A stretch of DNA of 64,000 bases from contig CAWFCG010000001.1 of assembly GCA_963814315.1 (NCBI GenBank), positions 586,903 to 650,902 of the forward strand, in the 5' to 3' direction. The position numbers were made by a program, and so were the translations under genes. A model generated the notes under the pieces. The model did not search any database. It was not told the origin of the DNA and saw only the letters and a list, made by a program, of their open reading frames with translations. Below are positions 1 through 64,000 of the stretch, piece by piece. Numbering within the stretch: position 1 is the first letter of the stretch; each line of letters begins with the position of its first letter. This DNA comes from an uncultured Chloroflexia bacterium (lineage in GTDB: Bacteria; Chloroflexota; Limnocylindria; Limnocylindrales; CSP1-4).

Positions 1-1053
1 AGCACCATCCAGTTGCCCCGGGTCAGGGCCATCGAGCCGACCGTCTTGTACGTGCCGACCGGGATATCCGTCGGGCCGTTCGACCATCCCGAGATGATCC
101 TGGGGGAGCCACTGCCGACCGTCCACGTGGGACCACCGTCGGTGTTGTGGTTGGTGAGTCGTCCCGCCTTGATGGCGCTGATGACGACATCCCTGACCTT
201 GAAGCCGTAGGGCGCCTTGCAGCTGAGGACGGCCTGGCCCGGTGAGTCGAAGACATGGACGACCTGGAGGCCAAGCGGGATGGAGTCACCCGGATATCCT
301 GGAGCCGACATGCCGAAGTCGACGACATCGAAGTCGCCACCAGCGTCGAGAAGACATGCCGCGTCATCGGTAGTGTTGCCATTCGATGCGACGGCCTTGG
401 CCACGAACCACCACGCCCCACGACCCACACCGAGCTTGCCGACGGTTCGGTAGGTGCTGTCACCGAGGACGGGCGTCGCGCCCTTGTACTTGGCCGAGAG
501 GACGACAGGCATGCCGGACCCGGTCGTCGTTGGTGGTGACGACGCCACGCGAGTCGACAGCTTGCCGGTCTTCATGGCCGTCATCCGAATGGAGCGGATG
601 ACGACGTTGCCACCCTCCTCACCGACGCAGCGCAGGTTGGCCTTGGCGGGGTTCTTGACCCGGCTGGCGAGGGTGAGCAGCACCGGGATATACGAGCCGT
701 CGCGCTGCAGCGGGGTGGGCGCGGCAGAGATGTGGTCGCTGCGCTTGCCCAGGGTCAGGCGGCACTGCACTCCCAGGTGTCCCGCAGGCGACCCACCGAT
801 GCCCACCAGCTGTGCCTTGGCCATGATGAGCCAGCCCCCATTGGGCAGCGCCATGGACGCTACGGTCTTGAGCTTGGCCGGGATCTTCACCGGCCCGGCC
901 TTGCCTCCATAGAAGACCCTGGGCCCATTCGCCGCCGATACCGGTGCAGCCAGTGCCACCGACGAGACAAGCAGCAGGGACGAAGCCAGAAGCGCCGACC
1001 AGGAGCAGTCGTAGGGTGCCCGACGACCCTGTCGGTGTTTCGGAGATGCTCAT
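1..1053 (-). CDS. secreted protein with three ~100-aa internal repeats (copy 1); 3' end runs off the window start; apparent 19-nt indel or frameshift inside the signal-peptide region relative to paralog copy 2
   Basis: Minus-strand reading frame gives ...ALLASSLLLVSSVALAAPVSA|ANGPRVFYGGKAGPVKIPAKLKTVASMALPNGGWLIMAKA... with no stop codons to position 1. ATG (MSISETPTG...) lies at 1051-1053, preceded by GGAGGT. The ATG frame and the downstream mature-protein frame differ by +1. Confidence 0.5.
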
Positions 1054-1130
1054 CAAGCCAACCTCCAACACTGCCACGAGACCGTGGAGGCGTGCACGAT
1101 AGCGGCAACCTCGATCGGACACAAGGCCCA
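1054..1130 (-). promoter_or_regulatory. conserved 5' leader of the secreted-repeat gene (duplicated at 17762-17838). It contains the SD GGAGG and an upstream CCUCCA that could pair with it, plus a small CCACGG-UCUC-CGUGG hairpin
   Basis: About 75-90 nt of near-identity between the two loci upstream of and into the start codon. Complementary CCTCCA / TGGAGG segments flank an internal hairpin. Confidence 0.35.
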
Positions 1131-1447
1131 TACCAAGCTGCGCGAACATCAGCCCCGCGTGGTCTTCGGTCACTACCACGTCGAGGTCTTGGCAGACCCC
1201 ATCATCGCCCTCGATGACGTGGAGATCCCGGGCGGGCAGGAGGTTCGCTTGACGGTCGCATCAACGAAACCCTCGTGGTCCACCGGGGTATCGGTGGCCG
1301 GGGACCCGGTGGCCGCGACCCGACGTACCCAGTTCCGGCGGTCAGGTGGCCGACCCACGGCGACGGAGGTATACCCGGGGGTATGCCCGGCGATATCCCC
1401 GCGCACGAGGGCCGGGTCCGCAGTGGGACAGGCGCCCGGTCGACAGG

Positions 1448-3346
1448 TCACCGCTCGAGCGCCTCGAGCAGCATCGGCAGCGCGTGGTGGAGGCCCTGCT
1501 CCCAATAGGGCCAGCTATGCGTCCCCGCCCCCGACTCGATCGTCGCGTCGATGCCCAGCGCCGCGAGCCTTGCCGCGAGGGCCTCGTTCTGCGGGGCCAC
1601 CCAGGCTTCGAGGTCGTCGACCGTCGCCCCCTGGGCATCGAGCGGGCCGGGCTGGCCGTCGCCCCAGGAGAGGTAGGCGGACTTGCCGGCTAGGGCCTCG
1701 GCCATCGCCAGCGGGTCGTGGGCAGCCCAGAGATCGGACTGCTCGAGCTGGTCGCCCCAAAGCCTGTAGTCCGCCTGGAAACCTCCGCCGGCCGGATCGA
1801 CGACGCCGCTGAACGACGCGACGGCCTCGAACAGCTCGGGATGGGCGGTGGCGTAGTGCATGGTCCCGTAGCCGCCCATCGACAGTCCGGCGATGACCCG
1901 CTCATCGCCGGCGCGCCAGTCACGTTCGATGATGTCGCGCAGCTCCGTCAGGTGGAAGGTCTCCCAGGCCGGCACGCCACCCTCACCCCCGTTCCACCAG
2001 TCCGAGTACCAGCCCTCCTCGCCGGCGTCGGGCATGACCACGAGCAGGTCGAGGTCCGCCGTCAGCTCGGCCACGTCGGTCTCGCGTGTCCAGCTCGTGT
2101 AGTCGTCCCAGGCGCCGTGGAGCAGGTAGAGCACCGGGTACGTCGCCTCGGGATCCCCGTCGAAGCCGTCGGGGAGCAGCAGCCGCGCCTTGACCTCACC
2201 GACCGAGGGGGACTCGATGGTCAGGTCGCGGGTGCGATCGTCGAGCTCGGCGACCTCAGCCACGCGCAGCTCGGTGAAGACCGTGGCACCGGCGGCCTCG
2301 GCCACTGGGATGTCGGCGACGGGCTCTGGCCGGGTGGGCGTGATGCGGTACAGGCCGCCGTTGTCGCCGGCATGGCCGCCCACCGCCCAGATCGTGCCGT
2401 CGGGCGCGACCGCGACCGCGCTGATGGGCGTGCCCGCGAGGTAGGTGACCTCCCGCACGGCGACCGGGTCCCAGCACGACACGCCATCGCCGTCCGTGCC
2501 GCAGCTGGGGCTGTCGGGGGAGTGCTGGAAGATGCCGGGCTCGCCGAGCGCCCAGGTGAGCGCACCACTCTCGGGATTGGCGTCGTTGTCCTCGCGGCTG
2601 TAGGTGCTCGAGAGCCAGACGGTGCCGTCGGGCAGGACGAAGATGCTGTCCATGTCGTAGCGGTAGGTCGGGTGCGTCTCGTCGAGGTCGTGCCAGGCGC
2701 CGTCGCTGACGACGCGCTCGACACCCGGCTCGATCTGCTCGGTAACGAGGCCGGCGAGACCGTCGTCCGCGTCCTGTGCTGAGGCGCTGTCGGGCGGCAA
2801 CGGACCGGGGAAGATGGCGCCCGCGACAGCGCTCCTGGGCCAGCCGCTGCTGGTGACGAACAGGATGGCGGAGAGGCCCTCGTAGGCGCCGTCACCGGTC
2901 AGCTGGTACTGGATGAGCGGGGTCTCCGACACCGCCGCCGAGTCATAGGTCGAGGTCCAGGTCCCCGCCCACGTTCCCTCATCGTTCGTGATGGTCAGCT
3001 CACCCCACGAGACTTCGACACGCTCGTCGGTGTCGGACTGGGGGAACTCGTCCACGCTCCCCGTCTGCTCCCATACGCCGCTGATGCGTGGGTCGTCCAT
3101 CTCGCTCGTGCCCGACCCGGTCATGCCGCGAAGCGTGAGCCGATTGCCTTCGTCATCGAACGTCTCGACCTCGTCGCCGCAGCAGTCGACCCCATAGAAG
3201 AAGCCGTGGACGTAGGCGGCCGGACCCGTCTCCTCGGCGCCCTGCGCCCCGACACCTATGGCCGAGCCTGTGGCCAACAGGCCGATGGCGAGCACGCTGC
3301 TCAGTCTTGACCTGGTACCCATGACGGGAACCTCCCTCTCCCCCAC
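1448..3346 (-). CDS. secreted putative esterase (esterase D / PF00756-like C-terminal domain with GLSMGG nucleophile elbow) and an N-terminal ~350-aa repeat (propeller-like) domain
   Basis: 632-aa ORF. Signal peptide RLSSVLAIGLLATGSAIGVGAQG. C-terminal LYLLHGAWDDYTSW...GLSMGGYGTMHYA...HSWPYW is typical of the putative esterase family. N-terminal half carries PDGTVWLSS / PDGTIWAVGG repeats. Confidence 0.7.
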   Translation of the reverse strand: MGEREVPVMGTRSRLSSVLAIGLLATGSAIGVGAQGAEETGPAAYVHGFFYGVDCCGDEVETFDDEGNRLTLRGMTGSGTSEMDDPRISGVWEQTGSVDEFPQSDTDERVEVSWGELTITNDEGTWAGTWTSTYDSAAVSETPLIQYQLTGDGAYEGLSAILFVTSSGWPRSAVAGAIFPGPLPPDSASAQDADDGLAGLVTEQIEPGVERVVSDGAWHDLDETHPTYRYDMDSIFVLPDGTVWLSSTYSREDNDANPESGALTWALGEPGIFQHSPDSPSCGTDGDGVSCWDPVAVREVTYLAGTPISAVAVAPDGTIWAVGGHAGDNGGLYRITPTRPEPVADIPVAEAAGATVFTELRVAEVAELDDRTRDLTIESPSVGEVKARLLLPDGFDGDPEATYPVLYLLHGAWDDYTSWTRETDVAELTADLDLLVVMPDAGEEGWYSDWWNGGEGGVPAWETFHLTELRDIIERDWRAGDERVIAGLSMGGYGTMHYATAHPELFEAVASFSGVVDPAGGGFQADYRLWGDQLEQSDLWAAHDPLAMAEALAGKSAYLSWGDGQPGPLDAQGATVDDLEAWVAPQNEALAARLAALGIDATIESGAGTHSWPYWEQGLHHALPMLLEALER

Positions 3347-3437
3347 TTGTGGACGCTCCTGGCCTTGCCCGGGGCGCCCTTGACGTGACCGGGTCCTCTT
3401 GACCCACGAGCTATGCGATCAGCGGCTGACCGTGGCG

Positions 3438-5096
3438 CTACTCGGTGGTTGCGCCCGAGGCGGGCAGATCGTCGAAGGTGAGGATCCAGGCTTCCCGGCG
3501 TCCCGCGCAGTCTTCGTGGAGGGTGGTGACCAGGGTGTTCGAGCTGATGAGGCCTTCCCCAGACCCACAGTCGCCGAAGCGGATGCCCATGTCGGAGAGA
3601 TCGATGGACGCTCGTTCTCCCTGGTCCGGGATGAATGAGATCCGAGGCTCGCCCCGACTTCCGGGCCCCACGATCCACCCGCTCGCGATCCGGAAACCAT
3701 CACCGCCTGGAGGAGCGGGTGCTGGCTCCCAGCGGCCGTTCGACTCCCGCCACTCTCCGGTGGCGGTGGACAGGACCACCGAACCGCTGGACACCGGACC
3801 GAGCCATGTCCAGACACCGTCGACCCCGGTCGGCTCGTCCGCGTCGTCTCCGATGATGTCGGTCTCGCTCCACTCGCGACCGTCCCGCGAGCGATGCACG
3901 TGGACGAGGCCATCGGCTCCGATCGTGTAGGACACGAAGCCATCCTGGTCGGCGGTGAAGGCCAGCGATGACTCGTTCGCGACCTCCTGCGGGGGATCCA
4001 CTCCGACGAGTGCATCACCGCTCAGGATCGCCAGCCCTGCGACCGGGTCGACCGCGTGGCCCCCCATGGGGGTCCCCTCCTCGACGGCGAGTCGCTCGAC
4101 GTACTCGAGGCTCACGTTCTCGAGCACCATCAGCTCCGTGCCGTCAGCGTCGTCGGTCACCCGAAGACCGAGCTCCGTATCCTCCATCCGAAGCGTGGCG
4201 TAGGTGTCGGCGCTCAGAGCACCGCGGGGGAAGCCCTCGATCTCCTTGATATCGAAGACGCCCGGCGCAGCCTCGACGAGGGCCGGGTACTCGAGGTCGT
4301 CGATTCCCGGCAGCTCGCGGAACACCACCGAGTAGTCGGCGGTCCACGTGAGCGGGACGATGGTGACCCCGTCGTACGTCACGGGCTGGCCGGGCTGGAC
4401 GACCCATGCATAGCCGTCCGGTCCGGGCGGGTCCAGCTCCTCGAGACTGACCTGCTCCCAGGTCTGCGTGTCTCGCGAGCGCCACAGCGAGGCATCGCCG
4501 TCACGACGTCCTCCTGCGCTCAGCCAGTAGGTGTCACCGGCCCGCCACAACTGGATACTCCCGGCTCCGATGCCGAGAGGCTCCTCCAGGGTCCAGCGGA
4601 GAAGGTCGGGGGACCGCCACAGGCCCTCCGAAGTGCCCGTCTGAGAGTCGAAGTCCGGGACGATGTATCCGCCTTGCGTGCTGAGCAGCTCGAAGAGCTG
4701 GCTCGGGAGCGACGACTCGTCGCCCGTCAGATGGACCCACCGTGCCGGCCCGAAGGGCGACTCAAGCGTTCCCGATCGGACGTCCACGGGGATGTCATTC
4801 GGCAGCTGGATGGGCGGGAACGTCGTCGCCTCCGGGGTCGCGGTGGGACCGACCGCCGGGGGTGGGTCATCGCTCGGATGTGTCAGGACACCGCTGAGCA
4901 GGACGCCGGCGAACAGCGCCACGATGACACCCGCAACGACGAGCTTGGTCGCGCTGAACATGGTCTGGAGCCTCCACTTGGGGGACTGGATGGCGGCGGC
5001 ATGGGCGATGGCCAAGGCATCGAACGATGGCTCCGGACCGCCCATGCGGTCGAGCACGACACCGATCTGGCGTTCAAGGCTGGTGTCGTCACGCAT
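3438..5096 (-). CDS. membrane-spanning anti-sigma factor A (cytoplasmic N-terminus, one TM helix, ~480-aa extracytoplasmic repeat domain)
   Basis: Start ATG at 5094-5096 overlaps the stop of the upstream ECF sigma gene (ATGCGTGA). TM segment LVVAGVIVALFAGVLLSGVL. Paralogous to the 10834-12186 product (shared QSPKWR(L/F)QTM(F/I)SATK motif). DG..W repeats in the ectodomain. Confidence 0.65.
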   Translation of the reverse strand: MRDDTSLERQIGVVLDRMGGPEPSFDALAIAHAAAIQSPKWRLQTMFSATKLVVAGVIVALFAGVLLSGVLTHPSDDPPPAVGPTATPEATTFPPIQLPNDIPVDVRSGTLESPFGPARWVHLTGDESSLPSQLFELLSTQGGYIVPDFDSQTGTSEGLWRSPDLLRWTLEEPLGIGAGSIQLWRAGDTYWLSAGGRRDGDASLWRSRDTQTWEQVSLEELDPPGPDGYAWVVQPGQPVTYDGVTIVPLTWTADYSVVFRELPGIDDLEYPALVEAAPGVFDIKEIEGFPRGALSADTYATLRMEDTELGLRVTDDADGTELMVLENVSLEYVERLAVEEGTPMGGHAVDPVAGLAILSGDALVGVDPPQEVANESSLAFTADQDGFVSYTIGADGLVHVHRSRDGREWSETDIIGDDADEPTGVDGVWTWLGPVSSGSVVLSTATGEWRESNGRWEPAPAPPGGDGFRIASGWIVGPGSRGEPRISFIPDQGERASIDLSDMGIRFGDCGSGEGLISSNTLVTTLHEDCAGRREAWILTFDDLPASGATTE

Positions 5097-5637
5097 GACC
5101 AAGGTCCTCCCGTAGCCGCCCAAGCAATCGTTCGAGGCGAGTCCGGGTGCCCGATGGGCTGAGTCCGATCGCCGTGGCGAGCTCGGAGGAATCGAAGCCC
5201 GCGACATAGCGGAGCGCGAGCAGGGCGCGATCGTCAGGGTCGAGCCGCTCGAGAGCCGCTTGCAGATCGAGGTAGGCGATGCCGGTCGCTGGATCGATGC
5301 CACCTGGCTGGTCCGGAGGCTCACCGATGAACTCGACCCGAACCCTTCGGCCGCGCTTCTTCAGGAGCTTCCGCGCCTCGTTCAGCGCGACCGTGATGAG
5401 CCAGGGACGGAGCCGATCCGGCTGCCGGACGGTGCCGAGCTTACGCCAGGCGATCGACCAGGCGGTCTGAGCCGCTTCCTCCGCGATGGCCCTATCGCGG
5501 GCGACCATGTGGCAGATGCGTACCAGCTCGGCGTGGTGCGCGGCCACGATGCGGGCGAACGCCACATCGTCACCAGCCGCAGCAGCTGCGATCACCTTCG
5601 TGACCTCGCCCGCACCGATCTCGGTCATGGCTTCCAT
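5089..5637 (-). CDS. ECF (sigma-70 family, group IV) RNA polymerase sigma factor A
   Basis: 182 aa. Sigma-70 region 2 (AAQTAWSIAWRKL...) and region 4 (DPDDRALLALRYVAGFDSSELATAIGLSPSGTRTRLERL) signatures. 8-nt overlap with the downstream anti-sigma gene. Confidence 0.85.
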   Translation of the reverse strand: MEAMTEIGAGEVTKVIAAAAAGDDVAFARIVAAHHAELVRICHMVARDRAIAEEAAQTAWSIAWRKLGTVRQPDRLRPWLITVALNEARKLLKKRGRRVRVEFIGEPPDQPGGIDPATGIAYLDLQAALERLDPDDRALLALRYVAGFDSSELATAIGLSPSGTRTRLERLLGRLREDLGHA

Positions 5638-5700
5638 ATCCCGTTAGATACGCTGCTGGCCCGCAAGTGTCTCAGCCGACGGCAAATTCGGGGCAAGCCG
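5638..5700 (-). promoter_or_regulatory. putative autoregulated promoter of sigma A: CTGAGACA-N18-ATCT immediately upstream of the ATG
   Basis: Minus-strand sequence gccgtcggCTGAGACActtgcgggccagcagCGTATCTaacgggatATG. The same CTGAGACA-N18-ATCT arrangement occurs upstream of paralogous sigma C (12728-12790). Confidence 0.4.
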
Positions 5701-5879
5701 TGCCCGCGACTCTCCGACACGGAATTGGGCTCGCCTCTTTCGCGGGCTGATGCTGGGCTTGTGTCCGCTCATCGCTTCCGACCTACCCCCGCTTGGTTCG
5801 GACACCTGCAGTTTGGCTCCTTGCCTCAACCGGGTCGCGTCGACCCGCGAAGGGTTCCTATCCGGCGTGCGCTCTGGCC

Positions 5880-7132
5880 CTACTCCGCAGTCGCCCCCGC
5901 GGCCGCTGGGTCGATGACGAGGAAGCCGTTCCTGACCCAGAGCCAGATCGTGCCGTCCGGTGCCACCTGGAGCGGGCGCTCCAACAGATCGAGGTCCTCC
6001 GTGTCGGTAAACACGTCCGTCCACGTGGTCCCGTCGTAGACGCCGAGCACGAGTCCTCGATCGGAGGCCCCCGCAGCCCACAGCCGCCCGTCGGGCGCCA
6101 CGATCATGTTGCCCGTGTAGCCTCCAGACGCGGCGATATGCGGGATATCCGCATCGGCGTCCGATACCTTCCAGGCCATCCCGTCGAACCGTGCGAGCGC
6201 GGGTGGGTCAGTGCTGATGAACGCCCACAGCTCGCCCTCGGGGCCGCTGGCCAGGGGCGAGTAGCAGTTGACCTGGGGAGGCGGTGGCGTGACCGGCTGG
6301 AACTTCGACCCATCGAACCGAAGCAGTTGCCCAGCGCGGTTCCCAGTGTGGTCGCGATCGAGACCCACAAACTGCCGTCGGGCGTCGACGCAAACCCGCC
6401 CGGGAACAAGTACACGTAGTCGGCAATCTGCCCTTGGTCGTCCACGATCGGGTACGCGGTCCAGGTGTCACCGTCGAGACGTGCGAGCGTGGTGGTGCTG
6501 CGCGCCCAGACGGTCCCGTCCGGCAATACCTCGAGCGCCTTGGCCGGCGCGTCACCAGGAAACGCCGGGACCGTCGTCCAGACATCGTCCCGGAACGAGG
6601 CCACAGTGCCCTTGGCGAGCGACCACAGGGCGCCATCGGGCGAGCCGGTGAGATCGGCGAAGTCGAGTCCGACGGACGGGCCCGGGAGAGAACCGACGTC
6701 CCCGACCCGCTTCAGTCGACCCGTGGTCAGTAACCAGATACCACCGTCGGCATCGAACGCCAGATCGCCATGCCGGCTGCTGCCGACACCGGCATGGCTG
6801 GCGAACAACACGCCGGGAGCGAGCTCCTCGGTGTCCAGACCAGGCGGGGGTGTCCAGCTCGTCGGCGAGGGCGAAGGCGTGGTCGCGGGTACAGGCGTGG
6901 GATCGCTGACAGCGGAGAACAGGAGTGTACCGGCGCCAAGTGAGACGACGGCGATGGTGGTGATGAGGGTGGTGGTGGCAGTCAGCATCGGGCGAGTCCT
7001 CCGAGTCGTCGTGGTCGTGGTCGTGGCGGGTGGGACGCCGACGCCGGGTCGGTCAGTGAGCCGGGGTCGGTACACCGGGTCGGTGGCTGGTCGAGCGCGC
7101 AGGCTGCGCTGGAGGGTCATCTCATCCATCAC
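5880..7132 (-). pseudogene. anti-sigma factor B, apparently frameshifted near 6335-6350 (ORFs 6104-7132 and 5880-6368 are two halves of one protein)
   Basis: Start ATG overlaps the sigma B stop (ATGA at 7129-7132). TM segment TATTTLITTIAVVSLGAGTLLF. The 342-aa ORF decays into Arg/Ser-rich nonsense after ...DGSLWVSIATTLGT. The -1 frame then continues with propeller-like repeats (RFDGSKFQPV..., DGRLWAAG, DGTIWLWV) and a paralog-like C-terminus. Confidence 0.55.
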
Positions 7133-7674
7133 TCTTCCCCTCCGATCACGTCCAACCCGGTGCGCAGCGTCCGTAGCGCGGTCGTGGCGTGGCTCCGGGC
7201 CGCGCCGGCTGTGATTTCCATCACCTGGCCGATCTCCTCATAGGAAAGGTCCGCCTGGTAGCGCAGGTAGATGACCTGGCGCTGTCGGTCAGGCAGCTGG
7301 TCGACCTGACTCCAGACGGCGACCCGGTCGGTCGCGTCCGCTTCCATCACCGGCGGTGTCGCCCGGTCGCCCAAGCGGGCAACGAGGGTGGCGATGCGCC
7401 GATGGAGCCGGTGCTCATCCATCGCGAGGTGGGCCAGGGTGCGGTACGTCCAGGCTTCCGGGGAGCGGATGTCCGCCCCGCCGTCCAGTTCGCGCCAGAG
7501 GCGCAGCAGGGCCTCCTGCACGAGATCACCAGCACGGCCGGCGTCGACCCCAAGGCGGAGGGCGTAGCCGAAGAGCCGCTGGCCTGACGCCTGTTCGAGG
7601 GCAACGACCGCCAGCCAGGCGTCGTCTCGGGCCGCCTCGAGCACGATGGGGGCCCCCGCTCGACTGATGCTCAT
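7129..7674 (-). CDS. ECF sigma factor B
   Basis: Region 2 (DLVQEALLRLWREL) and region 4 (LPDRQRQVIYLRYQADLSYEEIGQVMEITAGAARSHATTALRTLR) motifs. Start chosen at MSISRAGAP (7672-7674). The ORF could begin at 7770. Confidence 0.8.
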   Translation of the reverse strand: MSISRAGAPIVLEAARDDAWLAVVALEQASGQRLFGYALRLGVDAGRAGDLVQEALLRLWRELDGGADIRSPEAWTYRTLAHLAMDEHRLHRRIATLVARLGDRATPPVMEADATDRVAVWSQVDQLPDRQRQVIYLRYQADLSYEEIGQVMEITAGAARSHATTALRTLRTGLDVIGGEE

Positions 7675-7995
7675 ATCATCATGACGCTCGAGCGGGGCCG
7701 AAACGCATAGTCGCGGTCGAATCCTGGCTAGGCCCATAGGGCGACATAGGGCAGAGTCACCACCTCCCACTTCCGTTCGTCATCCCGAGCATCCGCATGC
7801 CCCCGCGCTTGACGCCCACCTGACCGGCACGTAGACCGAGAGGCTGCACGGACATCCAGGTGGCGGTGACCGCGCGATGTCCAGACGTGGCCGATGTCGA
7901 CGATCGAGACCACGTCTGGATGGCCGCCACTCCGCCAGGGATGCAGAGGCCCGGCGTCCCTCGGCCTGATGATCGCGGGACCCGTTCGCGTGACG

Positions 7996-8811
7996 CTACT
8001 TGGTCGAGGCGTTCTCCGGGGGCGGTGGCAACTCGCCATCGATGATGAAGCCGTGCAGCGTGTAGGGCTCGACTTCGAGGAGCACCGCGACGAGTCCTTC
8101 GTAGTCACCCTCCCCGTCGAGGACCCACGTCCCGCCGCTGCTATCGCCGTACCGAGGAGACTCGATGAACGGGCGAGGCCGCATGCGCCATCCGCCGCCG
8201 TCGTTCTCGATGCTGATGGCGAGTGTGCCGACCGTCACGCCGCTATCGAGGTACTCGTCCTGGGACGCCGACCAGGTGACCGTGCCATTGAGCCGCTCGT
8301 CGCTGAAGGACCAATGAGGATTGCAATACCCGCCTCGGCTCTGTGTGACGTCACCGACGGCCTCGGTCGTCGGTTCGCCGGGGCACGGTCCCGCTGACGA
8401 GGTCGCGGTGACCTCCACCGGCGGTGCTGGCGCTGGATCCATCGCGGCCCCTGGCACGCTGCCCTGCTGACCGAAGGGCTGGGCGATGAGGAAGGCACCC
8501 CCGATGGCGAAGACGATGGAACCTGCGGTGATGGCCTTGATCGGACTGAACATGGACTGAGTCCTCCCTGTAACGGTGGGGGTGTGGCCGTTCGTGGCCG
8601 GGATAGGACTGGGCTGGGCGTTCGAGGTCTGGTCCGTGGTCGGAGGCTGATGGTCATGCCGGAAGGTGGGGAGTGGCCACCAGCGACCTCGCTGGCGGGT
8701 CTGCTCCACTCGGGCAGACACGAGACCCGTGCTGCGATGAACGTCCTCCGGCCCGACATCCGTTCGCTTCAGCCACGCCCGCACCACTGGAGACAACTGC
8801 TTGTTGGTCAC
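7996..8811 (-). CDS. membrane anti-sigma factor D (cytoplasmic ~85 aa, one TM helix, extracytoplasmic domain)
   Basis: ATGA overlap with the upstream ECF sigma gene at 8808-8811. TM segment ITAGSIVFAIGGAFLIAQPF. Confidence 0.6.
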   Translation of the reverse strand: MTNKQLSPVVRAWLKRTDVGPEDVHRSTGLVSARVEQTRQRGRWWPLPTFRHDHQPPTTDQTSNAQPSPIPATNGHTPTVTGRTQSMFSPIKAITAGSIVFAIGGAFLIAQPFGQQGSVPGAAMDPAPAPPVEVTATSSAGPCPGEPTTEAVGDVTQSRGGYCNPHWSFSDERLNGTVTWSASQDEYLDSGVTVGTLAISIENDGGGWRMRPRPFIESPRYGDSSGGTWVLDGEGDYEGLVAVLLEVEPYTLHGFIIDGELPPPPENASTK

Positions 8812-9371
8812 GGCACGACCTCGCGTTGGGTGTGCGCTGGCGAGTCGGGCTCGAAGTCGACGCCCATCGCGATACGCATGGCATCCATCGCTCGACTCAT
8901 TCGTGAGTACACGGTGCCCTTGCGGACTCCGAGCGTCTCAGCGACCTGCTCCAACGTCATGTCGAGCAGGTAGTGCAGGACGATCACGGCTCGGTGGTCC
9001 ACCGAGAGTTGCCTGAAACCGTGTTCCAACTCGTCGCGGTCGAGCACTGCGCCGTAGGCATCTGCGGCTCTGGGTTCACGGGTCCCTGGCAACGCGGTGT
9101 CCGGCAGCCACTTCGGCGTCCGCTTCGCCTCCGCGTAGCAGGCGTGGACAAGCAGCCGACACGACCAGACCTCGTACTTGGCAGGGTCTCTCAATCGCTG
9201 GATGTTGCGCCAGACGTCGAGGTACGCCTGCTGCGTGGCGTCTTCGGCATGAGACCGATCCCGGAGGATGCCTTGGGCCACTCGGAATAATCGGGGATAG
9301 TCAGCAAGCGCCAGCGAGTCGAACGCTCGCTTGTCGCCTCGTTGTACCCGAACGATGAGGTCTCGGTCCAT
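8808..9371 (-). CDS. ECF sigma factor D
   Basis: 187 aa. Region 2 (HAEDATQQAYLDVWRNIQRL) and region 4 (LSVDHRAVIVLHYLLDMTLEQVAETLGVRKGTVYSRMSRAMDAMR) motifs. Confidence 0.85.
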   Translation of the reverse strand: MDRDLIVRVQRGDKRAFDSLALADYPRLFRVAQGILRDRSHAEDATQQAYLDVWRNIQRLRDPAKYEVWSCRLLVHACYAEAKRTPKWLPDTALPGTREPRAADAYGAVLDRDELEHGFRQLSVDHRAVIVLHYLLDMTLEQVAETLGVRKGTVYSRMSRAMDAMRIAMGVDFEPDSPAHTQREVVP

Positions 9372-9604
9372 GCCACCGCACTCTCTGACCGTCGGCCTTG
9401 GTGACCGACGGGCGGACCAACATGTGCCGGCCCGCTACACCTTAAGAGTGCTGGGCAAGCGAAAACTCATCCATGCCGAGTCAACAACGACTCCGACACC
9501 ATCGGCGCCTTGCAGCTGGGCTGCTGCGGTAACTCGTCGATACGGCGGGTGCGGGTCGCAGGGCGTGTCTGAGGAAGTGGCGCCGGAGTCCATTGGTGCG
9601 TCGG

Positions 9605-10531
9605 TCACTCCCCGGGAGTCGGAGCGCGGCGCAGCTCGTAGAGCCAGCGGATATCGCACCCCAGGGGCCGAGCGGATGCGTCCCCGAAGTTGGTGACACC
9701 GGTGAAGACCGCCTCGACCACAAAGCGGTCCCCATCCGTCGGGAACGTCACGGACGCGACCTCTGCGGCTTCGGTCGAGAGGTCCGGGTTGGCGATGGCG
9801 AAGCCGCTCATGCCGATGCGGCCGCCGGGGACATCGCGCAGACCCGCGGTGAGTCGGCCGCCGCCACTTATCGAGTCAGGCTTCCCTTTCCTCGTTCCGG
9901 AAACGACCAACGCGTGGTGGAGTTCGACCGTCGCTCCCGGTGTTGCCGACCAGGGAGGCGGCTCGAAGGCCCAGGTGAAGCTCAACTCCGATACATCCTG
10001 CTCAAGGTAGCTCGAGCGGTAGCCGTAGTCGATCGACTCGTCAGAGACGGCACATTCGACGAACGAGCCGGACCGATCGGGGTTGCCGGGATGCAACTCC
10101 CGGCGCTGGGGACGCGCTTCGGGGTTGTGGATGGGACGGGTCCTGACCCAGAGCCCCGTCTCGGCCGCGTCCGCCGCCGGAAGCACCACCACCAGGGCAT
10201 CATCCGAGCCGCCGTAGGTGGTATTCCGCAGCACGACTTCGTAGGCGCCGGGCTCCGTGAAGGTGTAGTCGTATCGCTCGTCAGCACAGGGCATGGACGT
10301 GACCGATCGACCGTCGATGGCGATCTCGCAATCGGGCTCGGAGGCGGCGGTCTTGCGCCAGACGAAGCCCACGTCGAGCGGCGCGCTGCCCTCATTGGGT
10401 ACGGCCTCGAACTCGGTGATCCCCTGCGAGATGTTGTTGGCCACGAAGACGAGCCCCGAGCATCCGGACAGCACCACGACAGCCGCGGACGCCAGCCCGA
10501 TCGACATCACCTTCCCACGTCCGGTTCCCAT
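9605..10531 (-). CDS. secreted lipoprotein of unknown function
   Basis: AGGAGG sits 6 nt upstream of the ATG at 10529-10531. Lipobox VVLSGC in MGTGRGKVMSIGLASAAVVVLSGCSG. Ig/PKD-like sequence features. The ORF track's longer N-terminal extension is Arg-rich and unlikely to be translated. Confidence 0.5.
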   Translation of the reverse strand: MGTGRGKVMSIGLASAAVVVLSGCSGLVFVANNISQGITEFEAVPNEGSAPLDVGFVWRKTAASEPDCEIAIDGRSVTSMPCADERYDYTFTEPGAYEVVLRNTTYGGSDDALVVVLPAADAAETGLWVRTRPIHNPEARPQRRELHPGNPDRSGSFVECAVSDESIDYGYRSSYLEQDVSELSFTWAFEPPPWSATPGATVELHHALVVSGTRKGKPDSISGGGRLTAGLRDVPGGRIGMSGFAIANPDLSTEAAEVASVTFPTDGDRFVVEAVFTGVTNFGDASARPLGCDIRWLYELRRAPTPGE

Positions 10532-10833
10532 CGAGCACCTCCTGCTATCTCGGCCGTCCGACGTTGCCTTGACTCGGGTGGTCAGGTCTGCGTGTCGAGG
10601 ACCTCCGACATGGGTCGAGCGATGACGACGCTGGGGGTGAACCTTGCCACGGGGCTGGCTCCTTCTCCATTCGCCGGGCGACCACGTCGGGCTGGATGCC
10701 CGGCGCCGGTTGGGCCCCCGCGTGCGCACCACCCTCGCCTGCGAGCGGAGGATAGCCGCTGACCCATCGGACAGGAAGTCGACCTTTGCGGCACTCTTCT
10801 GGCGCGGGCCGGCCGTGATCCGTGGCCGTGACC

Positions 10834-12186
10834 TTACTCGGCCGCCGCCACGGCCTCGGGGATGATCACGTAGAGGGCGTTCTCGGCGACGCTCCAGGCA
10901 TGACCATCGGGCCCGAACACCCGGTCGGTGCCGCCCGGGAGGTCCTGCGCTCTGAGCCCGTCCGCATCGAGGACCAGCTGACCGTCGAGGAACCAGACCG
11001 TTCCGTCGTCGAGGACGTGGGGGCCGTCGCTGTAACGGACTGTCGCGTTCAGAGCGTCCAACATTCGTGTCACGCTAAGCTCGACCTCGAACGGGCGATA
11101 GGTCGTCCACGCATCACCATCCCAGGTCCTGAGCACGAGGGTGACGAATGCCATGCCCTCTCGCGGGGACTGCCGGTTGTACGACTCGACGACCCAGACC
11201 GCGCCATCGGGGCCGACCGACATGTCGTCGGGGCCCAACCGGACCGAGCCATCGACGAGCGACACCACTGCCTGATCGGAGGGGATCCGTTCCCAGGTGC
11301 TGCCGTCGTAGCGCACGAGGCCCGCAAATCTGGACCCGGGCGAGCGGACGGTGGCCCACAGCGTCCCGTCATCGGCGATGGTGACCGACCCGATGTGTCT
11401 ATCCGACGTGAGTCCAAGCTCCTCGGGAGCGACGTCGACCCAGCCACCGTCATGGTCGTCCCGGCCGAGAGAAGCCTCGAGGAGGGTCCAGCAGTCGCCG
11501 TCGGCCGCGATCCCGCCCTGCCCACCCTCGCTGACCTCGTCGCAGGGCGAGGGCTCGTGATCGACCCAGGCCTCGCCGTCGAAGAGTCGCGCACGTGCCC
11601 CATCAGAGACGACCGGAGCGCCGTCCACGGTGAAGAGCTCCCACAGGTCCTTTCGATCGAGCTCACGCGACACCCCGGGCTCCCCGAGGCGGACGATGTC
11701 CCAGCTCTTCGATGAACCGAGCTCGACCCACACGTCGCCCTCGGGCGTCACGGTCACGTCGTAGACCTGGTCGGAGAGATCGCGGTGTCCATCGCTCAGC
11801 ACCCGGTACACCCCCGGCTCGACCTCCTCGGTGACGAGGTCCACGCCTGGCAGAAGGTCAGCGGCGACCGATATCTCGGAATCGGCTGAGGCCTCGGCAG
11901 TCGGTGCCGACTCCGGGGACGACGAAGCGGACGCGATCGCAGCCGGAGCCTCTTGCCTCGGTTCGGTCGTGAGGATGCCCGTGAGCAGGAAGCCGCCGAA
12001 CAGCGCCACGATGGCACTGGCGACGACGAACTTGGTCGCGCTGATCATGGTCTGGAACCTCCACTTGGGGGACTGGGTGGCGGTGATGGCGTTGAAGATC
12101 GCGGCATCATCGACAGGCTCCGACGGCCCCATCCCACGGATGACCTCGCCCGCGACTCGTCGCTCGAAGGTTTGCGTGTCATCCAT
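10834..12186 (-). CDS. membrane anti-sigma factor C (paralog of A) with extracytoplasmic propeller-like repeat domain
   Basis: ATG at 12184-12186 overlaps the sigma C stop. TM segment FVVASAIVALFGGFLLTGIL. DGTLWATV / DGAVWVVE / DGTVWFLD repeats. Confidence 0.65.
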   Translation of the reverse strand: MDDTQTFERRVAGEVIRGMGPSEPVDDAAIFNAITATQSPKWRFQTMISATKFVVASAIVALFGGFLLTGILTTEPRQEAPAAIASASSSPESAPTAEASADSEISVAADLLPGVDLVTEEVEPGVYRVLSDGHRDLSDQVYDVTVTPEGDVWVELGSSKSWDIVRLGEPGVSRELDRKDLWELFTVDGAPVVSDGARARLFDGEAWVDHEPSPCDEVSEGGQGGIAADGDCWTLLEASLGRDDHDGGWVDVAPEELGLTSDRHIGSVTIADDGTLWATVRSPGSRFAGLVRYDGSTWERIPSDQAVVSLVDGSVRLGPDDMSVGPDGAVWVVESYNRQSPREGMAFVTLVLRTWDGDAWTTYRPFEVELSVTRMLDALNATVRYSDGPHVLDDGTVWFLDGQLVLDADGLRAQDLPGGTDRVFGPDGHAWSVAENALYVIIPEAVAAAE

Positions 12187-12727
12187 CGCCCAGATCCTCT
12201 CGGAGTCGCTTGAGCAACCGCTCGATGCGGCTGCGGGTGCCCGACGGGCTGATACCAGTCGCGTCAGCGAGTTCGGTGGAGTTGAAGCCAGCGCCGAAGC
12301 GCATGGCGAGCAGCGCCCGGTCGTCAGGATCGAGACGGGCCAGTGCGCGGCGAAGGTCGATGGTGTCGACATCGCCGCTCGGGTCCATACCACCCGGGTC
12401 ACTCAAGCCATCGGACGGGACCTCGATCTCGGCTCGCCTGAGGCGCTTGCGCAGGAGCTGCTTGGCCTCATTGACCGCGACCGCCATGAGCCAGGATCGC
12501 AGCCTCGCGGGTTCGCGGACGCTGCCGATCTTCTTCCAGGCGATGACCCAGGCGGCCTGCGTGGCCTCGTCCGCGACGGCGCGATCACCGACCACGTACA
12601 GGCAGACCCGGCGCATGTCGTCGTGGTGCGCCGCGATGATGCGGCGGAAAGCGTACTCGTCGCCGGCAGCCGCAGACGCGATCAGGTCACTGGCATCGTG
12701 TTTGGCCAACCGCGTCACTGCCTCCAT
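12179..12727 (-). CDS. ECF sigma factor C (close paralog of sigma A, same length)
   Basis: 182 aa, collinear with sigma A (e.g. RALARLDPDDRALLAMRFGAGFNSTELADATGISPSGTRSRIERLLKRL). Confidence 0.85.
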   Translation of the reverse strand: MEAVTRLAKHDASDLIASAAAGDEYAFRRIIAAHHDDMRRVCLYVVGDRAVADEATQAAWVIAWKKIGSVREPARLRSWLMAVAVNEAKQLLRKRLRRAEIEVPSDGLSDPGGMDPSGDVDTIDLRRALARLDPDDRALLAMRFGAGFNSTELADATGISPSGTRSRIERLLKRLREDLGDG

Positions 12728-12790
12728 ACCTCAAAGATGCGTGGCGTCAGACCTACTGTCTCAGGTCGATGCAATCTCTCGCGCGACTCG
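12728..12790 (-). promoter_or_regulatory. putative promoter of sigma C sharing the CTGAGACA-N18-ATCT motif with sigma A
   Basis: Minus-strand sequence cgacCTGAGACAgtaggtctgacgccacGCATCTTtgaggtATG. Confidence 0.4.
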
Positions 12791-13081
12791 CGACACTCAA
12801 CGGCCCTGCGTCGCTTCGGAAGCGGACCGTGCACGGCGAACCGGCTACGACTGCCTGTAGGTGCTCGATGCACATCGTGCCCGGGCCACTCGGGGCGACC
12901 TCGTGACCGCCGCCGCCGACCGCGCGGCAACCGGGACGATCGTGGAACGCACGAGCCGCTTGCTCCACACGGAGACACAGCGTCCTCATGAGACAAATAT
13001 GACCTTGACATTTGAGAAAGCACGGTCCATCGTCCCCGCTCTCTACCGCCATGTCAGGCGGGGCAAGACGCGGAGCGTTGC

Positions 13082-15968
13082 TTGGACGCTGGGGGTCAGG
13101 TCGGGTCAAGGGCCGGACACACGCGAGGGGTCGCGCGTCACCCCGTTCTTTTCGTCCTCTGCGTGACGTTCGCGCTCATCACCGGTCTCGCCGGCTGGGG
13201 TGATCCCGCGGTACGTGCCGCCGAAACGCTGACCCCACCACCGGCCCCGTTGTCAGTCGCGATCGACGTGGTGGGGTCGCCCTCAACGGTGATGGTCGGC
13301 CAGCCCGTGCTGATCACGATGCATGCCAGAGGCGCCAAGGACATCGTCGCGCTCGAGCTGTGGGAGAGCGACCGATCGGTGGCCGTGCTGCCGGCGGATG
13401 GCCCGCGCACCACGATGTCCTCGGGTTGGGAGTGGACGCCGGGCGCCCCTGGCGATGTTGCACTCTTCGCTCGCGCGACCGATGTCGCCGGGAGCGTCGC
13501 CAACTCGAACGCCGTACACATCCGCATCCTGGGGGATAGGCGGCGGACGTCGCGTGGCGCTCCCACACCAGGCGATCCGAGTCCACCCAGTGCCTCGGCC
13601 GACCCTGCGTCAGACCTGGCGATCGAAGTGGTCGGCTGCCACGCATCGCTGCGACTGCAGCCGGACGCGGGTGCAGCGGGGATCTCGATCCACCATCTCG
13701 CGCCGACCGGCTCCGCCTTCCGACGGATCGTCACCGTGGCCGCTCCGGAAGCGAGCTTCACGTACGACCTCCCACTCAGCCCCGGGCTGCATCTCCTCAG
13801 CCGATCTGTCTTCGACGACGCGACCGAGCGATACGGACGGGTCGTGGCGGTCAACGCGCCGCAGCGCTGTGGCCATGCCGGATGGCGTGGGAAGGCACGC
13901 CTCATGTCGGGGCGGTTGCGGGTGCCCGCCAACGTCGACCGCGGGTATCTCTACATGAGGATCGATGGCGGTCCCGCCGTCCGTGTCCCTGGCGACCCCC
14001 GCACCTTCGTGGTGGCAGTCGACGGTATCCTGGACTTCAGCCGACACCTGCCACCGCTGACGGGGCAGGAGCTGTCGTTCGAGGCTTGGGCCTGGGCCAA
14101 CGGGCGGCTGGTTGATCTTGGCGCCGGGCGGTTCGACATCAAATCGGCACGGAGCGATTTCGCGCGGAGCCCGGGATCCATGGGTCTCAGCCTGGCTGGC
14201 GACCTGGACACCGCCGGGTTCATCGGGTACGGGGCTAGCACCTCGCTCGACATGGTGGTGATCAAGGGCGGTGGTGAGTATCGTCGAGCAACTCGCACGC
14301 GACGGTGGCCTGACATTTCCCACCGAGCCTGCCGGGCAGCCGATCTTTCGAACCTTGCGCTGGACGACCAGCCTGCCGGGCGTGACCTCCGTCGTCTGGC
14401 AAATCCTGCCCTATGCGCCAGGTATCTCACCCGACCTCACGCCGCCCTTCGCCATCGACCTGTGGTCCGAGCAGGTTCCCGAGGGAACCACGTCGGGCAG
14501 CTTCGGTGTGGACTTCAGCCTCTATCTGGAGAAGCCGGCCACCGTCGCGATCAGAGCGCTGGAGCTCGGGCTCGGGGTGAGTCCGGAGACAGCCATCCTC
14601 GGCGACCCCATCCTGCCGGGAGCATCACCGACGATCCCGCAGCCGGAGACCGTCTCGCAGGCTCAGCCGGCGATCGGGGGAGAGCTGATGGCTCCGGCCG
14701 CGTCGTGGCCGGTCGCCTTCCTCGGTGACTTCTACGTTCGGGTCGTGCCCATGGCCGGTGCCGTTCCCATGCCCGCATCGAACTACGTCCGATTGAGCAT
14801 CGGGGAGGCCGGTACGGACGGGGTCATCAAGCCACCGTCTATTCCGACCTGTGAGGAGTGCGGGTCCAGCCCGGGCGCCCTGGGAGTCTCCTGGAGCTTC
14901 ACCTTGCCCACGCCGGCCAACCCGAAGTACACCGCGTGCGCCGTCGTGACCGGCTTCGCCCAGGACTACCTGAAGCCACCGGCCTGGTGGCCATACAGCT
15001 ACAAGGTGGGCAAGGTCCTCTGTCCCGACCCGCCTGACGATGGCTGGAGCGTCTGGGATGCCTTCGACGCGGTCGTCTCGTTCGTAGCGGACGTATGGGA
15101 CTTCGTCTCTTCCTCGTACGCCTGGATCAAGCAACAGGTGGTGTCTGCCGTGCTCATCGCAGTGCCCTGCCAGGCCATCGCGGACAAGTCGGTCTGCGAA
15201 AGCGTGGCCAACATGGCGCTCGATGCCGTCGCCGTGGGTTTCGGCATCCCGCCGTCCATCCCGGACTTCGATGCGACGATGGCAGCACTGAAGGGTGATG
15301 TGGTGGAATTCGTCGTGGAGAATGCGGCCAAGCAATTCCCGGCCGTGGCGCTGGCCTGCGACATCGCGTCAGTTGGCACGTCGGCGGGCGCCGGTATCAA
15401 GAACTGCGAGGACCTGGCCGCCATCGCCGTCGATGAGGTCCTGAAGCAGATGGCCACCGCACGCAGCACAGCTGCCGGCAAAGCAACCGGGAAGGCATGG
15501 CCGGGCGTTCTCTTCGAGCCGGATCCGCGCGGTCAGTGGCAACCGCCGAGCGTGACCTTCACGGCAACGCGCACCAGCGACCCCGTGCAGCCCGCGACGT
15601 GCTGGGTAGGAGCTGCGATGTCGTCCACGCTGCACGACTGGGAGTGGCCTGAGCTCGTCGCTGGCCACACCGAGACAGGCTCTGGTGACATCAAGGGCTC
15701 ACCCCTGTTGCCCGAGGCCGTGGCCCTGCCGCCACTGAAGCCCGGCGAGTCCGTGACCCGCACGCTGTGGCTCGATGACTACGCGACCTGGTTCGAGAGC
15801 GGGGATTCCTACGAGTACTGGTACTACGCCAAAGCACTGGAGCACCCCAATCGGGCGTGGGCGCTACTGCAACAGGGCGCCCAACTGACCTTCACCGTAT
15901 CGAGCAACTGCGGTCCTACCAGCTCCATCGGGCCGGTCACCCTGCAAAAGTCAGCGACGAAGCCATGA
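13082..15968 (+). CDS. large secreted protein (~960 aa) of unknown function with N-terminal Ig-like region. Apparent +1 frameshift near 14262-14275 splits it into ORFs 13082-14272 and 14271-15968
   Basis: N-terminal hydrophobic signal segment (VLFVLCVTFALITGLAGWG). Frame 2 is protein-like to ...TSLDMVVIKGGGEY and then Arg-rich. Frame 0 opens at 14262 and is protein-like through to 15968 (many Cys pairs, WDFVSSSYAWIKQ...). Confidence 0.5.
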
Positions 15969-16840
15969 GCGTGCTCGTGCCGTTGCTCACCTGGCTGACG
16001 GCGGTCCTCACCGCGATCACCCTGATCGTGTCGTCGTTGAGCGCGCCCTCGTTCGACGAGCATTCCGGGGCTCGCGCCTGGTTCGACGAGCCCCTGCCGG
16101 GCACGATCGTACTGAGACAGCCTCTGGCGGTAGTTGGTCATGCCACAGCCGCCGAGGGGGTCGCCCAGGTCGATCTCATCGTCGACGGTGTGGTCGTGGC
16201 CAGCGAGACGTTCGCACCTGGACGCGTAGCTGGCGACCGGCCAGCAATCCTCAGGACTGCGCATATGACCTGGAAAGCGCCTTCGCCAGGACGTCACCTG
16301 CTGATGCTCCAGCCGACCGATCCGAGTGGCGCGCAGGGGATACCAGCCAAGATCGTCATCGAAGTCAGCGCGGAACGGCCGACGCCCAAGCCGACGCCCA
16401 GGCCCACCCCGCGACCGACACCACGAGCGACACCCAAGCCTGAGCCCAAACCTACACCGAAGCGGCCGCCACAGGACACAGCAAAGCCCAAGCCCACGCC
16501 AAGGCCTACACCGAAGCCCTGCGTGCCATCGCCGCCTGGCCTGGTCGCCCCACCTGACTTCTTCCTGATCGCCGAGCCGGCAGCCAATCCCCCGACCTTC
16601 CGCTGGAACGCCGCTCGCGGCGCAGGCTGCAAGTCGACCGGCTACGTGGTCGAGGTGACCAATAACGATGGGGGCATCGTCCTGCAGCAGCGCCTTCGCG
16701 CCGACGCACGGTCATGGACGCCGAGTGACACGTTTGCGAACTGTCAAGCATATCGCTGGCGCGTCCGGTCCATCGGGCCGGGAGGAGCCGGTCGCTTCAG
16801 CTCCCGCCGGTCCTTCGCCATCTCGTATCGCTGCGACTAG
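15965..16840 (+). CDS. membrane-anchored protein with Pro/Thr-rich (PTPKP)n linker and C-terminal Fn3-like domain. Start overlaps the upstream stop (ATGA)
   Basis: MSVLVPLLTWLTAVLTAITLIVSSL signal/anchor. Linker RPTPKPTPRPTPRPTPRATPKPEPKPTPKRPPQDTAKPKPTPRPTPKP. C-terminal YVVEVTNNDGG...YRWRVRSIG. Confidence 0.55.
   Translation: MSVLVPLLTWLTAVLTAITLIVSSLSAPSFDEHSGARAWFDEPLPGTIVLRQPLAVVGHATAAEGVAQVDLIVDGVVVASETFAPGRVAGDRPAILRTAHMTWKAPSPGRHLLMLQPTDPSGAQGIPAKIVIEVSAERPTPKPTPRPTPRPTPRATPKPEPKPTPKRPPQDTAKPKPTPRPTPKPCVPSPPGLVAPPDFFLIAEPAANPPTFRWNAARGAGCKSTGYVVEVTNNDGGIVLQQRLRADARSWTPSDTFANCQAYRWRVRSIGPGGAGRFSSRRSFAISYRCD
16375..16505 (+). repeat. tandem degenerate 15-nt repeats encoding the (P-T-P-K/R-P) linker
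   Basis: Repeated ccgacgcccaagccg / acgcccaggcccacc / ccgcgaccgacacca units seen directly in the sequence. Confidence 0.6.
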
Positions 16841-16958
16841 CCGGCATCACTCAGCACAGGTCGAGGTCCAGCGCCCCCGAGAACTTGGCGTCACTGAGGG
16901 TGTTGGAACAGGCGTTCGCGCCGTTCACCTCGAAGGGGCGAACGATCCCAACTAGTGT

Positions 16959-17564
16959 GTGGTGGGCCTCTACCTCGACCCGCCCGCTGGCGCGGTCGTC
17001 CTGTCGGTCGATGAGAAGACGCAGATCGGGGCACTCGACCGCACCCAGCCGATGCTGCCGATGCGACCGGGCCAGGTGGAGCGCCATACCCACGACGACA
17101 CCCGTCACGGCACGACCTGCCTGTTCGCCGCACTCGAAGTGGGTAGCGGGCAGGTCACGACCGACCACCGCGTCCGCCACACCGGGGCCGACTTCCTCGC
17201 GTTCATGAAGCGGGTTGCCCGGACCTATCCGGAGCAGGAGCTGCACATCGTGCTCGACAACGTCTCTTCCCACAAGACGCCTGCGATCCGGGAGTGGCTC
17301 GAGAAGCACCCTCACATCACCTTCCACTTCACCCCCACCTCGACCTCCTGGATGAACCAGATCGAGACCTGGTTCGGCATCCTCAGCCGCGGGGCCATCC
17401 GTCGTGGCAGCTTCGGGAGCGTCAAGGAGCTCATCGCCATGATCGATGCCTTCACCCGCCAGTGGAACGAGGGTGCCAGCCCCTTCCTCTGGGTCAAGGA
17501 CGCTGCCCAGATCCTGGCCAAGGCGGTGCGCAAGCCACGAGCCAACAGTGGATCGGGACACTAG
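16959..17564 (+). mobile_element. IS630-family (DDE_3) transposase remnant: C-terminal ~200 aa only, N-terminal HTH portion missing, in-frame stop at 16953
   Basis: VGLYLDPPAGAVVLSVDEKTQIGALDRTQP...RHGTTCLFAAL...IVLDNVSSHKT...FHFTPTSTSWMNQIETWF are hallmark IS630-family motifs. The upstream frame is closed by TAG at 16953-16955. Confidence 0.7.
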
Positions 17565-17839
17565 CCCCTTTGGCACTGCCTGGATGCGAGGGTCCTGAGC
17601 CCAGCCGAAATCGTCCCCGGCCCGCACTTGGCCCCGTGTGCGACCTTGGGTCCGTTCGCTGCCGATGCGGGTGTTGCCAGTGCCACAGATGATACGAGGA
17701 GCCCGACCAGGGGCAGACCAAGCGTGCCCGGCTTCGCAGTCGGCGCTTCGGAGATGCCCATCAACCCAGCCCCCAACACTGCCGTGAGACCGTGGAGGGG
17801 TGCCCGATAACGGCACGCTCGATCGGACACAAGCCTCAC
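17565..17839 (-). pseudogene. 5' fragment (leader, signal peptide and ~35 codons) of a second copy of the secreted-repeat gene, truncated exactly at the IS630 remnant boundary
   Basis: MGISEAPTAKPGTLGLPLVGLLVSSVALATPASAANGPKV... aligns with copy 1 at the DNA level from the leader to ...ccaaagggg, then meets CTAG (17561-17564), the end of the transposase ORF. Confidence 0.6.
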
Positions 17840-18205
17840 TCAGAGCTTGGCCAGCCTTGATCCGGCTCGGCCAACGGAGGCCTGGACGCGACCAGGCCTC
17901 CACCGCTCCACCACAGAGGCGAGCGCCCCTCGTCATGCTCCGTGGTTGCGACCTGCGGCGACTAGGTGACGAACTTCGGCGGCTTGGGCTTCTTGGGCTT
18001 GGGCGGTCTCTTCGGGGTCTTGTCACCCATCTGGCACCTCCTTGTACTGGCTTGCGACTCAAACGTCCTGTCACGTGGCCAGTCGGCCACCTCGGGTCCC
18101 GGTCTCCAGGGACACCGAACCGTCACTACCATATCGGTCTCCGCCGAAGTCGGCGCGGTCCAAGGGTGGCCTATTGGTGGGCTTCAGGCTTGCGGTGCGG
18201 CGGGC

Positions 18206-19267
18206 CTAGGGCATGACCACCGGCTCGACCGGATACGGTGCGAGCAACTCGCCGCCCTGGGGCGTGACACGGTAGACATCCTCGAAGCGCGCGCCGCCGA
18301 AGCCGGGGATGGCCAGTACCGGATGGCCGATGGTGAACGTCATACCCTCACGCATAGGCACGTTCTTATGCGGCGGGATGATGGTCGGGGCCGGGGTCTC
18401 CTCAAACCGCAGCCCAAGGCCGTGGCCGATGCCGTAGACGTGGAACATGCCCAGGCCGTGACGGTCGTAGACGTCGTGCGCCACGGCGTCGAGCTTGGCC
18501 GGCGTGGCGCCCGGGACAAGCACGCGTCGCACGGCCTCCACCGCCTCAAGGTAGGCATCGATGAGGCCCTGCTGGCGCTCGTCGGGCTGACCCACCACGA
18601 AGGTACGGGCGAGATTGGCGCAGTAGCCCTCCACCTGTGGCGTGAGGTCGACGATGACCATCTCGCCGGCGGCCAGCGGCTGGGGACTCTGGCGGCCGTG
18701 AAGCATGCAGCTCTCGATGCCGAAGTTGGCCCAGGGCGGCGTGCTCGTCGACTCGGCCCCGGCGCGCATCATGGTGTAGAGCGCCTCGGTCACGACCTCG
18801 TGGGCGGTGACGCCCGGCCGGAGCAGCTCACGGGCGCGATCCATCCCCAGGCCGGCGATGCGCTGTGCCTGTGTCATGAGCTCGATCTCACCGGGGTCCT
18901 TGATCATCCGAAGCGGGTCCATGATCGCGTCGGAGGTCACCACCTCCATTCCCGGGTTCACCTTGCGGAACATGTCCAGGAGGAATGCCGGCGTCTCGAA
19001 CCACTGCTGCATGCCCACCTTGGGGCGTTCTCCGGACGGGACATCGGACGCAGCGGCGATCTGGTTCAGGCGGGAAACGACGTCATTGATCTGGCCGCCG
19101 ACCGTGGTGAAGACCTGGACTCGGCCTTCATCGATGCCAGCTCGCAACTCCGGCTCCTCGCCGGCGAAGGCCACGATCTCGGCCGGCCCGGACGCAGGGA
19201 TGAGCGCGCGCGGCTGCGAGCGGTCCTCACCGAACAGGTATCGGAAGTCGTCGTGGTTCATGACCAC
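18206..19267 (-). CDS. M24-family metallopeptidase (Xaa-Pro aminopeptidase / creatinase-prolidase fold)
   Basis: 353 aa with a creatinase N-terminal-like region and a pita-bread domain (HGLGMFHVYGIGHGLG...EGMTFTIGHPVL). Confidence 0.8.
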   Translation of the reverse strand: MVMNHDDFRYLFGEDRSQPRALIPASGPAEIVAFAGEEPELRAGIDEGRVQVFTTVGGQINDVVSRLNQIAAASDVPSGERPKVGMQQWFETPAFLLDMFRKVNPGMEVVTSDAIMDPLRMIKDPGEIELMTQAQRIAGLGMDRARELLRPGVTAHEVVTEALYTMMRAGAESTSTPPWANFGIESCMLHGRQSPQPLAAGEMVIVDLTPQVEGYCANLARTFVVGQPDERQQGLIDAYLEAVEAVRRVLVPGATPAKLDAVAHDVYDRHGLGMFHVYGIGHGLGLRFEETPAPTIIPPHKNVPMREGMTFTIGHPVLAIPGFGGARFEDVYRVTPQGGELLAPYPVEPVVMP

Positions 19268-19603
19268 GATGGCGATGAGTCCCTGCTCCCGGATCCCTCC
19301 TGGACGCGAGCGATACGGTCATAGCGGATATCCATGGAGTCCCCCGTTGAGTGGTCCAGATGAAGCCCAAGTATCGCCCGACGGCTCGATCTCGGTCGTC
19401 GACGGTCGGTTGGCGCGCGGGGTCCAGTCGCTGCTGGCTACCAGGCGGCCATGGGGCGAGGGTAGGGAAGTGCACGCAGCCGCTGGTCTTTGGTGATTCG
19501 TGCGCTCGGTTTGCATGCCAGACACGAGCACGACGAGGAACGCAGGTGAGGCGCCAGGTACATGACTGCCAGGCAATCCCGGACTGCGAGCCATGGGGCG
19601 CCG

Positions 19604-20884
19604 TCAACTCGTGGACAGCGCCTCGAACCCCGCGACACGCCATCGGTCCAGCCACTCGCGGCCGATGTGGACAGCCTCAAGGACCGCGCCCACATCATGG
19701 AGGTCAAGACCATCCGGCCAGCAGCCGCGGAGCAGCTCGGCATCGTCACGGCCGTCGGCACCAGACCGTCGCAGGACATCCAGCCCGGCAGCCACTCCCA
19801 TAGCGTAGCGCGGGGTCGACACACCTTCGGCGACCCCGAGGCGGATGAGGCCGATGAGTCGGTCATCCCAGCCCAGTTTCCGGCGCGGATCGCGAGCGGC
19901 GCGCTCGATGGTGTCGGCCAGGTACGGGTTGACCATGCGTTCCAACAGATCATCCGCGAAGGCCTCGAAGCCGGCGGCCGTGAAGAGATCGTCGGCCCCG
20001 GCCCAGCGCCGACGCAGGGTGGCACCGGACTCCTCGATGAAGGCGGCGCGCAAGAATCCCATGGCGCCGGGCACGTCGACCAGGTCGGCGAATAGGGTCA
20101 GGCCCAACGACTGACCCAGCAAGGCGCCGAGTGCGTGCGTGGCGTTGTGCCCCAGCAGCTTGGCGTCCTCGAAGGGTGCCAGGTCGTCCACTTCTCGCAA
20201 CACTGGCATCCCGGGATGGATCACGCCGGCCGGGTCCACGCGGGAGACGAGGATGCGGTCGAACTCCTCCACCAGGAATGCCGAAGGTAGCGCCGAGGTG
20301 ATGGTGGCGAGACCCAGCGACGTGATCTCTGCCGCATCGGTGATGACGCCGCTCATCTTGCCGATGACGGTGTCCACGTAGCGGGCACGTGGGCGGACGC
20401 GGACGCGCTCGCCGGCTGGGATCACCTCGAGCACGGCCTCTTCCAGCAACGCTGCTGCGCTGCGGTGGTTTTCCGCACAGTAGACGATCAGCGGCTGCGC
20501 CGCGGTGCGATCCTGGAGGCCCTCCGCGAGCAGCCGATGTGGGCTGTTGGCAGCATCGGAACGATAGAAGGCGACGCTGGGGAGCGCTGAGGCGAACTCG
20601 TCAGCAGCGGCGATGGCCTCGATGATTCGCGCACGTTCGGCAGTCACGGCCGAGTCGGCGACCTCGATCGGCCCCAGCTCGGCAACGTCGACCCGGTCGG
20701 CGCGAGCGATGTTGACACGAACTCGTCCGCCGGCAGCACGAGTACCGGCCACCAGATCTTCTCGCACGTCAACCACCAGCGGCGGCGCGTACTCGCCCGT
20801 TCGCTGCGCCTCGTAGACGAACAGGCCCGACCCGATGGCTCCGAATCCGAGCCCAACCAACCTTCGTGTGCCGCCGAAACCCAC
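19604..20884 (-). CDS. mannitol-dehydrogenase-family oxidoreductase (mannitol-1-P / polyol dehydrogenase-like)
   Basis: N-terminal Rossmann motif LGFGAIGSGLF. Size and C-terminal helical domain are typical of the PF01232/PF08125 family. Confidence 0.55.
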   Translation of the reverse strand: MGFGGTRRLVGLGFGAIGSGLFVYEAQRTGEYAPPLVVDVREDLVAGTRAAGGRVRVNIARADRVDVAELGPIEVADSAVTAERARIIEAIAAADEFASALPSVAFYRSDAANSPHRLLAEGLQDRTAAQPLIVYCAENHRSAAALLEEAVLEVIPAGERVRVRPRARYVDTVIGKMSGVITDAAEITSLGLATITSALPSAFLVEEFDRILVSRVDPAGVIHPGMPVLREVDDLAPFEDAKLLGHNATHALGALLGQSLGLTLFADLVDVPGAMGFLRAAFIEESGATLRRRWAGADDLFTAAGFEAFADDLLERMVNPYLADTIERAARDPRRKLGWDDRLIGLIRLGVAEGVSTPRYAMGVAAGLDVLRRSGADGRDDAELLRGCWPDGLDLHDVGAVLEAVHIGREWLDRWRVAGFEALSTS

Positions 20885-20888
20885 TCCC

Positions 20889-22163
20889 CTACCCCGCCGC
20901 GAGGTAGCGCCGCTCGTCGGCCGAGTCCCACCGGGTCACATCCTTGATGGCAGAGGAGCGCCGGTGTGGATAGACGATAGCTTTGCCCTGCACACGGCCT
21001 TCGCGGGCAATCTGCAGCAGCTCGGGCGCATGGGCCAGATCGCCGACGTGGCCGATGTGGGCAGCCGCGTCGATCTCACCAGCCGCCATCAGCCGCAACG
21101 TCTCGATGACGTCCCATGGGCCACCACCGGACGAGCCGGTGATGTTGATCTCCTGGTAATGCACGAAGCGCTCGTCGATGCCGATGGTCTCCTGGCCCGG
21201 GGGTAGACCGGCGAAGAGGTCGAGGACGCCGAAGCGCGCCACCAGATGCTGGACCAATTCCATGAGCGGCCCATCGGCGGCAGTGACGATGACATCGTCG
21301 GCGCCACGGCCGCCGCTGACGCGCTCGACCGTGGCCGTCAGGTCGCCGTCGCCGGCGACGACCGTCACCAGCTCGACACCGGCCGCGGCCGCACGCTCGC
21401 CGAACGTATCGTGGAGCCACTGGAGTCGCTCCGCGCGCCGGGCAGTGACGACGATGGCGCGTGGTCGCGCCGCGATGGCCAGATCGACGTGGATGCGGCC
21501 CATCGGCCCGGCGCCGATGATGACGGTGACGCCACCAGGCGCCAGGCCGGTCTGTGCGACCCGAGCCCGCGTACGATCGGGCTGCGAGAGGTGCATGTGA
21601 TGCGCGTGCGAGCTGATGATGCAGCTGATGGGTTCGGCGATGGCGGCGTGGCCGGCCGGCAGGGCGTCATCGGGAAGTGGCAGTAGGCAGCCAGCCGCCA
21701 GCACTTCTTCACCGATGAGGATGTACTCGGCGAGGAGGCCCGGAAGCGAGTAGCCGACCGCGATCTTGGCCACGCCGCGGCCGCCATCGTGATACCGATC
21801 GAGGTGGTTGATGGGTGAGTGGTCGACGGCCGGCTGCACCGAACAGCGCTGCCCTACGGACCACTGGTCACGAAGGCCGTCTCCGACCTCCACCAGCGTG
21901 ACCACGCCTTCGTCGCCCACGATGGCCGGATGCTGGGCGGGATCCCAGCCATGCATCAGCGGATGCTCAGCACCCTGGTCGATGAGCTTGTTGACCGACG
22001 TGCAGATACCGGCCGCATCGACCCGCGCCAGCAGTTGACCGGGCCCAGGTCGCGGCATGGGCAGACTGCGGACGGCGAGCTGATCGGTGCCGCGGCCAGA
22101 GAGCACCGTGGCCCGCATCTCCGTCGGCACCACCTCGACCTCTCCCGGCCTGATCACACTCAT
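20889..22163 (-). CDS. zinc-dependent medium-chain alcohol/polyol dehydrogenase (MDR family)
   Basis: GICTSVNKL and GDEGVVTLVEVG motifs. NAD-binding VIIGAGPMG. Confidence 0.7.
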   Translation of the reverse strand: MSVIRPGEVEVVPTEMRATVLSGRGTDQLAVRSLPMPRPGPGQLLARVDAAGICTSVNKLIDQGAEHPLMHGWDPAQHPAIVGDEGVVTLVEVGDGLRDQWSVGQRCSVQPAVDHSPINHLDRYHDGGRGVAKIAVGYSLPGLLAEYILIGEEVLAAGCLLPLPDDALPAGHAAIAEPISCIISSHAHHMHLSQPDRTRARVAQTGLAPGGVTVIIGAGPMGRIHVDLAIAARPRAIVVTARRAERLQWLHDTFGERAAAAGVELVTVVAGDGDLTATVERVSGGRGADDVIVTAADGPLMELVQHLVARFGVLDLFAGLPPGQETIGIDERFVHYQEINITGSSGGGPWDVIETLRLMAAGEIDAAAHIGHVGDLAHAPELLQIAREGRVQGKAIVYPHRRSSAIKDVTRWDSADERRYLAAG

Positions 22164-23095
22164 CGGGGCGGTTCCAGTCCAGCCAGCCGCCAGGCATCGG
22201 CAGGATCATCAGGCCCAGAGAACGTATCGATGGTGGTCGTGCACAGGGCGCCCATGGCCGCACCCAGCCGCGCCGCATCCTCGGCCCCAAGGCCGTGGAT
22301 CAGGCCAGTCAGCACACCGCCGGTGAAGGAATCGCCGGCCCCGGTGGTATCGATGGTGTCCACCTTGTAGGCCGGGATGTGACCCACGAAGTCATCGTGG
22401 TTGACCCAGGCGCCGCGCGGACCATCGGTGACGATGGCGAAGCGAACCCCCAGGTCACGCAAGGCAGCCGCCGCATCGGCCGGGTCAAAGACGCCGGTGA
22501 TGCCCACCACCTCGGCCAGGCTGGGCACGAAGAGGTCGGTGTACGGCAACGCCGGAAGCACCCGCTGCCACCGTCCGGTCGAGTCGTGGACCACGTCCAG
22601 GCTGGTGTGCAGCCCACGCGCCTTGGTGCGTTCGAACAAGCCGGCCAAGGGAGCACCGTCAGGGTCGTCCAACCCAGGCAAGACCAGCGCCCCGCCCACA
22701 TGGAGGTAGTCGCTGACCATTCGGGATTCGATGGACTCAGCGGTGATCGACGTATCGGCGCCAAGGTTGTGCAGCATCGTGCGCTCGCCATCGGCGTCCA
22801 CCGCCACCAGCGAGGTCGAGGTCGGGTACGGCGATGCGACGAACTCGACGTGCAGATGTGGTGCCGGCACGGTCTGGCGGAACGAGCGGCCGAAGATGTC
22901 ATCGCCCACGGGGATGATGAGCCGGGTCTCGATGCCCATGCCGGCCAGGACGCGGCCGGTGCGCAGTGCCGGCCCACCTTCGGCGGTCGAAAAGGTATCC
23001 ACGAGGCCCAGCACGCCGATAGGCAGCGGCCCCGTGGACTTGGCCAGGATGTCGAACACGGCGCTGCCGGCACAGGTGATCTGGATGTCGCTCAT
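22160..23095 (-). CDS. PfkB-family carbohydrate kinase (ribokinase/fructokinase-like)
   Basis: C-terminal DTTGAGDSFTGG anion-hole motif. 311 aa. Confidence 0.8.
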   Translation of the reverse strand: MSDIQITCAGSAVFDILAKSTGPLPIGVLGLVDTFSTAEGGPALRTGRVLAGMGIETRLIIPVGDDIFGRSFRQTVPAPHLHVEFVASPYPTSTSLVAVDADGERTMLHNLGADTSITAESIESRMVSDYLHVGGALVLPGLDDPDGAPLAGLFERTKARGLHTSLDVVHDSTGRWQRVLPALPYTDLFVPSLAEVVGITGVFDPADAAAALRDLGVRFAIVTDGPRGAWVNHDDFVGHIPAYKVDTIDTTGAGDSFTGGVLTGLIHGLGAEDAARLGAAMGALCTTTIDTFSGPDDPADAWRLAGLEPPR

Positions 23096-23116
23096 GTTCC
23101 GATGATAGGTCGGGCC

Positions 23117-24625
23117 CTACAGCCGGTGTGAGATGGGCGCGACCGCCGGATAGAGTTCGCGATATAGGTCGTACTGGCGGGAATACGCCTCGTGCCGCTT
23201 AGGATCCGGCCCATACGTGTCCGTCAGCTCCAGGAAGCGCTCGGCACCGTCGGCGGCAGACCCCCACAGCCCCGCCCCGGTACCCGCCAACAATGCCGCC
23301 CCGAATGCCGCCGCCTCGGTGATGCGCGGCGTGACCACAGGGATGCCGGTGATGTCGGCCTTCAGTTGCAGCCACAGCCGCGAACGCGCCCCACCGCCGA
23401 TCGCGCGCAACACGTCGATGGCCACGCCACCGTCGCGGAGGAGGTCCAGGTTGAGCCGCAGCTCGTAGGTGAGCCCCTCCAGGATGGCCTTGGCGATGTC
23501 AGCGCGGGATGTCGAGAACGTCAGGCCCAGGATGACGCCGCGGGAGGCCGTGTCGAAGGTGGGTGTGCCTGCGCCCGCGAAGTGCGGCAGGACCAACAGG
23601 CCGGATGGCTCCGCGGAGGCATCGGCCAGGATGACGTCGTACGCATCAGCACCCGACGCCGACGCACGATCGAGCTGTGGCTCACAGAAGCCATCGCGGA
23701 ACCAGCGCAGCGCCAGACCACCGCTGTGATTGAGCGTCATGGCCAGGAATAGTCTGGGCACGGTGGCGCGGTAGACCGAGACGTTGCCCTCATAGAGTGG
23801 CTCGGAGACGACGGGCGTGCCCAGCGCCACCTCCACGACCTCTGCCGTGCCCGTCGAGACCGATGCCAACCCGGGTCGAGTGAGTCCGACGCCCAGCGCG
23901 CCACAGGCCTGATCGTGGCCTCCGGTGACGACACCGGGAGGCGACGCCAACCCCAGTCGGTCGGCCAGGTCGGCGCGCATCTTGCCCACCAGCGTGCCCG
24001 AAGGCACGACGTCGGCCAGGCGGTCCGACGAGAGCTCCAACGCATCGAGGATCTCGGACGCCCAGCCCCCAGCACGGAGGTCGAACAGCTGGGTGCGTGA
24101 CGCCAGGCATTCGCTGATCACTGGGCGGCCGGTCATGCGCGCGATGAGGAAGTCCTCGACCAGCAGGAACCTGTCAGCCGCTGCCCAGACATCAGGCTCA
24201 TGCTCGCGAAGCCAGAGCAGCTTAGGCAGCGTGTTGACCGTGTGGATGGGCATCCCGGTCAGCTCGAAGAGGCTGCGCGCGCCGAAACGTTCGCGCAGCC
24301 AGGTGTTCTGCGCCTCGGTGCGGGTATCCATGCCCAGGATGGTCGGCCGCAGTGGCCGCCCGGCGGCATCCACCGGCGTGACCGCCTCACCGTGGACGGA
24401 CAAGCCGATGGCAGCAACGTCGCGCACCCCGGCCGCGGCAACAGCGTCGCCCATCGATTCGACGGCCAACGCCCACACCGCCTCGATGTCCTGTTCCGCC
24501 CACGTCGGCCGCGGGAAGTCCACGGCGTACTCGCGAGACGCGCCCGCGAGCAGCGTCCCGTCCTCGTCGAACACTACGGCCTTGCAGCCGGTGGTGCCGA
24601 CATCAAGCCCGATGAGGTTGGCCAT
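23117..24625 (-). CDS. FGGY-family sugar kinase (xylulokinase/fuculokinase-like)
   Basis: MANLIGLDVGTTGCKAVVFDEDG N-terminal motif and the FGGY C-terminal domain. 502 aa. Confidence 0.85.
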   Translation of the reverse strand: MANLIGLDVGTTGCKAVVFDEDGTLLAGASREYAVDFPRPTWAEQDIEAVWALAVESMGDAVAAAGVRDVAAIGLSVHGEAVTPVDAAGRPLRPTILGMDTRTEAQNTWLRERFGARSLFELTGMPIHTVNTLPKLLWLREHEPDVWAAADRFLLVEDFLIARMTGRPVISECLASRTQLFDLRAGGWASEILDALELSSDRLADVVPSGTLVGKMRADLADRLGLASPPGVVTGGHDQACGALGVGLTRPGLASVSTGTAEVVEVALGTPVVSEPLYEGNVSVYRATVPRLFLAMTLNHSGGLALRWFRDGFCEPQLDRASASGADAYDVILADASAEPSGLLVLPHFAGAGTPTFDTASRGVILGLTFSTSRADIAKAILEGLTYELRLNLDLLRDGGVAIDVLRAIGGGARSRLWLQLKADITGIPVVTPRITEAAAFGAALLAGTGAGLWGSAADGAERFLELTDTYGPDPKRHEAYSRQYDLYRELYPAVAPISHRL

Positions 24626-24628
24626 CAG

Positions 24629-25757
24629 CTAGGCGTACCGTAGGGCGGCCTGGTACATGGCCTCGATGCGATCAGGGGTGATGTCAGGCTGCAGGTTGTG
24701 GGCGGCGCAGAACACGTATCCGCCCCCAGCACCCAAGGTCTCGATGCTGTACTTGACCTCGCGGTCGATCTCTTCGGGCGTGGCCCCCGGCAGCACCTGC
24801 TGCACGTCGATACCGCCTCCCCAGAAGGCCAGCTCGGAGCCGAACTCCTGCTTCATGACCGCGATGTCCATCTTGGCGGCGCTGCGCTGGATGGGGTTCA
24901 AGGCATCCACACCGCAATCGATGAGGTCCCCGATGATGTCGAAGACCGAGCCACAGGAATGCATGAAGACCACCGCATCGGTCTTGGAGTGGATGAAGTC
25001 GTAGAGCTGCCGCAGATACGGCTTGATCTCCGAGCGGAACATCTCCGGCTTGACCCAGGTGCTCATCTGGGTGCCCAGGTCATCACCCTGCGCCACTACC
25101 TGTACGTACGGCTCGACGTGCTGCAGGAAGAGGTCCCAGAGCGCGATATCGGTCTGGGTCGATCTTGTCGAGGATGGCGTGCGCGAGCTCCTTGTTCCAG
25201 TAGAGGTCCATGCAGAACTGCTCGTAGCCGCGCATGAAGCAGGCGCCCTCGAAGGGGCCCAGACACATGATGTCCGCCACGACCGCGTAGTCGGTCTCCT
25301 CGAACAGTCGCTTCGCCTCGTCGGCGATACCCGCCACGCGACCCGGATCGTAGGGATCGGGCCATTGCACCCGATCGAGATCGCTGGGCCGCTCCAGGTT
25401 CGCGAATGGACGCTTGACCACGTCGTAGTAGAAGGAGGCCTTCTCCCAGGTCAGGTCGTACTCGTCGACGAAGCGGTCGTCCGGCAGCTCACGGGTCTCG
25501 AACTCCCAGGGCCCCTTGAGGTACACCGCGCGGGTATCGATGTCGTAGCGCTGCAGCAGGTCGTCGCGCGGATAGACCGTGTCCATCTGGCGGTGCGAGA
25601 TATGAGGCTCGTCATCCGGCGGCAGACCCAGGTGCGTGAGCAGGTTCTGGTAGGCGATGCGGGTGGCGGTAGTGACGATAGTCGAACCAAGGTCGATGGG
25701 CACGCGATCAGGCACCTGGTGGTTCAGCGTCGCAACGACGCGTTCCCGGTGGTTCAT
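24629..25757 (-). CDS. uroporphyrinogen-decarboxylase (URO-D)-family protein, with an apparent frameshift near 25150-25175 (ORFs 25083-25802 and 24629-25096)
   Basis: The N-terminal half ends ...ELAHAILDKI. The family-typical continuation (DIALWDLFLQHVEPYVQVVAQGDDLGTQMSTWV) is in the adjacent frame. A G/C run lies at the junction. Confidence 0.55.
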
Positions 25758-25832
25758 CTCACTCCTCTGCCTGGCTCCGATCCCAACCTGATTCGCCGTC
25801 ACCCGTTCTCGCCCGACCCGCCCGCGCCGCCG

Positions 25833-26852
25833 CTATGACGGAGCGGGCGCTGGTTTGGCCCTGGGTGGGCCGATATCGCCCTTCTCGACGCGGATGTTGC
25901 GCCGCTCCAGGCGACCGAGGATGCGCATGCGTTGAGCGTCGATGAAGACAGCGAAGAAGATGACCGAGGCCGCAACCATGTCCTGTAGGTAGAGGTCGAC
26001 CTGGAGATAGACCAGGCCGGTGGAGATCATCTGCACCAGCAGCACGCCGATGACGGTGCCGGGGAAGACGTTGCCGATGCCGCCGAAGAGGCTGGTGCCG
26101 CCCAGCACGGCCGCGGCGATGGCACGGAACTCCACGCCCTCGCCGATCCCGGCGCTGATGCTGCCCTGCTGACTGATGGCGATGACGCCAGCCAGCGACG
26201 CGCAGAAGCCGCTGATGACGTAGACCGACCCGGTCAGGCGGACGACGTTGAGACCGGCCTTCTTGGCGGCATCGATGTCGTTGCCCATGGCGTAGATCTG
26301 CCGCCCCGGCGCGGTGTAGCGCAGGAACAGGACCGCTGCGACAACGACGATGGCGAGCACGAACACTGGAAGCGGAATCCCGAAGACGTCAGTGGCCGCA
26401 TAGGCCATCACCGGGGGCAGGATGAACTGTCGCGATTCGGTCAGCAGCAAACCGATGCCACGACCGACCGTCAGTGTTGCCAGCGTGGCCACGAATGGCA
26501 CCAGTCCGACCTTGGCGATGAGGAAGGCGTTCACGAAGCCCCAGCTGGTACCGGCCACGATGCCGGCCAGGATGGCCACGAGGTAGTTGACGTCCTGTTG
26601 CAGGAGCGTGCCCACGACGGCGGCGGTGATGTACATGGTGGCGCCGACCGAGAGGTCGATGCCGCCAGTCAGAAGCACGGCGGTCATGCCCACCGCCAGC
26701 AGGCCTACGAAGGCTGACGTCTCCACGATATTGGAGAAGTTGTCGAGGCTGAAGAAGCGCTCGTCAAGCACGCTGAAGAGCACGAACACCAGCACGAACA
26801 GGATGGCTGGCATGTTGCGCAGAACGGGCATGGTCAGTCGATTGCTGGTCAT
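25833..26852 (-). CDS. sugar ABC transporter permease (RbsC/AraH-type)
   Basis: 339 aa, roughly 10 TM segments, branched-chain/ribose-type permease signature. ATGA overlap with the ATPase gene. Confidence 0.85.
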   Translation of the reverse strand: MTSNRLTMPVLRNMPAILFVLVFVLFSVLDERFFSLDNFSNIVETSAFVGLLAVGMTAVLLTGGIDLSVGATMYITAAVVGTLLQQDVNYLVAILAGIVAGTSWGFVNAFLIAKVGLVPFVATLATLTVGRGIGLLLTESRQFILPPVMAYAATDVFGIPLPVFVLAIVVVAAVLFLRYTAPGRQIYAMGNDIDAAKKAGLNVVRLTGSVYVISGFCASLAGVIAISQQGSISAGIGEGVEFRAIAAAVLGGTSLFGGIGNVFPGTVIGVLLVQMISTGLVYLQVDLYLQDMVAASVIFFAVFIDAQRMRILGRLERRNIRVEKGDIGPPRAKPAPAPS

Positions 26853-28360
26853 GCTGCGTGCTCCCTGAAGGCCGTTCGGATGATCGCCTCGCGGTCGAAG
26901 TCGGCTCGCTCGAAGGACCCCAGCACCTCACCCTGGCCCATGACGATGATGCGATCGCACATGCCCGTCAGCTCCTCGATCTCCGACGAGATGAAGAGCA
27001 CCGCGGTGCCTCGTGCTGCGATCTGGTCGATGATCTCGTAGATCTCGAACTTGGCACCCACATCCACGCCGCGGGTGGGCTCATCGATGATGAGGATGGA
27101 TGGCTCGGTCATGAGCCACTTGCCCAGCACCACCTTCTGCTGGTTGCCACCAGACAGGCCCTTGGCTTCGTTGCGGAAGGCGTCATTCACCTTGATGCTC
27201 AGCATGTCGACTGTCTCGCGCACCGACTTGGCCAAGGGGTTGGAGCGAACCCGCTTGAGCCAGCGCGTGGTGTACTCGGGCAGCGCCGCCAGACTGAGGT
27301 TGTCCGAGACGGTGGCCTCCATCATCAGGCCCTCTTCGCGCCGGTTCTCGGTCACGAAGGCCATGCCGCCCTTGATGTTGCTGGTCGGGTTGAGTGATTT
27401 GGCGACCTTGCCATCGATGAGGATCTCGCCCTCGTCGAAGTCCTCCAGGCCGAAGATGATCTCAGCCAGTTCGGAGCGACCCGAACCCATCAGGCCGAAG
27501 ACGCCCAGCACCTCACCCTTGTGCAACCCGAAGTCGATCTGGTGGCTGATGCCGGCCTTGGAGAGGTTGCGCACCTCGAGCATGAGGTCCTCGGTCGGTG
27601 CAGCCGTGCGTGCCGGAAAGAGGTTCTCGATGTCGCGCCCGACCATCGAGCTGATCATGCGATCGATGGTGAACTCATCGCGTGGTCCGGTGATGACCAG
27701 GTTGCCGTCTCTCAGCACGGCGATGGCATCGGAGAGTCGCATCACGTCGCCGAGGATGTGGCTGATGTAGAGGATCGTCTTGCCGTCATCGTGGAGACGG
27801 CCGATCAACCCGAAGAGCCGTTCGGTCTCGCGCGCCGTCAACGAGGTGGTGGGCTCGTCGAAGATGATGATGCCCGCGTCCGTCGAGAGTGCCTTGGCCA
27901 CCTCCACCAACTGGCGCTCACCGGGCGCTAGACGCTCGACGGCCATGTCGGGTGAGACTTCCAGGTCGACGAGTGCCAGGTACTCCTTCGCCCGGCGGTT
28001 GAGGTCGCGCCGGTTGAGGAGGGGCAGCTTGCCCGCGGTGGGGAAGTCGCTGATGAAGAAGTTCTCAGCGATGCTGAGGTTGGTGAAGAGGTTCAGCTCC
28101 TGGTGGATGAAGGCGATACCGGCGGCGTCAGCATCGGCCGGGTCGTCCGGGCGGTAGGGCTTGCCGTCGAGGAGCATCTGGCCGGACGTCGGCGGCACCA
28201 CGCCACCAAGGATGTTCATCAGGGTGGACTTGCCGGCGCCGTTCTCGCCGACCAAGCCGACGGTGCTGCCGCGTTCCACATCGAGGTCGATGCCCTTGAG
28301 CACCGGCACGCCGAAGAAGGCCTTCTCGATGCCCTGGAATTGCAGGATCAGGTCACTCAT
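26849..28360 (-). CDS. sugar ABC transporter ATP-binding protein with duplicated NBDs (RbsA/XylG-type)
   Basis: Start MSDLILQFQGIEKAF at 28358-28360 with GAGGA upstream. Two Walker A motifs (GENGAGKST, GLMGSGRS) and two LSGG signatures. The ORF-track N-terminal extension is Arg/His-rich junk. Confidence 0.9.
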   Translation of the reverse strand: MSDLILQFQGIEKAFFGVPVLKGIDLDVERGSTVGLVGENGAGKSTLMNILGGVVPPTSGQMLLDGKPYRPDDPADADAAGIAFIHQELNLFTNLSIAENFFISDFPTAGKLPLLNRRDLNRRAKEYLALVDLEVSPDMAVERLAPGERQLVEVAKALSTDAGIIIFDEPTTSLTARETERLFGLIGRLHDDGKTILYISHILGDVMRLSDAIAVLRDGNLVITGPRDEFTIDRMISSMVGRDIENLFPARTAAPTEDLMLEVRNLSKAGISHQIDFGLHKGEVLGVFGLMGSGRSELAEIIFGLEDFDEGEILIDGKVAKSLNPTSNIKGGMAFVTENRREEGLMMEATVSDNLSLAALPEYTTRWLKRVRSNPLAKSVRETVDMLSIKVNDAFRNEAKGLSGGNQQKVVLGKWLMTEPSILIIDEPTRGVDVGAKFEIYEIIDQIAARGTAVLFISSEIEELTGMCDRIIVMGQGEVLGSFERADFDREAIIRTAFREHAA

Positions 28361-28371
28361 GGCCAAGGTCC

Positions 28372-29463
<1,092 letters not shown>

Positions 29464-29600
29464 GTCGCCCGTTCCGTGCGGTTGCCGTGGTGGAGGTTCA
29501 TCGCTTCCCGGTTGATGAAGAGGATGGGGCGGACCGCCAGACGGCGGCCCGCGGCTCGGAAGAGGCGGCTCAGCGCCGCCCCTTCCGGAGTGCTAGATGG

Positions 29601-30650
29601 CTATTCGAGGACAGGCTCCTGGTCGGCGAGCAGGATGCAGCCCCACATGTCCATGGCACGGTCAGCGAAGTTGCCGGCCGTGAGGGCGAACCCGGGGTCA
29701 TCCAGCCACTGGTCGGGCTGGGTGTCGCCGGACTCGATGGCCGCGAGGAGCGCGTTCATCATGAGCTCGGCCTCGAGGTACAGGTCCTGTACGCCCGTCG
29801 AGTCGACGAAGCCGTCGCGGATCTGGCGGCAGGCGTTGACGTCGCCGTCGAGGCCGGCCATCAGGACGTGGTTGGGATCATCACGGGTGACCCACTTGCC
29901 CATCGGCTCGAGGATGCCCTTGATGGTCGGGAACAGGAAGTCCGATGAGGTGAACAGGAAGTCGATCTCGGGGTTGGCTGCCACAGCCGCCTGCAGGTTG
30001 GCCTGCGCGGTCGCGGCGTCCCACTTGGTGGGAACCTCGATGACCTCATTGAACAGGTCGGGGTTGGCGTTGATGACGTCGTAGAAGCCCTCATAGCGGC
30101 CGACCGCGTTGGGGTCACCAAGGTCGCCGACCATGATGAGTGGCGTCACCTTCTCCTTGCCCATCTCCATCGCCACGTCGGCGATGTACTGGGTCGCGTC
30201 GCGGGCGATGGTGCGGTTGTCCGCCTGGACGACGATGGCGGCGCCATCTTCGCTCTGCGGCGGGCGGTTGAAGATACCGATGGGGATGTCAGCCGCGTTG
30301 GCTTCTTCGATCAGCGTCAGTGCGATCGAGCCATCCTTGGGGATCACGAAGATGCCGTCGACTTCCTGCGCGATGCAGTCCTTCAGCAGCTCAAGCTGCT
30401 CGTTGGCGTCGGGGCCGTAGCGCTCCAGGACGTTGTGCCCCGCGGCTCGCAGCGTCTCGGTCATGGCCTTGTGGCCAGCCAGCCAGAACTCGGTCTCGAG
30501 ATCCTCGTGGATGAAGCAGATGTCGAATCCGCTACTGGCGGCCATGGACTCGTCCGGGGCGGTGCTTTCGTCCTGCGCCAGGGCCGGCATCGCGGACAGC
30601 GCGAGTGCGCCGGCCATGGTGAGCCCGATGATTCCCTTGAGATTCCGCAT
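29601..30650 (-). CDS. periplasmic monosaccharide-binding protein (RbsB/Peripla_BP_4-type)
   Basis: GGAGG sits 11 nt upstream of ATG 30648-30650. Signal peptide MRNLKGIIGLTMAGALALSAMPALAQ. Periplasmic-binding-protein fold motifs. Confidence 0.8.
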   Translation of the reverse strand: MRNLKGIIGLTMAGALALSAMPALAQDESTAPDESMAASSGFDICFIHEDLETEFWLAGHKAMTETLRAAGHNVLERYGPDANEQLELLKDCIAQEVDGIFVIPKDGSIALTLIEEANAADIPIGIFNRPPQSEDGAAIVVQADNRTIARDATQYIADVAMEMGKEKVTPLIMVGDLGDPNAVGRYEGFYDVINANPDLFNEVIEVPTKWDAATAQANLQAAVAANPEIDFLFTSSDFLFPTIKGILEPMGKWVTRDDPNHVLMAGLDGDVNACRQIRDGFVDSTGVQDLYLEAELMMNALLAAIESGDTQPDQWLDDPGFALTAGNFADRAMDMWGCILLADQEPVLE

Positions 30651-30729
30651 GAGTATTGACTCCTCCAAGATCTGTTCCCTAGATGGGCTTCTGACTCTCC
30701 GTTTGGCCTGCTAGCACCTCCTACGCTGG

Positions 30730-32142
30730 TCACGCATGTCGGAAGACCTCCCAGTCGAGGTAGTTCTCGAGCGCCTCGGCCACGGCGTCCCCGGTATGCG
30801 CGGGGCTCATGGCGCAGTGATGCTCGAATCCGACCTTGCAGATGAGCTTGAGAAGCGGCTGGAAGTTGGGGATCTCTACGACGGCACGGGACCCAAAAGT
30901 ATCCAGCGGGTCGTCGAGGAACTGCCCCTCAGCCACGTAGGCCTTGCACTTGCCATTGACGTCGTCCGTGCTGATGCGGGCGATGGTCAGCGGCGCAGCC
31001 GGTGCGCGTCCGTTGATGGCGCCGAAGACGTTGTCGTTACCAAGGGTGGTGCCGAGCACGTCCGCGATCTGCATCTCGGCCTCGCCTTGGGGATAGAAGT
31101 TGAGCGGCCAGTTGCCGCAATGGAAGAGCACGCACTTGTCTGGGTCGTCGCCATAGTTGTTGTTGAGATCGACGATGGCCGCGGGCTGCTCGGCGGCCAG
31201 CTGCAGTGCGTACATGGAGGCCAGACCGGTGATGTCGGTCTCGCACGCGCTGGGCATGAGCTTGTTGCTCATGATGCTCATCAGCGTGCAGACGTTGACG
31301 CCGTAGTTCTCCTGGAGCGAGGACCAGCACTGCATGGCCGTGGCATCAAGGTCGTTGTCAGCCATCCAGTCGTCGACGACCACGCCCAGCTTGGCCATCT
31401 TTACCAGCTTCTCCGGGGGCACCGTGGGATGTGGCATGTAGGCACGGATCTCATCGAGCTTGGCCTTCGTCTTGGCATCGTCGTCGCCCAGGCGGTTGGC
31501 GTTGCCGAAGACCTCGCTGAAGTCGATGACGCTGACGGCGATGCCGCTGGCTTCCAGCAGCTTCTCGCTGTACCGCACGGTCTTGAAGGCATCCGGACGC
31601 GTGCCGATGGCGCCCAGGCGAGCGCGCTTCATGCCGTTGGCGACCTTGCACACGCGGATGAACTTGTCGAGGTCAGCGCGGAAGGCGTCCGACTGCACGG
31701 GCGTGGTGTGATTCTCGGTCAGCGAGTACTTGAAGCCGTACTGGCGCAGGTCGCTGGAGACGGAGATCTTGCCGCAGAACGCGTCGCGGCGGCGGTCCAC
31801 GGTGAAGGCGGTGACGTCGTCGGGATAGGCCTGCAGCAGGATGGGCACGTTGAGGCCGGACAGCCGCATGGTGTCCGCAACGCCCTTCTCATCGCCGAAG
31901 TTGGGGAGCACCACCAGCACACCCTCGATGCGCCTACGGTTGTCGTCGAACAGCTGGGCACACAGCTGCGCCTCACGCCAGGTCTCGACGCCGCCAAGCT
32001 TGGTGGCTGCGGCATCGAGGATGACGGGCTCAAGGTCCATCTCCTCGAATAGGGCGAGCACGTCCGCTCGCGCTTCGGTGACCAGGGCGTCAGGGAAGAA
32101 GTCGCGGTTCCCGACGATGACTCCCAATGTGGCTCGTGCCAT
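30730..32142 (-). CDS. L-fucose isomerase / L-arabinose isomerase family aldose-ketose isomerase
   Basis: MARATLGVIVGNRDFFPD N-terminus and the FucI-like C-terminal domain. About 470 aa from the ATG at 32142. Confidence 0.7.
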   Translation of the reverse strand: MARATLGVIVGNRDFFPDALVTEARADVLALFEEMDLEPVILDAAATKLGGVETWREAQLCAQLFDDNRRRIEGVLVVLPNFGDEKGVADTMRLSGLNVPILLQAYPDDVTAFTVDRRRDAFCGKISVSSDLRQYGFKYSLTENHTTPVQSDAFRADLDKFIRVCKVANGMKRARLGAIGTRPDAFKTVRYSEKLLEASGIAVSVIDFSEVFGNANRLGDDDAKTKAKLDEIRAYMPHPTVPPEKLVKMAKLGVVVDDWMADNDLDATAMQCWSSLQENYGVNVCTLMSIMSNKLMPSACETDITGLASMYALQLAAEQPAAIVDLNNNYGDDPDKCVLFHCGNWPLNFYPQGEAEMQIADVLGTTLGNDNVFGAINGRAPAAPLTIARISTDDVNGKCKAYVAEGQFLDDPLDTFGSRAVVEIPNFQPLLKLICKVGFEHHCAMSPAHTGDAVAEALENYLDWEVFRHA

Positions 32143-32183
32143 TGTCCTCTCCTCCTTGGACCTCATGGTCCGTGTGGTCCGTG

Positions 32184-33530
32184 TTACTCGGTAGCTAGGT
32201 GGTCGACGGCCGTGAGCAGCTCGGCATCGGCGATCGCTCCCTGCGACCACTGGTCCTGTAGCTGCCGCAGCCTGTAGACCGTGGATGGCTTGATCTCGAC
32301 GTCCGCGGCAGTGATGGGCGTGTCCATGGCCACGGGTCGGACGACGCGGGCGCCGTTGGCCAGGCCGATGGGCAGGAGGCCCTCGGCAGCGGCGGTCTCA
32401 TAGGTGTCGATGAGGCTGTAGTAGGCGGTGCCGCCGATGGCATCGAGCGTGTCGTCGGGTGCCAGGTCGCGCTTGGCAACGGCGAAGACCTCGGAGGTAA
32501 GCCGATCGAGCGGGACCATGTTCGACTGGCGCCGGATGGTCAGCATGGCGCACGTCAGCGGCACCTCGATGCTGCATAGGTGGAAGGGTCGGAAGAGCGT
32601 GTAGTAGGGCCCATCGCCCATATCGCGCAAGACCATCGCCTCACGCAGTCGAGGGTGGTCGGTACGCACGATGACGAAGACGCCGGGAGCGACCGCCCCG
32701 ATGCCATAGTCGACCACGCCCATCTGGCTCAGCACACCGCCGTCTTCGACGAGCCGGAAGGCGTCGGTCAGGTGGTCGCGGTCGGTGTCGGGGCCGTGCA
32801 TGCCGCGGATATCCGGGACCAGGCCGGTAGCGTTGGACGTTGCAGCCATCTCGATCATGGTCTTGGAGCCATCCACGAACTCGACCAGCATGTTGGGCGA
32901 GAGGCCACGGCGAGCGGCTTCCTTCTGGACGGCCGGGTCGGTCGGCGTGGAGTGGCGATCGAGCGGGTTGTTCTTGCCCTTGCCGGCGGCCACGATGGTG
33001 AAGCCCATCGAGACCGCGAGGTCGTACAGCTCCTTGCAGGCAGCTGGCTCGTCACCGGCAGCGAGTGCGTAGAGCACACCCTTCTGCTTGGCATACCAGT
33101 GCAAGATGGGGCCGACGGTGATGTCCGTCTCGACGTTCATCATGGCCAAGTCCTGACCATTGCGAGCGCTGCGTAGCGCGGCGCGAGCGCCGATCTCAGG
33201 CACGCCGGTGGATTCCAGCATCACGTCGATGCTGCGCATGTCAGTGACGATGCGGTAGTCGGCGACGGCGACCACCTTCCCGGCCTCGACCGCTGCATCG
33301 GCTGCGGCGGCCGTCTCGGCCACCACGACCTCGTCCTCGATGAGACCGATGCGATAGGCATCACGAGCGCGCTCGATATCCAGGTCGGCGGTGACGACCA
33401 CGCGCACACCTTGCATCTCGTGCGTGGTGGCGACCACGTCGGTACCCATCTGCCCGGCCCCGATGAGACCGATGCGGACGGGCTGCCCGGCAGCTTCCCG
33501 CTGTCGCAGCTCAGTGTTGAGTCCGATCAT
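32184..33530 (-). CDS. NAD(P)-binding SAF-domain oxidoreductase (homoserine-dehydrogenase-like fold, COG4091-type), paralog 1
   Basis: IGLIGAGQMG Rossmann motif and a C-terminal SAF-like region. Paralogous to 37393-38676 (MMNVETDIT..., VSNATGL...). Confidence 0.6.
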   Translation of the reverse strand: MIGLNTELRQREAAGQPVRIGLIGAGQMGTDVVATTHEMQGVRVVVTADLDIERARDAYRIGLIEDEVVVAETAAAADAAVEAGKVVAVADYRIVTDMRSIDVMLESTGVPEIGARAALRSARNGQDLAMMNVETDITVGPILHWYAKQKGVLYALAAGDEPAACKELYDLAVSMGFTIVAAGKGKNNPLDRHSTPTDPAVQKEAARRGLSPNMLVEFVDGSKTMIEMAATSNATGLVPDIRGMHGPDTDRDHLTDAFRLVEDGGVLSQMGVVDYGIGAVAPGVFVIVRTDHPRLREAMVLRDMGDGPYYTLFRPFHLCSIEVPLTCAMLTIRRQSNMVPLDRLTSEVFAVAKRDLAPDDTLDAIGGTAYYSLIDTYETAAAEGLLPIGLANGARVVRPVAMDTPITAADVEIKPSTVYRLRQLQDQWSQGAIADAELLTAVDHLATE

Positions 33531-34588
33531 GCCGGATCCGTGCCTTCCTGGCCGATCTCGACCATGACCTTGAGCGCCTCGCCGGCGGCGACGGTCCGGA
33601 AGACCTCATCGGCCTGATCGAGGGAGAAGCGGTGGGTGATGATGGCATCGGGATCGACTTGGCCACGTTCGAGCAGTCTTAGCGCGCGGGCATGGAAGTC
33701 GGGGTGATAGCTGAAGGAGCCGATGACGCGGATCTCGTCGTAGTGGATGCGATTGGCGTCCAGCGTCGTCATGGGCGCCGCCTTGGGCAGGCCGCCGAAG
33801 AGGACCACGTTGCCGCGCTTGCGTACCGCCTCGACCGCCTGCTGGTGGGTGGCGGCCACGGGGTTGGCACAGATGGCGCTGTCGGCTCCGAGGCCGTCCG
33901 TGAAGGCCTTGACCTCAGCCACGACGTCCTGGGTCATGGGATCGAGCACCAGCTCGGGCGCAAACGGCTCGGCCAGCTTCCGCCGCAGTTCGTTGGGTTC
34001 GGACAGGATCACGCGGGCGCCGCGCAGGTGGGCGATGAGGGTGTGCAGACAGCCGATCGGGCCGGCGCCCATGACCAGCACGGTGTCACCCAGGGTGGTG
34101 CCGATGTCCTCGTGACAGGCCTGCACCGAACTCAGCGGCTCGCCCAGGGCGCCCTGCGCAAAGCTGAGCGACGAGGGCATCTTGTGGATGGTGCCGCCGG
34201 CCAGGGCGTGTGCCGTCAGGACGCAGTACTCGGCCAACCCGCCGTCGAAGCCGGGCGTGATGCCGATCATGGTCATGTCGTCGCAGAGGTTGTATTGGCC
34301 CACGCTGCAGTACCAGCATTCGAGGCAGTGGACGTCCGGCGCGACGGCGAGGTGCTCCCCCACCGTGTAGCCAGACACGTCGGAGCCGACCTCGACGATC
34401 TCGCCGGCGAACTCGTGTCCGGGCACGGTGATGGGGCCGGCAGCCGGACCTTCACGCCAGCGCCGCAAGTCGGACCCGCAGACCCCACAGGCCCGGACGG
34501 CGAGGAGGACGCCGTCGTTGGGGCACTGTGGGACGGGAACGTCGACCAGCTCGATCGTCTCGGGGGCGGTGAGGTGGGCGGCTTTCAC
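33527..34588 (-). CDS. zinc-dependent alcohol/polyol dehydrogenase (MDR; sorbitol / L-threonine-DH-like)
   Basis: GVCGSDLRRW, GHEFAGEIVEVG, VMGAGPIGCL motifs. Confidence 0.8.
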   Translation of the reverse strand: MKAAHLTAPETIELVDVPVPQCPNDGVLLAVRACGVCGSDLRRWREGPAAGPITVPGHEFAGEIVEVGSDVSGYTVGEHLAVAPDVHCLECWYCSVGQYNLCDDMTMIGITPGFDGGLAEYCVLTAHALAGGTIHKMPSSLSFAQGALGEPLSSVQACHEDIGTTLGDTVLVMGAGPIGCLHTLIAHLRGARVILSEPNELRRKLAEPFAPELVLDPMTQDVVAEVKAFTDGLGADSAICANPVAATHQQAVEAVRKRGNVVLFGGLPKAAPMTTLDANRIHYDEIRVIGSFSYHPDFHARALRLLERGQVDPDAIITHRFSLDQADEVFRTVAAGEALKVMVEIGQEGTDPA

Positions 34589-35226
34589 TGGCTGTCGATC
34601 TCCCTGATCTTGTGACCGACGGCACCACCCGGATGGGTCTCCCCGAAATCGGTGACGGAGTAGCCGCGCAGCTCAAGAAGCGCCACACAGATGGCATCGG
34701 TGAAGGCCGAGATGAAGAGCGAGCTGCCCGTGGCCACCATGCCGAAAGGGTCGATGCCGTCCGGCGCGGTCACCGGCAGGATGACGTCGGCCAGCCGACC
34801 CAGGCTCGACGCGGGCTTCTCGGTGATGGCGACGACCACCGCTCCTCGCTTGCGGGCGATGCCAGCGAGGAAGACGACCTCGGTGGTCTCGCCGCCTTTG
34901 GATAGACCGATCCAGACGTCGTTGGCGGTCACGGCGCCGGCCGCCCCGTGCTGGCTGTCGCCAGGGTGCAGGAAGAGCGCCGGCGTCCCTACGCACGACA
35001 GCAGATGGGCGAAGCGCAGCGCCACTGCGTGCGAGGTGCCGGAACCCGACACGAGGACGTGGCCGTGGCAGTCCAGCAGCATGCGAACGGCCTGGGCGAA
35101 CGTGTCCGGCAAGTCGTTGGCCAGCGTCGCGGCGGCAGCGCTTTCACGGCGGATGGCCTCGGCCCCGAGCGCACGGAGCTGCTGATCGTCCATCAGCCGC
35201 TGATCGTCCAGCCGCTGCTCATCCAT
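34585..35226 (-). CDS. SIS-domain (phosphosugar isomerase / binding) protein
   Basis: VLVSGSGTSHAVA...GLSKGGETTEV matches the SIS domain. Confidence 0.7.
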   Translation of the reverse strand: MDEQRLDDQRLMDDQQLRALGAEAIRRESAAAATLANDLPDTFAQAVRMLLDCHGHVLVSGSGTSHAVALRFAHLLSCVGTPALFLHPGDSQHGAAGAVTANDVWIGLSKGGETTEVVFLAGIARKRGAVVVAITEKPASSLGRLADVILPVTAPDGIDPFGMVATGSSLFISAFTDAICVALLELRGYSVTDFGETHPGGAVGHKIREIDSQ

Positions 35227-36193
35227 CGGACGCCTCCAGGAGTGTCTCAGCCGTCACCGAGTCGGTGATGAGCACATTGATGAGGTGTCCGCGAAGCGCG
35301 GCGCGGATGGCGGCCTGCTTGTCCGGCCCGCCTGACACGCCCACGATCTTGGGCACCTGCTTGATCTGCTCCAGTGTCATGCCGATGATGCGGTCGTTGA
35401 TCTCCGACTCGATGCACTCGCCCTCGGCGTCGTAGTAGCGCAGGGCGATGTCGCCGACCGCCCCCTTGTGCAGCAGGGCATCCAGCTCGGCACGCGTGAT
35501 GATGGAGCCGTCGCGCATCGTCACCGAGCCCAGCGTGGGGGCACCGATGCCGACGAAGGCGATGTCCAGATCGTCGAACGCTTCCACGGCTCGTTGGACG
35601 TGGACGTCGGAGAGCAGCACCTCACGGGTACGCTGATCGGCCACGATGCCGGGCACCGGCAGCAGCGTCAGGCGACAGCCCAGCGATCGCGAGACGCTGC
35701 GGCACAGTTCCGTGGCGTGGACTTCCGAATCGGGCTGGCCAAGGCCACCGATCACCTGTACCACCTGGGCATTGGGGTAGCGCTGCGAGGTCAGTGCCGC
35801 GGCCATGTAGCGCAGCGTGTCACCCCAACACATGCCGATGGTGCTGCGGGGAGACATGGCGCGCAGTAGGTAGCCCGCGGCGGCGCTGCCGACGGCTCGG
35901 CTGACCTGCGCCTGTGTGTCCCCTGACTGCGCTTCGACCACGAGGGCCTCCTGCAGCCCGAAGCGCTCCTCAAGCGCGCTCTCGAGGTCGAGGAAGAGAT
36001 CCTCCGGCGCGACCACGTTGATCTGCACCACACCCGTCTCGCGCGCCTGTGCCATCAGCCGGGACACCTTCGAACGAGACAGCCCCAAGCGTGCCGTGAT
36101 GGCATCCTGGTTCAGGCCGTCCTCGTAGTAGAACCTGCTGACCTTTACCAGCAAGCGAAGCTCCTCGTTCGAAGGGTGGCTGGCTATCGCCAT
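35219..36193 (-). CDS. SorC/DeoR-family transcriptional regulator with C-terminal sugar-phosphate-binding domain
   Basis: N-terminal HTH (YYEDGLNQDAITARLGLSRSKVSRLM) and a SorC C-terminal domain. The start could alternatively be 36229. Confidence 0.8.
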   Translation of the reverse strand: MAIASHPSNEELRLLVKVSRFYYEDGLNQDAITARLGLSRSKVSRLMAQARETGVVQINVVAPEDLFLDLESALEERFGLQEALVVEAQSGDTQAQVSRAVGSAAAGYLLRAMSPRSTIGMCWGDTLRYMAAALTSQRYPNAQVVQVIGGLGQPDSEVHATELCRSVSRSLGCRLTLLPVPGIVADQRTREVLLSDVHVQRAVEAFDDLDIAFVGIGAPTLGSVTMRDGSIITRAELDALLHKGAVGDIALRYYDAEGECIESEINDRIIGMTLEQIKQVPKIVGVSGGPDKQAAIRAALRGHLINVLITDSVTAETLLEASDG

Positions 36194-36194
36194 G

Positions 36195-36226
36195 AAAGAA
36201 TTCCCACTCCTGAGAATTATTTCAGG
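36195..36226. promoter_or_regulatory. candidate SorC operator at the regulator's own start: AGAATTC half-site plus the imperfect palindrome CCTGAGAATTATTTCAGG
   Basis: Seen directly in the sequence. Shares the TGAGAAT / GAGAATTC words with the site at 40269-40302. Confidence 0.45.
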
Positions 36227-36860
36227 CACCGTAGCATGGTCACCAGGCGGTCGTCAACCATAAGGGGCAATCGAATGCATCGGTCCGCTGCACAGCGCGA
36301 CCCGCCGGGCGGGTGATCCGACAGTCGTTCGCCATCCATCTGGGCCTGGCCGGCAGTCCTATCCACATGGCGGGTGAAACAGCGATGATCCAACGCCATC
36401 CGCGCGCTCGCTACGTTCGTTCACCCGCCCCGCGGGGCGATCGACCGAATCTGGGTGCCTGAAGGCGACCTGCTCCGTCACTTCACCCGTCCGGTGGGTC
36501 AGACCGACCACCGCAGCCATAGCGTCAAGGGCTCAGTCGCGACACCCTCAGCGTGGATGCGTGGGCGCGACATCCCTTGGGCGCGATGACGCGATTGGCA
36601 TGGATGAAGCAGTCACGCCACAGCTGGTGGTTCCCGTGCATCGGGAGAGCCTGACCCGTGATGCCATCAGAAGGCCACCTATTCCCGCACGGCGGGAGAA
36701 GACGGCAGCGGTTGACGTTCTGCGGGAAACATCGGCAGGTTCGAGGTCCCACCGGTCGTGTTGGCCCGCTGAACGGGAACCTCGGGACGTCGCGGGACCA
36801 TGGCGCATCGCTGCGCCAGTGCCACGGCTTGCCACTCGGGCGGTCGACTCGTTGGGGGCG

Positions 36861-37382
36861 CTACTCCTCGGGCGGGTAGACCTTCTCCGGCGGATTGCGG
36901 CGCGCGGGACGGCAGATCAGCTCGTAGGTGACGCCGTACGCTTCCTGTGTATCGAGATAGGCGTAGTGGCCGTCGCCATCGGGACCGAAACCGGAGCCGT
37001 CCATGATCATGCGGAAACCGGCAGCCTCAGCCTGCGCCAGGGCCACATCCATATCGTCCACTAGCACGCCAAGATGCTGCACGCCGAACCCATGCGCCGC
37101 GACGAAGTCAGCGTAGACCGTCGGCCCCTCGACCATCTCGATGAGCTCGACGCGCATCGGCCCGAAGTAAGACAGCGCCACCCGCATCTTGTACTCGCAG
37201 GGCTGACCGTAGTAAGACATCTTCTTCACCAGCGGCTTGCCATAGGTGTAGAAGTGCCAAGGCCCCACGCCGAACATCTGGTGGTACATCTCCACGGTGC
37301 GGTCGAGATCCTGCACTACGAAGGCGATCTGGGCGATGCCGTTGTCAAGGAACGGCAGCCTCTGCGGGTGTTGCTCGCTCAT
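36861..37382 (-). CDS. VOC-family (glyoxalase / dioxygenase-fold) protein
   Basis: Start MSEQHPQRL at 37380-37382 with AAGGGGG upstream. Glyoxalase-fold repeats. Confidence 0.65.
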   Translation of the reverse strand: MSEQHPQRLPFLDNGIAQIAFVVQDLDRTVEMYHQMFGVGPWHFYTYGKPLVKKMSYYGQPCEYKMRVALSYFGPMRVELIEMVEGPTVYADFVAAHGFGVQHLGVLVDDMDVALAQAEAAGFRMIMDGSGFGPDGDGHYAYLDTQEAYGVTYELICRPARRNPPEKVYPPEE

Positions 37383-37392
37383 CCCGACCCCC

Positions 37393-38676
37393 TTATCCAT
37401 AGAGGGCGTCCTGCAGCCGGCGCAGCCGTGCCACGAACGTCGTCTCATCGACGGCCACATCGTCCTCGGTGATGATCGAGCCGGCAGTGATGGCCCGCTT
37501 GGCGACCGCTCCCGCACCGATGCCGATGGGCACCGCTCGCATCGCGCGAGCCTCTGCGTATGTCATGATCAACCCGTACCAATCAGGCCCGCCGATACCC
37601 TCCAGCACGGCCCCACCCTCGATAGCGCGCTTGGCCGTGCACACCACCTCGGCGTGCATCTGTTCGGCAGCCACGGTGACCTCGCCCAGCAGCACCGCCT
37701 CCGCCACCGACTGTGGCGTCTCCAGATCGCAGAGATGGTACGGCCGCAGGTGCAGGTAGTAGGGCCCTTCAGCGTGGGTGATGAACTTCATCTCCTTGCG
37801 GATGCGGGCATCGTACGAGCGCACGATGGCGAACACGCCTGGCGCGATGGCTCCGGTCGAGTAGTCCACGCAACCGGCGCGTGACAGGATGCCGCCGTCA
37901 GCCTGCGGGATGAACGTGCTGACCAGGTCATCGACCTCCACCTTGGGACCATGCATGCCGGGAACATCGGGCAGCAGGCCCGTGGCGTTGGACACCGCCG
38001 CCATCTCCACCATCGTCTTGGTGCCATCCTTGAAGGCCGAGAGCATCTTGGGGTTCATGCCCTTGCTGGCAGCCTCTGCCACGCAGGCATCGGGCGTGGC
38101 GGCAAGATCGATGACGTTGTTCTTGCCCTTGCCCAGGCTGACCACCTCGAAGCCCATCAGGATGGCCTGCTCGTGAAGCATCTTGAGCACACCCGGCTCA
38201 TCGCCCGACGCCACGGTGTAGACCGTACCCATCTTTCGAGCCAGCCGGTCCAGGTAGACCCCGATGGTGATGTCCGTCTCCACGTTCATCATCACCACGG
38301 GCTTCCGGTTCATGATGGCGTCGTGGGCTACGCGCGCACCCACATCGGGCACCCCGGTAACCTCCACGATGCACTCCAGGCCCTCCATCTGCGGCATCGA
38401 CAGCGCATCGGGCGTGACTACCGCGGCCCCGGTCCGGATGCCGTCCTCCGCCTCGGCGAGACCTTCGGCCACCAGCACATCACCCGAGCGGCCCATCTCA
38501 CCGTAGGTAGCGACACCACGGGCGACGTCCAGATCGGCGATGGCCGCGACACGCATGCCCTCGATGTTGTTGATGGCATGGGCTAGGCCGGATCCCATCT
38601 GCCCGCAGCCGACGATGCCGATGCGGATAGGGTCGTTCGCGGCGACCCGCTGCCTGAGCTTGCTGACCAGCTCCAT
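37393..38676 (-). CDS. NAD(P)-binding SAF-domain oxidoreductase, paralog 2
   Basis: IGIVGCGQMG. Collinear with 32184-33530. Confidence 0.6.
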   Translation of the reverse strand: MELVSKLRQRVAANDPIRIGIVGCGQMGSGLAHAINNIEGMRVAAIADLDVARGVATYGEMGRSGDVLVAEGLAEAEDGIRTGAAVVTPDALSMPQMEGLECIVEVTGVPDVGARVAHDAIMNRKPVVMMNVETDITIGVYLDRLARKMGTVYTVASGDEPGVLKMLHEQAILMGFEVVSLGKGKNNVIDLAATPDACVAEAASKGMNPKMLSAFKDGTKTMVEMAAVSNATGLLPDVPGMHGPKVEVDDLVSTFIPQADGGILSRAGCVDYSTGAIAPGVFAIVRSYDARIRKEMKFITHAEGPYYLHLRPYHLCDLETPQSVAEAVLLGEVTVAAEQMHAEVVCTAKRAIEGGAVLEGIGGPDWYGLIMTYAEARAMRAVPIGIGAGAVAKRAITAGSIITEDDVAVDETTFVARLRRLQDALYG

Positions 38677-38697
38677 GTGTGGCTCCTGTCTGTCGCG

Positions 38698-40248
38698 CTA
38701 CTGCGACCGGATACGGGCGAGCTCGACGAAGTCTCCGCGAAGGTCCTGATAGACCTGCTTGAAGAGCGCGAACCGTTCCATGTAGTCGGCATGGGCCGCA
38801 GGGTCGGGCTCCATGGGATCGATGGTGGTGGCCCAACCCCTGGCCACGGAGAAGTCCTTGAAGATGCCGGTAGCGACGCCGGCCAGGATGGCATCGCCGT
38901 AGGGCGCTCCTGTGCGTCGTTCCAGCAACACGGTACCGACGTCGAAGACATCGGTGATGATGCGCCGCCACAAGTTCGACTTGGCGCCACCCTCGTTGAG
39001 CACCAGCGGGTAGTTGACGCGGAGTCCCGCCGCACCGAGCGTCTCGAATGAGTGATACAGGGCGAAGGCGACCCCTTCCATGGCCGCGCGCACGACATGC
39101 CCCTTGGTGTGGTTGAGCGAGAGGCCGAAGAGCACGCCGCGAGCGTTGACGTCCCAGATGGGCGTGCGCTCGCCCATCAGGTAGGGCAGGAAGAACAGGC
39201 TGTCCGCACCTCTTGGCACAGCGGCTGCTTGTGCATTGAGCTCGTCGTAAACGTCCGGCCCACCGGCCTTCTCGCGCTCGACCTCCAGGGCTGAGAACTG
39301 GTCGCGTAGGTAGCGCAGGGTCCCGCCGCCAGTGGTCGTGGTCGGCACCGTGATGTATGTCGTCTCCGAATCCACGGTGTAGGGGAAGTTGATCGACGCG
39401 GCGCCCGATTCGCTGAACAGGAACTCGCGCGAGCGGTGGATGATGCCGAAGTTGCCGGCCGTGCCCAGGTTCATCTGGATGTCACCGGGCTCGATTGCAC
39501 CGCCCTGCATCCAACCAGCATTGCAGTCCACCTGGCCACCGGCTACCGGCGTGCCCGCAGCCAGCCCACACTCGGCCGCAGCCGCCGAGGAGATCTCACC
39601 GATGATGTCCTCGCAGCGACACAGTTCGGGCATCAGCGCCGGATCCACGCCCATGGCCTCGAGCAGGGCGGTATCGAAGCGCCGTTCCAGGATGTCGTAG
39701 GCGCCATAGAACGGGCCGGCCGAATAGTGCGCCGTCGATGTCCCCGTCAGCTTGAAGTTGATGAAGCCGTCGATGGTCAGGACCTTGGCGATGGTGCGGT
39801 AGCGCTCGGGATGGTTGGTGCGCTCCCAGAGCACGTTCATCAGTACGGGGTGGTCTTCGAGCCGGTTGGCGGTGATGCCGAAGATGCGCTCCGCGCCGAT
39901 GTGCTCGCTGACCCAGGTCACCTCAGCCGTGGCGCGGCGATCCATCAGGTTGTAGGCCCGAGGGAGCGGCTCACCGTCACGATTGACTAGGACGACCGAG
40001 GGGAGCGCGGAGGAGGCGGCCACGCCCCGGATCTCGGCCGGGTCCACGCCGGTCTCGGCGAGGACCTTGCGGGTCATGCGGCAGAAGGCGTCCCAATAGC
40101 GGGGCGCGTCATGTTCCGACCATCCGGGATGGTCGGTGTAGATGGGGTATTCCTCATAGGCATAGCCGACCTGCTCCCCGTCGGAGTCGATGAGCACGAC
40201 CTTTGCCCCGCCAGTGCCATAGTCGGCACCCAGGAGGTAGTCAGTCAA
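38698..40248 (-). CDS. FGGY-family sugar kinase (second)
   Basis: [24 protein letters not shown] and FGGY N/C domains. 516 aa. Confidence 0.85.
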
Positions 40249-40268
40249 GGTTCGTTTCCGTCGCCATG

Positions 40269-40302
40269 TGTGAGAATTCTCTCGCTTCTGAGAATATTCT
40301 CA
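40269..40302. promoter_or_regulatory. candidate SorC operator upstream of the FGGY kinase operon: two perfect palindromes, GAGAATTCTC and TGAGAATATTCTCA
   Basis: tgTGAGAATTCTCtcgcttcTGAGAATATTCTCA lies 20-50 nt upstream of the start codon at 40248. Confidence 0.5.
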
Positions 40303-40356
40303 ATTCAACCTAGCAGGCTGCGACTCGCGAGTCAAATCCTGATCAGCCGCTTGGGG

Positions 40357-41676
40357 TCAGGCGATCTCACCCGGGGGCGCGGTGGCGGCCTCGGCCAAAC
40401 GGCCGGCCGGCAGCAGCTCGCGGTCGGCCGAGTCCTCCCAGACCGCATCCGACCAACGATAGGCCACGAAGGCCACGCTGCAGACGAGCAGGCCCGCCAA
40501 CGCGAAGGGCGTGACGGAGCCGTCGTATGCCGCGTCGATCAAGGCACCGATGATGGCACCGCCGAGCGTTGCGATGGCCCCGATGATCGCCGCCGCCGTG
40601 CCCGCGACACGACCCATCGGCATCATCGCGGCAGAGTTCAGGTTGGGCATCACGAATGAGTGCGTCACCAGGATGGGCAGCACCCCGACCAGGTACAGCC
40701 AGAACGGCGGATGCCCGCCGGTAGACAGCGCGATGACCACGAAGACCGTGGTCGCGGCAAGGTAGCCAGTCAGTGCGAAGCGCACCATCCGTCGCAGCCC
40801 GAAGCGGTCGATCAGCCTGGGATTGAAGAGCATCGCGGCACCCAGCATCAGCGACGCCCCACCGAAGACAAGAGGAAACCACGGCCCCAGGCCGAAGACG
40901 TCGTCGATGATCAGCTCGGTGGAGGCGAGGTACGAAGCGAAGAACCCGAAGACCGCCATCTGCGCGATGGTGAAGCCCATGGCGAAGCGGCTGCCGAGCA
41001 CCACGCGCGCGGCCGTCCACAGCCGGGAAGCTCTGAGGGGAAGGCGTCGTTCGGCGGGGAGCGTCTCCGGCAAGCGCCTGGCCCAGAGACCTGCGGCCAG
41101 CGCGGCGACCACGAAGAACGCGAAGATCCAGCGCCAGTCACCGATGGCGAGCACGGCCGCGCCCAACGATGGTGCCATCATCGGCACCAGCAGGAACACG
41201 GCCATGATGTACGAGAGCACCTTGGCCATCTGGTCACCGCGGTAGCGATCACGAATCGTGCCCTGGGTCATGATGCGGATGGCCGCGGCACCAAGACCAC
41301 CCACGAAACGCAGCAGCAGCAGGATGGTCAGCGACGGCGCCAGCGCCGCCCCCAGTGCCGCCAACGAATAGATGACGAGGCCCACCCAGAGGATGCGCTT
41401 GCGACCGAGCGCGTCGGACAACGGACCCCAGAGCAGTTGTCCCGAACCGAAACCCACCAGGAACACGGTGATGACCGGGGCGATGGCCGTCGAATCCGGC
41501 GCCAGGCCAAAGCTCGATCGCATCTCCGCGAAGGCCGGCAGCATCATGTCGATGGCCAGGGCCGTCAGAGCCATGAGCATGGAGATGAGCACGATGAATT
41601 CGCGCTTGCCCATCGGGTCGACCGACTCGTCGGCCACCGGCTTGTGGGCAGGGTGCCCGTGGCGGAGAGCGGTCAT
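40357..41676 (-). CDS. MFS transporter (Bcr/CflA drug:H+ antiporter-like)
   Basis: 12-TM profile. GRKRILWVGLVIYSLAALGAALAP MFS motif. Confidence 0.8.
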   Translation of the reverse strand: MTALRHGHPAHKPVADESVDPMGKREFIVLISMLMALTALAIDMMLPAFAEMRSSFGLAPDSTAIAPVITVFLVGFGSGQLLWGPLSDALGRKRILWVGLVIYSLAALGAALAPSLTILLLLRFVGGLGAAAIRIMTQGTIRDRYRGDQMAKVLSYIMAVFLLVPMMAPSLGAAVLAIGDWRWIFAFFVVAALAAGLWARRLPETLPAERRLPLRASRLWTAARVVLGSRFAMGFTIAQMAVFGFFASYLASTELIIDDVFGLGPWFPLVFGGASLMLGAAMLFNPRLIDRFGLRRMVRFALTGYLAATTVFVVIALSTGGHPPFWLYLVGVLPILVTHSFVMPNLNSAAMMPMGRVAGTAAAIIGAIATLGGAIIGALIDAAYDGSVTPFALAGLLVCSVAFVAYRWSDAVWEDSADRELLPAGRLAEAATAPPGEIA

Positions 41677-41700
41677 CGGCCGATGCTCAACAAACAGCCC

Positions 41701-42397
41701 TTAGCTCAGGTCGAGCGGTGTGCCGACCGAGCGCCGGGCAGCGCGGGCCACCCGCAGGAAGTTGGAGACGTGAGCGACCGGCCGAATGTGGCTGCCGGCA
41801 TCCTCATAGATGGTGGGGATGGGCACCCAATCGATGGCCAGGCCAGCCCGGATGGCGTCCGTGATCGATCTCCACCTCGAACTCGAAGCCGGGTTCCTTG
41901 CTCAAAAGCAGATGTCCCAGCAACGGCTGCCCGATGAGTCGATAGCCCGACTGGTTGTCATCGATGTGGCGACCGACGGCCCAGCTGAAGGTCCGCGTGC
42001 CGAGAACGTTGGCCACTCGGCGCGAGAGCGGCATCTGGCCAAAGTCACGGCGGCCGATGATCAGCGGCGCACGACTCGAACGCCACCGCGCCAGAAAGTC
42101 GGGAACGCAGGCTGGGTCGTGCTGGCCATCGGCATCGAGCGTCAGCACCGCCTCCGCACCTTCCGCGAGAGCGTGTCGGAACCCGTGTCGTAGCGCCGCG
42201 CCCTTGCCCTGGTTGGGCCGCTGCTGCAGCACCTCGGCTCCCGCAGCTTCGGCCACCGCGGCCGTGTCGTCTGTGGAGCCGTCATCGACCACCAGGACCG
42301 GCAGGTGCTCCGCCGTCGCGCGCACGACCGTATCGAGCGTCGCCGCCGCCTGGTAGGCAGGGATGACGGCGATGACACCGGGCGCTCGGGAACTCAT
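41701..42397 (-). CDS. family-2 glycosyltransferase (dolichyl-phosphate / polyprenol-phosphate glycosyltransferase-like), frameshifted near 41850
   Basis: VIAVIPAYQAAATL...LVVDDGSTDDT...LTLDADGQHDP. After FEFEVE the family-typical tail (ITDAIRAGLAIDWVPIPTIYEDAGSHIRPVAHVSNF...) is in the +1 frame. The true stop is TAA at 41701-41703. Confidence 0.6.
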
Positions 42398-42500
42398 ACC
42401 CCCATCGTAGGACGGAGGAAAGCATCAGACATCGGTCCACGACAATCTCTCGCGACGCACACCGGTCCATCGCGAGAGGCGGCCCGGATCGATCGACATC

Positions 42501-42617
42501 TCAACCAGGGTCGCGCCCTGACCCCACGACTGGTGTCTCCATGATGCGTTGAAGGTAGTCCTCGCGATCCGGATCGCCGAACAGGATGGTCAGGATGGCC
42601 AAGGTGTCACGGATCAC
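42501..42617 (-). pseudogene. VapC (PIN-domain toxin) remnant, 38 codons only
   Basis: GTG overlaps the antitoxin stop (GTGA). VIRDTLAILTILFGDPDREDYLQRIME matches a PIN/VapC N-terminus including the first catalytic Asp, then a premature TGA. Confidence 0.45.
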
Positions 42618-42886
42618 GATCCTTGCTCGTCGTAGCCGAGCCGCTCATCCTGCTCCGATCGCGTCAGCACATGGCCACGTGTCCCATCTGGCAGGCTCCG
42701 CCACACGGAGTCAGCGAGCCAGGCCCTGAGGGCACGCTCGCGGCTCGCGGTGGGGCTTGAGATCTCGAGTCTGGCCTTGCGTTCCTGTAGCGCCACGCGG
42801 ATGGCACCGGACCTGGATTCGCCGGTCATAGATTCGACTTCCCGGGCAAGTTGCTCCGTCCGCGGATCCTTGATGTCCAATGGCAT
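42614..42886 (-). CDS. type II antitoxin, VapB / Rv0623-like (PSK_trans_fac) family
   Basis: MPLDIKDPRTEQLAREVESMTGESRSGAIRVALQERKARLE resembles Rv0623-type antitoxins (MALNIKDPEV...). Confidence 0.6.
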   Translation of the reverse strand: MPLDIKDPRTEQLAREVESMTGESRSGAIRVALQERKARLEISSPTASRERALRAWLADSVWRSLPDGTRGHVLTRSEQDERLGYDEQGS

Positions 42887-42929
42887 GGTGCAACGATGCT
42901 CCGGATGGTGTAATGCCATCCCAGTGGGT

Positions 42930-44657
42930 CTAGTCGATCATGATCGCGTCGGGTGCAGGAACGCCGGTCGGCGTCGTCGCCCTGGAGGCCGGCAGCCGCC
43001 GGTTGAGCGCGAACTCACGCATGGCCGTGGCGCCTGAGAGGTTGTAGACCTCCTTGAAGCCATGCTGCGCGAGGATGCGAGTACCCAGATAGGATCGCAT
43101 CCCGGAGCGGCACGCCACGATCGTCGGCTTCGAGGGATCAAGCTCATCGAGCCGGTCGCGAAGCTGGTCAAGCGGGATGTTGATGATGTCGTCACAGTCG
43201 GCCAGTGGCAGCGCCGCGACCTCGAACGGCTCACGCACATCCACCGTCTGGTACGGGCACAGGTCGATGTCGGGCTGCACCACCCGGGCAAGGCCGGCCA
43301 GATGGTTCTCCGCCGCGAATGCTGCCATGTGCAGCGAATCTTTGGCCGAGCCGAATGGTGGCGCATAGGCGAGGTCGAGCTCGGCGAGGTCGTGAACGTC
43401 GCCGCCGAAGTGGGTCAACGTGGCGATGATGTCCAGGCGCTTGTCGACGCCGTCACCACCGCAGGCCTGGACACCGAGGACCTTGCCAGTGCCCTCCTCG
43501 AAGGTGAGCTTCAGGGCCATGGCCTGGGCGCCCGGGTAGTAACCGGCGTGATGGTTGGCGATGACGTGGACGGCAGTGGCATCGAAGCCGGCGTCGCGCG
43601 CCGCTCGCAACGAGAGGCCGGTGATACCGGCGGTGGTGCCGAAGACGCGCACGATGGACGTGCCCCAGACCGACGGCGCCGGACGCGACGAGCCCGTAGC
43701 CGCGTGCTCACCGGCCAGCCGCCCGCTGCGGTTGGCAGGACCGGCGAGCGGCACGCGCATCTTGGCACCGGTGCTGCCGAATGTATATTCGGCCGCGTCA
43801 CCGACCGCATAGATGTCCGGGTCGTTGGTGCGCATGAAGTCGTCGGTGGCGATGCCACGACCGGCACCGAGCACCAATCCGGCATCCTCAGCCAGCTTGA
43901 CGTTGGGCCGGACACCGACCCCCAGCAGGATCAGGTCGGCAGGCAGACGTGTGCCGTCGGCCAGCACCGCAGCCACGGCCCGACCGTCGCGCTCCTCGAT
44001 CCAGGCGATGCCGTTGCCGAGCTCCAGGCGCACGCCGTTGTACTCCAGCTGGCGGTGCAGCGGCTCGACCATCTCACGGTCCAGGAAGGGCATGACCTGC
44101 GGCTGCATCTCGACCAGGGCCACATCAAGCCCCTTGCGCCGGAACTGCTCGACCGTCTCAAGGCCCACGTAGCCGCCGCCGATAACGACCACCTGACGAG
44201 CCTCGGGCATGGCCGCGGCGATGCGGTCGCAGTCCTCCAGGTTGCGCAGGGTGAAGACACCATCCGCGTCGGCACCCGGGATCGGCGGCACCAAAGGGTC
44301 GGCACCCGGAGCCAGGATCAGCTTGTCGTAAACCTCGCTGTAGGTGCGGCCGCCGTCCAGATCGGAGACGCTGATGGTCTTGGCCGCACGGTCGATGGAC
44401 ACCACCTCATGGCGCGTGCGCACCTCGATATGGAAGCGGCGCTTGAACAGCTCCGGCTTGGCGACCAGCAACTTGTCGCGGTCGCTGATCTCGCCACCAA
44501 GGTAGTACGGGAGACCGCAGTTGGCGAAGGAGACATAGGAATCGCGCTCGAAGATGATGATGCGCGCGTCCTCATTCATGCGGCGAGCGCGGGCGGCAGC
44601 GGAAGCGCCACCAGCCACGCCACCGACGATGAGGATGGTCGGGGCAGAGTCGGTCAC
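42930..44657 (-). CDS. CoA-disulfide reductase / NADH oxidase-type pyridine-nucleotide disulfide oxidoreductase fused to a C-terminal rhodanese domain
   Basis: ILIVGGVAGGASAA, redox Cys in SFANCGLPY, a second FAD/NAD site, and a C-terminal rhodanese Cys loop IVACRSGMRS. Confidence 0.8.
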   Translation of the reverse strand: MTDSAPTILIVGGVAGGASAAARARRMNEDARIIIFERDSYVSFANCGLPYYLGGEISDRDKLLVAKPELFKRRFHIEVRTRHEVVSIDRAAKTISVSDLDGGRTYSEVYDKLILAPGADPLVPPIPGADADGVFTLRNLEDCDRIAAAMPEARQVVVIGGGYVGLETVEQFRRKGLDVALVEMQPQVMPFLDREMVEPLHRQLEYNGVRLELGNGIAWIEERDGRAVAAVLADGTRLPADLILLGVGVRPNVKLAEDAGLVLGAGRGIATDDFMRTNDPDIYAVGDAAEYTFGSTGAKMRVPLAGPANRSGRLAGEHAATGSSRPAPSVWGTSIVRVFGTTAGITGLSLRAARDAGFDATAVHVIANHHAGYYPGAQAMALKLTFEEGTGKVLGVQACGGDGVDKRLDIIATLTHFGGDVHDLAELDLAYAPPFGSAKDSLHMAAFAAENHLAGLARVVQPDIDLCPYQTVDVREPFEVAALPLADCDDIINIPLDQLRDRLDELDPSKPTIVACRSGMRSYLGTRILAQHGFKEVYNLSGATAMREFALNRRLPASRATTPTGVPAPDAIMID

Positions 44658-45173
44658 AGTTCGGTCTCCGGTTCGGAGTGGGCTCGGTTGTCACCGTTGA
44701 TACTGGGTCTCAGAACTCCGGCTGACATCGGCCGCGGGTCCCCGATTCGGTGAGCCATGCGGACCCTTGCTACCGACGGACATCGACAAGCGGGTGCTGT
44801 GGGAGCGTGGTGACCATCTACCGGCTCGGCGAGCACGGCCTGGACATCACCGTCGAGCCGCGGGGCGGCGCCTACGATCGCAACGAGTGGACCAACGCCC
44901 GCCTGCGACGCGCCGGCACCGCCCGCACAGGTTCTGCCTGCCAGCGTCCCCTCGCTCTGTGGTGCGTTGAGGCCAGCTTCGTGCGCCTGCACCCACCCCG
45001 TCGTCGCCAGGCTCCACGACGGGTCGAACTCACCGATGTCGATCGTGACGACCACGAGATCAAGGGTCGGTCGCTGCCACCTGACCCTCCATTGGACTCG
45101 TCCCTATCAGGCATCATACGCAAATGCACAGCAGTCCAGCGACCATTCGAGCCGTGCCGCGACGAGTGATGTA

Positions 45174-45758
45174 ATGGAGATCGGCACCGTCGTCTTCGTC
45201 TACGGGGTCTTTGCCCTCATCGGGATCGTGGCCCTCTTCTGGCTGGGCCTGATGTTCGTCGCCTCACGCCTGTCCGAGTCGGTCGACCAAAGCTTCAGGC
45301 GACTCTGTCGGCGACTCAGCCCGTTGGCCATCACCGGCGCCTGGGCGGCAGCCACGCTGGCGATGGCCGGAAGTCTCTACTTCAGCGAGATCGCGCACTA
45401 CACGCCGTGCACGCTGTGCTGGTACCAGCGCATCGCGATGTACCCGTTGGTGCTGATCCTCGCCATCGCCGCGATCCGCAAGGACATCGGCATCCGGCGC
45501 TACGCCGTGCCACTGGCCGCAGTTGGCGCGGTCATCTCCGGTTACCACTACCTGCTGGAGTGGTTCCCCCAGATCGACACCGGTGCCTGCACGGTGGGCA
45601 TACCGTGTACACAAGTGTGGTTCCGTGAGTTCGGCTTCGTGAGCCTGCCGCTGCTGGCGCTGGTGGCGTTCGGCCTGGTCATCGCGATGCTGCTCATCCC
45701 GCCGCGCGAGCCCGCTCCTGATGAGACCGCCGCCGAGGACGAGGCGCCAGCAGGCTGA
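45174..45758 (+). CDS. disulfide bond formation protein B (DsbB/BdbC family)
   Basis: Four TM helices with CTLCWYQR and C..C loop pairs. Confidence 0.7.
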
Positions 45759-46700
45759 CTATCTCACCACGGCCTCCACGACCGCGGAGGCGATGGCGAT
45801 GTCCTGGACGGCCACGCCGGTCGAATCGAAAACGGTGATCTGCTCGGCTGACGTTCGCCCCCTGGCCTCCCCTGCCAGCAGCGTCCCCAGCTCGACGGCC
45901 TTGTCCGAGCCGATCGCCCCAGTGGCCAAGGCGCGTGCGATCTCGCCACGCGTGCGGGACTGCTGCAGGCTGTCGGCCACGACCACGTCCGCCAGCGTCA
46001 GCACGTCGGCAGCCAGTTCCTGTTTCTCGGCCGTGTCCGAGCCGATGGCATTGATGTGTGTGCCGGAGTGGATGTCGGACGCATGCAGCAGCGGCTCGGT
46101 CGAGGGCGTGGTGGTCACGATGAGGTCGGCAGCCTGTGCGACGCCGGTCGGCGAGTGCGCCACCTCCACCAGGAAGCCGGCGGTCGTCATGTCGGTGCGG
46201 TAGCGCTCGACCCGCACTGGATCCCGGCCCCAGACGATCAGCGAGCGCGTAGCGAACAGCGGCGCCAGATGCTGCACCTGCAGTCGAGCCTGCGTTCCCG
46301 TGCCCAGCACGCCGATGCGCTCCACGTCGGTGCGCGCCAGAGCCTTGGCACCGATGGCACCAGCCACGGCCGTTCGCACATCCGTTAGCCAGCCTTCGTC
46401 AAAGAGCAGGGCCTCCGGCTCTCCAGTGTCCGAGCGGAAGACCAGCATCAGGCCGTTGCTCGAGGGCAACCCGCGCGTGGCGTTGCCGTAGAAGCCCGAG
46501 GCGATCTTGATGACGTAGTGGCAGTCGCCGCGGATGGCACCGTACTTGATGTGGACCTCGCCATCGTCCAGCAGCAACTCCCCCAAAGGCGGCACGATGG
46601 CGCGCCCGGCTGAATAGTCGCGAAAGGCCCCCTCGATCAGCGGTAGCAGATCAACGCCCGCTAGCGTCTTTTCGATCTCGGCCCGATCGATGATCCTCAT
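45759..46700 (-). CDS. ornithine cyclodeaminase / mu-crystallin family enzyme
   Basis: 313 aa. IGVLGTGTQARLQ Rossmann motif. OCD-family length and motifs. Confidence 0.8.
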   Translation of the reverse strand: MRIIDRAEIEKTLAGVDLLPLIEGAFRDYSAGRAIVPPLGELLLDDGEVHIKYGAIRGDCHYVIKIASGFYGNATRGLPSSNGLMLVFRSDTGEPEALLFDEGWLTDVRTAVAGAIGAKALARTDVERIGVLGTGTQARLQVQHLAPLFATRSLIVWGRDPVRVERYRTDMTTAGFLVEVAHSPTGVAQAADLIVTTTPSTEPLLHASDIHSGTHINAIGSDTAEKQELAADVLTLADVVVADSLQQSRTRGEIARALATGAIGSDKAVELGTLLAGEARGRTSAEQITVFDSTGVAVQDIAIASAVVEAVVR

Positions 46701-47650
46701 GCGATGACCCGCCGCAGCTTGCCCAGGCCGACGTTGCCACCACAGAGGATGACGGCCGTAGTGCCATCGACCGCCGTCGCGGCAGAGCGAGCCGCCGCAT
46801 AGGCCATGGCGGCCGAGCCCTCCACAAGTTGGTGCTCGATCTCGATGAGGTCGAGGAACGCCCTACGGATGTCGCCTTCCTCCACCGTCACGAAGTCATC
46901 CAGCAGCCCGGCCAGGATGTCGAAGGTGATGGCCTCAACCTCCACACCGCCGGCGGTGCCATCGCTCAAGGTGGGCTCGGATGGCAGGTCCAGGATTCGA
47001 CCGGCGCGGAGCGAGTGGTACATCACGGCCGACGCGGCAGGCGAACAGCCGATGATGCGAGTCGTCGGCGAGAGCGCTTTGATGACCCCCGCCACGCCCG
47101 AGGCCAGCCCGCCACCACCGACCGCCACGTAGACAGCAGCAAGGTCGTCGACCTGCTCGAGAAGCTCCAACCCCAGCGTGCCCTGCCCACCGATGACCTG
47201 CCGGTCGTTGTAGGGCGAGATGTAGGTCATGCCGCGCTCGGCCGCCAACGCCCGCGCCGCCGTCTCACTATCGACGCTATCTGAGCCGCGGACCTGGATG
47301 TGGCCGCCCAGCCGCTCGATGGCCGCGAGCTTGGCAGGGCTGGCGTTGTCGGGCACGACCACCAGCGCATCGGCACCGACGATCTTCGCCGCGTAGGCAA
47401 CCGCGGCCCCATGGTTGCCGGTCGAAGCGGTGACGATGCCGCGGTCCATCTCATCTGAGGAGAGCGAGAGCACCTTGCTGAGTGCCCCGCGCGCCTTGAA
47501 GGAGCCTGTGTGCTGCAGGTTCTCGCACTTGAGCACGACCTGCGAACCGATCTCCACGGTCAGTCCGACCGCAGGCACGACCGGGGTCGTCAGCAGGTGC
47601 GGTCGGATCCGAGCCTCGGCAGCCCGGACGTCGGCCGCGACATCGATCAC
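46697..47650 (-). CDS. threonine/serine dehydratase-like fold-type II PLP enzyme
   Basis: GTG start overlaps the aminotransferase stop (GTGA). LKCENLQHTGSFKARGA PLP-lysine motif. GGGGL glycine loop. Confidence 0.75.
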   Translation of the reverse strand: MIDVAADVRAAEARIRPHLLTTPVVPAVGLTVEIGSQVVLKCENLQHTGSFKARGALSKVLSLSSDEMDRGIVTASTGNHGAAVAYAAKIVGADALVVVPDNASPAKLAAIERLGGHIQVRGSDSVDSETAARALAAERGMTYISPYNDRQVIGGQGTLGLELLEQVDDLAAVYVAVGGGGLASGVAGVIKALSPTTRIIGCSPAASAVMYHSLRAGRILDLPSEPTLSDGTAGGVEVEAITFDILAGLLDDFVTVEEGDIRRAFLDLIEIEHQLVEGSAAMAYAAARSAATAVDGTTAVILCGGNVGLGKLRRVIA

Positions 47651-48781
47651 TTGCGCAGTTCGAGCACCGACTGGTGGATGCGCTCCAGTCCATCGAGCAG
47701 CTGCGGCTCGGGCACCGCGAACGACAGTCGGATGTGGTGCTCCAGGCCGAAGTGGTCGCCGGGCACGATGAGCACGCTGCGCTCGTCTCGGAGCTGCTCC
47801 ATCCACTCGGTCGAGCTGATGGGCAGGTCGTACTTGAGGAAGGTGATAGCCGCGGCATCAGGCGGGGTGCCGGTGAAGACGCCGTCCTGCTCACTGAGCC
47901 ACTCGCCCAGCAGGCCGTAGCCACCCTTCAGCAGCATCCTCGTCCGCGCCAGGATCTGCGGGCGCACCTTGGGAGACAGCGCTGTGGCGGTGAGATGGTT
48001 GGACAGCATGGTGGTAGCGATGGTGATGTACTCGTGGCGGCGCCACATGTCCGCCACCGCCCCCGCCGGACCCACCGTCCAGCCCACGCGCAGTCCGGGC
48101 AGCCCGTAGGCCTTGCTCATCGAGCCCTGCGCCAGCACCTTGTCGTAGCGTCCGTAGAACGAGGGCGTCTCCTCATCTCGGTCGCGCTCGGCACCGCGGT
48201 AGACCTCGTCGGCCAGCAACCATGCGCCCGAGCGCTGGGCTGCCGCCACCACCGCGTCCATCTCCGCCTCGCTCATGATGCGGCCGGTGGGGTTGTTGGG
48301 GTTGACCACGCAGATCATCTTCGTGTCCGCGCTCGCCGCCACTTCGAGGGCGGCTGTATCCAGTGCCCAGTCGCGATCTACGTCAAGGTAGACCTCCTTG
48401 ACACAGCAACCTCGGTTCCTGGCCACACCCCAGACCTGCATGTAGTTGGGCAGCACGATGACGACCTCATCGCCCGGCTCGGTGAAGGTATTGATGGCGA
48501 GGTAATTGGCCTCGGCCGCACCGACCGTGACCAGCACATCGTTGGTGGTGGCTCCGGGATACATCGCCGCGATGGCCTCTCGCAGCTCGACGGTTCCGTT
48601 GGCCTGCGGATAGGACATGCCCATGTCCGCCAGGTCGCCAGCCTCGCGCCCGTCCATGGCCAGCAGCTCGCCCAGTGTCATGGGGTGCACGCCACTCTCG
48701 GACAGGTTGATGTCCACGGCGTTCTCCCACTCGGACATCATCTGTTCCATCACGAATGGCTGGAAGGGCATGGCAGGACTC
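47647..48781 (-). CDS. class I/II (fold-type I) PLP-dependent aminotransferase
   Basis: AGGAG 8 nt upstream of ATG 48779-48781. MPFQPFVMEQ... . SMSKAYGLPGLRVGW PLP-Lys motif. Confidence 0.8.
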
Positions 48782-48803
48782 CTGTAACGGGTGGTCGGCG
48801 TGC

Positions 48804-50029
48804 TCAGTCTAGGGCCCGCGCCGGATGCGGCGTGGTGATGACCCTGACCGTCAAGAGACCCACCACCACTGCTCCGGTCAGGAAGATCGGTTGCGGTGTA
48901 AGTGGCGTCAGCAGCACTAGCATGATCGCCACCGGTGTGAGCGCCAGGCGCACGCGCGACATCGGCCGCGGCAGGTCGTGAAGCACCCACACACCGGCCA
49001 GGTAGATCGCGACCGGGATGGCCACCGTGGCGCCCGCGAGCGTCATGTCGACGTGGGCGTGGTCCGTGAGGACGTCGACGCCCGCGGCGATCCCAGCTCC
49101 CACCGCGGCCGCCGCGATCCAGATGAAGTAGTGACCGTAGCCCCACTCGAAGGCGCGTCCCCGGGACGTGAGCAGATCGTTGCTGGAGCGCTCGAAGTAC
49201 AGCCACCACATGGCGAACACCAGCAGCAGCGCACCCAAGGCCAGGAAGAGAAGCTCAAGATCGGAGAAGGCGTCCTCGGTGATCGAGCCGAATGCCGTGG
49301 CTCCCGCCAGCACCAATTCACCCAGCACGATGATGGTGAGCAGCCCATAGCGTTCAGCGATGTGGTCGGCATGCCAGCGCGTCGGCAGGTCGTGCGTGGC
49401 GATGATCGGAACTGCCAACTCCCCCGCGACCAGAACCAGGAACGCCACGGGGAACAGGTCTGTGGGGATGAAGAGGAAGGCGATGACCCAGATCACCTGC
49501 ATGATCGCGATGCCCGTCGCCCAGCGGATGTTCTGTCGACGGTGTAGAGGATCGTTGCGGGCAGCGCGCAACCACTGCCCCACTTGTGAGATGCGCATGA
49601 CGATGTATCCGAGCAGGACCAGCGACCAGTCGCCAGCATCGAAGGCACGGCTGATCCCCGCCGCCATGATGATGGCGCCAGCCATCTGCGCGAAGACCGC
49701 GATGCGATAGGGCACGTCGTCGGTGTCGTATCCCGCGGCGAACCAGGTGAAGCTCATCCACGCCCACCAGATAGCGAAGAAGGTGAGGATGTAGCCGAGG
49801 ATGCCATCGACGATATGGTCGTCCGCGAGCGCGTGGTGCAGCGATGACGCCGCTGCTGCGATGGCGACCACGATGACCAGGTCGAAGAACAGCTCCAGTG
49901 GCGTGGATGCTCGGTTCTCCTCATCAGGCTCCCGGCCGCGCATCGGGACCGGCCAGCGCTTGACCTCGCTCATGGCGGGGAACGGAATCAGGCCGGTCAG
50001 TCCAGCGGGTCGGCGCGATTGGGACATGG
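48804..50029 (-). CDS. LtrA (low-temperature-requirement A) family integral membrane protein
   Basis: PLELFFDLVIVVAI... opening typical of LtrA. About 10 TM segments. The start is uncertain (49973 or 50029). Confidence 0.6.
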
Positions 50030-50143
50030 GATCGCTGGCCCGTTGGCGGACAGGGTCGCTGTCCGCCGTCACGCGCGGACCCTCGATGGGTGAAGTTATC
50101 GAAACCTTCGCCCGGTCCAGACCTGACATGTCGGTATGGTCGG

Positions 50144-51247
50144 GGCATGCAACCGAGATGGGCGGGCCATACCCCCGATGGCAGGCTGGGGCAGACACGG
50201 CCCAGGCGTTTCCGCATCACCACCATCATCCTGGTTTCGCTCCTGGGCTTCGCGGTCGTGATCGCCGGGCTGCTCGTCGGACTCGCGCTGGTCGGCCGGA
50301 ACCCGCTGGATCTCCTGGCACGCGATACAGACCCAGGGCAGCCGCGGGCCATCGGCAGCCGCCAGATGGCGGAGTTGGCGGTCGGGACCAGCCCCACCAC
50401 GCTGGTCCGGGGTCCAGAGGATGGTGCCTTCTTCATCGATGGCCGCACCGGCTCTGTATGGCGTGTCAATCTCAAGGCCGGCAAGGCCGTTGAGATCATC
50501 ACACCGGGCGATCGACCGGCTGGCTCGGACGACGCCGTCGGCACTCCAGTCGAGCTCGCTGCGGCCGGTCCCGATGTGGTCGTGGTCGATGACGCCGGTG
50601 GAGCGTGGCGCTGGCAACCATCGAACCGCAAAGGTGCCGGCAAGCTGTCGCGATTGCGCCTGCAGGGCGAGCCGACGCTTCCCCAAGGCCATGGCCCGGT
50701 GGCGGCATTCGGGTCGGAAGTGGGCCAGTACCGTCTCTACGTCGTCGACCGCAGCGGCGACCAGATCTTGCGCTACCAGCAGACATTCGACGGCAGCTCG
50801 TTCCAGCCGCCCAGTCCCTACCTGGAACGCTCGGAGACGGTGACCGGGGATGTGAAGCAGCTCTACCTCGACTTCGACCTGTATACGCTGGCGGACGGGG
50901 ACCCACAGCGCTATACCTATGGCCGGCGTGACTGGATGTGGCTGCCCGATGACGTGGGGGGCACCGACTACCGACTGCTCGGCGGGAGTGGGACCAGCAG
51001 CGACGATGGGCGGCTCTACCTGTATGACGCTGCCGGCCCACAGATCATCGGCATGGCCAAGGCGGACGGCAGCATCCTGGGCCGCTGGACCCCGGACGTG
51101 GGGAGCAGTGCCCTGAGCGATGTTCGCGGCATGTACGTCGTCGAAGGCGGTGTGAGCAAGAAGGGCAAGCGCAAAGCGGACACGTTGGTCTGGATCACGC
51201 CGGATGCCATCCACCGCGCCAAGCTGGGGTTGCCCGTCGATGGTTGA
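50144..51247 (+). CDS. membrane-anchored protein with extracytoplasmic beta-propeller-like domain, function unknown
   Basis: N-terminal TM ITTIILVSLLGFAVVIAGLLVGLALVG. Repeats DGRTGSVWRVN, GRLYLYDAAGPQIIGMA. Confidence 0.5.
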   Translation, partial: GMQPRWAGHTPDGRLGQTRPRRFRITTIILVSLLGFAVVIAGLLVGLALVGRNPLDLLARDTDPGQPRAIGSRQMAELAVGTSPTTLVRGPEDGAFFIDGRTGSVWRVNLKAGKAVEIITPGDRPAGSDDAVGTPVELAAAGPDVVVVDDAGGAWRWQPSNRKGAGKLSRLRLQGEPTLPQGHGPVAAFGSEVGQYRLYVVDRSGDQILRYQQTFDGSSFQPPSPYLERSETVTGDVKQLYLDFDLYTLADGDPQRYTYGRRDWMWLPDDVGGTDYRLLGGSGTSSDDGRLYLYDAAGPQIIGMAKADGSILGRWTPDVGSSALSDVRGMYVVEGGVSKKGKRKADTLVWITPDAIHRAKLGLPVDG

Positions 51248-51893
51248 CGGGCTCGCGGTCATCGAGCGCGAAGGGCGTCGCATCATCGCCTTGGGACGAT
51301 CCGCCCCCGAGCGACGGGTACCGCAGTATCCGACCTGGACGCTGCGTGACCTCGTGATGCACGTGGCCAGTGTCCACGGGCGCACGGCGGAGGTCTGTCG
51401 GATGCTGCCAAAGGAGCGGATCGCGACGCCGGCTCCTCCCGAGGACAGGGATGCCTTCGACTGGGCGACCGAGCAACTCGACCGGATGCTCGCTGGGCTT
51501 GGCACGGCCGATGTGGAGTCCGCAGTCTGGACCCTCGTTCCCAGCCAGCGGCTGGCATTCTGGGGACCCCGGATGGTCATCGAGACGGGCGTCCATCGTT
51601 GGGACGCGCAGGCTGCGATCGAAGTCCCCGAACCGCTCTTGCCCGTCGTCGCGACCGCTGGGCTCGACGAGTTCAGCGCCCTCTACCTGCCACAGCTGGG
51701 CCGAGTCCCGACCATCGAGCTGACCGCGACCGACCACGGACGAGCGTGGCGCTTCGGTGAGGGCGAGCCGGCGGCGCGGATCGAGGGGACGGCCTCCGAC
51801 CTTTTCCTGCGGCTGATGTCACGCCCCGGCACGCCCCTGCCGCACGAGTGGGAACGGGCCGTCGACGCGTTGGGCTCACCGGCGGATGGTTAG
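51240..51893 (+). CDS. DinB/MDMPI_N-like (mycothiol-dependent maleylpyruvate isomerase N-terminal domain) family protein
   Basis: WTLRDLVMHV...H motif typical of TIGR03083/DinB_2 proteins. Confidence 0.55.
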   Translation: MVDGLAVIEREGRRIIALGRSAPERRVPQYPTWTLRDLVMHVASVHGRTAEVCRMLPKERIATPAPPEDRDAFDWATEQLDRMLAGLGTADVESAVWTLVPSQRLAFWGPRMVIETGVHRWDAQAAIEVPEPLLPVVATAGLDEFSALYLPQLGRVPTIELTATDHGRAWRFGEGEPAARIEGTASDLFLRLMSRPGTPLPHEWERAVDALGSPADG

Positions 51894-51904
51894 CTGCGGC
51901 AACG

Positions 51905-52630
51905 TCAGGCCCGATAGCGATCGAGCCCGCGGGTGGTGATGAGGCGCTCGTCGTGGCTGATGCCGGCTGCGTCGTAGCCGGGTAGCGAATCGACCCAGCT
52001 GAGCCCATCGCGTCCCATGGCGAAGGCGGCCGTGGCGTAGGCGTCGGCCCGTGCCAGGGCAGGCCCGACCACACTGATCGTAAGCAGCTCGTCGACGGCC
52101 CGTCCCGTCCGCGCGTCGACGATATGGTGGCCACGCTCGGTGATGCCGGACGTCGCCACCGCGAGATCGTCGCTCTGCAACACCAGGGCCACGGACGTTC
52201 CCGTGTCTGGGTGCGCGATACCGATGCGCCAGGTCACGCCCGGCTCATGCCCGCCATGGACGAGCACGTCGCCGCCGGCGCTGATGAAGAAGCGTTCGAT
52301 ACCGGCCGCGGTGAGGATGTCAGCGGCCCGGTCGACGGCCCAGCCCTTCACCACTCCAGTGGGGTCCGGCAGGCCATCGGGCCGATGGCCGCGGATGTCG
52401 AAGGCCCCACCACTGAGCACCTCGACGGCATCGGCGATCTGGAGCACGTGGGCAAGGTCGTCGGAGAGATCCGATGCGGCCATCTCGCCGCGCATCATGC
52501 GGCTGACCTCGCTGTCCGACTTGAATGGGCTGAAACGGTCATCGACCTCATGGAGCCAAGCGAACGCAGCATCGACCGGGGGTGAGCAAGCACCCCCGTC
52601 GGGCACGAAGAGGCTGATCACGGTGCCCAT
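51905..52630 (-). CDS. FAD:protein FMN transferase (ApbE family)
   Basis: ApbE motifs (GGAFDIRGH..., GIAHPDTG..., ATSGITERG). Confidence 0.75.
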   Translation of the reverse strand: MGTVISLFVPDGGACSPPVDAAFAWLHEVDDRFSPFKSDSEVSRMMRGEMAASDLSDDLAHVLQIADAVEVLSGGAFDIRGHRPDGLPDPTGVVKGWAVDRAADILTAAGIERFFISAGGDVLVHGGHEPGVTWRIGIAHPDTGTSVALVLQSDDLAVATSGITERGHHIVDARTGRAVDELLTISVVGPALARADAYATAAFAMGRDGLSWVDSLPGYDAAGISHDERLITTRGLDRYRA

Positions 52631-52702
52631 AGCACGCTCCACGCGTCGCCTGTCAGGGTCGCGCGTCGCGAGCCGATCCTCACCGACCAGCTCGGCCTCC
52701 AT

Positions 52703-53236
52703 CTACATGCCCAACTGGTCGAGCGCTGACTGCAGCGATGCCGCATAGGCTCGGCTGGTATAGGTGGCGCCGGAGATGACGCTGACCCCGGAACTGTCGG
52801 CCGCGATGGCCTCCTCGCGCAGCACCGGGCCAGCATAGCCACTGATCTGCGAAGAGTGGCGATCGCCATCGGGCAAGGACAGCGTCTGCACGTCGACGAT
52901 GTCTCGGCCATCAACGGTGACGGCGACCTGGACCGTGCCCCAGCGGATGGCGATGGGGTCACCCGTGACCGTCACCGGAGTGGCCGTCACCGGCTCGCTC
53001 GTCGCCGTCACCGCCGGCGAAGCCTCGACCACTACGTCGGCACCTCTCGTTGCGGTCGCCGTGTCAGCCATCAGCTCATCAATGGCCGCGGCCCTTTCGT
53101 CTTCGGCCACCACGACCGTGTCGAGCGACGGCGCACCGCGAAAGGAGAGGAGCAGTGCCAGGGCCCCGACGGTGCCGGCAAGGGCCAAGCTGCCGCGGAC
53201 GGGGAGGCGGGACGGTTGGCGTGTTCCAGTGTTCAT
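52703..53236 (-). CDS. FMN-binding-domain protein (FMN_bind, covalent flavinylation target), membrane-anchored
   Basis: Signal anchor LALAGTVGALALLL. C-terminal VDGRDIVDVQ...VISGATYTSRAY FMN_bind motif (flavinylated Thr/Ser). Confidence 0.6.
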   Translation of the reverse strand: MNTGTRQPSRLPVRGSLALAGTVGALALLLSFRGAPSLDTVVVAEDERAAAIDELMADTATATRGADVVVEASPAVTATSEPVTATPVTVTGDPIAIRWGTVQVAVTVDGRDIVDVQTLSLPDGDRHSSQISGYAGPVLREEAIAADSSGVSVISGATYTSRAYAASLQSALDQLGM

Positions 53237-53238
53237 CT

Positions 53239-54624
53239 TCAGTACCCAAATCGTTCTGCGTGGATCTGCCGGGACGGGACGCCCAGGCGTCGAAGGCTCT
53301 GCAGGGTGCACTCGGTGAAGGAGCGCGAGCCGCAGATGAAGACGTCCGCATCTACGAGGTCGGGGATCAGGCGTGCCAGGGACGCGGGCGATAGAGGGTC
53401 GATTGGCATCTGGGCCGAACCGCGATGGCCAGCGAGGATCCGCACGTCGGCGCCGCTGCGGGAGGCGATGTCTGCCAGCTCGCGACCGAAGATGACCTCC
53501 GACGGCTCACCTTCACGGTAGAGCAGCGTGCAGCGAACCGAACGGGCTACCAACTCCTCCAGGATGGCGCGGAGCGGCGTCACTCCGACACCACCCGCCA
53601 GCATGACGACGCGCGGACGAGTGACCAATGCCGAGGTGAAGGCCCCGTAGGGGCCCTCGATGAAGACCGCTGTTCCTGGGCGCATCGTGAGCATGCGCCG
53701 GGAGTCGTCGCCCAGGCCCTTGATGGTGAACCGGAGGTACGATCCATTCGGTGCAGCGGAGATGGAGAAAGGATGTGGGCGCCACCAGCCCCCGCCTCGC
53801 AGGAAGCGGATGTTGAAGAACTGGCCTGCCCGCACCGGGAGGCGCTCGATGTCCCGGCCGACGAGATAGATCGACACCACATCGAGTGACTCCGGCACGA
53901 CCGCGGCCACTCGAAGCCGGTGCCGCGCGGAAAGCCGGATCGGTGCCAGCAGGCGATACCACAGGAGCAGGCCGAAGGTGACGACGTAGAGGCCAATCCA
54001 GAACGCGACGGCCACCGGGTCAGCCACGAGATCGCTGCCCAGGCTGATCTGATGCGCGAAGGCCAGTGCGATGCCGAGGTAGGCGTACAGGTGAAGTCCA
54101 TACCAGGTCTCGTATGCGAGCCGGCGACGCGCGGCCGCGATCGACGTCAGCGCCACTACCGCCAGCAGCACCAGCCCGACGGTGGCGATGAGGACGTCCC
54201 AGGTCTCGTTGAGCGCCACGAACTCCGCGACGACATCGGTACCGGTGCCCAAGGCCGGACCGATGGTGCTGAAGACGACGTGGGCCACGATCAAGCTGAT
54301 CATCGTCCGGCCCAACCATCGATGCCAGGCCATGAGCCGGTCGCTGCCGACCACATGGTCGATCCAGGGCACCCGCGCCATCAGCACGATCTGCACGAGC
54401 GCCAGGTAGGTGCCCACCAACGCGGTGAGCTGACCGAGGCTGATGGCAAGACCAGACGGAGAACCGACTTGGCCAAGACCGCCGTGGCGGACCCACATGC
54501 CGACGACGAGGAGTCCGAGGACGATGAATGCGACGGCGATGTCGCTCGATCGGAACGACCACGACCTCAGCATCGTACTGCGCCGGGTCGCGAGCGCTCG
54601 CCCGGCCTGCGTCAGGGTCGTCAC
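53239..54624 (-). CDS. ferric-reductase-like transmembrane domain fused to FAD/NAD(P)-binding oxidoreductase domain
   Basis: Six TM helices with bis-His motifs followed by RPHPFSIS (FAD) and VMLAGGVGVTP (NAD) motifs. Confidence 0.75.
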   Translation of the reverse strand: MTTLTQAGRALATRRSTMLRSWSFRSSDIAVAFIVLGLLVVGMWVRHGGLGQVGSPSGLAISLGQLTALVGTYLALVQIVLMARVPWIDHVVGSDRLMAWHRWLGRTMISLIVAHVVFSTIGPALGTGTDVVAEFVALNETWDVLIATVGLVLLAVVALTSIAAARRRLAYETWYGLHLYAYLGIALAFAHQISLGSDLVADPVAVAFWIGLYVVTFGLLLWYRLLAPIRLSARHRLRVAAVVPESLDVVSIYLVGRDIERLPVRAGQFFNIRFLRGGGWWRPHPFSISAAPNGSYLRFTIKGLGDDSRRMLTMRPGTAVFIEGPYGAFTSALVTRPRVVMLAGGVGVTPLRAILEELVARSVRCTLLYREGEPSEVIFGRELADIASRSGADVRILAGHRGSAQMPIDPLSPASLARLIPDLVDADVFICGSRSFTECTLQSLRRLGVPSRQIHAERFGY

Positions 54625-54795
54625 GATGGGGCGGAAAGGTGTGTGTCCATCGATACCGAGTCTCAGGGTCCAAGATCAGCCTCCCGGCCCATCCGCGTAA
54701 GGGCGGTGTAATCGCCTGGCCGTCGTGCCTGGGCGAGCGGTTCGAACCTCGTCGACGTCGTAGGGCTGGCCATGCCGTAGGCGATACTTGGCCGT

Positions 54796-55677
54796 ATGAC
54801 CGACCGTCAGCTCCGGTCCTCGGATCCCATCGCCCGAGGCAATACGTCGGACATCATCGCCTGGACCAGGGAGACCGTGGTCAAGGTGCTGCGCCCTGAG
54901 ATCCCACGGCACTGGGCCGCCATCGAGGCGGACATCACCCGCAGAGTGCACGCGTCAGGCCTGCCCGTGCCCTTCACCGACGGGGTGATCGAGGTCGATG
55001 GCCGGCCCGGTGTCATCCTCGAACGGATCGACGGCCCGACCATGTGGCAGCGCATGAAGGACGAGCCGCGCGAGGTGCCCGGGTTGATGGACACCTTGGT
55101 GGCGCTTCAAGCCGAGTTACACGCGGCGGTGATACGCGGGCTACCGGACCTGGTGCGGCGACACGGAAGCAAGATCGACGAGGCCGTCCAGGTATCAGCT
55201 GCGGAACGACAGGAGGCACAGCTGCTGCTGGCGGCGATGCCCCGCGGCTCTGCCCTCTGCCATGGCGACTTTCACCCCGCCAACATCATCCTCGCAGCGC
55301 GTGGGATGGTCATCCTCGACTGGTTCGACGCTGCGACCGGCAGCGCTGTTGCAGATCGCGTTCGTAGCTCGCTACTGATGCGTGCCCCGCTCGACCGAGC
55401 GGCGATGCCCGTCCATCTCGGTGGTGCCACGATCGATTCACTCGACCGCATGCACTCGGGCTACCTGGCAGCCCTCGCTCGCCGCGGGCTCATCGATGTG
55501 CCCGAGTTCGCGCAGTGGGAGGCGGTCGTGGCGGTCGCGCGGATGTCAGAGCCTGTCCCGAGTGGCGACCTGTTGAGCCTCTGGAGCCGCTGGCGAGCGG
55601 AGGGCCCTGCGAGCACCGCCGCGATGATCAAACGCTGCCTGCAAGACGACGCCTGCGACGAGGACGAACCGAGCTAG
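54796..55677 (+). CDS. aminoglycoside / small-molecule phosphotransferase (APH) family kinase
   Basis: LCHGDFHPANIIL catalytic loop and ILDWFDA motif. Confidence 0.7.
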   Translation: MTDRQLRSSDPIARGNTSDIIAWTRETVVKVLRPEIPRHWAAIEADITRRVHASGLPVPFTDGVIEVDGRPGVILERIDGPTMWQRMKDEPREVPGLMDTLVALQAELHAAVIRGLPDLVRRHGSKIDEAVQVSAAERQEAQLLLAAMPRGSALCHGDFHPANIILAARGMVILDWFDAATGSAVADRVRSSLLMRAPLDRAAMPVHLGGATIDSLDRMHSGYLAALARRGLIDVPEFAQWEAVVAVARMSEPVPSGDLLSLWSRWRAEGPASTAAMIKRCLQDDACDEDEPS

Positions 55678-56452
55678 GCGACCAGCCGACACAGGGCCTC
55701 GTGGATGGCGGCTCCCGACACGACCATGAGCCGGCCATTGGTCGCAGTGGGCCACTCGAAATGAGCTCCGGCTTCAGCCGCGGATCGAGTGCTCCCGCGG
55801 CATAGTCCCAGTACTGCATGTTGCGCTGATAGAAGCCGTCAAGACGACCGCAGGCCACCCAGCACAGGTTCAACGCTGCCGAGCCGAAGCAGCGGATGTC
55901 GCGGGCGGCGGGCAGCACCCGCTGCAAGTACGCAGCTTCCGCGACTCTGCCGGCCGGTGTGTAATCGAAGCCGGTCGCGATGAGGGACTCCGACAGATCG
56001 ACAGCATCGGAGACCGCGATGGGGCTACCGCCACGGCGGGCACCGCGGCCACGGATGGCACTGAAGACGTCCCCCTGGCAGATATCCACGACTGCGCCCG
56101 CGACCACCCGCCCACCCCGCGTGGCCGCCACCGAGACGCTCATGACCGGCAAGTCGTAGGTGAGGTTCACGGTGCCATCGATGGGGTCGATGACCCACCC
56201 CACATCAGACGAGCCACTCGCCGCGCCGTCCTCTTCACCCAGCATGCTGGCGTCCGGCGTGTGTTCCAGGAGGACTGCCCGGATCGCTCGTTCGCTGGCC
56301 AGATCGAGCGATGTCACCGGGTCCGTGACGGTGGACTTGGTCCGGATGGTCCCCACATCCCCGGCGGCGGCGCGGACCACGCGGGCACCCTCGAGTGCGG
56401 CCTCGATGGCGAAGGCTTCCAGTTCAGTCGCGTGGTCAGCGCCACCGCTCAC
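55675..56452 (-). CDS. inositol-monophosphatase family phosphatase (SuhB/HisN-like), apparent frameshift near 55745-55765 in the last ~35 codons
   Basis: EEDG...WVIDPIDGT..., WDYAAG motifs. The family-like C-terminus AAEAGAHFEWPTATNGRLMVVSGAAIHEALCRLVA* is in the +2 frame and ends at the CTAG shared with the convergent APH gene. Confidence 0.65.
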
Positions 56453-56453
56453 G

Positions 56454-57242
56454 TCAGGTACGGACGACGACCGGACCCTGCTCCTGGAGGAGGGCCGCGG
56501 TGGCGTCGTCCATTCCCGTATCGCTGTAGATGATGTCCACCTCTTCGATGCCCGCGAAGCGGAACAACTGCTCGTTGCCCACCTTGGAGTGGTCGAACAT
56601 CATCACCACGCGTCTGGCGGCTGCCATCATCGCCCGCTTGATGGCCACCTCTTCGCGGTAGGGGGTGGTGAAGCCCCGTTCGGGCGACATCCCATCGCAG
56701 CCGATGAACGCGACATCCACAGTGATGTCCCTGAGCGTCTCAACGCTGGACTCATCGACGAAGGCCAGCGTGCGGCGCCGCAAGGCACCTCCGATCACGA
56801 TCACGTTGGGTCGTTCGGTGATGGAGAGCGAGCGGATGATGGGTACGTGGTTGGTGATGACCGTCAGATCCCGATCGCGGTCCAGAGCATCGGCCAGGTG
56901 CAATGCCGTACTGCCCGAATCGATGATGAGCGATCCACTCTGCGGCACTTCGGCGAGCGCGGCGGTGGCGATCCGCCGCTTCTCATCCACCTTGCGTCCC
57001 TCGCGAACCTCGAGTCTCGGCACGAGCATCGATCCGCGCCAGGGGACCGCACCGCCGTGGACGCGCCGGACGAGACGTTCGCGCTGTAGCTCGGTGAGGT
57101 CACGACGGATGGTCTCGCCGGTCACGTCGAATGCATCTGCCAGCTCAGCGACATCGACACGCCCATGCTCCAGCAACCGCTTCATGATCTGCGCCCGCCG
57201 CTCACCCTGGAACAACGGGCCGGCTTTCGCCGCGATAGCCAT
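56454..57242 (-). CDS. DeoR-family transcriptional regulator
   Basis: HTH VDVAELADAFDVTGETIRRDLTEL and the DeoR C-terminal sugar-phosphate-binding domain. Confidence 0.8.
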   Translation of the reverse strand: MAIAAKAGPLFQGERRAQIMKRLLEHGRVDVAELADAFDVTGETIRRDLTELQRERLVRRVHGGAVPWRGSMLVPRLEVREGRKVDEKRRIATAALAEVPQSGSLIIDSGSTALHLADALDRDRDLTVITNHVPIIRSLSITERPNVIVIGGALRRRTLAFVDESSVETLRDITVDVAFIGCDGMSPERGFTTPYREEVAIKRAMMAAARRVVMMFDHSKVGNEQLFRFAGIEEVDIIYSDTGMDDATAALLQEQGPVVVRT

Positions 57243-57265
57243 CGGACCAGATGCCGCTTGCTCCA

Positions 57266-58747
57266 TCAACTCTCCCTGTCCAGCCACAGCTCAAGGGTGC
57301 GGCACGTCCCCTCCTGACGGATCGAGTCCAGGGCTTCCACGAACGCAGACACGAACCTCGGGTCCGCGGGGAGGCGCGAGCCGAAGACATCGTCGAAGCC
57401 AAGGAAGGCCGCCGGCTTGATCAGGGATGCCCGAGCGAACTCGACCGCCTCGTCGAGGCGCGGATCGGCGGACAGCGTGATCTGCCGGCCCTGATCGTCC
57501 CTACCCAGCAGGTACTGACACCAGCCGGCCAGCGCCAGTGCGGAAAGGCGGATCGGCCCGCGCTTGTCGAGCTGTGATTCGATGGTCGGGACCAGGAACT
57601 TGGGGAACTTGGACGTCCCGTCGAGACAGACGCGGGCCACCTGATCACGGACTTCGGGGTTGGCGAAGCGTTCCGCCACCACCCGCTTGTAATCCTCCAC
57701 GTCGATACCCGGAACCGGGGGCAGCGAGGGGGTCACCTCGTCATCGTGGAAACGCCGCAGGAACTGAGCCAGGAGTGGGTCAGCCAGGATCTCGTGGATA
57801 TAGACATGGCCGATGAGCGCGGCCATGTATGTCGTGGTGGAGTGGCCCGCATTCAGGATGCGCAGCTTGAGGATCTCATACGGCCTGACGTCATGGGTGA
57901 CCAGAGCTCCGGCGTCCTCATAGGGTGGACGGCCGTGAGCGAACGCGTCCTCGATGACCCACTGGATGAAGGGCTCCGCCACGACGGGCCAGCGATCGAC
58001 GAGCCCGTACTCGGTCGCCAGGAACTCGCGGTCAGCGTCGGACGTCTGCGGGGTGATGCGATCGACCATGCTGTTGGGGAAGGCCACGTTCCGCTCGACC
58101 CAGCTCTCCAGCCCAGGTTCGACCATGGCGCAGACGCCGAGTGTGGCCGCCTTCGCGGTGTCGCCGTTGCCCATGACGTTGTCGCAGCTCTGCACGGTCA
58201 GGCCGCCGAGCCCGGCGTCGCGGCGCCGCCCCAAGGCGCGCGCCAGTGCTTCGAACGTCGGCGGCAGCGCATCGGCCGGAGGCGCCATGAACCCGCCACT
58301 GGCCTCATCGACGGGATAGCCGCCCTCGGTGATGGTCATCGACACGATGCGCGTGTCGGGGTGTGCGATCCGCGCCGCGAGTGGCTCGATATCGTTTGCC
58401 GCAAGAAGATAGTCGGTGATGGAGCCGATGACCCGGACGTCGGTCGCGCGACTGTCACGCGTGACGAGCGTGTAGAGGTAGCCCTGGGCTTGTAAGGCGC
58501 TGGCCATGGCCGCATCGCCGGCAAGGACGCCGGCACCGGTGATCGACCAGTCCGAGACTCCAGCACGACAGAGATCGTCGAGGTAGACAGCCTGGTGTGC
58601 GCGATGGAAGCCACCAACGCCGATATGCACGATGCCGCCGCCCGGTGCGTCCCGAGCGTAGGTCGGGATGGAGATGCGTGGATCGAGCCGGCGGAGCGTC
58701 TCACTCGAGAGCTCCATACGGCGCCGGAGGCCGTCGTCAGTGGTCAT
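57266..58747 (-). CDS. mtlK: long-chain mannitol 2-dehydrogenase / polyol dehydrogenase (MtlK/UxuB family)
   Basis: 493 aa. IVHIGVGGFHRAH N-terminal motif. Mannitol_dh N and C domains. Confidence 0.75.
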   Translation of the reverse strand: MTTDDGLRRRMELSSETLRRLDPRISIPTYARDAPGGGIVHIGVGGFHRAHQAVYLDDLCRAGVSDWSITGAGVLAGDAAMASALQAQGYLYTLVTRDSRATDVRVIGSITDYLLAANDIEPLAARIAHPDTRIVSMTITEGGYPVDEASGGFMAPPADALPPTFEALARALGRRRDAGLGGLTVQSCDNVMGNGDTAKAATLGVCAMVEPGLESWVERNVAFPNSMVDRITPQTSDADREFLATEYGLVDRWPVVAEPFIQWVIEDAFAHGRPPYEDAGALVTHDVRPYEILKLRILNAGHSTTTYMAALIGHVYIHEILADPLLAQFLRRFHDDEVTPSLPPVPGIDVEDYKRVVAERFANPEVRDQVARVCLDGTSKFPKFLVPTIESQLDKRGPIRLSALALAGWCQYLLGRDDQGRQITLSADPRLDEAVEFARASLIKPAAFLGFDDVFGSRLPADPRFVSAFVEALDSIRQEGTCRTLELWLDRES

Positions 58748-58918
58748 GGGAACACATTACTCCAACACAGAACCATATGAAAGCCACAACATCATCATGG
58801 ATACGCCTTTGTTATGGCTTGCATTCCCAAACGCTACCAACTAGCATGCCTCTCTAGCGTGTGGAATCCACGCATGGAGGAGTCGGGGTTGCGCCCGTCC
58901 CAACAGGAGGAACCGTCT

Positions 58919-60292
58919 ATGTGGTCGGATCGTGTCTCGAGAAGCAGACACACCAAGTCCGGTGTCCTGGCCGTGGCCATCGCCCTCGTGGCGTCCACGG
59001 CATTCGCCGGAGCAGCCATCGCCCAGGATGAGAAGACGATCAACGTCGCCATCGTGGGCAACCCCCAAATGGAGGACATCGCCAGTCTGACGCCGACGCT
59101 ATTCACTGAGCAGACGGGGATCAATGTCAACTACGTCGTGCTCGAGGAGCAGACACTGCGTGAGATCGTGACGCGCGACATCGGCGCCGGCGGCGAGCAG
59201 TTCGACGTCGTCATGATCGGCATGTTCGAGGCGCCGCAGTTCGGTCGCAACGGCTGGCTGGCAGACCTCAACCAGTACGCCGCCGATGACGCCGACTACA
59301 TGGTCGACGACATCATCCCGGCAGTGCGTGACGGCCTCTCCTTTGACGGCGGCCTGTACGCGGCGCCGTTCTATGCGGAGTCGTCGTTCGTCATGTACCG
59401 CAAGGACGTCCTCGAGGCGGCCGGCCTGACCATGCCGGATGCGCCCACGTGGGCAGAGGTCGCAGAGATCGCCCGCGCCGTCGACACGCCCGAGATGGCC
59501 GGCATCTGCCTCCGTGGCAAGCCCGGCTGGGGTGACCTGGGTGCCATCTTCACCACCGTGATCAACACGTTCGGTGCCACCTGGTGGCTAGCCGGCGAGA
59601 ACGACACCATCGGTGCTGCTCAGATCGACCAGCCCGAGTTCAAGGAAGCCCTGCAGTTCTATGTCGACCTCATCAAGGATGCCGGTCAGGACGACGCCTC
59701 CAACGCCAGCTACAACGAGTGTACGGCCCAGATGCTCGATAGCAAGGCGGCCATGTGGGTCGACGCCACGGTCGCGGCCAGCAATCTCGAGTCGGCTGAC
59801 AGCCCCATCAAGGGCAAGCTCGGTTACGCGCTGTCACCGGTGAAGGAGACTGACGCCTCCGGTTGGCTGTGGTCATGGGCCCTGGCCGTTCCGGAGAACG
59901 CACCCGACAAGGACACCGCCTGGGAGTACGTGAAGTGGGCCACCGGTCCGCAGTACCTCGTCGAGGCCGGTGAGAACCTGCCCGGTGGCTGGGCCACCGT
60001 GCCGCCTGGCACCCGCCAGTCGCTCTACGAAAACCCCAACTACCAGGAAGCTGCGGCTGCCTTCGCCCAGAAGACGCTCGACGCCATGCAAGCAGCCCCC
60101 ATCAACGATCCGGGCCTGCAGCCGCGACCCGGTCTGCCCGGTGTGCAGTTCGTCGGCGTGCCGCAGTTCCAGGATGTCGGCACGCGATGCACGGAGCAAT
60201 TCTCCGCGGCCATCGCGGGCAACGTCTCGGTCGATGACGCGCTGTCAGCCTGCCAGGCCATCGCGTCTGAGGTCGTGGGTGAGTCCTGGTAG
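58919..60292 (+). CDS. extracellular solute-binding protein (family 1), sorbitol/mannitol SmoE-like
   Basis: AGGAGG 8 nt upstream of ATG 58919. Signal peptide VLAVAIALVASTAFAGAAIAQ. SBP_bac_1 architecture. Confidence 0.8.
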   Translation: MWSDRVSRSRHTKSGVLAVAIALVASTAFAGAAIAQDEKTINVAIVGNPQMEDIASLTPTLFTEQTGINVNYVVLEEQTLREIVTRDIGAGGEQFDVVMIGMFEAPQFGRNGWLADLNQYAADDADYMVDDIIPAVRDGLSFDGGLYAAPFYAESSFVMYRKDVLEAAGLTMPDAPTWAEVAEIARAVDTPEMAGICLRGKPGWGDLGAIFTTVINTFGATWWLAGENDTIGAAQIDQPEFKEALQFYVDLIKDAGQDDASNASYNECTAQMLDSKAAMWVDATVAASNLESADSPIKGKLGYALSPVKETDASGWLWSWALAVPENAPDKDTAWEYVKWATGPQYLVEAGENLPGGWATVPPGTRQSLYENPNYQEAAAAFAQKTLDAMQAAPINDPGLQPRPGLPGVQFVGVPQFQDVGTRCTEQFSAAIAGNVSVDDALSACQAIASEVVGESW

Positions 60293-60335
60293 GCGCTAGC
60301 CTGCCAGGTCGATAGCGAACGAGGGACAGCCGCAC

Positions 60336-61283
60336 GTGACCGCTAACGCCGAGCCGATAGGGAGCCCTGATCCAGCCGCCGAGCGTGCTGCTGCGATCGC
60401 GGATTTCCAGCGACGCGACAAGTGGCGGAGGCGGCTGCCCCTCCTCCCGGCCCTGCTGTTCACCATCCTGGTGACGCAGGTCCCCTTCCTGGTCAACATC
60501 TGGTTCAGCCTCCATGAGTGGACGATCTTCCCGCCCAGGGGTCCCGACTTCATCGGCCTGGAGAACTTCACCGAGGGGTACTCCAACCAGTTCTTCCTCC
60601 AGGCGGTCAGCACCTCGGTACTCATGACCGTGGCGGCCGTGCTCCTGTCGCTGCTCATCGGCACAGGACTCGCGCTCCTGCTGGACCGTCAGTTCTTCGG
60701 CCGCGGGATCGCCAGGACCCTGCTCATCACGCCGTTCCTGATCATGCCAGTGGTGGCCGGCCTGGTCTGGAAGAACCAGATCTTCAACTCGAGCTTCGGC
60801 GTCCTCAACGCACTCATCGAGGCCATCGGTCTCGACACCATCCCCTTCGTCGAGCGCTATCCGTTCTGGTCGATCGTCACGGTCCTGGTTTGGCAGTGGT
60901 CGCCGTTCATGATGCTCATCATCCTGGCCGGCCTGCAGGGGCAACCCACTGACATCCTTGAGGCCGCCCGGGTCGACCGCGCCAGCAGCCGGGGTGTCTT
61001 CACGCAGATCACCCTGCCGCTGTTGCGACCCTACATGGAGCTGGGCATCGTGCTGGGCGCCATCTATCTGCTGCAGGTGTTCGACCAGATCGAGGTCATG
61101 ACCGGTGGGGGTCCCGGGTCGACGAACGTGCCCTACTTCGTCTACCAGCGGGCGATCGGGGGTGGCTGGGACTTCGGTCTGGCCGCGGCCTATTCGATCA
61201 TCGTGGTCATCGCCACGATCATCATCGCCACCTTCGCCCTCCGCGTCCTGTCCAGCCTCTTCCAGCGTCAGGAGTCGGTATGA
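60336..61283 (+). CDS. carbohydrate ABC permease (MalF/SmoF-type)
   Basis: Six TM helices with an EAA loop (ILEAARVDRASSRGVFTQITLPL). Confidence 0.85.
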   Translation: MTANAEPIGSPDPAAERAAAIADFQRRDKWRRRLPLLPALLFTILVTQVPFLVNIWFSLHEWTIFPPRGPDFIGLENFTEGYSNQFFLQAVSTSVLMTVAAVLLSLLIGTGLALLLDRQFFGRGIARTLLITPFLIMPVVAGLVWKNQIFNSSFGVLNALIEAIGLDTIPFVERYPFWSIVTVLVWQWSPFMMLIILAGLQGQPTDILEAARVDRASSRGVFTQITLPLLRPYMELGIVLGAIYLLQVFDQIEVMTGGGPGSTNVPYFVYQRAIGGGWDFGLAAAYSIIVVIATIIIATFALRVLSSLFQRQESV

Positions 61284-62140
61284 CCCTCACCGCAGCTGAC
61301 AAGCAGCTCAGGGGGCAGTCCCGTTGGGGCACGCTCCTGCTCGCTATCGTCACATGGTTCGTCGCCGCACTCTTCTTCTTTCCGGTCTTCTGGATGGCGC
61401 TCAACAGCTTCAAGACAGAGCTGGTGGCGAACACGAAGCCAGTGCTCTTCTTCGAGCCCACGCTCGAACGCTGGCAGGCGGCGACCGAGTCGATACCCGG
61501 GCTGCTCAGCTTCGGCGAGGCGTTCTACAACTCGTTCCTCGTCGTCATCGTCTCGACCCTGCTGGTGCTGCTGCTGGCCATCCCCGCTGCCTACGCTCTG
61601 GCCATCTACCCCATCCACAACTGGCGTGATGCGCTGTTCTTCTTCATCTCCACCAAGTTCCTGCCTGTCGTGGCCGCGATCCTGCCGCTGTGGTATATCT
61701 CCAAGGAACTGGGGCTATTGAACACCCACCTGGTGCTCATCATCCTGTACACGGCCATGAACCTGCCACTCGCGGTATGGATGCTGAACTCGTTCTTCCG
61801 CGAGGTCCCGCGTGAGCTCATAGAGGCGGCACAGATGGACGGGACCGGGCTGTTTGGGCAGCTCAAGGACGTCATGCTGCCCATCGTCGCGCCGGGCATC
61901 GCTGCGACCGCACTGCTGTGCTTCATCTTCGCCTGGAACGAGTTCTTCCTGGCGGTCCAGTTGAACCCGGTCGAAGGCTCGACGGTGCCGGTCTGGGTCA
62001 GCACCAGCGTCACCACTCGTGGCCAATTCATGGCCAAGCTATCGGCAGCATCGACCCTGGCGGTGCTGCCGGTCGTCATCGCCGGCTGGATCGCCCAGAA
62101 GCGCATGATCCGCGGTCTATCCATGGGCGCCATCAAGTAG
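61280..62140 (+). CDS. carbohydrate ABC permease (MalG/SmoG-type)
   Basis: ATGA overlap with the upstream permease. EAA loop IEAAQMDGTGLFGQLKDVMLPI. Confidence 0.85.
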   Translation: MTLTAADKQLRGQSRWGTLLLAIVTWFVAALFFFPVFWMALNSFKTELVANTKPVLFFEPTLERWQAATESIPGLLSFGEAFYNSFLVVIVSTLLVLLLAIPAAYALAIYPIHNWRDALFFFISTKFLPVVAAILPLWYISKELGLLNTHLVLIILYTAMNLPLAVWMLNSFFREVPRELIEAAQMDGTGLFGQLKDVMLPIVAPGIAATALLCFIFAWNEFFLAVQLNPVEGSTVPVWVSTSVTTRGQFMAKLSAASTLAVLPVVIAGWIAQKRMIRGLSMGAIK

Positions 62141-62147
62141 GGGAGTC

Positions 62148-63245
62148 ATGGCTGAAGTCAGTTATCGAGACGCGACCAGGATCTACCCTGGCACCAAGCG
62201 GCCCGCGGTCGATCACCTGAACCTCACGGTCAACGATGGTGAGTTCCTCGTGCTGGTCGGCCCTTCAGGGTCGGGCAAGTCGACGGCCCTTCGCATGCTC
62301 GCCGGGCTTGAGGCCTGTGACGAGGGCACCATCTACATCGGTGATCGCGACGTGACCCTGGTCCAGCCAAAGGACCGCGACGTAGCCATGGTCTTCCAGA
62401 GCTACGCACTCTATCCGCACATGAGCGTGGCCCAGAACATCGGCTTCCCCCTGAAACAGCAGAAGGTCTCCAAGGAAGATCGTGAGAAGCAGGTCATGGA
62501 GGCGGCGCGCATCCTGGACCTGGTCGAATACCTCGATCGCAAGCCCAAGCAACTGTCGGGCGGACAGCGTCAGCGGGTGGCAATGGGACGCGCCATCGTG
62601 CGCAACCCGCAGGTCTTCCTCATGGACGAGCCCCTCTCCAACCTCGACGCCAAGCTGCGCGTCCAGACTCGAGCCGAGCTGGCCGACCTGCAGGCTCGTC
62701 TCGGGGTCACCACGGTGTATGTCACCCATGACCAGGTGGAGGCTATGACGATGGGCCACCGCGTGGCCATCCTTGACTACGGTGTGATGCAGCAGGTGGC
62801 CACACCCGGCGAACTCTATCGTCGACCCGCGAACCTGTTCGTGGCCGGATTCATCGGCTCGCCAGCGATGAACCTCATCTCCACGAACATCGAGGATGGC
62901 TTTGTCATCTTTGGATCGATCCGCATCCCACTCGACCCTGCGGTCAGTGCGGCCGTCGCCGAGGCCGGGCCTGGCGACCTGAAGATGGGCGTGAGGCCAC
63001 AGGGCTTGTCACTGGGCACCGGAGGGGTCCCCGCCAAGGTGGTCGTCGTTGAGGAGCTCGGCTCCGAGACGTTCGTCTTCGTCGAGCTCGAGCATCTGGG
63101 GCAAACCACGCGCATCCGCGTGCGTGTCGATGCCGACTACCGGGTCAGGCGCGGCGAGCTGACCAGTGTCGGAGTCTTGGGACCGGTGCACCTCTTTGGC
63201 CCTGATGGCCTCCGAATCGAGCCCTCCATGGAACAGGCAGCCTGA
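62148..63245 (+). CDS. carbohydrate ABC ATP-binding protein (MalK/MsiK/SmoK-type)
   Basis: Walker A GPSGSGKST, LSGGQRQR, Walker B FLMDEPLSNLD, and a C-terminal TOBE/MalK regulatory domain. Confidence 0.9.
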   Translation: MAEVSYRDATRIYPGTKRPAVDHLNLTVNDGEFLVLVGPSGSGKSTALRMLAGLEACDEGTIYIGDRDVTLVQPKDRDVAMVFQSYALYPHMSVAQNIGFPLKQQKVSKEDREKQVMEAARILDLVEYLDRKPKQLSGGQRQRVAMGRAIVRNPQVFLMDEPLSNLDAKLRVQTRAELADLQARLGVTTVYVTHDQVEAMTMGHRVAILDYGVMQQVATPGELYRRPANLFVAGFIGSPAMNLISTNIEDGFVIFGSIRIPLDPAVSAAVAEAGPGDLKMGVRPQGLSLGTGGVPAKVVVVEELGSETFVFVELEHLGQTTRIRVRVDADYRVRRGELTSVGVLGPVHLFGPDGLRIEPSMEQAA

Positions 63246-63250
63246 ACGCG

Positions 63251-64000
63251 ATGGCAACGACATACGACTTCAGTGGTTCCGCCGCCCTGGTGACGGGAGC
63301 GGCCGGTGACATCGGTCGAGCAGTGGCCCTGCGTCTCTCCGCGGCCGGTGCCAGGGTCGTTATTACCGACCTTGATCGTGCCGTCTCCGGGTTGCAGCAG
63401 ACCCGCGACGCCTGTGCCGCGCTCGCCGGGGGCGACACCGTCGTGGCGCTGACCGCCGACGTCACCGATCCTGCTAGCGTCAGGGCTTGCTACGCGGCCG
63501 CTGTCGACCACGTCGGCGTCCCCAGCCTCGTGTTCAACAACGCCGGTGTGCAGGGGGAACTGCTGCCGCTGCAGGACTATCCGGTCGCGGACTTCCCGTT
63601 CGTCATGAACGTCAACGTTTTCGGCATCTTCAACGTGCTTCGTGAGTCTGCACGCCGACTACGCGACGCTGGTGCAAGCGGTGCCATCGTCAACTCGGCG
63701 TCGATGGCTGGCGTCGAAGGGGCCGCCAATATGCCGGCCTACAGTGCCTCCAAGGGTGCTGTGATGAGCCTGACCCGCTCGGCATCCAAGGACTTCGCGC
63801 CGTTGGGCATCCGCGTCAATGCCATATCGCCGGCGTTCGTCGGCGAAGGCCTCATGTGGGAGCGCCAGGTCACCCGCCAAGCGCAGGCGGACACGCAGTA
63901 CTACTCGACCGACCCGGTGGTCGTGGCGCAGCAGATGATCGATGCCGTCCCAGTGCGTCGCACCGGCACGCTCGACGAGGTCGCCGCCGCCGTGCTTTGG
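63251..64000 (+). CDS. short-chain dehydrogenase/reductase (SDR), polyol dehydrogenase-like; 3' end beyond the window
   Basis: ATG at 63251. TGAAGDIGRA glycine motif. NSASMAG...YSASKGAV catalytic Ser/Tyr/Lys. Open to position 64000. Confidence 0.8.
   Translation, partial: MATTYDFSGSAALVTGAAGDIGRAVALRLSAAGARVVITDLDRAVSGLQQTRDACAALAGGDTVVALTADVTDPASVRACYAAAVDHVGVPSLVFNNAGVQGELLPLQDYPVADFPFVMNVNVFGIFNVLRESARRLRDAGASGAIVNSASMAGVEGAANMPAYSASKGAVMSLTRSASKDFAPLGIRVNAISPAFVGEGLMWERQVTRQAQADTQYYSTDPVVVAQQMIDAVPVRRTGTLDEVAAAVLW

Follow-up and report, generated by a model that had tools for sequence, protein, structure and literature searches.

The 64-kb window analysed here, the whole stretch of DNA taken from an uncultured soil Chloroflexia bacterium, carries four ECF sigma genes on its minus strand, each overlapped by the gene for an N-in single-pass membrane protein. 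We consider it likely that the region comprises four autonomous ECF sigma/anti-sigma signalling modules of a presumably single-membrane bacterium. The short cytoplasmic tail of each partner would bind and sequester its own sigma in the manner of class II domains such as CnrY, and a signal perceived by the ectodomain would release the sigma, most likely through regulated proteolysis ending in the membrane helix, which is unusually conserved and contains Gly-Gly. Once free, the sigma would transcribe its own operon, which for A and D would start from a conserved motif 7–9 nt before the sigma ATG, module A would have as its output an esterase likely co-transcribed downstream of partner A, and an internal ribosome-binding site and ATG would yield an extra, membrane-anchored and sigma-blind form of the ectodomain. 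A first-pass annotation had also seen a family of cell-surface signalling modules here, and this is our best reading too, though the kind is well known.

Domain searches agree with the four ECF sigma genes proposed in that annotation:

5089..5637, minus strand: ECF sigma A, AD type, 182 aa (Sigma70_r2 and r4; TIGR02937, 63.8 bits)
7129..7674, minus strand: ECF sigma B, third type, 181 aa (Sigma70_r2 and r4; TIGR02937, 75 bits)
8808..9371, minus strand: ECF sigma C, C type (MDxDLVVRxQxGD...), 187 aa (Sigma70_r2 and r4; TIGR02937, 63 bits)
12179..12727, minus strand: ECF sigma D, AD type, 182 aa (Sigma70_r2 and r4; TIGR02937, 74.5 bits)

Sigma70_r2 and Sigma70_r4 were the only domains found in all four ORFs, and the scores of 63–75 bits compare with a cut-off of 42.9 bits for the NCBIfam sigma70-ECF superfamily (TIGR02937). 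Among solved structures the nearest relatives are ECF sigmas; SigL is one of them and CnrH another, ranking third for sigma D (E 2.7e-7). SigE-fam_strep, the highest-scoring NCBIfam subfamily, stayed below its cut-off. Sigmas A and D are 57% identical and both 182 aa long, so that the close, equal-length paralogs are the first and fourth sigmas rather than the pair A and C named at first pass. Sigma B shares 20% identity with sigma A, and the C type was found again in many loci.

Translational coupling ties each sigma gene to a type II (N-in) single-pass membrane partner:

3438..5096, minus strand: partner A, 552 aa, with a D-like tail and helix module and a different, ~480-aa beta-propeller; 8-nt overlap with sigma A (ATG 5096)
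5880..7132, minus strand: partner B, ~421 aa after frameshift repair, with a ~48-aa tail, a membrane helix and a Reg_prop-type propeller; 4-nt overlap with sigma B (GTG 7132)
7996..8811, minus strand: partner C, 271 aa, with a ~86-aa tail, a membrane helix and a ~160-aa ectodomain; 4-nt overlap with sigma C (GTG 8811)
10834..12186, minus strand: partner D, 450 aa, with a ~46-aa tail, a membrane helix and a Reg_prop-like propeller of about seven blades (AF2, Foldseek); 8-nt overlap with sigma D (ATG 12186)

The start codons and the single hydrophobic helix, preceded in every partner by a basic stretch, agree with the 4–8-nt overlaps and single-TM partners proposed earlier, and an array of translationally coupled sigma/membrane-partner pairs is the real layout. 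In the related locus L024, an ATGA overlap is followed by a frame that stays open as far as the membrane helix. The extracytoplasmic parts measure ~480 aa in A, ~345 aa in B (frameshift repaired), ~160 aa in C and ~375 aa in D, partner A thus bearing out the unusually large ectodomains, of up to ~480 aa, described at first pass. Partner B had been given as 6104–7132; it is indeed a single-pass partner, but its ORF is interrupted by a frameshift near 6330–6360 and resumes in another frame as far as 5880.

Structure prediction showed the ectodomains to be putative ligand-binding modules, Reg_prop-like in B and D, a propeller of another kind in A and a small beta domain in C, so that three of the four are modelled as beta-propellers. 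The AF2 model of partner D has a pLDDT of 81.7 overall and above 90 for residues 110–450, and the best solved Foldseek matches of its ectodomain are the Bacteroides Reg_prop sensors BT4663 (E 1.5e-8) and BT4673 (E 2.8e-6), with low TM-scores of 0.35–0.38. A Pfam search of partner D gave no significant Reg_prop match; repaired partner B passed the Reg_prop cut-off (24.2 vs 20.4 bits). Partner A carries three RSxDxxxW (Asp-box-like) motifs. The non-propeller ectodomain of partner C resembles residues 75–182 of the esterase (E 7e-5); this partner has 335 homologs, which among the matches listed are 184–457 aa long, mostly 262–313 aa, and its tail is conserved in a 27-sequence alignment. BLASTP among the ectodomains and the esterase linked only B with D (E 2e-5) and D with the esterase. 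The DG(T/S)(V/I/L)W repeat thought to be common to all ectodomains dissolved on inspection: no single repeat is shared, and a less strict version, PDGxxW, occurs mainly in B (seven copies) and D (six), with two in the middle of the esterase, one weak copy in A and none in partner C or in the 50144–51247 protein, which has nothing detectable in common with the rest. The suggested likeness to Reg_prop thus survives for B and D, not for A and C.

The cytoplasmic tails span ~45 aa in A, B and D and ~86 aa in C. In the AF2 model of partner D the tail forms two predicted helices (residues 3–18 and 27–35, pLDDT 71–75); in the model of partner A its pLDDT is below 50. The partner N-termini matched no described anti-sigma domain in Pfam, NCBIfam or the PDB, even at E = 10, so the designation "anti-sigma" rests on position, topology and co-variation, and at family level the system is not a named one. 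Some 485 clusters make up the family, almost all of them from metagenome-derived genomes of Chloroflexia, and among the 150 matches listed, of 485 clusters, the N-terminal module nearly always starts the protein at residue 1. In 21 of 21 genome loci the gene immediately upstream of the module encodes a sigma, in keeping with the conservation of the cassette among relatives that had been put forward as a check, and arrays with 5–6 sigma genes occur in loci L004 and L020. The domains to which the module is joined elsewhere include Reg_prop, Kelch, beta-helix/pectinesterase, SGL and GDSL lipase. The tail frame is open and conserved across loci, and identical 4/6-fold-degenerate residues use different codons in 46% of cases; judged by these patterns, the tail is protein-coding. 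Across 11 pairs, sigmas that are more alike have partners with more similar cytoplasmic segments (r = 0.65, Mantel p = 2e-4), but identity of the membrane helix does not follow that of the sigma (r = 0.22). Co-variation between adjacent genes can come from shared descent too. Taken as a whole, the sequence patterns point to an undescribed family of sensors that probably hold their sigma factors inactive.

Promoter-like motifs precede both AD-type sigma genes:

12735..12765, minus strand: AD-type motif TGAGACAGTAGG-N-CGCATCT, before sigma D (PWM 31.9 bits)
5646..5676, minus strand: second copy, before sigma A (PWM 28.6 bits)

The PWM was built from other genomes only, and its null maximum was ≤18.6 bits. 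These two sites, upstream of sigma A and sigma D, are the only ones in the 64-kb window, and in 414 kb of related loci the motif likewise occurs only upstream of AD-type sigmas. From this placement before their own genes only, we infer that the AD-type sigmas are autoregulated. Since the motif ends 7–9 nt before the sigma ATG (7 nt at sigma D), the mRNAs of A and D are probably leaderless.

The remaining genes in and around the array, whose "secreted" labels, here as throughout the window, come from inspection of the sequence, are:

1448..3322, minus strand: secreted-type multidomain esterase, 624 aa (PF00756, 1.5e-35, residues 376–616)
9605..10531, minus strand: lipoprotein-like gene between pairs D and C, 308 aa (lipobox LSGC, residues 21–24)
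3..1049, minus strand: partial gene with a signal-peptide-like N-terminus, running off the window (high GC3 frame)
13082..16840, plus strand: divergent genes, no family match (GC3 frame switch; junction sequence)
16956..17564, plus strand: DDE_3 transposase fragment bordering the array (PF13358, 6.6e-24)

The esterase reported at first pass is confirmed by its PF00756 domain. It lies 91–115 nt downstream of partner A, its N-terminal part is like the ectodomain of partner C and its middle like the start of the D propeller, and in the relative L023 sigma, partner and esterase follow one another in the same order. The esterase is likely a co-transcribed output of module A and is the only gene with conserved linkage to a pair; the broader proposal that the sigmas control adjacent secreted enzymes is retained for it and finds no support for the other genes. 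The lipoprotein-like gene has the lipobox expected of the lipoprotein previously named there and matches nothing in Pfam or NCBIfam; in L023 the corresponding position is also taken by a gene of 308 aa. The partial gene has no Pfam match, and self-BLAST detected none of the internal repeats ascribed to the 1–1053 protein. The divergent protein of ~960 aa is one gene of about that size, split by a frame change near 14250–14290 into two ORFs in different frames (13082–14728 and 14271–15968), and is followed at about 15959–16840 by a membrane-anchored protein with a Pro/Thr linker; in 13082..16840 the only Pfam match is Big_7, below its cut-off.

Within each unit, no DNA is more conserved than the coding block for the membrane helix, and directly before the helix all four partners, including the unrelated B, carry an in-frame GGAGG-N9-ATG:

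11983..12075, minus strand: conserved block for the partner D membrane helix (85–90% nucleotide identity, 16 units)
12058–12062 (GGAGG) and 12046–12048 (ATG), minus strand: internal SD and in-frame ATG of partner D
8563–8567 (GGAGG) and 8551–8553 (ATG), minus strand: internal SD and ATG of partner C
6998–7002 (GGAGG) and 6986–6988 (ATG), minus strand: internal SD and ATG of partner B
4971–4975 (GGAGG) and 4959–4961 (ATG), minus strand: internal SD and ATG of partner A

Identical 4/6-fold-degenerate residues differ in codon in 24% of cases in the helix block vs 61% in the sigma genes. The arrangement is perfect in 33 of 41 non-redundant units, and the codons that GGAGG needs are scarce, AGG making up 5.7% of Arg codons and GGG 17% of Gly codons. 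Of the 251 internal in-frame ATGs counted in 28 window ORFs, only 7 are preceded by such an SD, and three of the seven belong to these partners. Given a canonical ribosome-binding site and an in-frame ATG before the helix, a shorter membrane-anchored ectodomain protein, unable to bind sigma, would be made; we predict such a second, sigma-blind isoform from each partner gene.

It is rather unlikely, in our judgement, that the helix block with its GGAGG and ATG is instead a by-product of amino-acid constraint combined with gene conversion between paralogs, or a junction at which ectodomains are swapped by recombination, with no internal start at all. Such an origin would account for conservation that spans the whole ~100-nt block, beyond the SD and ATG, for the abrupt fall in identity ~100 nt past the block start (~75 nt past the internal ATG), for unrelated ectodomains following the same module, and for a basic residue before the membrane helix, which is expected on topological grounds. 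However, block identity is not higher within a genome (0.846) than between genomes (0.878) and hence does not hint at concerted evolution; GGAGG-N9-ATG is all that partner B and the L022 15140 partner have in common with the block; the position before Arg can hold W, G or R, yet at the nucleotide level xGG-AGG is retained, rare codons included; and no stable RNA structure is predicted (z −0.4 to +0.7), as expected for an initiation region. The same internal ATG figures in another, improbable reading, according to which the downstream proteins are not anti-sigma factors but surface or secreted proteins that really start there, sigma merely driving their expression and the upstream frame being either a translated leader or a short regulatory peptide in its own right. 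Gene callers and deposited annotation often do place the start at this ATG (P0148, at 185 aa, P0114, P0002–P0004), D-type propellers with only a signal peptide exist (P0005–7, P0022), and the lack of homology between the tails and known anti-sigma domains would fit, as would the strength and conservation of the GGAGG-N9-ATG. The tail is nevertheless open and conserved as protein, starts exactly at the sigma stop codon with a GGAGG/GAGG of its own, diverges in step with the sigma, which is adjacent in 21 of 21 loci, and with its two helices ahead of the membrane segment is laid out like a class II anti-sigma factor (PMC7406223).

Less probably still, the array might be partly decaying, with partner B and the large divergent gene reduced to pseudogenes and the whole a remnant beside a transposase instead of a set of four functional modules. 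Both frameshifts, the DDE transposase fragment and degenerate units in the relatives L001 and L020 would suit decay. An independent assembly of this locus (run ERR15459710), however, has an intact 369-aa ORF spanning the site of the partner B frameshift and counts 1 nt more from the start of sigma B to that of sigma A, and a GGG run at 6342–6344, inside the frame-switch interval, is a candidate indel site. Further against decay, many such frame breaks occur in related genomes, GC3 stays high before and after the frame change of the divergent gene, and the downstream frame of partner B (5880–6467) has a GC3 of 0.77.

Read as sigma/anti-sigma modules, the pairs invite comparison with CnrH/CnrY of Cupriavidus metallidurans (class II, also NepR-type), likewise an ECF sigma with a membrane protein that has a short two-helix cytoplasmic N-terminus. 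CnrY has almost no ectodomain and depends on a separate sensor, CnrX; unlike it, the partners here carry a fused, exchangeable sensor domain. The two helices of CnrY wrap around sigma4 and sigma2 (PMC7406223); the tails here, which would bind sigma in a like manner, show no sequence similarity to CnrY. Several paralogous sigma/anti-sigma operons in one genome are likewise found in SigI/RsgI of Clostridium thermocellum, in which a single membrane helix links the short cytoplasmic N-terminus of RsgI to interchangeable carbohydrate-binding or enzyme modules outside the cell, RseP cuts within this helix and the outputs are secreted polysaccharide-degrading enzymes (PMC4711584, PMC6582324, PMC10328401, PMC12203970). 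SigI, unlike the sigmas here, is a non-ECF sigma, profile searches of the partners gave no match to RsgI_N, and the ectodomains here are mainly propellers, with no autoproteolytic juxtamembrane domain identified; the relation is one of analogy, not membership. BT4663 and BT4673, Bacteroides hybrid two-component proteins, have periplasmic, glycan-sensing Reg_prop domains that the ectodomains of D and B resemble, but their output is a histidine kinase with an AraC-type regulator where here it is a sigma factor.

The general kind, ECF sigma/anti-sigma signalling at the cell surface, is already well known, and the claim that this is not a named system stands at family level only: ECF classification 2.0 describes putative anti-sigmas typically at position +1, with membrane helices and often without a Pfam anti-sigma match, and autoregulated promoter motifs conserved within groups (PMC7826278). 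A highly conserved membrane helix with an internal SD and ATG, as here, is not reported for its groups, and full-text searches gave us no report of an internal translation start in an anti-sigma factor. In bacteria, a canonical SD and ATG inside a frame can give a second protein, here a prediction from sequence, and genome-wide mapping in E. coli found many in-frame internal starts (bioRxiv 10.1101/520783). What is new is the tail family and, within it, a conserved helix-coding block with a conserved second ribosome-binding site and start codon before the membrane segment.

ECF sigma/anti-sigma pairs rank among the main means by which bacteria sense their surroundings and, to our knowledge, most anti-sigma factors are uncharacterised. 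Four sigma genes, lettered by coordinate, lie on the minus strand within the first 13 kb of the window, each followed by a coupled gene for a membrane protein, here called its partner.

Features of the array and its surroundings
3-1049: partial gene, no family match
1448-3322, minus strand: esterase, downstream of partner A
5089-5637, minus strand: sigma A
7129-7674, minus strand: sigma B
8808-9371, minus strand: sigma C
9605-10531: lipoprotein-like gene with lipobox LSGC, no family match
12179-12727, minus strand: sigma D
13082-16840, plus strand: divergent genes, no significant Pfam match
16956-17564, plus strand: DDE_3 transposase fragment (PF13358, 6.6e-24), bordering the array
27442-27533: tRNA-Lys(CTT)

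ECF factors were recognised by the presence of sigma2 and sigma4 only, in about 180-200 aa, without sigma3 or sigma1.1. Sigma70_r2 and Sigma70_r4 are the sole domains of all four proteins (PF04542 plus PF08281/PF04545), which are 181-187 aa long and score 63-75 bits against the ECF superfamily model TIGR02937 of NCBIfam (cut-off 42.9). None of the NCBIfam subfamily models was passed, the best being TIGR02983 (SigE-fam_strep) with 79-104 bits, below its cut-off of 141.55. Judging from this domain content, the four are ECF (group 4) sigma-70 factors. In DNA of ~67% G+C, every partner start overlaps the stop region of its sigma gene, by 8 nt at ATG 5096 (A) and ATG 12186 (D) and by 4 nt at GTG 7132 (B) and GTG 8811 (C). 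The gene layout of the first-pass annotation, namely four ECF sigma genes each overlapped by the start of the next gene, was largely right; the close paralogs that it called pairs A and C should instead read first and fourth, because sigma A and sigma D are 57% identical (each 182 aa), whereas sigma B and sigma C are only 20-23% identical to sigma A.

In all four partners, a cytoplasmic N-terminus (the tail) leads through basic residues into a single hydrophobic helix, beyond which lies a large C-terminal part. The first 73 residues are common to partners A and D (55% identity, E = 7e-18), which are unrelated beyond them; this N-terminal module reads MDDMNAFERQ..GP..PVDDAAIF.AI.ATQSPKWRFQSMFSATKFVVAGAIVALFGGFLLSGVLTQ. 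Partner B changes frame near 6330-6360, where a GGG run (6342-6344) is the candidate site, and its protein runs on to 5880. This break is probably an assembly error, since in an independent assembly of this locus (run ERR15459710) an intact 369-aa ORF crosses the point and the sigma B and sigma A starts are one base further apart. The repaired partner B (~421 aa) aligns to the ectodomain of partner D (E = 2e-5) and matches Reg_prop (PF07494) with 24.2 bits against a gathering cut-off of 20.4, compared to 17.7 bits for the broken ORF alone. No Pfam match to Reg_prop was obtained for partners D, A and C.

The AlphaFold model of partner D, built with 61 homologs, has a mean pLDDT of 81.7, exceeding 90 across residues 110-450, and comprises about 29 strands in approximately seven four-stranded blades, preceded at the N-terminus by helices 3-18 and 27-35 (pLDDT 71-75). 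Its top solved matches in Foldseek were the Reg_prop sensor domains of Bacteroides BT4663 (E = 1.5e-8) and BT4673, followed by many other propellers, with low TM-scores of 0.35-0.38; the Reg_prop domains of the Bacteroides hybrid two-component proteins are the closest known counterparts to the sensor fold of partners B and D. Partner A resembled a generic propeller only, and its modelled tail has the same two elements as that of D, at pLDDT below 50. The ectodomain of partner C (~160 aa) lacks PDGxxW and resembles esterase residues 75-182 (E = 7e-5), and the start of the partner D propeller resembles esterase residues 162-267 (E = 3e-6). The first-pass annotation had assigned one DG(T/S)(V/I/L)W-type repeat to all of these ectodomains, the esterase and the protein at 50144-51247. 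Motif counts show that PDGxxW is real in partner B (seven copies), partner D (six) and the esterase (two) but not common to all four partners, and the 50144-51247 protein has no PDGxxW, no Reg_prop match and no BLAST similarity to the partners or the esterase. A single repeat shared by the whole set is therefore ruled out by motif counts, BLASTP and Pfam.

Whether the partners are anti-sigma factors depends largely on how the tails are read. Membership of a known anti-sigma family was not borne out, the tails having no anti-sigma match in Pfam (even at E = 10), in NCBIfam or in a PDB profile search. A class I anti-sigma domain (ASDI; the examples considered were RseA, RsiW, ChrR, RskA and zf-HC2) is excluded, because such domains comprise four helices and are on average about 100 aa long (PMC7406223), whereas the tails are ~45 aa, with two predicted helices in D, and match none of these families in Pfam or NCBIfam. 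The short two-helix layout predicted for the tail of D would be that described for CnrY/NepR-like class II factors, of which helix 1 contacts sigma4 and helix 2 contacts sigma2 in factors such as CnrY (PMC7406223), although the tails are without sequence similarity to the solved chains. The tail is conserved as protein, its frame being open across loci and its identical residues using different codons in 46% of cases. Over 11 pairs, sigma identity correlates with the identity of the partner cytoplasmic segment (r = 0.65, Mantel p = 2e-4) and does not correlate with that of the membrane helix (r = 0.22). Taken together, the coupling, the invariable adjacency to a sigma gene, the conserved tail and this co-variation point indirectly to the partners as putative anti-sigma factors. 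Such a gene would be of an ordinary kind, though this partner family is undescribed, because the ECF classification finds that the putative anti-sigma factor is typically the +1 gene, with membrane helices and usually no Pfam anti-sigma match (PMC7826278). The earlier view of the pairs as cell-surface signalling modules is a reasonable reading, but one of a well-known kind (PMC7826278).

Homologs were detectable for partner D (230), partner A (31) and partner C (335), all of them from metagenomes or metagenome-assembled genomes and none with a functional name, any name given being 'hypothetical protein'. Searching with a two-sequence profile, we found the A/D module in 485 clusters at 50% identity among 1.84 billion representatives, starting at residue 1 in nearly all of the 150 matches listed. 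Among 100 members, the attached domains included Reg_prop (8), Kelch propellers (6), right-handed beta-helix, NosD and pectinesterase domains (5-6), as well as SGL and Vgb-lyase-type propellers, YscW, META and GDSL lipase; most of the remaining members had no Pfam match. A scan of one genome per species, using a 6-sequence alignment as query, yielded 21 loci (up to six per genome), 20 of which are titled 'uncultured Chloroflexia bacterium' and one 'Chloroflexota bacterium'. Synteny in these relatives bears out the cassette described by the first-pass annotation: the end of a sigma gene adjoins the start of the module in 21/21 loci, and in L004 and L020 five or six sigma genes are arrayed in the space of about 15 kb. 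A contig of 968,503 bp encodes a protein 100% identical to partner A, and the locus of the partner A ortholog in L023 (80% identity) keeps the order sigma, partner, 627-aa esterase. The tail-plus-helix unit is an undescribed minimal module expanded in Chloroflexia.

Several relatives depart from the units of the window. At 14809-17380 of L023, a sigma of the A and D family (AD type) is coupled to a 676-aa partner of which the ectodomain is a GDSL lipase/acylhydrolase, so that the 'sensor' position can hold an enzyme domain. At 2306-4077 of locus L024, a 52-aa tail of a third type (MNDRELD...) accompanies a 179-aa sigma and leads into the same membrane helix, with GGAGG, 9 nt and an ATG. In P0186, a 457-aa homolog of partner C, Sigma70_r2/r4 is fused to partner C-like sequence, representing either a genuine fusion of sigma and anti-sigma or a gene call merged through a frameshift.

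No portion of the partner proteins is as well conserved as the membrane helix. Across the 61 D-type homologs, which have a mean column identity of 24%, L62, G64 and G65 are invariant and 12 more helix positions are at least 90% conserved; partners of C-type sigmas, the family of sigma C, have the same helix motif, RxQSMFSP.KAITAGA.VFAIGG.FL. Conservation extends to the nucleotide level, as the block of ~100 nt encoding the helix has a mean pairwise identity of 85-90%, compared to a maximum of 78% for the sigma genes, and identity drops to 34-46% from about 110 nt past the block start. Identical residues with four- or six-fold degenerate codons are encoded by different codons in 24% of cases in the block, 46% in the adjacent tail and 61% in the sigma genes. 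A stable RNA structure as the cause of this conservation is rejected by z-scores of -0.05, 0.43, 0.74 and -0.42, and the window contains no Rfam match. Gene conversion within genomes has left no sign, as block identity within genomes (0.846) is not above that between genomes (0.878).

Within this block, all four partners of the window have GGAGG, 9 nt and an in-frame ATG (4961, 6988, 8553 and 12048) that encodes the first residue of the helix region, and partner B has this signal although its protein sequence is otherwise unrelated. The same signal serves accepted starts: the esterase, the lipoprotein and partner A each have GGAGG at a spacing of 7-9 nt. In 41 non-redundant units from the window and the related loci, GGAGG-N9-ATG is perfect in 33, four of the five bases are kept in 3, a GGGGG variant occurs in 4, and CTG replaces ATG in 1. 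The amino acid in front of the Arg may be W, G or R, but the codons are always xGG-AGG; in the window, AGG accounts for 5.7% of the Arg codons and GGG for 17% of the Gly codons. Of 251 internal in-frame ATGs across 28 ORFs of the window, only 7 are preceded by GGAGG at a distance of 5-10 nt, and three of these are partner sites. Gene callers often start partners at the internal ATG, even with the frame open to the ATGA overlap (P0002-4, P0148 and P0114/L024).

The simplest reading of this signal would be an internal translation start, giving a membrane-anchored ectodomain without the putative sigma-binding tail. Bacteria are known to use in-frame internal starts (bioRxiv 10.1101/520783), and we found none reported for an anti-sigma factor in a full-text literature search. 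We tentatively propose, at somewhat less than an even chance, that the ribosome-binding site and ATG at the cytoplasm/membrane boundary let every sigma-coupled partner gene produce both a full-length anti-sigma factor and a sigma-blind copy of the ectodomain, and that the ratio of the two, in combination with the near-identical helix common to all paralogs, sets the sensitivity of the switches or couples the paralogs. If true, the proposal would add to ECF signalling a level of control not described before. In a weaker variant of this two-product reading, the conserved 100-nt block would be a junction for exchanging ectodomain cassettes. Genes that appear to hold only the short form were an ambiguous test of the internal start: in L001 (9849-11260) and L020 (10505-11770), D-type propeller genes directly follow C-type sigma/partner pairs, their upstream parts look frameshifted or truncated in the N-terminal tail, and in L001 the AD-type sigma is reduced to its last ~13 codons. 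Such genes may be units in decay, genes that encode the short form only, or products of misassembly. The invariant L62, G64 and G65 also hint, indirectly, at regulated intramembrane proteolysis, in which, for the class represented by RseA, RsiW, RsiV and RsgI, a site-1 cut outside the membrane is followed by a site-2 protease cut inside the helix; no M50 protease was present among the window ORFs scanned.

Upstream of the AD-type sigma genes, 14 units have a common motif, tGAGACA(G/C)T(A/T)GG, 11-13 nt and CGCATCT, which ends 7-9 nt before the ATG. A matrix built from other genomes, with the window's own sequences left out, located two sites in the 64-kb window and no third, compared to a best score of 18.6 bits or lower in 20 shuffled windows.

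AD-type motif sites
12735-12765, minus strand: before sigma D, 31.9 bits
5646-5676, minus strand: before sigma A, 28.6 bits

In 414 kb of related loci, the motif occurs solely in front of AD-type sigmas, a distribution that fits autoregulation of these sigmas. Given that the motif ends so close to the ATG, the sigma mRNA may be leaderless or nearly so. AD-type sigma genes mostly begin ATGGAGG (11/14 as called, and L012 too at the motif-aligned ATG), and the nearness of a -10-like GCATCT to the ATG at 12728-12765 and 5638-5676 (minus strand) suggests leaderless mRNAs with GGAGG in the first codons. For C-type sigmas, the window's own site scored 11.2 bits with the corresponding matrix, inside the null range. 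Upstream of C-type sigma genes, an element, GAAAnnGGAAAG, is common to window positions 9372-9500 (minus strand) and six related loci (L001, L003, L004, L007, L017 and L020), followed after about 17-19 nt by C(A/T)TACC-TATAGAGG and, about 40 nt before the ATG, by a GC-rich hairpin, GGCCGAG-N4-6-CTCGGTCC. Together these look like an ECF-type promoter and a conserved 5'-UTR hairpin.

The idea that the sigmas control the adjacent secreted enzymes drew support for the esterase only. No separate AD-type promoter was found before the esterase, the lipoprotein or the divergent genes, either in the window or in the related loci. The esterase lies 115 nt downstream of partner A and is syntenic in L023. 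We infer that it is the only plausible linked output, through co-transcription with partner A. Intrinsic terminators between genes numbered 5, close to the 4.0 expected, and give no guidance on this point.

Elsewhere around the array, self-BLAST found no internal repeats in the protein of the partial gene 3-1049, which had been described as an internal-repeat protein. The divergent '~960-aa' secreted protein does look like one gene, but it is split over two ORFs, 13082-14728 and 14271-15968 (plus strand), that overlap in different frames with a clean GC3 frame switch near 14250-14290; 13082-15968 probably encodes a single membrane-anchored or secreted protein (about 960 aa) that matches nothing in Pfam and whose frame is interrupted by a frameshift or by a mistake in assembly. 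Ordinary genes fill the rest of the window, encoding sugar-catabolism, transport and amino-acid enzymes and one tRNA-Lys; the stretch 18200-50200 encodes PfkB and FGGY sugar kinases, an ABC sugar transporter, a fucose-isomerase-like gene, DRL oxidoreductases, a SorC-type regulator, an MFS transporter and LtrA.

The closest functional analogue is the multi-paralog SigI/RsgI system of Clostridium thermocellum, in which each anti-sigma factor joins a short cytoplasmic domain and a single RseP-cleaved membrane helix to interchangeable carbohydrate-binding or enzyme modules outside the cell, and the output consists of secreted enzymes (PMC4711584, PMC6582324, PMC10328401, PMC12203970). The likeness is one of analogy and not of membership, because the sigmas here are of the ECF type and neither RsgI_N nor any other anti-sigma Pfam family was matched, even at E = 10. 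What lifts the locus above routine is the undescribed tail-plus-helix module, the conservation of its block at the nucleotide level, and the conserved internal ribosome-binding site and start codon. The family that the locus defines is lineage-specific (~485 clusters at 50% identity) and joins a very short putative sigma-binding tail and an almost invariant helix to varied surface domains, including propellers, beta-helices and lipases. If the internal start is real, an anti-sigma gene would also encode its own sigma-blind counterpart. The module, about 75 aa plus any ectodomain, would offer a compact scaffold for engineering orthogonal sigma switches, and the family may point to what uncultured soil Chloroflexia sense and degrade.

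Follow-up and report, generated by a model that had tools for sequence, protein, structure and literature searches.

A conserved sugar-utilisation cluster with two DXR-II-family enzymes in an uncultured Chloroflexia bacterium, and its possible role in D-apiose breakdown

To our knowledge, the conversion of DXP to MEP is the sole activity demonstrated in the DRL family, which includes DXR-II, an alternative enzyme of the isoprenoid pathway. Eleven members of the DXR-II clade complement an E. coli dxr mutant, and the substrate-binding residues (K191, K193, T229, H250 and others) have been named together with their roles (PMC3847144). The DLO relatives of DXR-II are without DXR activity (PMC3847144), so not every member of the family rearranges its substrate. 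For apiose, a growth-validated E. coli cluster with aptAB and aplK has been described (PMC13001218). That D-apiose is reversibly reduced to D-apiitol is on record (KEGG R03577), and apiitol is constitutionally a 2-C-(hydroxymethyl)tetritol in which the branched carbon is symmetric (PMC1686944). An apiitol phosphate is thus MEP with CH2OH replacing CH3.

We analyzed a window of 64,000 nucleotides from an uncultured Chloroflexia bacterium (GCA_963814315.1 CAWFCG010000001.1:586903-650902), in which a first-pass annotation had described a 22-kb catabolic island for sugars or polyols. The gene string exists and lies where it had been placed: ORF calling and Pfam give 18 co-directional genes, all on the minus strand, at 19604-40248 (Table 1), and Pfam supports the genes that had been named. 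What had to be changed was the identity of two SAF-domain oxidoreductases, the intactness of the URO-D gene, the role of the MFS transporter and the order of genes after the 630-bp gap, which is actually VOC, DRL-2, FGGY, MFS. The word island does not apply in the compositional sense, since the GC content of the cluster (0.635-0.683) is the same as that of its flanks. Unrelated genes flank it and encode an M24 peptidase, a GT2, a CoA-disulfide-reductase-like protein and amino-acid enzymes. From SorC to FGGY1 the genes are closely spaced, stop codons overlapping start codons, and the synteny of this stretch is kept across phyla. The same gene order is found again in relatives with 68-94% DRL-1 identity, so chance alone does not account for the neighbourhood; this is a real, conserved sugar-utilisation cluster. 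The start of the ABC ATPase was set at MSDLILQ (~28360), an 813-aa ORF at 26849-29290 being an over-extension.

Table 1. Coordinates of the genes and the spacer in the cluster, counted from the first letter of the window
Feature	Coordinates	Strand	Basis
Polyol-phosphate dehydrogenase, mannitol-1-phosphate 5-dehydrogenase-like (MtlD-like), lineage-specific tail	19604..20884	-	Mannitol_dh_C 57.7 bits
424-aa MDR dehydrogenase, lineage-specific tail	20889..22163	-	weak ADH_N + ADH_zinc_N
PfkB-family sugar kinase, lineage-specific tail	22160..23095	-	PfkB 144 bits; no equivalog reached
FGGY1, xylulokinase-like FGGY kinase, core gene	23117..24625	-	FGGY_N + FGGY_C
URO-D-family protein, one frameshift near 25157-25160	24629..25802	-	two ORFs, each matching PF01208
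ABC permease 2	25833..26852	-	BPD_transp_2
ABC ATPase	26849..28360	-	two ABC_tran domains, 182 bits over two stretches
ABC permease 1	28372..29463	-	BPD_transp_2; below all equivalog cut-offs
Solute-binding protein, periplasmic-binding-protein type, CUT2, RbsB-like	29601..30668	-	Peripla_BP_4 120 bits
Aldose-ketose isomerase, L-arabinose/L-fucose isomerase fold (predicted), divergent family	30730..32142	-	Fucose_iso_C 100 bits
DRL-1, DXR-II/DRL-family enzyme, proposed skeletal "oxidoisomerase"	32184..33530	-	DRL_cat PF21135 211 bits + SAF
ZnADH1, Zn-dependent dehydrogenase, polyol-dehydrogenase/Tdh subgroup, core gene	33527..34588	-	ADH_N + ADH_zinc_N
SIS phosphosugar isomerase, single-domain, core gene	34585..35226	-	SIS domain 63 bits
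SorC/DeoR-type sugar-phosphate-responsive regulator	35219..36229	-	Sugar-bind domain 237 bits
Spacer, non-coding, between module A and core operon	36230..36860	.	630 bp
VOC protein, glyoxalase fold	36861..37382	-	Glyoxalase_4 66.8 bits
DRL-2, DXR-II/DRL-family NAD(P) oxidoreductase, DRL-1 paralogue	37393..38676	-	PF21135 DRL_cat 203 bits
FGGY2, FGGY-family sugar/polyol kinase, first gene of accessory module A	38698..40248	-	FGGY_N + FGGY_C
MFS transporter, Bcr/CflA efflux type	40357..41676	-	NCBIfam Bcr/CflA 216.9 vs cut-off 200.9 bits

The two supposed SAF-domain oxidoreductases both carry Pfam DRL_cat and, judged by their sequences, are relatives of DXR-II. This family identity, missed in the first pass, is what makes the cluster interesting. 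Over their full lengths, DRL-1 matches the Brucella abortus DXR-like enzyme structure 3UPL (E = 2e-115) and DRL-2 matches 3UPY (E = 1.3e-89). Both proteins keep K191, K193, T229 and H250 of the Brucella enzyme; in DRL-1, G121 and R320 are conserved as well, and DRL-2 retains the GKGKN, TKT and MHGP motifs. The two paralogues share 43% identity (BLASTP), and a neighbor-joining tree places DRL-2 in a separate subclade. Orthologues of DRL-1 are 68-94% identical across phyla, with the next-best relatives at 51% or less. DRL is also the best-conserved member of the cluster; in locus L020, for example, it is 68% identical, and the other genes reach 41-59%. Clade I differs from the alphaproteobacterial DXR-II clade at no more than 8 positions, and known catalytic residues are not among them, so the sequence gives no evident sign of a changed specificity.

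We compared the cluster with 168 related loci, 104 from clade I and 64 other DXR-II loci. A core of SIS, Zn-ADH, DRL and FGGY genes, usually with the AraA/FucI-fold isomerase, recurs among them in four phyla: Chloroflexota, Planctomycetota (Pirellulales), Verrucomicrobiota and Bacillota. Presence was counted in 47 loci of clade I, those whose sequence extends 3.5 kb or more on both sides of DRL. Of these, 45 have FGGY1, 44 ZnADH, 43 SIS and 30 the isomerase, compared with 8 for URO-D, 6 for VOC, 1 for PfkB and none for the 424-aa MDR or the MtlD-like gene. Among the loci compared, the PfkB and MDR tail genes occur outside the window only in its closest relative, L001, whose flank sequence stops inside the MDR gene, short of any MtlD-like gene. 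The conserved unit is SorC-SIS-ZnADH-DRL1-isomerase-ABC-FGGY1 and not the 22 kb read as one pathway; the URO-D, PfkB, MDR and MtlD-like genes lie outside this unit. The first-pass annotation had named synteny with a biochemically characterised operon as what would refute a new pathway, and we found no such operon syntenic with the cluster. Its view that the enzyme set lies outside canonical sugar operons is borne out as well: in NCBIfam, every cluster gene stays below the equivalog cut-offs of the ribose, xylose, arabinose, fucose, rhamnose and AI-2 systems.

Individual core proteins follow this pattern. FGGY1 scores 342.5 bits against XylB (TIGR01312), just under the cut-off of 380; permease 2 scores 194 bits against RbsC (cut-off 398), and SorC 161 bits against LsrR (cut-off 486). 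Every equivalog score of the binding protein is far under its cut-off. Its best PDB matches, 4RY0 and 5IBQ, reach only 50 bits and ribose-binding protein 48.6 bits, a weak sequence similarity to solved sugar-binding proteins that does not discriminate among them. Neither sequence nor profile search gave a PDB match for the isomerase. Its AF2 model (pLDDT 81.6) predicts the AraA/FucI fold: Foldseek aligns it to AraA with TM 0.74-0.77 and to FucI with TM 0.71, the identities being 11-13%. The nearest solved structures to ZnADH1 are Tdh, ketose reductase, and sorbitol, L-arabinitol and xylitol dehydrogenases. The SIS protein resembles the N-terminal domain of KpsF/GutQ without the CBS domains, stays below the KdsD cut-off with 137 bits, and matches 3FXA (E = 8e-36) and the arabinose-5-P isomerase 2XHZ (E = 9e-26).

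The remaining genes are accessory or lineage-specific. Module A (FGGY2-DRL2-VOC) is a shortened copy of a paralogous module that reads FGGY-DRL-ZnADH-SIS/VOC-isomerase in other genomes, and presumably handles a related substrate or stereoisomer. FGGY2 does not reach the XylB cut-off (279 against 380 bits), and its orthologues, at 55-60% identity, adjoin DRL2-type genes in five loci (L033, L038, L043, L100, L149). The VOC protein, which accompanies DRL2-type genes in L056, weakly matches methylmalonyl-CoA epimerase and could be an epimerase or isomerase. The spacer between module A and the core has no Rfam match and no trace of the TIM-barrel gene that fills this position in L002, L003 and L018; in a consensus scan, minus-strand positions 36243-36216, immediately upstream of SorC, resemble a promoter. 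The URO-D gene belongs to the family that had been named but is not intact: with intact relatives as tblastn queries, the frame switches between 25161 and 25156. It is 375-378 aa long and uninterrupted in L002, L003, L010 and L018, and the break in the window's copy stems either from decay to a pseudogene or from faulty assembly. In the tail, the nearest annotated relatives of the MDR protein in a tblastn search against plasmids (including sorE) are SorE-type L-sorbose-1-phosphate reductases at ~28% identity. For the MtlD-like protein, the MtlD matches in the plasmid search were all distant, and its MtlD equivalog scores do not exceed 82 bits, where the cut-offs start at 356. Together with PfkB these genes would make a lineage-specific add-on running from ketose to ketose-P, polyol-P and again ketose-P. 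The MFS gene passes the Bcr/CflA efflux cut-off, is present only in L001, L010 and L011, and is missing from several orthologous clusters; this efflux pump is probably unrelated to the function of the cluster, of which it had been considered a member.

Among the candidate substrates of the first pass, apiose is the one that the comparative evidence favours. GH140 genes (PF13204, 240-377 bits) lie within 10 kb in 17 of the 104 clade-I loci and in none of the 64 others (Fisher p = 2.8e-4). Counted against apiose, their adjacency is limited to 16-26% of loci. In L016, a close relative from the Anaerolineae (75% identity to the window in DRL-1 and ~60% in the binding protein), the operon itself contains the GH140 gene, flanked by those of the binding protein and the permease; it matches "Apiosidase" 8T9W (E = 1e-107) and BT1012 (5MSY; E = 6e-59). 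In Massiliimalia massiliensis, two GH140 genes are directly upstream of SIS-ZnADH-DRL-FGGY. Furthermore, locus L118 reads isomerase-SIS-ZnADH-DRL-FGGY-GH140, followed by homologues of AptA (43%), AptB (36%) and AplK (42%), and L165 carries a pectin-type, RG-ase-like enzyme. Also against apiose, the window itself has no GH140 gene and no known apiose gene.

The identities of the genes, the conserved core, the DXR-II family membership with its substrate-binding residues and the genomic link to apiosidase and known apiose genes are observations; which substrate is used, how the steps are ordered and what DRL catalyses are inferred here as follows. The core may be an inducible catabolic operon for D-apiose, or for apiitol or small apiosides, that works through a DRL rearrangement; we put the probability at roughly 0.45, somewhat short of even odds. 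The ABC system would take up the sugar, the isomerase would interconvert apiose and the ketose apulose, and the sorbitol-DH-type ZnADH1 would interconvert apulose and apiitol, or their phosphates. FGGY1 would then yield 2-C-(hydroxymethyl)tetritol 4-phosphate, the hydroxylated analogue of MEP. DRL-1 would run the DXP reductoisomerase reaction in reverse, an NAD(P)+-dependent oxidation followed by a retro-aldol/aldol (alpha-ketol) rearrangement. The branched skeleton would thereby become that of a linear pentulose 5-phosphate, xylulose- or ribulose-5-P, which enters the pentose-phosphate pathway. The AraA/FucI-fold isomerase and the polyol-DH-like ZnADH1 fit this logic of free sugar, ketose, polyol and phosphate. 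No C-C-cleaving enzyme (aldolase, transketolase or decarboxylase) is present in the cluster or elsewhere in the window, which fits a reverse DXR step giving a normal pentulose-5-P. If this is true, D-apiose would be broken down by a previously undescribed route that needs none of these enzymes. Set against the route is the near-universal SIS protein, which its simplest form does not require; SIS probably isomerises phosphosugars, aldose/ketose or 3-ulose/2-ulose, at a step before or after DRL. Also against it, D-apiitol phosphorylated at C1 has the configuration opposite to C3 of MEP, so that inversion through apulose, or an enzyme of altered stereospecificity, would be needed.

An ordinary unbranched pentose or pentitol (such as D-arabinose, L-fucose-like sugars, xylitol, arabitol or ribitol) is unlikely as the substrate. 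DRL would then be a polyol-phosphate dehydrogenase without rearrangement, for which the DLO relatives offer a precedent, and SIS a pentose-5-phosphate isomerase. The fold of the isomerase, the closeness of ZnADH1 to sorbitol, arabinitol and xylitol dehydrogenases and of SIS to arabinose-5-phosphate isomerases, the XylB-like FGGY1 and the ribose-type transporter all suit such a sugar. However, both DRLs carry DXR-II-specific residues (the equivalents of K193, T229 and H250) that are lost in the DLO-like outgroup L008, no other gene of the cluster is as constrained as DRL, the association with GH140 and apt/aplK speaks for a branched sugar, and no gene reaches the cut-off for a canonical pentose system. 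We consider it quite unlikely that the 22 kb is no unit at all, but independent sugar modules and an efflux pump side by side whose enzyme combination is an artefact of joint reading. Module A does stand alone in L033, L038 and L056 and is parted from the core by the gap with its promoter-like site, and the tail, URO-D and MFS genes are as rarely shared as described above. Against this reading stand the tight packing and cross-phylum synteny of the core. DRL1-type and DRL2-type modules also occur together more than once, in lineages that are not related (the window, L100 and L149), which argues for a functional link. The reading can hold alongside our main one for the core and mainly trims the boundaries.

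The DRLs could also be ordinary DXP reductoisomerases, in a cluster that takes up and phosphorylates 1-deoxy-D-xylulose, 2-C-methyl-D-erythritol or the AI-2 precursor DPD and feeds DXP or MEP to isoprenoid salvage or catabolism. FGGY1 comes near to XylB, which in E. coli phosphorylates deoxyxylulose; the gene layout is Lsr-like, and both DRLs resemble the Brucella enzyme. Complementation of E. coli dxr by eleven DXR-II clade members (PMC3847144) is in line with this. In ~25 alphaproteobacterial or Neobacillus loci, DXR-II is directly followed by acetoin-DH-like E1a/E1b/E2 genes, which could cleave DXP to acetyl-CoA and GAP. Two clade-I loci (L144, L148) likewise have acetoin-dehydrogenase-like E1/E2 directly downstream, a hint that at least some members form a methyl-ketone (DXP-like) product, and a point against the apiose route. 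We nonetheless rate this reading as quite unlikely too. It leaves the association with GH140 and aptAB/aplK unexplained, and a path from ME to MEP to DXP would have no use for the isomerase, ZnADH and SIS genes. The window has no acetoin-DH-like complex or other C-C-cleaving enzyme, making DXP a catabolic dead end. Scores against the Lsr equivalogs fall far short of the cut-offs, and a sugar-regulated operon would be a strange place for an essential biosynthetic step.

Among known systems, the cluster shares with Lsr the layout of a SorC regulator, a two-permease ABC system and an FGGY kinase, but not LsrF or LsrG. Its likeness to the validated E. coli apiose cluster is at the family level only (AplK 26.6% to FGGY1, binding protein 24%, SorC 39%). 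Brucella DXR-II is ~48% identical to DRL-1 and ~39% identical to DRL-2, and the residues that bind fosmidomycin are kept.

Both proteins that the first-pass annotation had called SAF-domain, homoserine-dehydrogenase-like oxidoreductases, DRL-1 and DRL-2, are by sequence members of the DRL/DXR-II family. They score 211 and 203 bits, respectively, against the DRL_cat profile (PF21135; cut-off, 27), and the DXR-like enzyme of Brucella abortus (3UPL/3UPY) aligns with them end to end over residues 1 to 427 (E = 2e-115 for DRL-1 and 1.3e-89 for DRL-2). Identity to a Brucella enzyme is about 48% for DRL-1 and about 39% for DRL-2, and the two proteins are 43% identical to each other. A 2013 analysis of the family described Lys191, Lys193, and Thr229 as the anchors of the phosphonate fosmidomycin and also singled out His250, Gly121, and Arg320 (PMC3847144). 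All six residues are kept in DRL-1, and the GKGKN, (S/T)KT, and MHGP motifs are present in both DRL-1 and DRL-2. The DLO-like outgroup protein from locus L008 has lost K193, T229, and H250, together with all three motifs. In a neighbor-joining tree of 97 sequences, both DRLs fall with DXR-II-type proteins, apart from this single outgroup. To our knowledge, conversion of DXP to MEP is the sole activity known for the family.

The DRL genes lie in a string of 19 genes at 19604 to 41676, all on the minus strand. G+C content is about 66% across the window, with no compositional island signature in the cluster region, and the genes flanking the string are unrelated to it. We identified the genes from Pfam and NCBIfam profile scores, which bore out the earlier gene inventory in essence and corrected it in places, including the identity of the DRLs and a frameshift in the URO-D gene. 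Among all genes of the cluster, only the MFS gene reached a curated NCBIfam cut-off, and Rfam gave no match anywhere in the window.

Features of the gene string, in order of transcription
Feature	Coordinates	Strand	Remark
MFS	41676-40357	minus	Bcr/CflA-type efflux pump; above TIGR00710 cut-off
FGGY2	40248-38698	minus	kinase family FGGY
DRL-2	38676-37393	minus	DRL/DXR-II family
VOC	37382-36861	minus	followed by a 630-bp spacer
SorC	36229-35219	minus	regulator
SIS	35226-34585	minus	without CBS
ZnADH1	34588-33527	minus	
DRL-1	33530-32184	minus	DRL/DXR-II family
Isomerase	32142-30730	minus	Fucose_iso_C protein
Binding protein		minus	Peripla_BP_4
Permease		minus	
ATPase	28360-26849	minus	
Second permease		minus	
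URO-D		minus	frameshift near 25157-25160
FGGY1	24625-23117	minus	kinase family FGGY
PfkB		minus	
MDR		minus	424 aa
MtlD-like	20884-19604	minus	last of the string

The URO-D frame changes between 25161 and 25156, beside a CCC run; relatives have an intact gene of 375 to 378 aa. Many genes are broken in the closely related contigs L001 and L003, as is typical of long-read MAG assemblies, and the frameshift is therefore just as likely to be an assembly error as a pseudogene. An 813-aa ORF at 26849-29290 proved to be an artefact: the ATPase frame stays open upstream across the permease gene, which is read in another frame, and the true ATPase start is at about 28360 (MSDLILQ). The MFS gene lies directly upstream of FGGY2, a position it also holds in L001, L010, and L011, and is absent from L002, L003, and L018. 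Since it scores as a Bcr/CflA efflux pump, it is probably unrelated to sugar uptake and to the cluster. A remnant of the TIM-barrel (AP_endonuc_2) gene carried by L002, L003, and L018 was sought in the 630-bp gap, and none was found. We also considered the M24 peptidase downstream (18206-19267) as a cluster member, but it has no significant similarity to the M24-like genes of eight related clusters.

We then placed the cluster among its relatives. Species-representative genomes were scanned with a DRL alignment, which gave 80 loci, and metagenomes were scanned with Firmicutes-type DRLs, which gave 80 more. All of these were scored by tblastn with every cluster protein, and the DRL tree was built. 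Homologs of DRL-1 are abundant, with 77 to 94% identity among the best 120, and gene order is the same on contigs that bear close homologs. Its orthologs, 68 to 94% identical, form clade I, below which identity drops to 51% or less. Clade I hosts are Anaerolineae and other Chloroflexota, Pirellulales, and Verrucomicrobiota, with a sister group in Bacillota/Clostridia. Among the 47 clade I loci with enough flanking sequence, the DRL gene is accompanied by FGGY1 in 45, ZnADH in 44, SIS in 43, and the isomerase in 30. The other genes are far less frequent: URO-D is found in 8 of the 47, VOC and the TIM-barrel gene in 6 each, PfkB in 1, and the MDR and MtlD-like genes in none. Among the loci examined, only the window and its nearest relative, L001 (94% identical), have the PfkB, MDR, and MtlD-like tail, and the available flanking sequence of L001 ends within the MDR gene.

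The tblastn scores and the tree sort DXR-II/DRL loci into three context classes: clade I, an alphaproteobacterial clade, and a clade with DRL-2, Listeria, and Neobacillus. The alphaproteobacterial clade includes Brucella-type stand-alone genes beside a HAD hydrolase and PntAB. It also holds about 25 loci in which acetoin-dehydrogenase-like E1a/E1b/E2 genes directly follow DXR-II, together with a SorC regulator and, nearby, either a glucitol-type PTS or an ABC system plus kinase. DRL2-type genes elsewhere sit in FGGY-DRL-ZnADH-(SIS/VOC)-isomerase modules of their own, and DRL1-type and DRL2-type modules are co-located again in L100 and L149. The clade I neighbor counts and the three context classes mark SorC through FGGY1 as the conserved unit of the window and FGGY2-DRL2-VOC as a truncated paralogous module. 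Specificity residues were sought by comparing clade I with alphaproteobacterial DXR-II, but this was uninformative, as only 8 differences are fixed, all of them away from known catalytic positions.

Several further genes recur in these loci. M24-fold (creatinase/prolidase) proteins, 41 to 70% identical to each other, are found inside the clade I clusters of L015, L017, L019, L026 (12013-13125), L100, L101, L144, and L148 (12824-14029). An extended-SDR "NAD-dependent epimerase/dehydratase" protein recurs beside GH140 and DRL in Bacillota-type loci (L024, 5765-6757; L028, 11327-12340; L108, 5703-6740; L148, 7835-8869; L165, 17448-18485), often where the AraA/FucI-fold isomerase is missing; it may stand in for that enzyme, for instance by acting on apiose as a reductase. 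Listeria monocytogenes (L006, 7775-12602) has a compact operon of SorC, DXR-II, GutM, and PTS-Gut IIC, IIBC, and IIA, as assigned by Pfam.

The isomerase had no match in the PDB by sequence or profile search, and fold relatives emerged only after structure prediction. The AF2 model (pLDDT 81.6, pTM 0.87) has the three-domain AraA/FucI fold: Foldseek matched it to AraA with TM scores of 0.74 to 0.77 and to FucI or D-arabinose isomerase with 0.71 (E = 1e-21 to 1e-15), at an identity of only 11 to 13%. E301, D303, H341, and H441/H442, candidates for the Mn2+-binding Glu/Glu(Asp)/His/His set of the superfamily, do not vary across 13 diverse homologs. The SIS protein consists of a SIS domain only (213 aa), without the tandem CBS of KpsF/GutQ. 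Its closest relatives are arabinose-5-phosphate isomerases; its score against the KpsF/GutQ profile, TIGR00393, is 110.6 bits, below the cut-off of 203.7. Similarly, FGGY1 (342.5 bits) and FGGY2 (279.2 bits) do not reach the XylB cut-off of 380.25 (TIGR01312). The nearest relatives of ZnADH1 are sorbitol, arabinitol, and xylitol dehydrogenases and Tdh. Solved homologs of the binding protein (29601-30650) did not point to a ligand, as the matches were too weak (50 bits). In the tail, the MDR protein is about 28% identical to SorE, an L-sorbose-1-phosphate reductase, and the PfkB, MDR, and MtlD-like proteins look like a module leading from ketose to ketose phosphate, polyol phosphate, and again ketose phosphate.

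Apiose is a signature sugar of pectin (RG-II) and of aquatic-plant apiogalacturonan. A GH140 gene is found within 10 kb of the DRL gene in 17 of 104 clade I loci and in 0 of 64 other DXR-II loci (p = 2.8e-4), and all of these GH140 homologs score between 240 and 377 bits. GH140 has been characterized as cleaving the apiose linkage at the base of the side chains of RG-II (PMC13501991). In L016, an Anaerolineae MAG whose cluster is orthologous to that of the window (DRL-1, 75%; isomerase, 66%; FGGY1, 73%), a GH140 gene separates the binding-protein gene from the permease gene. Its product matches the PDB entry "Apiosidase" 8T9W with E = 1e-107 and BT1012/5MSY with E = 6e-59. In Massiliimalia massiliensis, two PF13204 "apiosidase-like" (GH140) genes and an oligosaccharide-type ABC system precede the core. 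Locus L118 has the order isomerase-SIS-ZnADH-DRL-FGGY-GH140, followed by homologs of AptA (43%), AptB (36%), and AplK (42%). The reference sequences belong to the apiose cluster of E. coli SE15/ST131 (L169), which confers apiose utilization in growth assays (PMC13001218). Finally, L165 carries a rhamnogalacturonase-like gene. The GH140 frequency, L016, L118, Massiliimalia, and L165 are independent lines connecting clade I with apiose. The 64-kb window itself holds no GH140 and no apt gene, so the assignment of its own locus to apiose rests on orthology.

We propose, with a probability of roughly 45%, that the cluster is an operon for the catabolism of D-apiose or apiitol. In constitution, apiitol is a 2-C-(hydroxymethyl)tetritol whose branched carbon is symmetric (PMC1686944), and its terminal phosphate corresponds to MEP bearing CH2OH instead of CH3. 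Running DXR in reverse, the DRL would oxidize a hydroxymethyl on the quaternary carbon, a retro-aldol/aldol rearrangement would follow, and an ordinary pentulose 5-phosphate would result. The AraA/FucI-fold isomerase would suit apiose/apulose isomerization of the free sugar, and ZnADH1 would suit apulose/apiitol interconversion. The XylB-like FGGY1 would phosphorylate, with kinase and reductase acting in either order. Passage through the achiral ketose apulose would let the single stereocenter take the MEP-like configuration, whereas D-apiitol phosphorylated directly at C1 would have the opposite configuration. With a reductase-type Zn-ADH and an oxidizing DRL, the route would be redox-neutral overall. 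The mechanism would match a cluster whose enzymes are all isomerases, dehydrogenases, or kinases, none of them cleaving a C-C bond, and in which the DRL is the most constrained protein. A real weakness of the scheme is that the near-universal SIS protein has no fixed place in it and the order of kinase and reductase is not fixed.

An ordinary pentose or pentitol pathway, with the DRL as a plain dehydrogenase, is unlikely. The AraA/AraB, FucI/FucK, and polyol dehydrogenase plus xylulokinase routes do resemble the cluster in the isomerase fold, the sorbitol-dehydrogenase-type ZnADH1, and the XylB-like FGGY1, but the cluster has no ara/fuc-type epimerase or aldolase, whose place is filled by DRL and SIS. 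Evidence against such a pathway also comes from the DXR-II-specific residues that the DRLs have kept and from the apiose links of clade I. We consider it unlikely that the string is several juxtaposed modules and not one unit; this is partly true for the periphery of the cluster and not for its core.

Salvage or catabolism of deoxyxylulose, methylerythritol, or AI-2 would agree with the known activity of the family and with the acetoin-dehydrogenase-linked contexts. Two of these are in clade I: in L144 (7819-10985) and L148 (13699-17235), acetoin-dehydrogenase-like E1a/E1b/E2 genes lie downstream of ZnADH, DRL, FGGY, and the M24-like gene, and they do not fit a central pentulose phosphate as the product. 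Such a pathway would, however, leave GH140, apt, and aplK unexplained, as well as the isomerase, ZnADH, SIS, and the missing cleavage enzyme, and we regard it as quite unlikely for the window.

Outside clade I, the acetoin-dehydrogenase-like E1alpha/E1beta/E2 genes begin a few bases after DXR-II in the approximately 25 alphaproteobacterial loci and in one Neobacillus, sometimes with Lpd and LipA. These loci, each with DXR-II at about 10001-11300, include L004, L005, L007, L034, L040, L049, L054, L063, L066, L070, L072, L075, L078, L081, and L084. They would encode all steps that lead from 2-C-methyl-D-erythritol via MEP and DXP to acetyl-CoA and glyceraldehyde-3-phosphate, a route of which we found no description in the literature searched.

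If the apiose reading is true, poorly cultured, abundant degraders (Anaerolineae, Planctomycetota, and Verrucomicrobiota) and gut Clostridia have a new D-apiose catabolic route, and the DXR-II fold has a second physiological reaction, backward DXR chemistry on a hydroxymethyl analog of MEP. It would also offer a testable answer to a standing question. Both the patchy distribution of DXR-II and its redundancy with DXR-I are stated to lack an explanation (PMC3847144, PMC13001223): the 2013 family analysis raised the question of why strains with DXR-I should have evolved a second, redundant DXR (PMC3847144), and a 2026 review still saw no defining pattern behind the distribution (PMC13001223). 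The three kinds of sugar-operon context suggest catabolism as the selective force on DXR-II. Tentatively, as a possibility that we favor less than its converse, the family may consist primarily of "oxidoisomerases" that act in the catabolism of branched-chain sugars and polyols, with a secondary biosynthetic role, which would explain both the patchiness and the redundancy. Clade I would then represent a fifth D-apiose pathway, redox-neutral and without C-C cleavage, from apiose via apulose/apiitol-phosphate to pentulose-5-phosphate; the acetoin-dehydrogenase-linked clade would degrade 2-C-methyl-D-erythritol via MEP and DXP to acetyl-CoA and GAP; and Brucella and Bartonella would have recruited their DXR-II to isoprenoid biosynthesis secondarily. 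Since DXR-II is discussed as an antibacterial target, telling biosynthetic from catabolic homologs matters for annotation.

In the literature searched, nothing tied apiose or apiitol to DXR-like enzymes or gave DXR-II a catabolic role, although an earlier description of either may exist; searches on methylerythritol catabolism, apiitol, and apiose with reductoisomerase likewise returned nothing relevant. ApnO (D-apionate oxidoisomerase), a known hydroxymethyl-migrating enzyme, was considered as a DRL homolog and rejected, as it is a P5C-reductase/FNO-type Rossmann protein (PDB 5T57).

The known D-apiose routes are the ApsI-AplK-AptAB isomerase/kinase/transketolase route (MetaCyc PWY-8089) and oxidative apionate routes. 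Like the window, known apiose clusters have a SorC regulator, a CUT2 ABC importer, an FGGY kinase, and, for the free sugar, oxidoreductases or an isomerase, and in L118 the known system and the DRL core are physically adjacent. The SorC regulators of the window and the E. coli apiose cluster are 39% identical. Unlike the known pathways, the window lacks a transketolase, a RuBisCO-like protein, and an AplK ortholog. The split transketolase AptA/AptB gave no tblastn match in the 64 kb, and identity to E. coli SE15 AplK is 26.6% for FGGY1 and 20.6% for FGGY2, compared with 42% for the true ortholog in L118. Orthology to the validated E. coli cluster was rejected, the similarity being at the family level only. 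The rbs equivalog cut-offs are missed (RbsB, 28 versus 337; RbsC, 194 versus 398; ribokinase, 91 versus 300), as are those of the AI-2 system Lsr (LsrK, 231 versus 528; LsrR, 161 versus 486; LsrC, 162 versus 388), and the cluster has no LsrF- or LsrG-like gene. The tail (19604-23095) shares a kinase, a SorE-like MDR of about 420 aa, and an MtlD-like dehydrogenase with the L-sorbose operon (SorE plus hexitol-phosphate dehydrogenase), but identity is only about 28%, and a PfkB kinase stands in place of the PTS. By sequence comparison, then, the cluster is placed outside the known apiose pathways and the rbs, lsr, ara, fuc, and xyl systems. Brucella DXR-II (3UPL/3UPY, PMC3847144) and the DRLs are alike in PF21135, the full-length alignment, and K191, K193, T229, and H250. 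The Brucella-type gene, however, stands alone among housekeeping genes (HAD hydrolase, PntAB) and serves isoprenoid biosynthesis, whereas the window has two DRL paralogs inside SorC-regulated sugar-uptake operons, in separate subclades and with eight fixed differences from the alphaproteobacterial DXR-II clade. The cluster is of a known kind, a sugar-catabolic operon, in which an enzyme family already described may catalyze a new reaction.

Follow-up and report, generated by a model that had tools for sequence, protein, structure and literature searches.

The window analysed here is a stretch of DNA of 64,000 nucleotides from an uncultured Chloroflexia bacterium. Its G+C content is 66.4%, as compared to the 70% quoted in an earlier note on this DNA. 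Positioned in its middle part are two tandem operons, both on the minus strand, with the following components assigned from Pfam matches.

36861-40248, minus strand: operon 1, encoding an FGGY sugar kinase, a DRL-family oxidoreductase, and a VOC protein
38698-40248, minus strand: FGGY sugar kinase, with a TTG start at 40248
37393-38676, minus strand: DRL-family oxidoreductase of operon 1
36861-37382, minus strand: VOC/glyoxalase-fold protein of operon 1
35219-36193, minus strand: sorC, a SorC/DeoR-subclass regulator of 324 amino acids and the first gene of operon 2
26849-35226, minus strand: the rest of operon 2, with conserved synteny

The rest of operon 2 encodes a SIS sugar-phosphate isomerase, a Zn alcohol dehydrogenase, a DRL+SAF oxidoreductase, a FucI-like isomerase, and an ABC sugar transporter composed of a binding protein, a permease, and an ATPase. 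The synteny of operon 1 is retained in ∼25 loci. A terminator scanner found no intrinsic terminator between the two operons. Upstream of the sorC promoter is a spacer of 580 bp that contains no credible open reading frame and has no Rfam match, and only ∼200 bp of it can be aligned to the two closest loci.

The regulator consists of an N-terminal HTH domain followed by an effector domain that matches Pfam Sugar-bind (PF04198) from residues 68 to 320 with an E-value of 1.9e-70 (237 bits versus a cut-off of 27). Over its full length it matches Bacillus subtilis DeoR (8r7y, E = 2.5e-42) and Klebsiella SorC (2w48, E = 2.2e-41), with both alignments beginning at residue 9, and the isolated DNA-binding domain of DeoR (7bhy) matches residues 6 to 60. 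The E-value against LsrR from E. coli/Salmonella (4l5i) is 1e-36, whereas with CggR the effector domain alone matches (E = 3e-16). Its best structural relative is DeoR (8r7y, 7bhy), with an N-terminal HTH of the same type; the counterparts of Arg 34 and Arg 39, which contact bases in DeoR, are the two arginines of the segment LSRSKVSRL. The protein is not a DeoR orthologue, however, because its score with the NCBIfam equivalog NF053881 is 232 bits, short of the cut-off of 420. Likewise, its 161 bits against the LsrR equivalog NF011947 (cut-off 486) set it apart from the LsrR orthologues. All orthologues of the regulator share the same recognition helix, LSRSKVSRLMAQAR.

Each of the two operons is headed by a promoter and a pair of operator sites, as listed below.

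40330-40335, minus strand: -35 hexamer TTGACT of the FGGY operon, kept as TTGAC(T/G) in the orthologous loci, 17-18 bp from the -10 element
40307-40315, minus strand: extended -10 element TGcTAGGTT of the FGGY operon, TGnTAnnnT in all orthologous FGGY promoters
40289-40302, palindromic and without strand: FGGY operator site 1, TGAGAATATTCTCA, a perfect 14-bp palindrome (29.9 bits)
40271-40284, minus strand: FGGY operator site 2, CGAGAGAATTCTCA in gene orientation (16.1 bits), 18 bp downstream of site 1
40241-40267, minus strand: short upstream open reading frame of 8 codons with an ATG start, its first base 3 nt past FGGY site 2
36267-36278, minus strand: extra element GCATTCGATTGC, specific to sorC promoters and placed 9 nt ahead of the -35 hexamer
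36252-36257, minus strand: -35 hexamer TTGACG of the sorC operon, conserved in orthologues and part of the promoter-pattern match
36228-36236, minus strand: extended -10 element TGcTACGGT of the sorC operon, likewise conserved and part of the pattern match
36211-36224, minus strand: sorC operator site 1, TGAAATAATTCTCA in gene orientation (21.2 bits), 3 nt after the -10 element
36193-36206, minus strand: sorC operator site 2, TGGGAATTCTTTCA (14.5 bits), 18 bp downstream of site 1

The promoter consensus shared by both operons is TTGAC(T/G)-N17/18-TGnTAnnnT. Indeed, the pattern TTGAC-N15-17-TGNTANNNT matches only the FGGY and sorC promoters in the window, with 0.01 matches expected. The site pairs begin 3-4 nt past the extended -10 element at both promoters. 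FGGY site 1 starts 4 nt after it and thus spans the transcription start, which is predicted from sequence at both promoters. The start of sorC is the ATG at 36193 rather than the mechanically called GTG at 36229, and the sites therefore fall in the promoter and leader. The final A of sorC site 2 is the A of this ATG, and it is the only base of the site that overlaps the start codon.

The strings quoted in the earlier note lie where it had placed them. The perfect palindromes that it reported upstream of the FGGY kinase are GAGAATTCTC at 40272-40281 and TGAGAATATTCTCA at 40289-40302, some 23-54 nt from the TTG at 40248. Its related pair at the sorC gene, AGAATTC and CCTGAGAATTATTTCAGG, is likewise present within 36197-36226, but the supposed overlap with the start of the gene is reduced to the single base described above. 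The pairs do not bracket the operons, as had been suggested; instead, each minus-strand operon is headed by one. The anatomy of a 10-mer plus a 14-mer was also abandoned. The 10-mer GAGAATTCTC alone is not enriched (6 matches with two or fewer mismatches versus 15.6 expected), and the alignment of orthologues is best fitted at both promoters by right-end-aligned 14-mers with an 18-bp period. Each promoter thus carries two 14-bp pseudo-palindromes with the consensus TGrGA-N4-TCyCA and a period of exactly 18 bp. The site centre is AATATT or AATT.

There are four instances of the word TGAGAAT in the 64-kb window versus 3.26 expected, and the number itself is ordinary. All four copies, however, are confined to two 35-bp stretches, namely the two spots reported. 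With up to three mismatches, TGAGAATATTCTCA has 3 matches in the window versus 0.44 expected, and none of 100 shuffles reached 3. A scoring matrix trained on the orthologous sites and applied with a threshold of at least 12 bits yielded four matches in the window (at 36193, 36211, 40271, and 40289) versus 0.16 expected, in agreement with the view that these AT-rich palindromes exceed chance. Within 26849-35226, the matrix scan revealed no further site and the pattern scan no matching promoter. A literature search for the 12-mer GAGAATATTCTC returned only unrelated oligonucleotides in two mammalian papers.

A footprint set of 54 promoter instances was assembled from 30 syntenic loci of Ca. Limnocylindrales. 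The order of -10 element, 14-mer, 4 nt, and 14-mer is kept in all 54. Columns of the sites carry 1.42-1.52 bits on average, as compared to 0.5-0.9 bits for the linker and 0.30-0.45 bits for the 20 nt that follow. Within the 14-mer, positions G2 and C13 hardly vary. FGGY site 1 is identical or one to three mismatches away in 23 orthologous promoters, and the site at +18 is present in every orthologous locus. At the sorC promoter, the position of site 1 is occupied by a perfect TGAGAATATTCTCA in most orthologues, and the +18 offset of site 2 is kept in 30 of 30 loci. The motif thus forms a sharp footprint at ∼30 orthologous loci, at a fixed position past a conserved promoter. Across 563 kb of syntenic loci, no match of at least 12 bits was found beyond these promoters, the scans covering the 64-kb window and 20-kb flanks.

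Could the AT-rich words simply be -10-like or -35-like hexamers, with no repressor involved? A generic promoter scanner does place TTGAGA-16-GAGAAT and GTGACC-16-AATAAT within the sites, and GAGAAT (40276) and AATAAT (36216) resemble -10 hexamers. Both calls lie inside the operators, however, and the phylogenetically conserved TTGAC-N17/18-TGnTAnnnT was preferred. The scanner misses the latter because TAGGTT and TACGGT score just 3/6. Directly upstream, at the two loci and in every orthologue, lies a far better conserved promoter with an extended -10 element. In addition, promoters are not characterized by dyad symmetry, a doubled 14-mer, or a fixed 18-bp period, and the best conserved positions are G2 and C13 rather than the hexamers of the scanner. 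We regard this explanation as barely credible.

A search for further members of the regulon in the metagenome gave 66 matches, most of which are due to chance and lie in AT-rich contigs or in coding sequence. Ten contigs represent the orthologous loci. Each G+C-rich match accompanied by the conserved promoter is one of these two orthologous promoters. In one further match (L082), the promoter and two-site module precede a different sugar ABC transporter, the sole new target. Several of the metagenome matches resemble the reverse-strand coding sequence of HRDLKPENIL, a motif of Ser/Thr kinases.

The sites might be true operators that are bound by another transcription factor encoded elsewhere, such as a global carbon regulator. 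Two observations are in keeping with this. First, at both promoters of a more distant clade (L016-L022), site 1 has one half changed to TGCAC/GTGCA, with the recognition helix of the regulator being the same. Second, the conserved element upstream of the sorC -35 hexamer suggests that at least one more factor may act. This element reads GnATyCGnwTGC in the closer orthologues and is missing at the FGGY promoters; on its own, GCATTCGATTGC has no significance within the window. On the other hand, the motif is restricted to promoters adjoining this regulator at every locus examined, and it differs where a paralogue or a distant homologue takes the place of the regulator. A homologue from Anaerolineales (46% identical, helix SRQKIQRLLKTAR) is associated with the operator TGAGCATATGCCCA-N4-TAGTCATATGCTCA, which has an 18-bp period and directly follows the -10 element. 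At locus L023, the FGGY operon has its own paralogue (37% identical), and TGAACACTTGTTCA and TGAACGTATGTGCG stand in place of the TGAGA sites. In these two homologues, a change of recognition helix thus goes along with another 14-mer while the layout is kept, and the bipartite layout is itself a signature of the SorC family. The cre consensus of LacI/CcpA-type sites, a palindrome of 14 bp (TG...CA), has a CG step at its centre, which the sites described here lack. Nor is any other regulator gene, LacI-family members included, consistently syntenic. A different factor is accordingly improbable. As for the GTGCA half-site itself, a change in the helix was considered as its cause and rejected, the helix being identical. 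Differences are limited to flanking residues, such as AITARLG versus AIKDRLG, and do not follow the motif cleanly.

Given that the sites are transcribed and able to form a 14-bp RNA hairpin, they may have a role at the RNA level. Sites 1 and 2 would pair into a 5'-terminal stem-loop in both mRNAs, which would stabilize the transcript or mask the ribosome-binding region, and the sorC hairpin includes the start codon. The hairpins predicted for the FGGY and sorC leaders have energies of -15.3 kcal/mol (z = -2.85) and -12.9 kcal/mol (z = -3.22), respectively. At the FGGY promoters, cognate site pairs form 11.39 of 14 pairs versus 10.86 for non-cognate pairs, a weakly positive result in that 10 of 5000 permutations reach the observed value. 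The sorC promoters, by contrast, show no excess pairing (10.48 cognate versus 10.60 non-cognate), and in the L016-L022 clade the sorC promoter retains both sites and the 18-bp spacing yet only 6-9 of 14 pairs. At the variable positions within sites, 11 changes break pairing versus 0-1 that are compensated. What is conserved is the sequence and not complementarity alone. Note also that similar palindromic operators are self-complementary by construction and that the overall dyad of a tetramer-operator complex would mimic covariation. An Rfam search of 36100-40420 on either strand gave no match up to E = 1. That the conserved pair exists for the sake of such a stem-loop is thus very unlikely.

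The reading that we favor, and hold to be quite probable, is that the adjacent SorC-family protein binds as a tetramer to the paired half-operators, which cover the predicted transcription start, and that it thereby represses the two operons, its own gene included. The earlier note had likewise proposed operators of this regulator and autoregulation, and the footprint, the exclusivity, the layout, the invariance of the helix, and the altered 14-mers of the two homologues support that proposal, with binding itself predicted from sequence. In this scheme, a sigma-70-type promoter would drive each of the tandem operons, and the bipartite operator would lie at about -3 to +30, directly past it. 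A dimer of HTH domains would occupy each 14-mer, and the two dimers would be joined as a tetramer through the sugar-binding domains. So placed, the tetramer would stop open-complex formation or promoter escape, thus repressing the kinase operon and, by negative autoregulation, its own. Among the products of the regulon are an FGGY kinase and also a SIS sugar-phosphate isomerase. The inducer would be a phosphorylated intermediate of the pathway, for which the FGGY kinase product is the most plausible candidate; upon binding to the effector domain, it would lower cooperative DNA binding and turn on both operons.

Klebsiella SorC, LsrR, and, by family knowledge, Brucella EryD display the same two-domain architecture. 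They control sugar or sugar-derived catabolic operons with an FGGY kinase, the phosphorylated product of which is the inducer; such induction has been demonstrated with phospho-AI-2 in the case of LsrR and is general background on the family for SorC and EryD. SorC and LsrR are not orthologues of the present regulator, and their operator sequences differ. We know of no description of SorC, LsrR, or EryD operators as 14-mer pairs with an 18-bp period.

SorC-family repressors function as tetramers on two half-operators, each bound by one dimer of DNA-binding domains (PMC11229326). The DeoR operator of dra-nupC-pdp, bound by the tetramer, is bipartite as well. In our reading of the published sequence in a 5-4-5 register (PMC11229326), it consists of TGAACaaaaTTTCA and TTTACatatGTTCA, with the same 14-bp geometry and a related half-site beginning with TGA, namely TGAAC/GTTCA versus TGAGA/TCTCA here. 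The DeoR operator is located at -60 to -21, however, whereas that described here lies over the predicted transcription start. In addition, DeoR is encoded by a separate upstream gene rather than the first gene of the regulated operon, and the pathways and effectors differ. CggR of B. subtilis is encoded by the first gene of the operon that it represses (PMC11229326). Its gapA operator contains two similar tandem units downstream of the start, to which a tetramer binds cooperatively until relieved by a sugar phosphate (PMC11229326, PMC2943609). Unlike the HTH domain observed here, the DNA-binding domain of CggR is a winged helix, its repeats are CGGGAC-N6-TGTC, and its operator extends from +32 to +77.

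By our own count on published sequences, the half-operator period is ∼22 bp for DeoR and ∼20 bp for CggR. The 18-bp period (∼1.7 helical turns), common to the Limnocylindrales and the Anaerolineales homologue, is shorter than in these characterized members, and thus a DeoR-like tetramer geometry is not guaranteed. The dimers could lie on different faces of the DNA, or the DNA could be strongly twisted or kinked. There is a small but real chance that the spacing reflects a DNA geometry unlike that of the two solved family members, or an operator pair that doubles as a 5' mRNA hairpin. The 32-bp operator is a compact natural test of the half-operator spacing tolerated by a SorC tetramer.

The promoter-operator arrangement is clean but ordinary; it is a known kind of system, and existing ideas stand. 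Ca. Limnocylindrales, a class of Chloroflexota, is abundant in soil and freshwater. To our knowledge, the class lacks a cultured model, and next to nothing is known of how its transcription is regulated. The operator, promoter, and regulon of an uncharacterized SorC/DeoR-type repressor from this group are now ready to test. They also mark out a conserved, co-regulated sugar pathway with an FGGY kinase, two DXR-like "DRL" oxidoreductases, FucI-like and SIS isomerases, a Zn dehydrogenase, a VOC protein, and an ABC transporter. A further benefit is the consensus TTGAC-N17/18-TGnTAnnnT, which can be used in the annotation of this lineage.

Finally, the short upstream open reading frame overlaps the TTG start of the FGGY kinase by 8 nt, and one of 5-8 codons in the same place and frame is present in 15 of the 18 closer orthologous leaders. 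The sequence of the peptide varies among them, and the reading frame may serve in translational coupling.

The genes of the region all lie on the minus strand, with identities assigned by Pfam, and are listed below.

Gene layout of the region (window positions)
40357-41676, minus strand, MFS transporter (first in the direction of transcription)
40249-40356, intergenic gap of 108 bp
38698-40248, minus strand, FGGY sugar kinase with a TTG start
37393-38676, minus strand, DRL-family oxidoreductase
36861-37382, minus strand, VOC/glyoxalase-fold protein
36194-36860, non-coding gap of 667 bp
35219-36193, minus strand, SorC-type regulator (sorC)
34585-35226, minus strand, SIS isomerase
33527-34588, minus strand, Zn alcohol dehydrogenase
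32184-33530, minus strand, DRL+SAF oxidoreductase
30730-32142, minus strand, FucI-like isomerase
26849-30668, minus strand, ABC sugar transporter

The start of sorC was placed at the ATG at 36193 rather than at the mechanically listed GTG at 36229, since the codons upstream are not conserved at the protein level and coincide with a conserved promoter. The strings quoted in the earlier note lie where it had placed them, but the G+C content of the window is 66.4% rather than 70%. The two DRL-family (DXR-like) oxidoreductases (37393-38676 and 32184-33530) are paralogues, one with a SAF domain, and neither is named by any NCBIfam model. The sugar catabolic regulon combines this pair with a FucI-like isomerase, a SIS isomerase, and a VOC protein.

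In gene orientation, the region upstream of the FGGY kinase reads TTGACT - 17 bp - (TGc)TAGGTT - gaat - TGAGAATATTCTCA - gaag - CGAGAGAATTCTCA - cac - ATG, and that upstream of sorC reads TTGACG - 18 bp - (TGc)TACGGT - gcc - TGAAATAATTCTCA - ggag - TGGGAATTCTTTCA. The last A of TGGGAATTCTTTCA, which is sorC site 2, doubles as the A of the sorC ATG. Each module is thus read as a predicted sigma-70-type promoter with an extended -10, followed directly by two 14-bp sites with a period of 18 bp. If transcription begins ∼7 nt beyond the -10, as predicted, +1 would fall within the first 4 nt of site 1 (about 40299-40302 and 36221-36224), and the two sites would cover positions from about -3 to +30. 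A stringent promoter pattern, TTGAC-N15-17-TGNTANNNT, matches these two promoters alone in the 64 kb, versus 0.01 matches expected. Neither the matrix nor the promoter-pattern scan of the window revealed a site or promoter belonging to the ABC transporter genes; these are presumably co-transcribed with sorC.

The window contains four copies of the word TGAGAAT. This is an ordinary count (3.26 expected), but all four fall within the two stretches originally reported. Three matches to the 14-mer TGAGAATATTCTCA with three or fewer mismatches are observed versus 0.44 expected. A symmetric weight matrix trained on the orthologous sites yields four matches of at least 12 bits in the window, at positions 36193, 36211, 40271, and 40289, versus 0.16 expected in random sequence matched for first-order composition. 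The sole further match above 8 bits (9.7 bits) is located inside the ABC ATPase gene at 28054 and lies within chance expectation.

Searching species-representative genomes with the regulator protein identified 30 syntenic loci plus two distant homologues. The syntenic loci, with protein identities of 70-97%, all come from metagenome-assembled genomes of Chloroflexota that carry the label Ca. Limnocylindrales or "Chloroflexia," and the gene order is kept across them. When the upstream regions are aligned, a classic footprint emerges. Conservation covers the -35, the extended -10, and the pair of 14-mers, whereas the sequence varies in the promoter spacer, in the 4-nt linker, and in the leader downstream. 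The mean information across the orthologous promoters is 1.42-1.52 bits per column for the sites, 0.5-0.9 for the linker, and 0.30-0.45 for the next 20 nt. The layout of 14-mer, 4 nt, 14-mer is found in 54 of 54 promoter instances, and the site consensus is TGrGA-N4-TCyCA with G2 and C13 near-invariant. Site 2, for the most part absent from the training set, was recovered by the matrix at exactly +18. The motifs are present in orthologous loci, with both sites kept across the 30 syntenic loci.

In a more distant clade, L016-L022, the layout and spacing are kept at both promoters, and one half of site 1 has become GTGCA. In this clade the FGGY promoter is preceded by a tRNA-Val gene or another feature in place of the MFS gene, and the module thus accompanies the kinase operon, not the gene upstream of it. 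A tRNA-Val(CAC) gene closely precedes the promoter in L020 (5172-5248) and L022 (5297-5373).

A promoter scanner places hexamers inside the sites, as would be anticipated if the AT-rich words were simply core promoter elements and no repressor were involved. However, the conserved promoter upstream is the stronger candidate, and the hexamers would leave both the dyad symmetry and the fixed period unexplained. Alternatively, the two sites of each leader could pair in the transcript as an RNA hairpin, the predicted energies being -15.3 and -12.9 kcal/mol with z about -3. Yet the variable positions within the sites mostly break the pairing, the clade L016-L022 is left with just 6-9 of 14 pairs, and there is no Rfam match. 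An excess of cognate pairing is missing at the sorC promoters; the weak positive signal at the FGGY promoters is equally expected from the overall dyad of a tetramer-bound operator. The sites are almost certainly conserved functional cis-elements.

The adjacent 324-aa regulator carries a SorC sugar-binding domain (Sugar-bind, E = 1.9e-70) and aligns over its full length, including the HTH, with Bacillus subtilis DeoR (8r7y, 2.5e-42) and Klebsiella SorC (2w48, 2.2e-41). Its assignment as a DeoR or LsrR orthologue was rejected because its scores fall below the NCBIfam equivalog cut-offs. A structural study of DeoR and CggR published in 2024 demonstrated that family members bind as tetramers, with one DBD dimer per half-operator, and that R34 and R39 of DeoR make base contacts (PMC11229326). 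In our alignment the equivalents of both arginines are conserved, and all 30 orthologues share one and the same recognition helix, LSRSKVSRLMAQAR.

Two loci provide natural comparisons that, at the level of sequence, link the regulator and the motif. The Anaerolineales homologue in L031 (46% identity, helix SRQKIQRLLKTAR) is preceded at 624-677 by TGAGCATATGCCCA-taaa-TAGTCATATGCTCA, again with a period of 18 bp, positioned directly after an extended -10 and before the homologue's own gene. The 18-bp layout is thus not restricted to the Limnocylindrales. A third, weaker copy in L031 overlaps the -10. In L023 the kinase operon holds a SorC paralogue of its own (7827-8735, 37% identity, helix SRVKVTRLLRQAV), and the kinase promoter (3251-3283) displays TGAACACTTGTTCA and TGAACGTATGTGCG, with a period of 19 bp, where the TGAGA sites would be expected. 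At the orthologous sorC promoter of the same locus, the TGAGA-type pair is retained. TGAACA is also the half-site of B. subtilis DeoR. Besides the acquired paralogue, this operon contains an extra dehydrogenase. The co-occurrence and covariation of motif and regulator make it less likely that another factor, rather than the adjacent SorC-type protein, binds the sites. That the adjacent protein binds them as a repressor is considered likely.

The earlier note had proposed scanning the genome for additional sites. None with at least 12 bits occurs outside the two promoters in the 563 kb of orthologous loci, nor in the window, but a metagenome contig did provide one. Exact-pattern scanning of metagenome contigs gave 66 matches. 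Ten G+C-rich contigs contain one or other of the two orthologous promoters, a single contig having both, and most of the remaining matches were dismissed as chance occurrences in AT-rich DNA or coding sequence. Contig L082 (G+C 0.63) carries TTGACT-N17-TGcTAGGTT-gcg-CGAGAGAAATCTCA-acag-TGAGAATATTCTCA at 665-723 on the plus strand, ahead of genes for a CUT1-type sugar-binding protein and permease (807-2108, plus strand), homologues of which were not found in the window or the 32 loci. The module would thus control a third transcription unit in at least one relative.

The proposal that the two spots are operators is supported by the footprint, the exclusivity, and the covariation of regulator and motif, with the anatomy corrected to pairs of 14-mers. 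All of the sequence-testable defining features of a SorC-family (DeoR/SorC HTH subclass) repressor-operator system are observed, and the system is accordingly described as a predicted member of that class. Without inducer, a tetramer would sit on the two 14-mers at each promoter, covering the start site and blocking initiation or escape. A phosphorylated intermediate, probably the product of the FGGY kinase, would release the repressor. Being the first gene of its own operon, sorC would be negatively autoregulated, like cggR. By our own reading, the published B. subtilis DeoR operator, TGAACaaaaTTTCA and TTTACatatGTTCA, has the same 5-4-5 geometry and a related half-site, although its halves are 22 bp apart versus 18 bp here. 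The present system differs from characterized family members in its half-site word (TGAGA/TCTCA), its short and invariant half-operator spacing of 18 bp, the position of the operator over the predicted transcription start, and the regulated pathway with its two DXR-like DRL oxidoreductases. No description of the motif turned up in the literature searched. The regulon prediction, for an uncultured lineage, is solid and testable, and it is not surprising.

Several additional features were observed. The kinase operon survives only as fragments in L008 (9075-9407) and L012 (4723-5292), which encode FGGY residues 1-93 or 1-98; the L012 remnant additionally includes the DRL C-terminus. Neither of these two genomes has lost a promoter-operator module, and a distant FGGY paralogue (26% identity) following the FucI-like gene replaces the ABC binding protein. 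In L003, L007, L016, L020, L021, L029, and L030, many of the orthologous genes appear split into two or three adjacent tblastn segments in different frames; these look like assembly indel errors rather than real pseudogenes, and the gene calls need care.

A short upstream ORF of eight codons (40241-40267, minus strand) begins with an ATG 3 nt after FGGY site 2, and its stop overlaps the TTG start of the kinase by 8 nt. An ORF of 5-8 codons is found in the same place and frame in 15 of 18 closer orthologous leaders, with no conservation of the peptide, which suggests translational coupling to a kinase gene whose start codon and Shine-Dalgarno are both weak. Site 2 of the sorC promoters (36193-36206 in the window) nearly always has TGGGA, not TGAGA, as its left half. 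This half lies 8 nt ahead of the start codon in the window and in the three closest orthologues (L001-L003), and it may double as a Shine-Dalgarno (GGGA, or GGAG of the linker), imposing a dual constraint.

The 580-bp spacer between the VOC stop and the sorC promoter (36279-36860) is non-coding, with no credible ORF or Rfam match found in it. Its counterparts in orthologous loci range from ∼130 to 1250 bp, and just ∼200 bp, with hints of an internal repeat, can be aligned to the two closest loci. Finally, a conserved pseudo-palindrome, GCATTCGATTGC, is positioned at 36267-36278 (minus strand), 9 nt upstream of the sorC -35. Its consensus is GnATyCGnwTGC, and a perfect version, GCATTCGAATGC, occurs in L003 and L006. 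The element is not enriched within the window and is absent from the FGGY promoters; it is confined to the sorC promoters of the closer orthologues, where it may represent the site of a second regulator.
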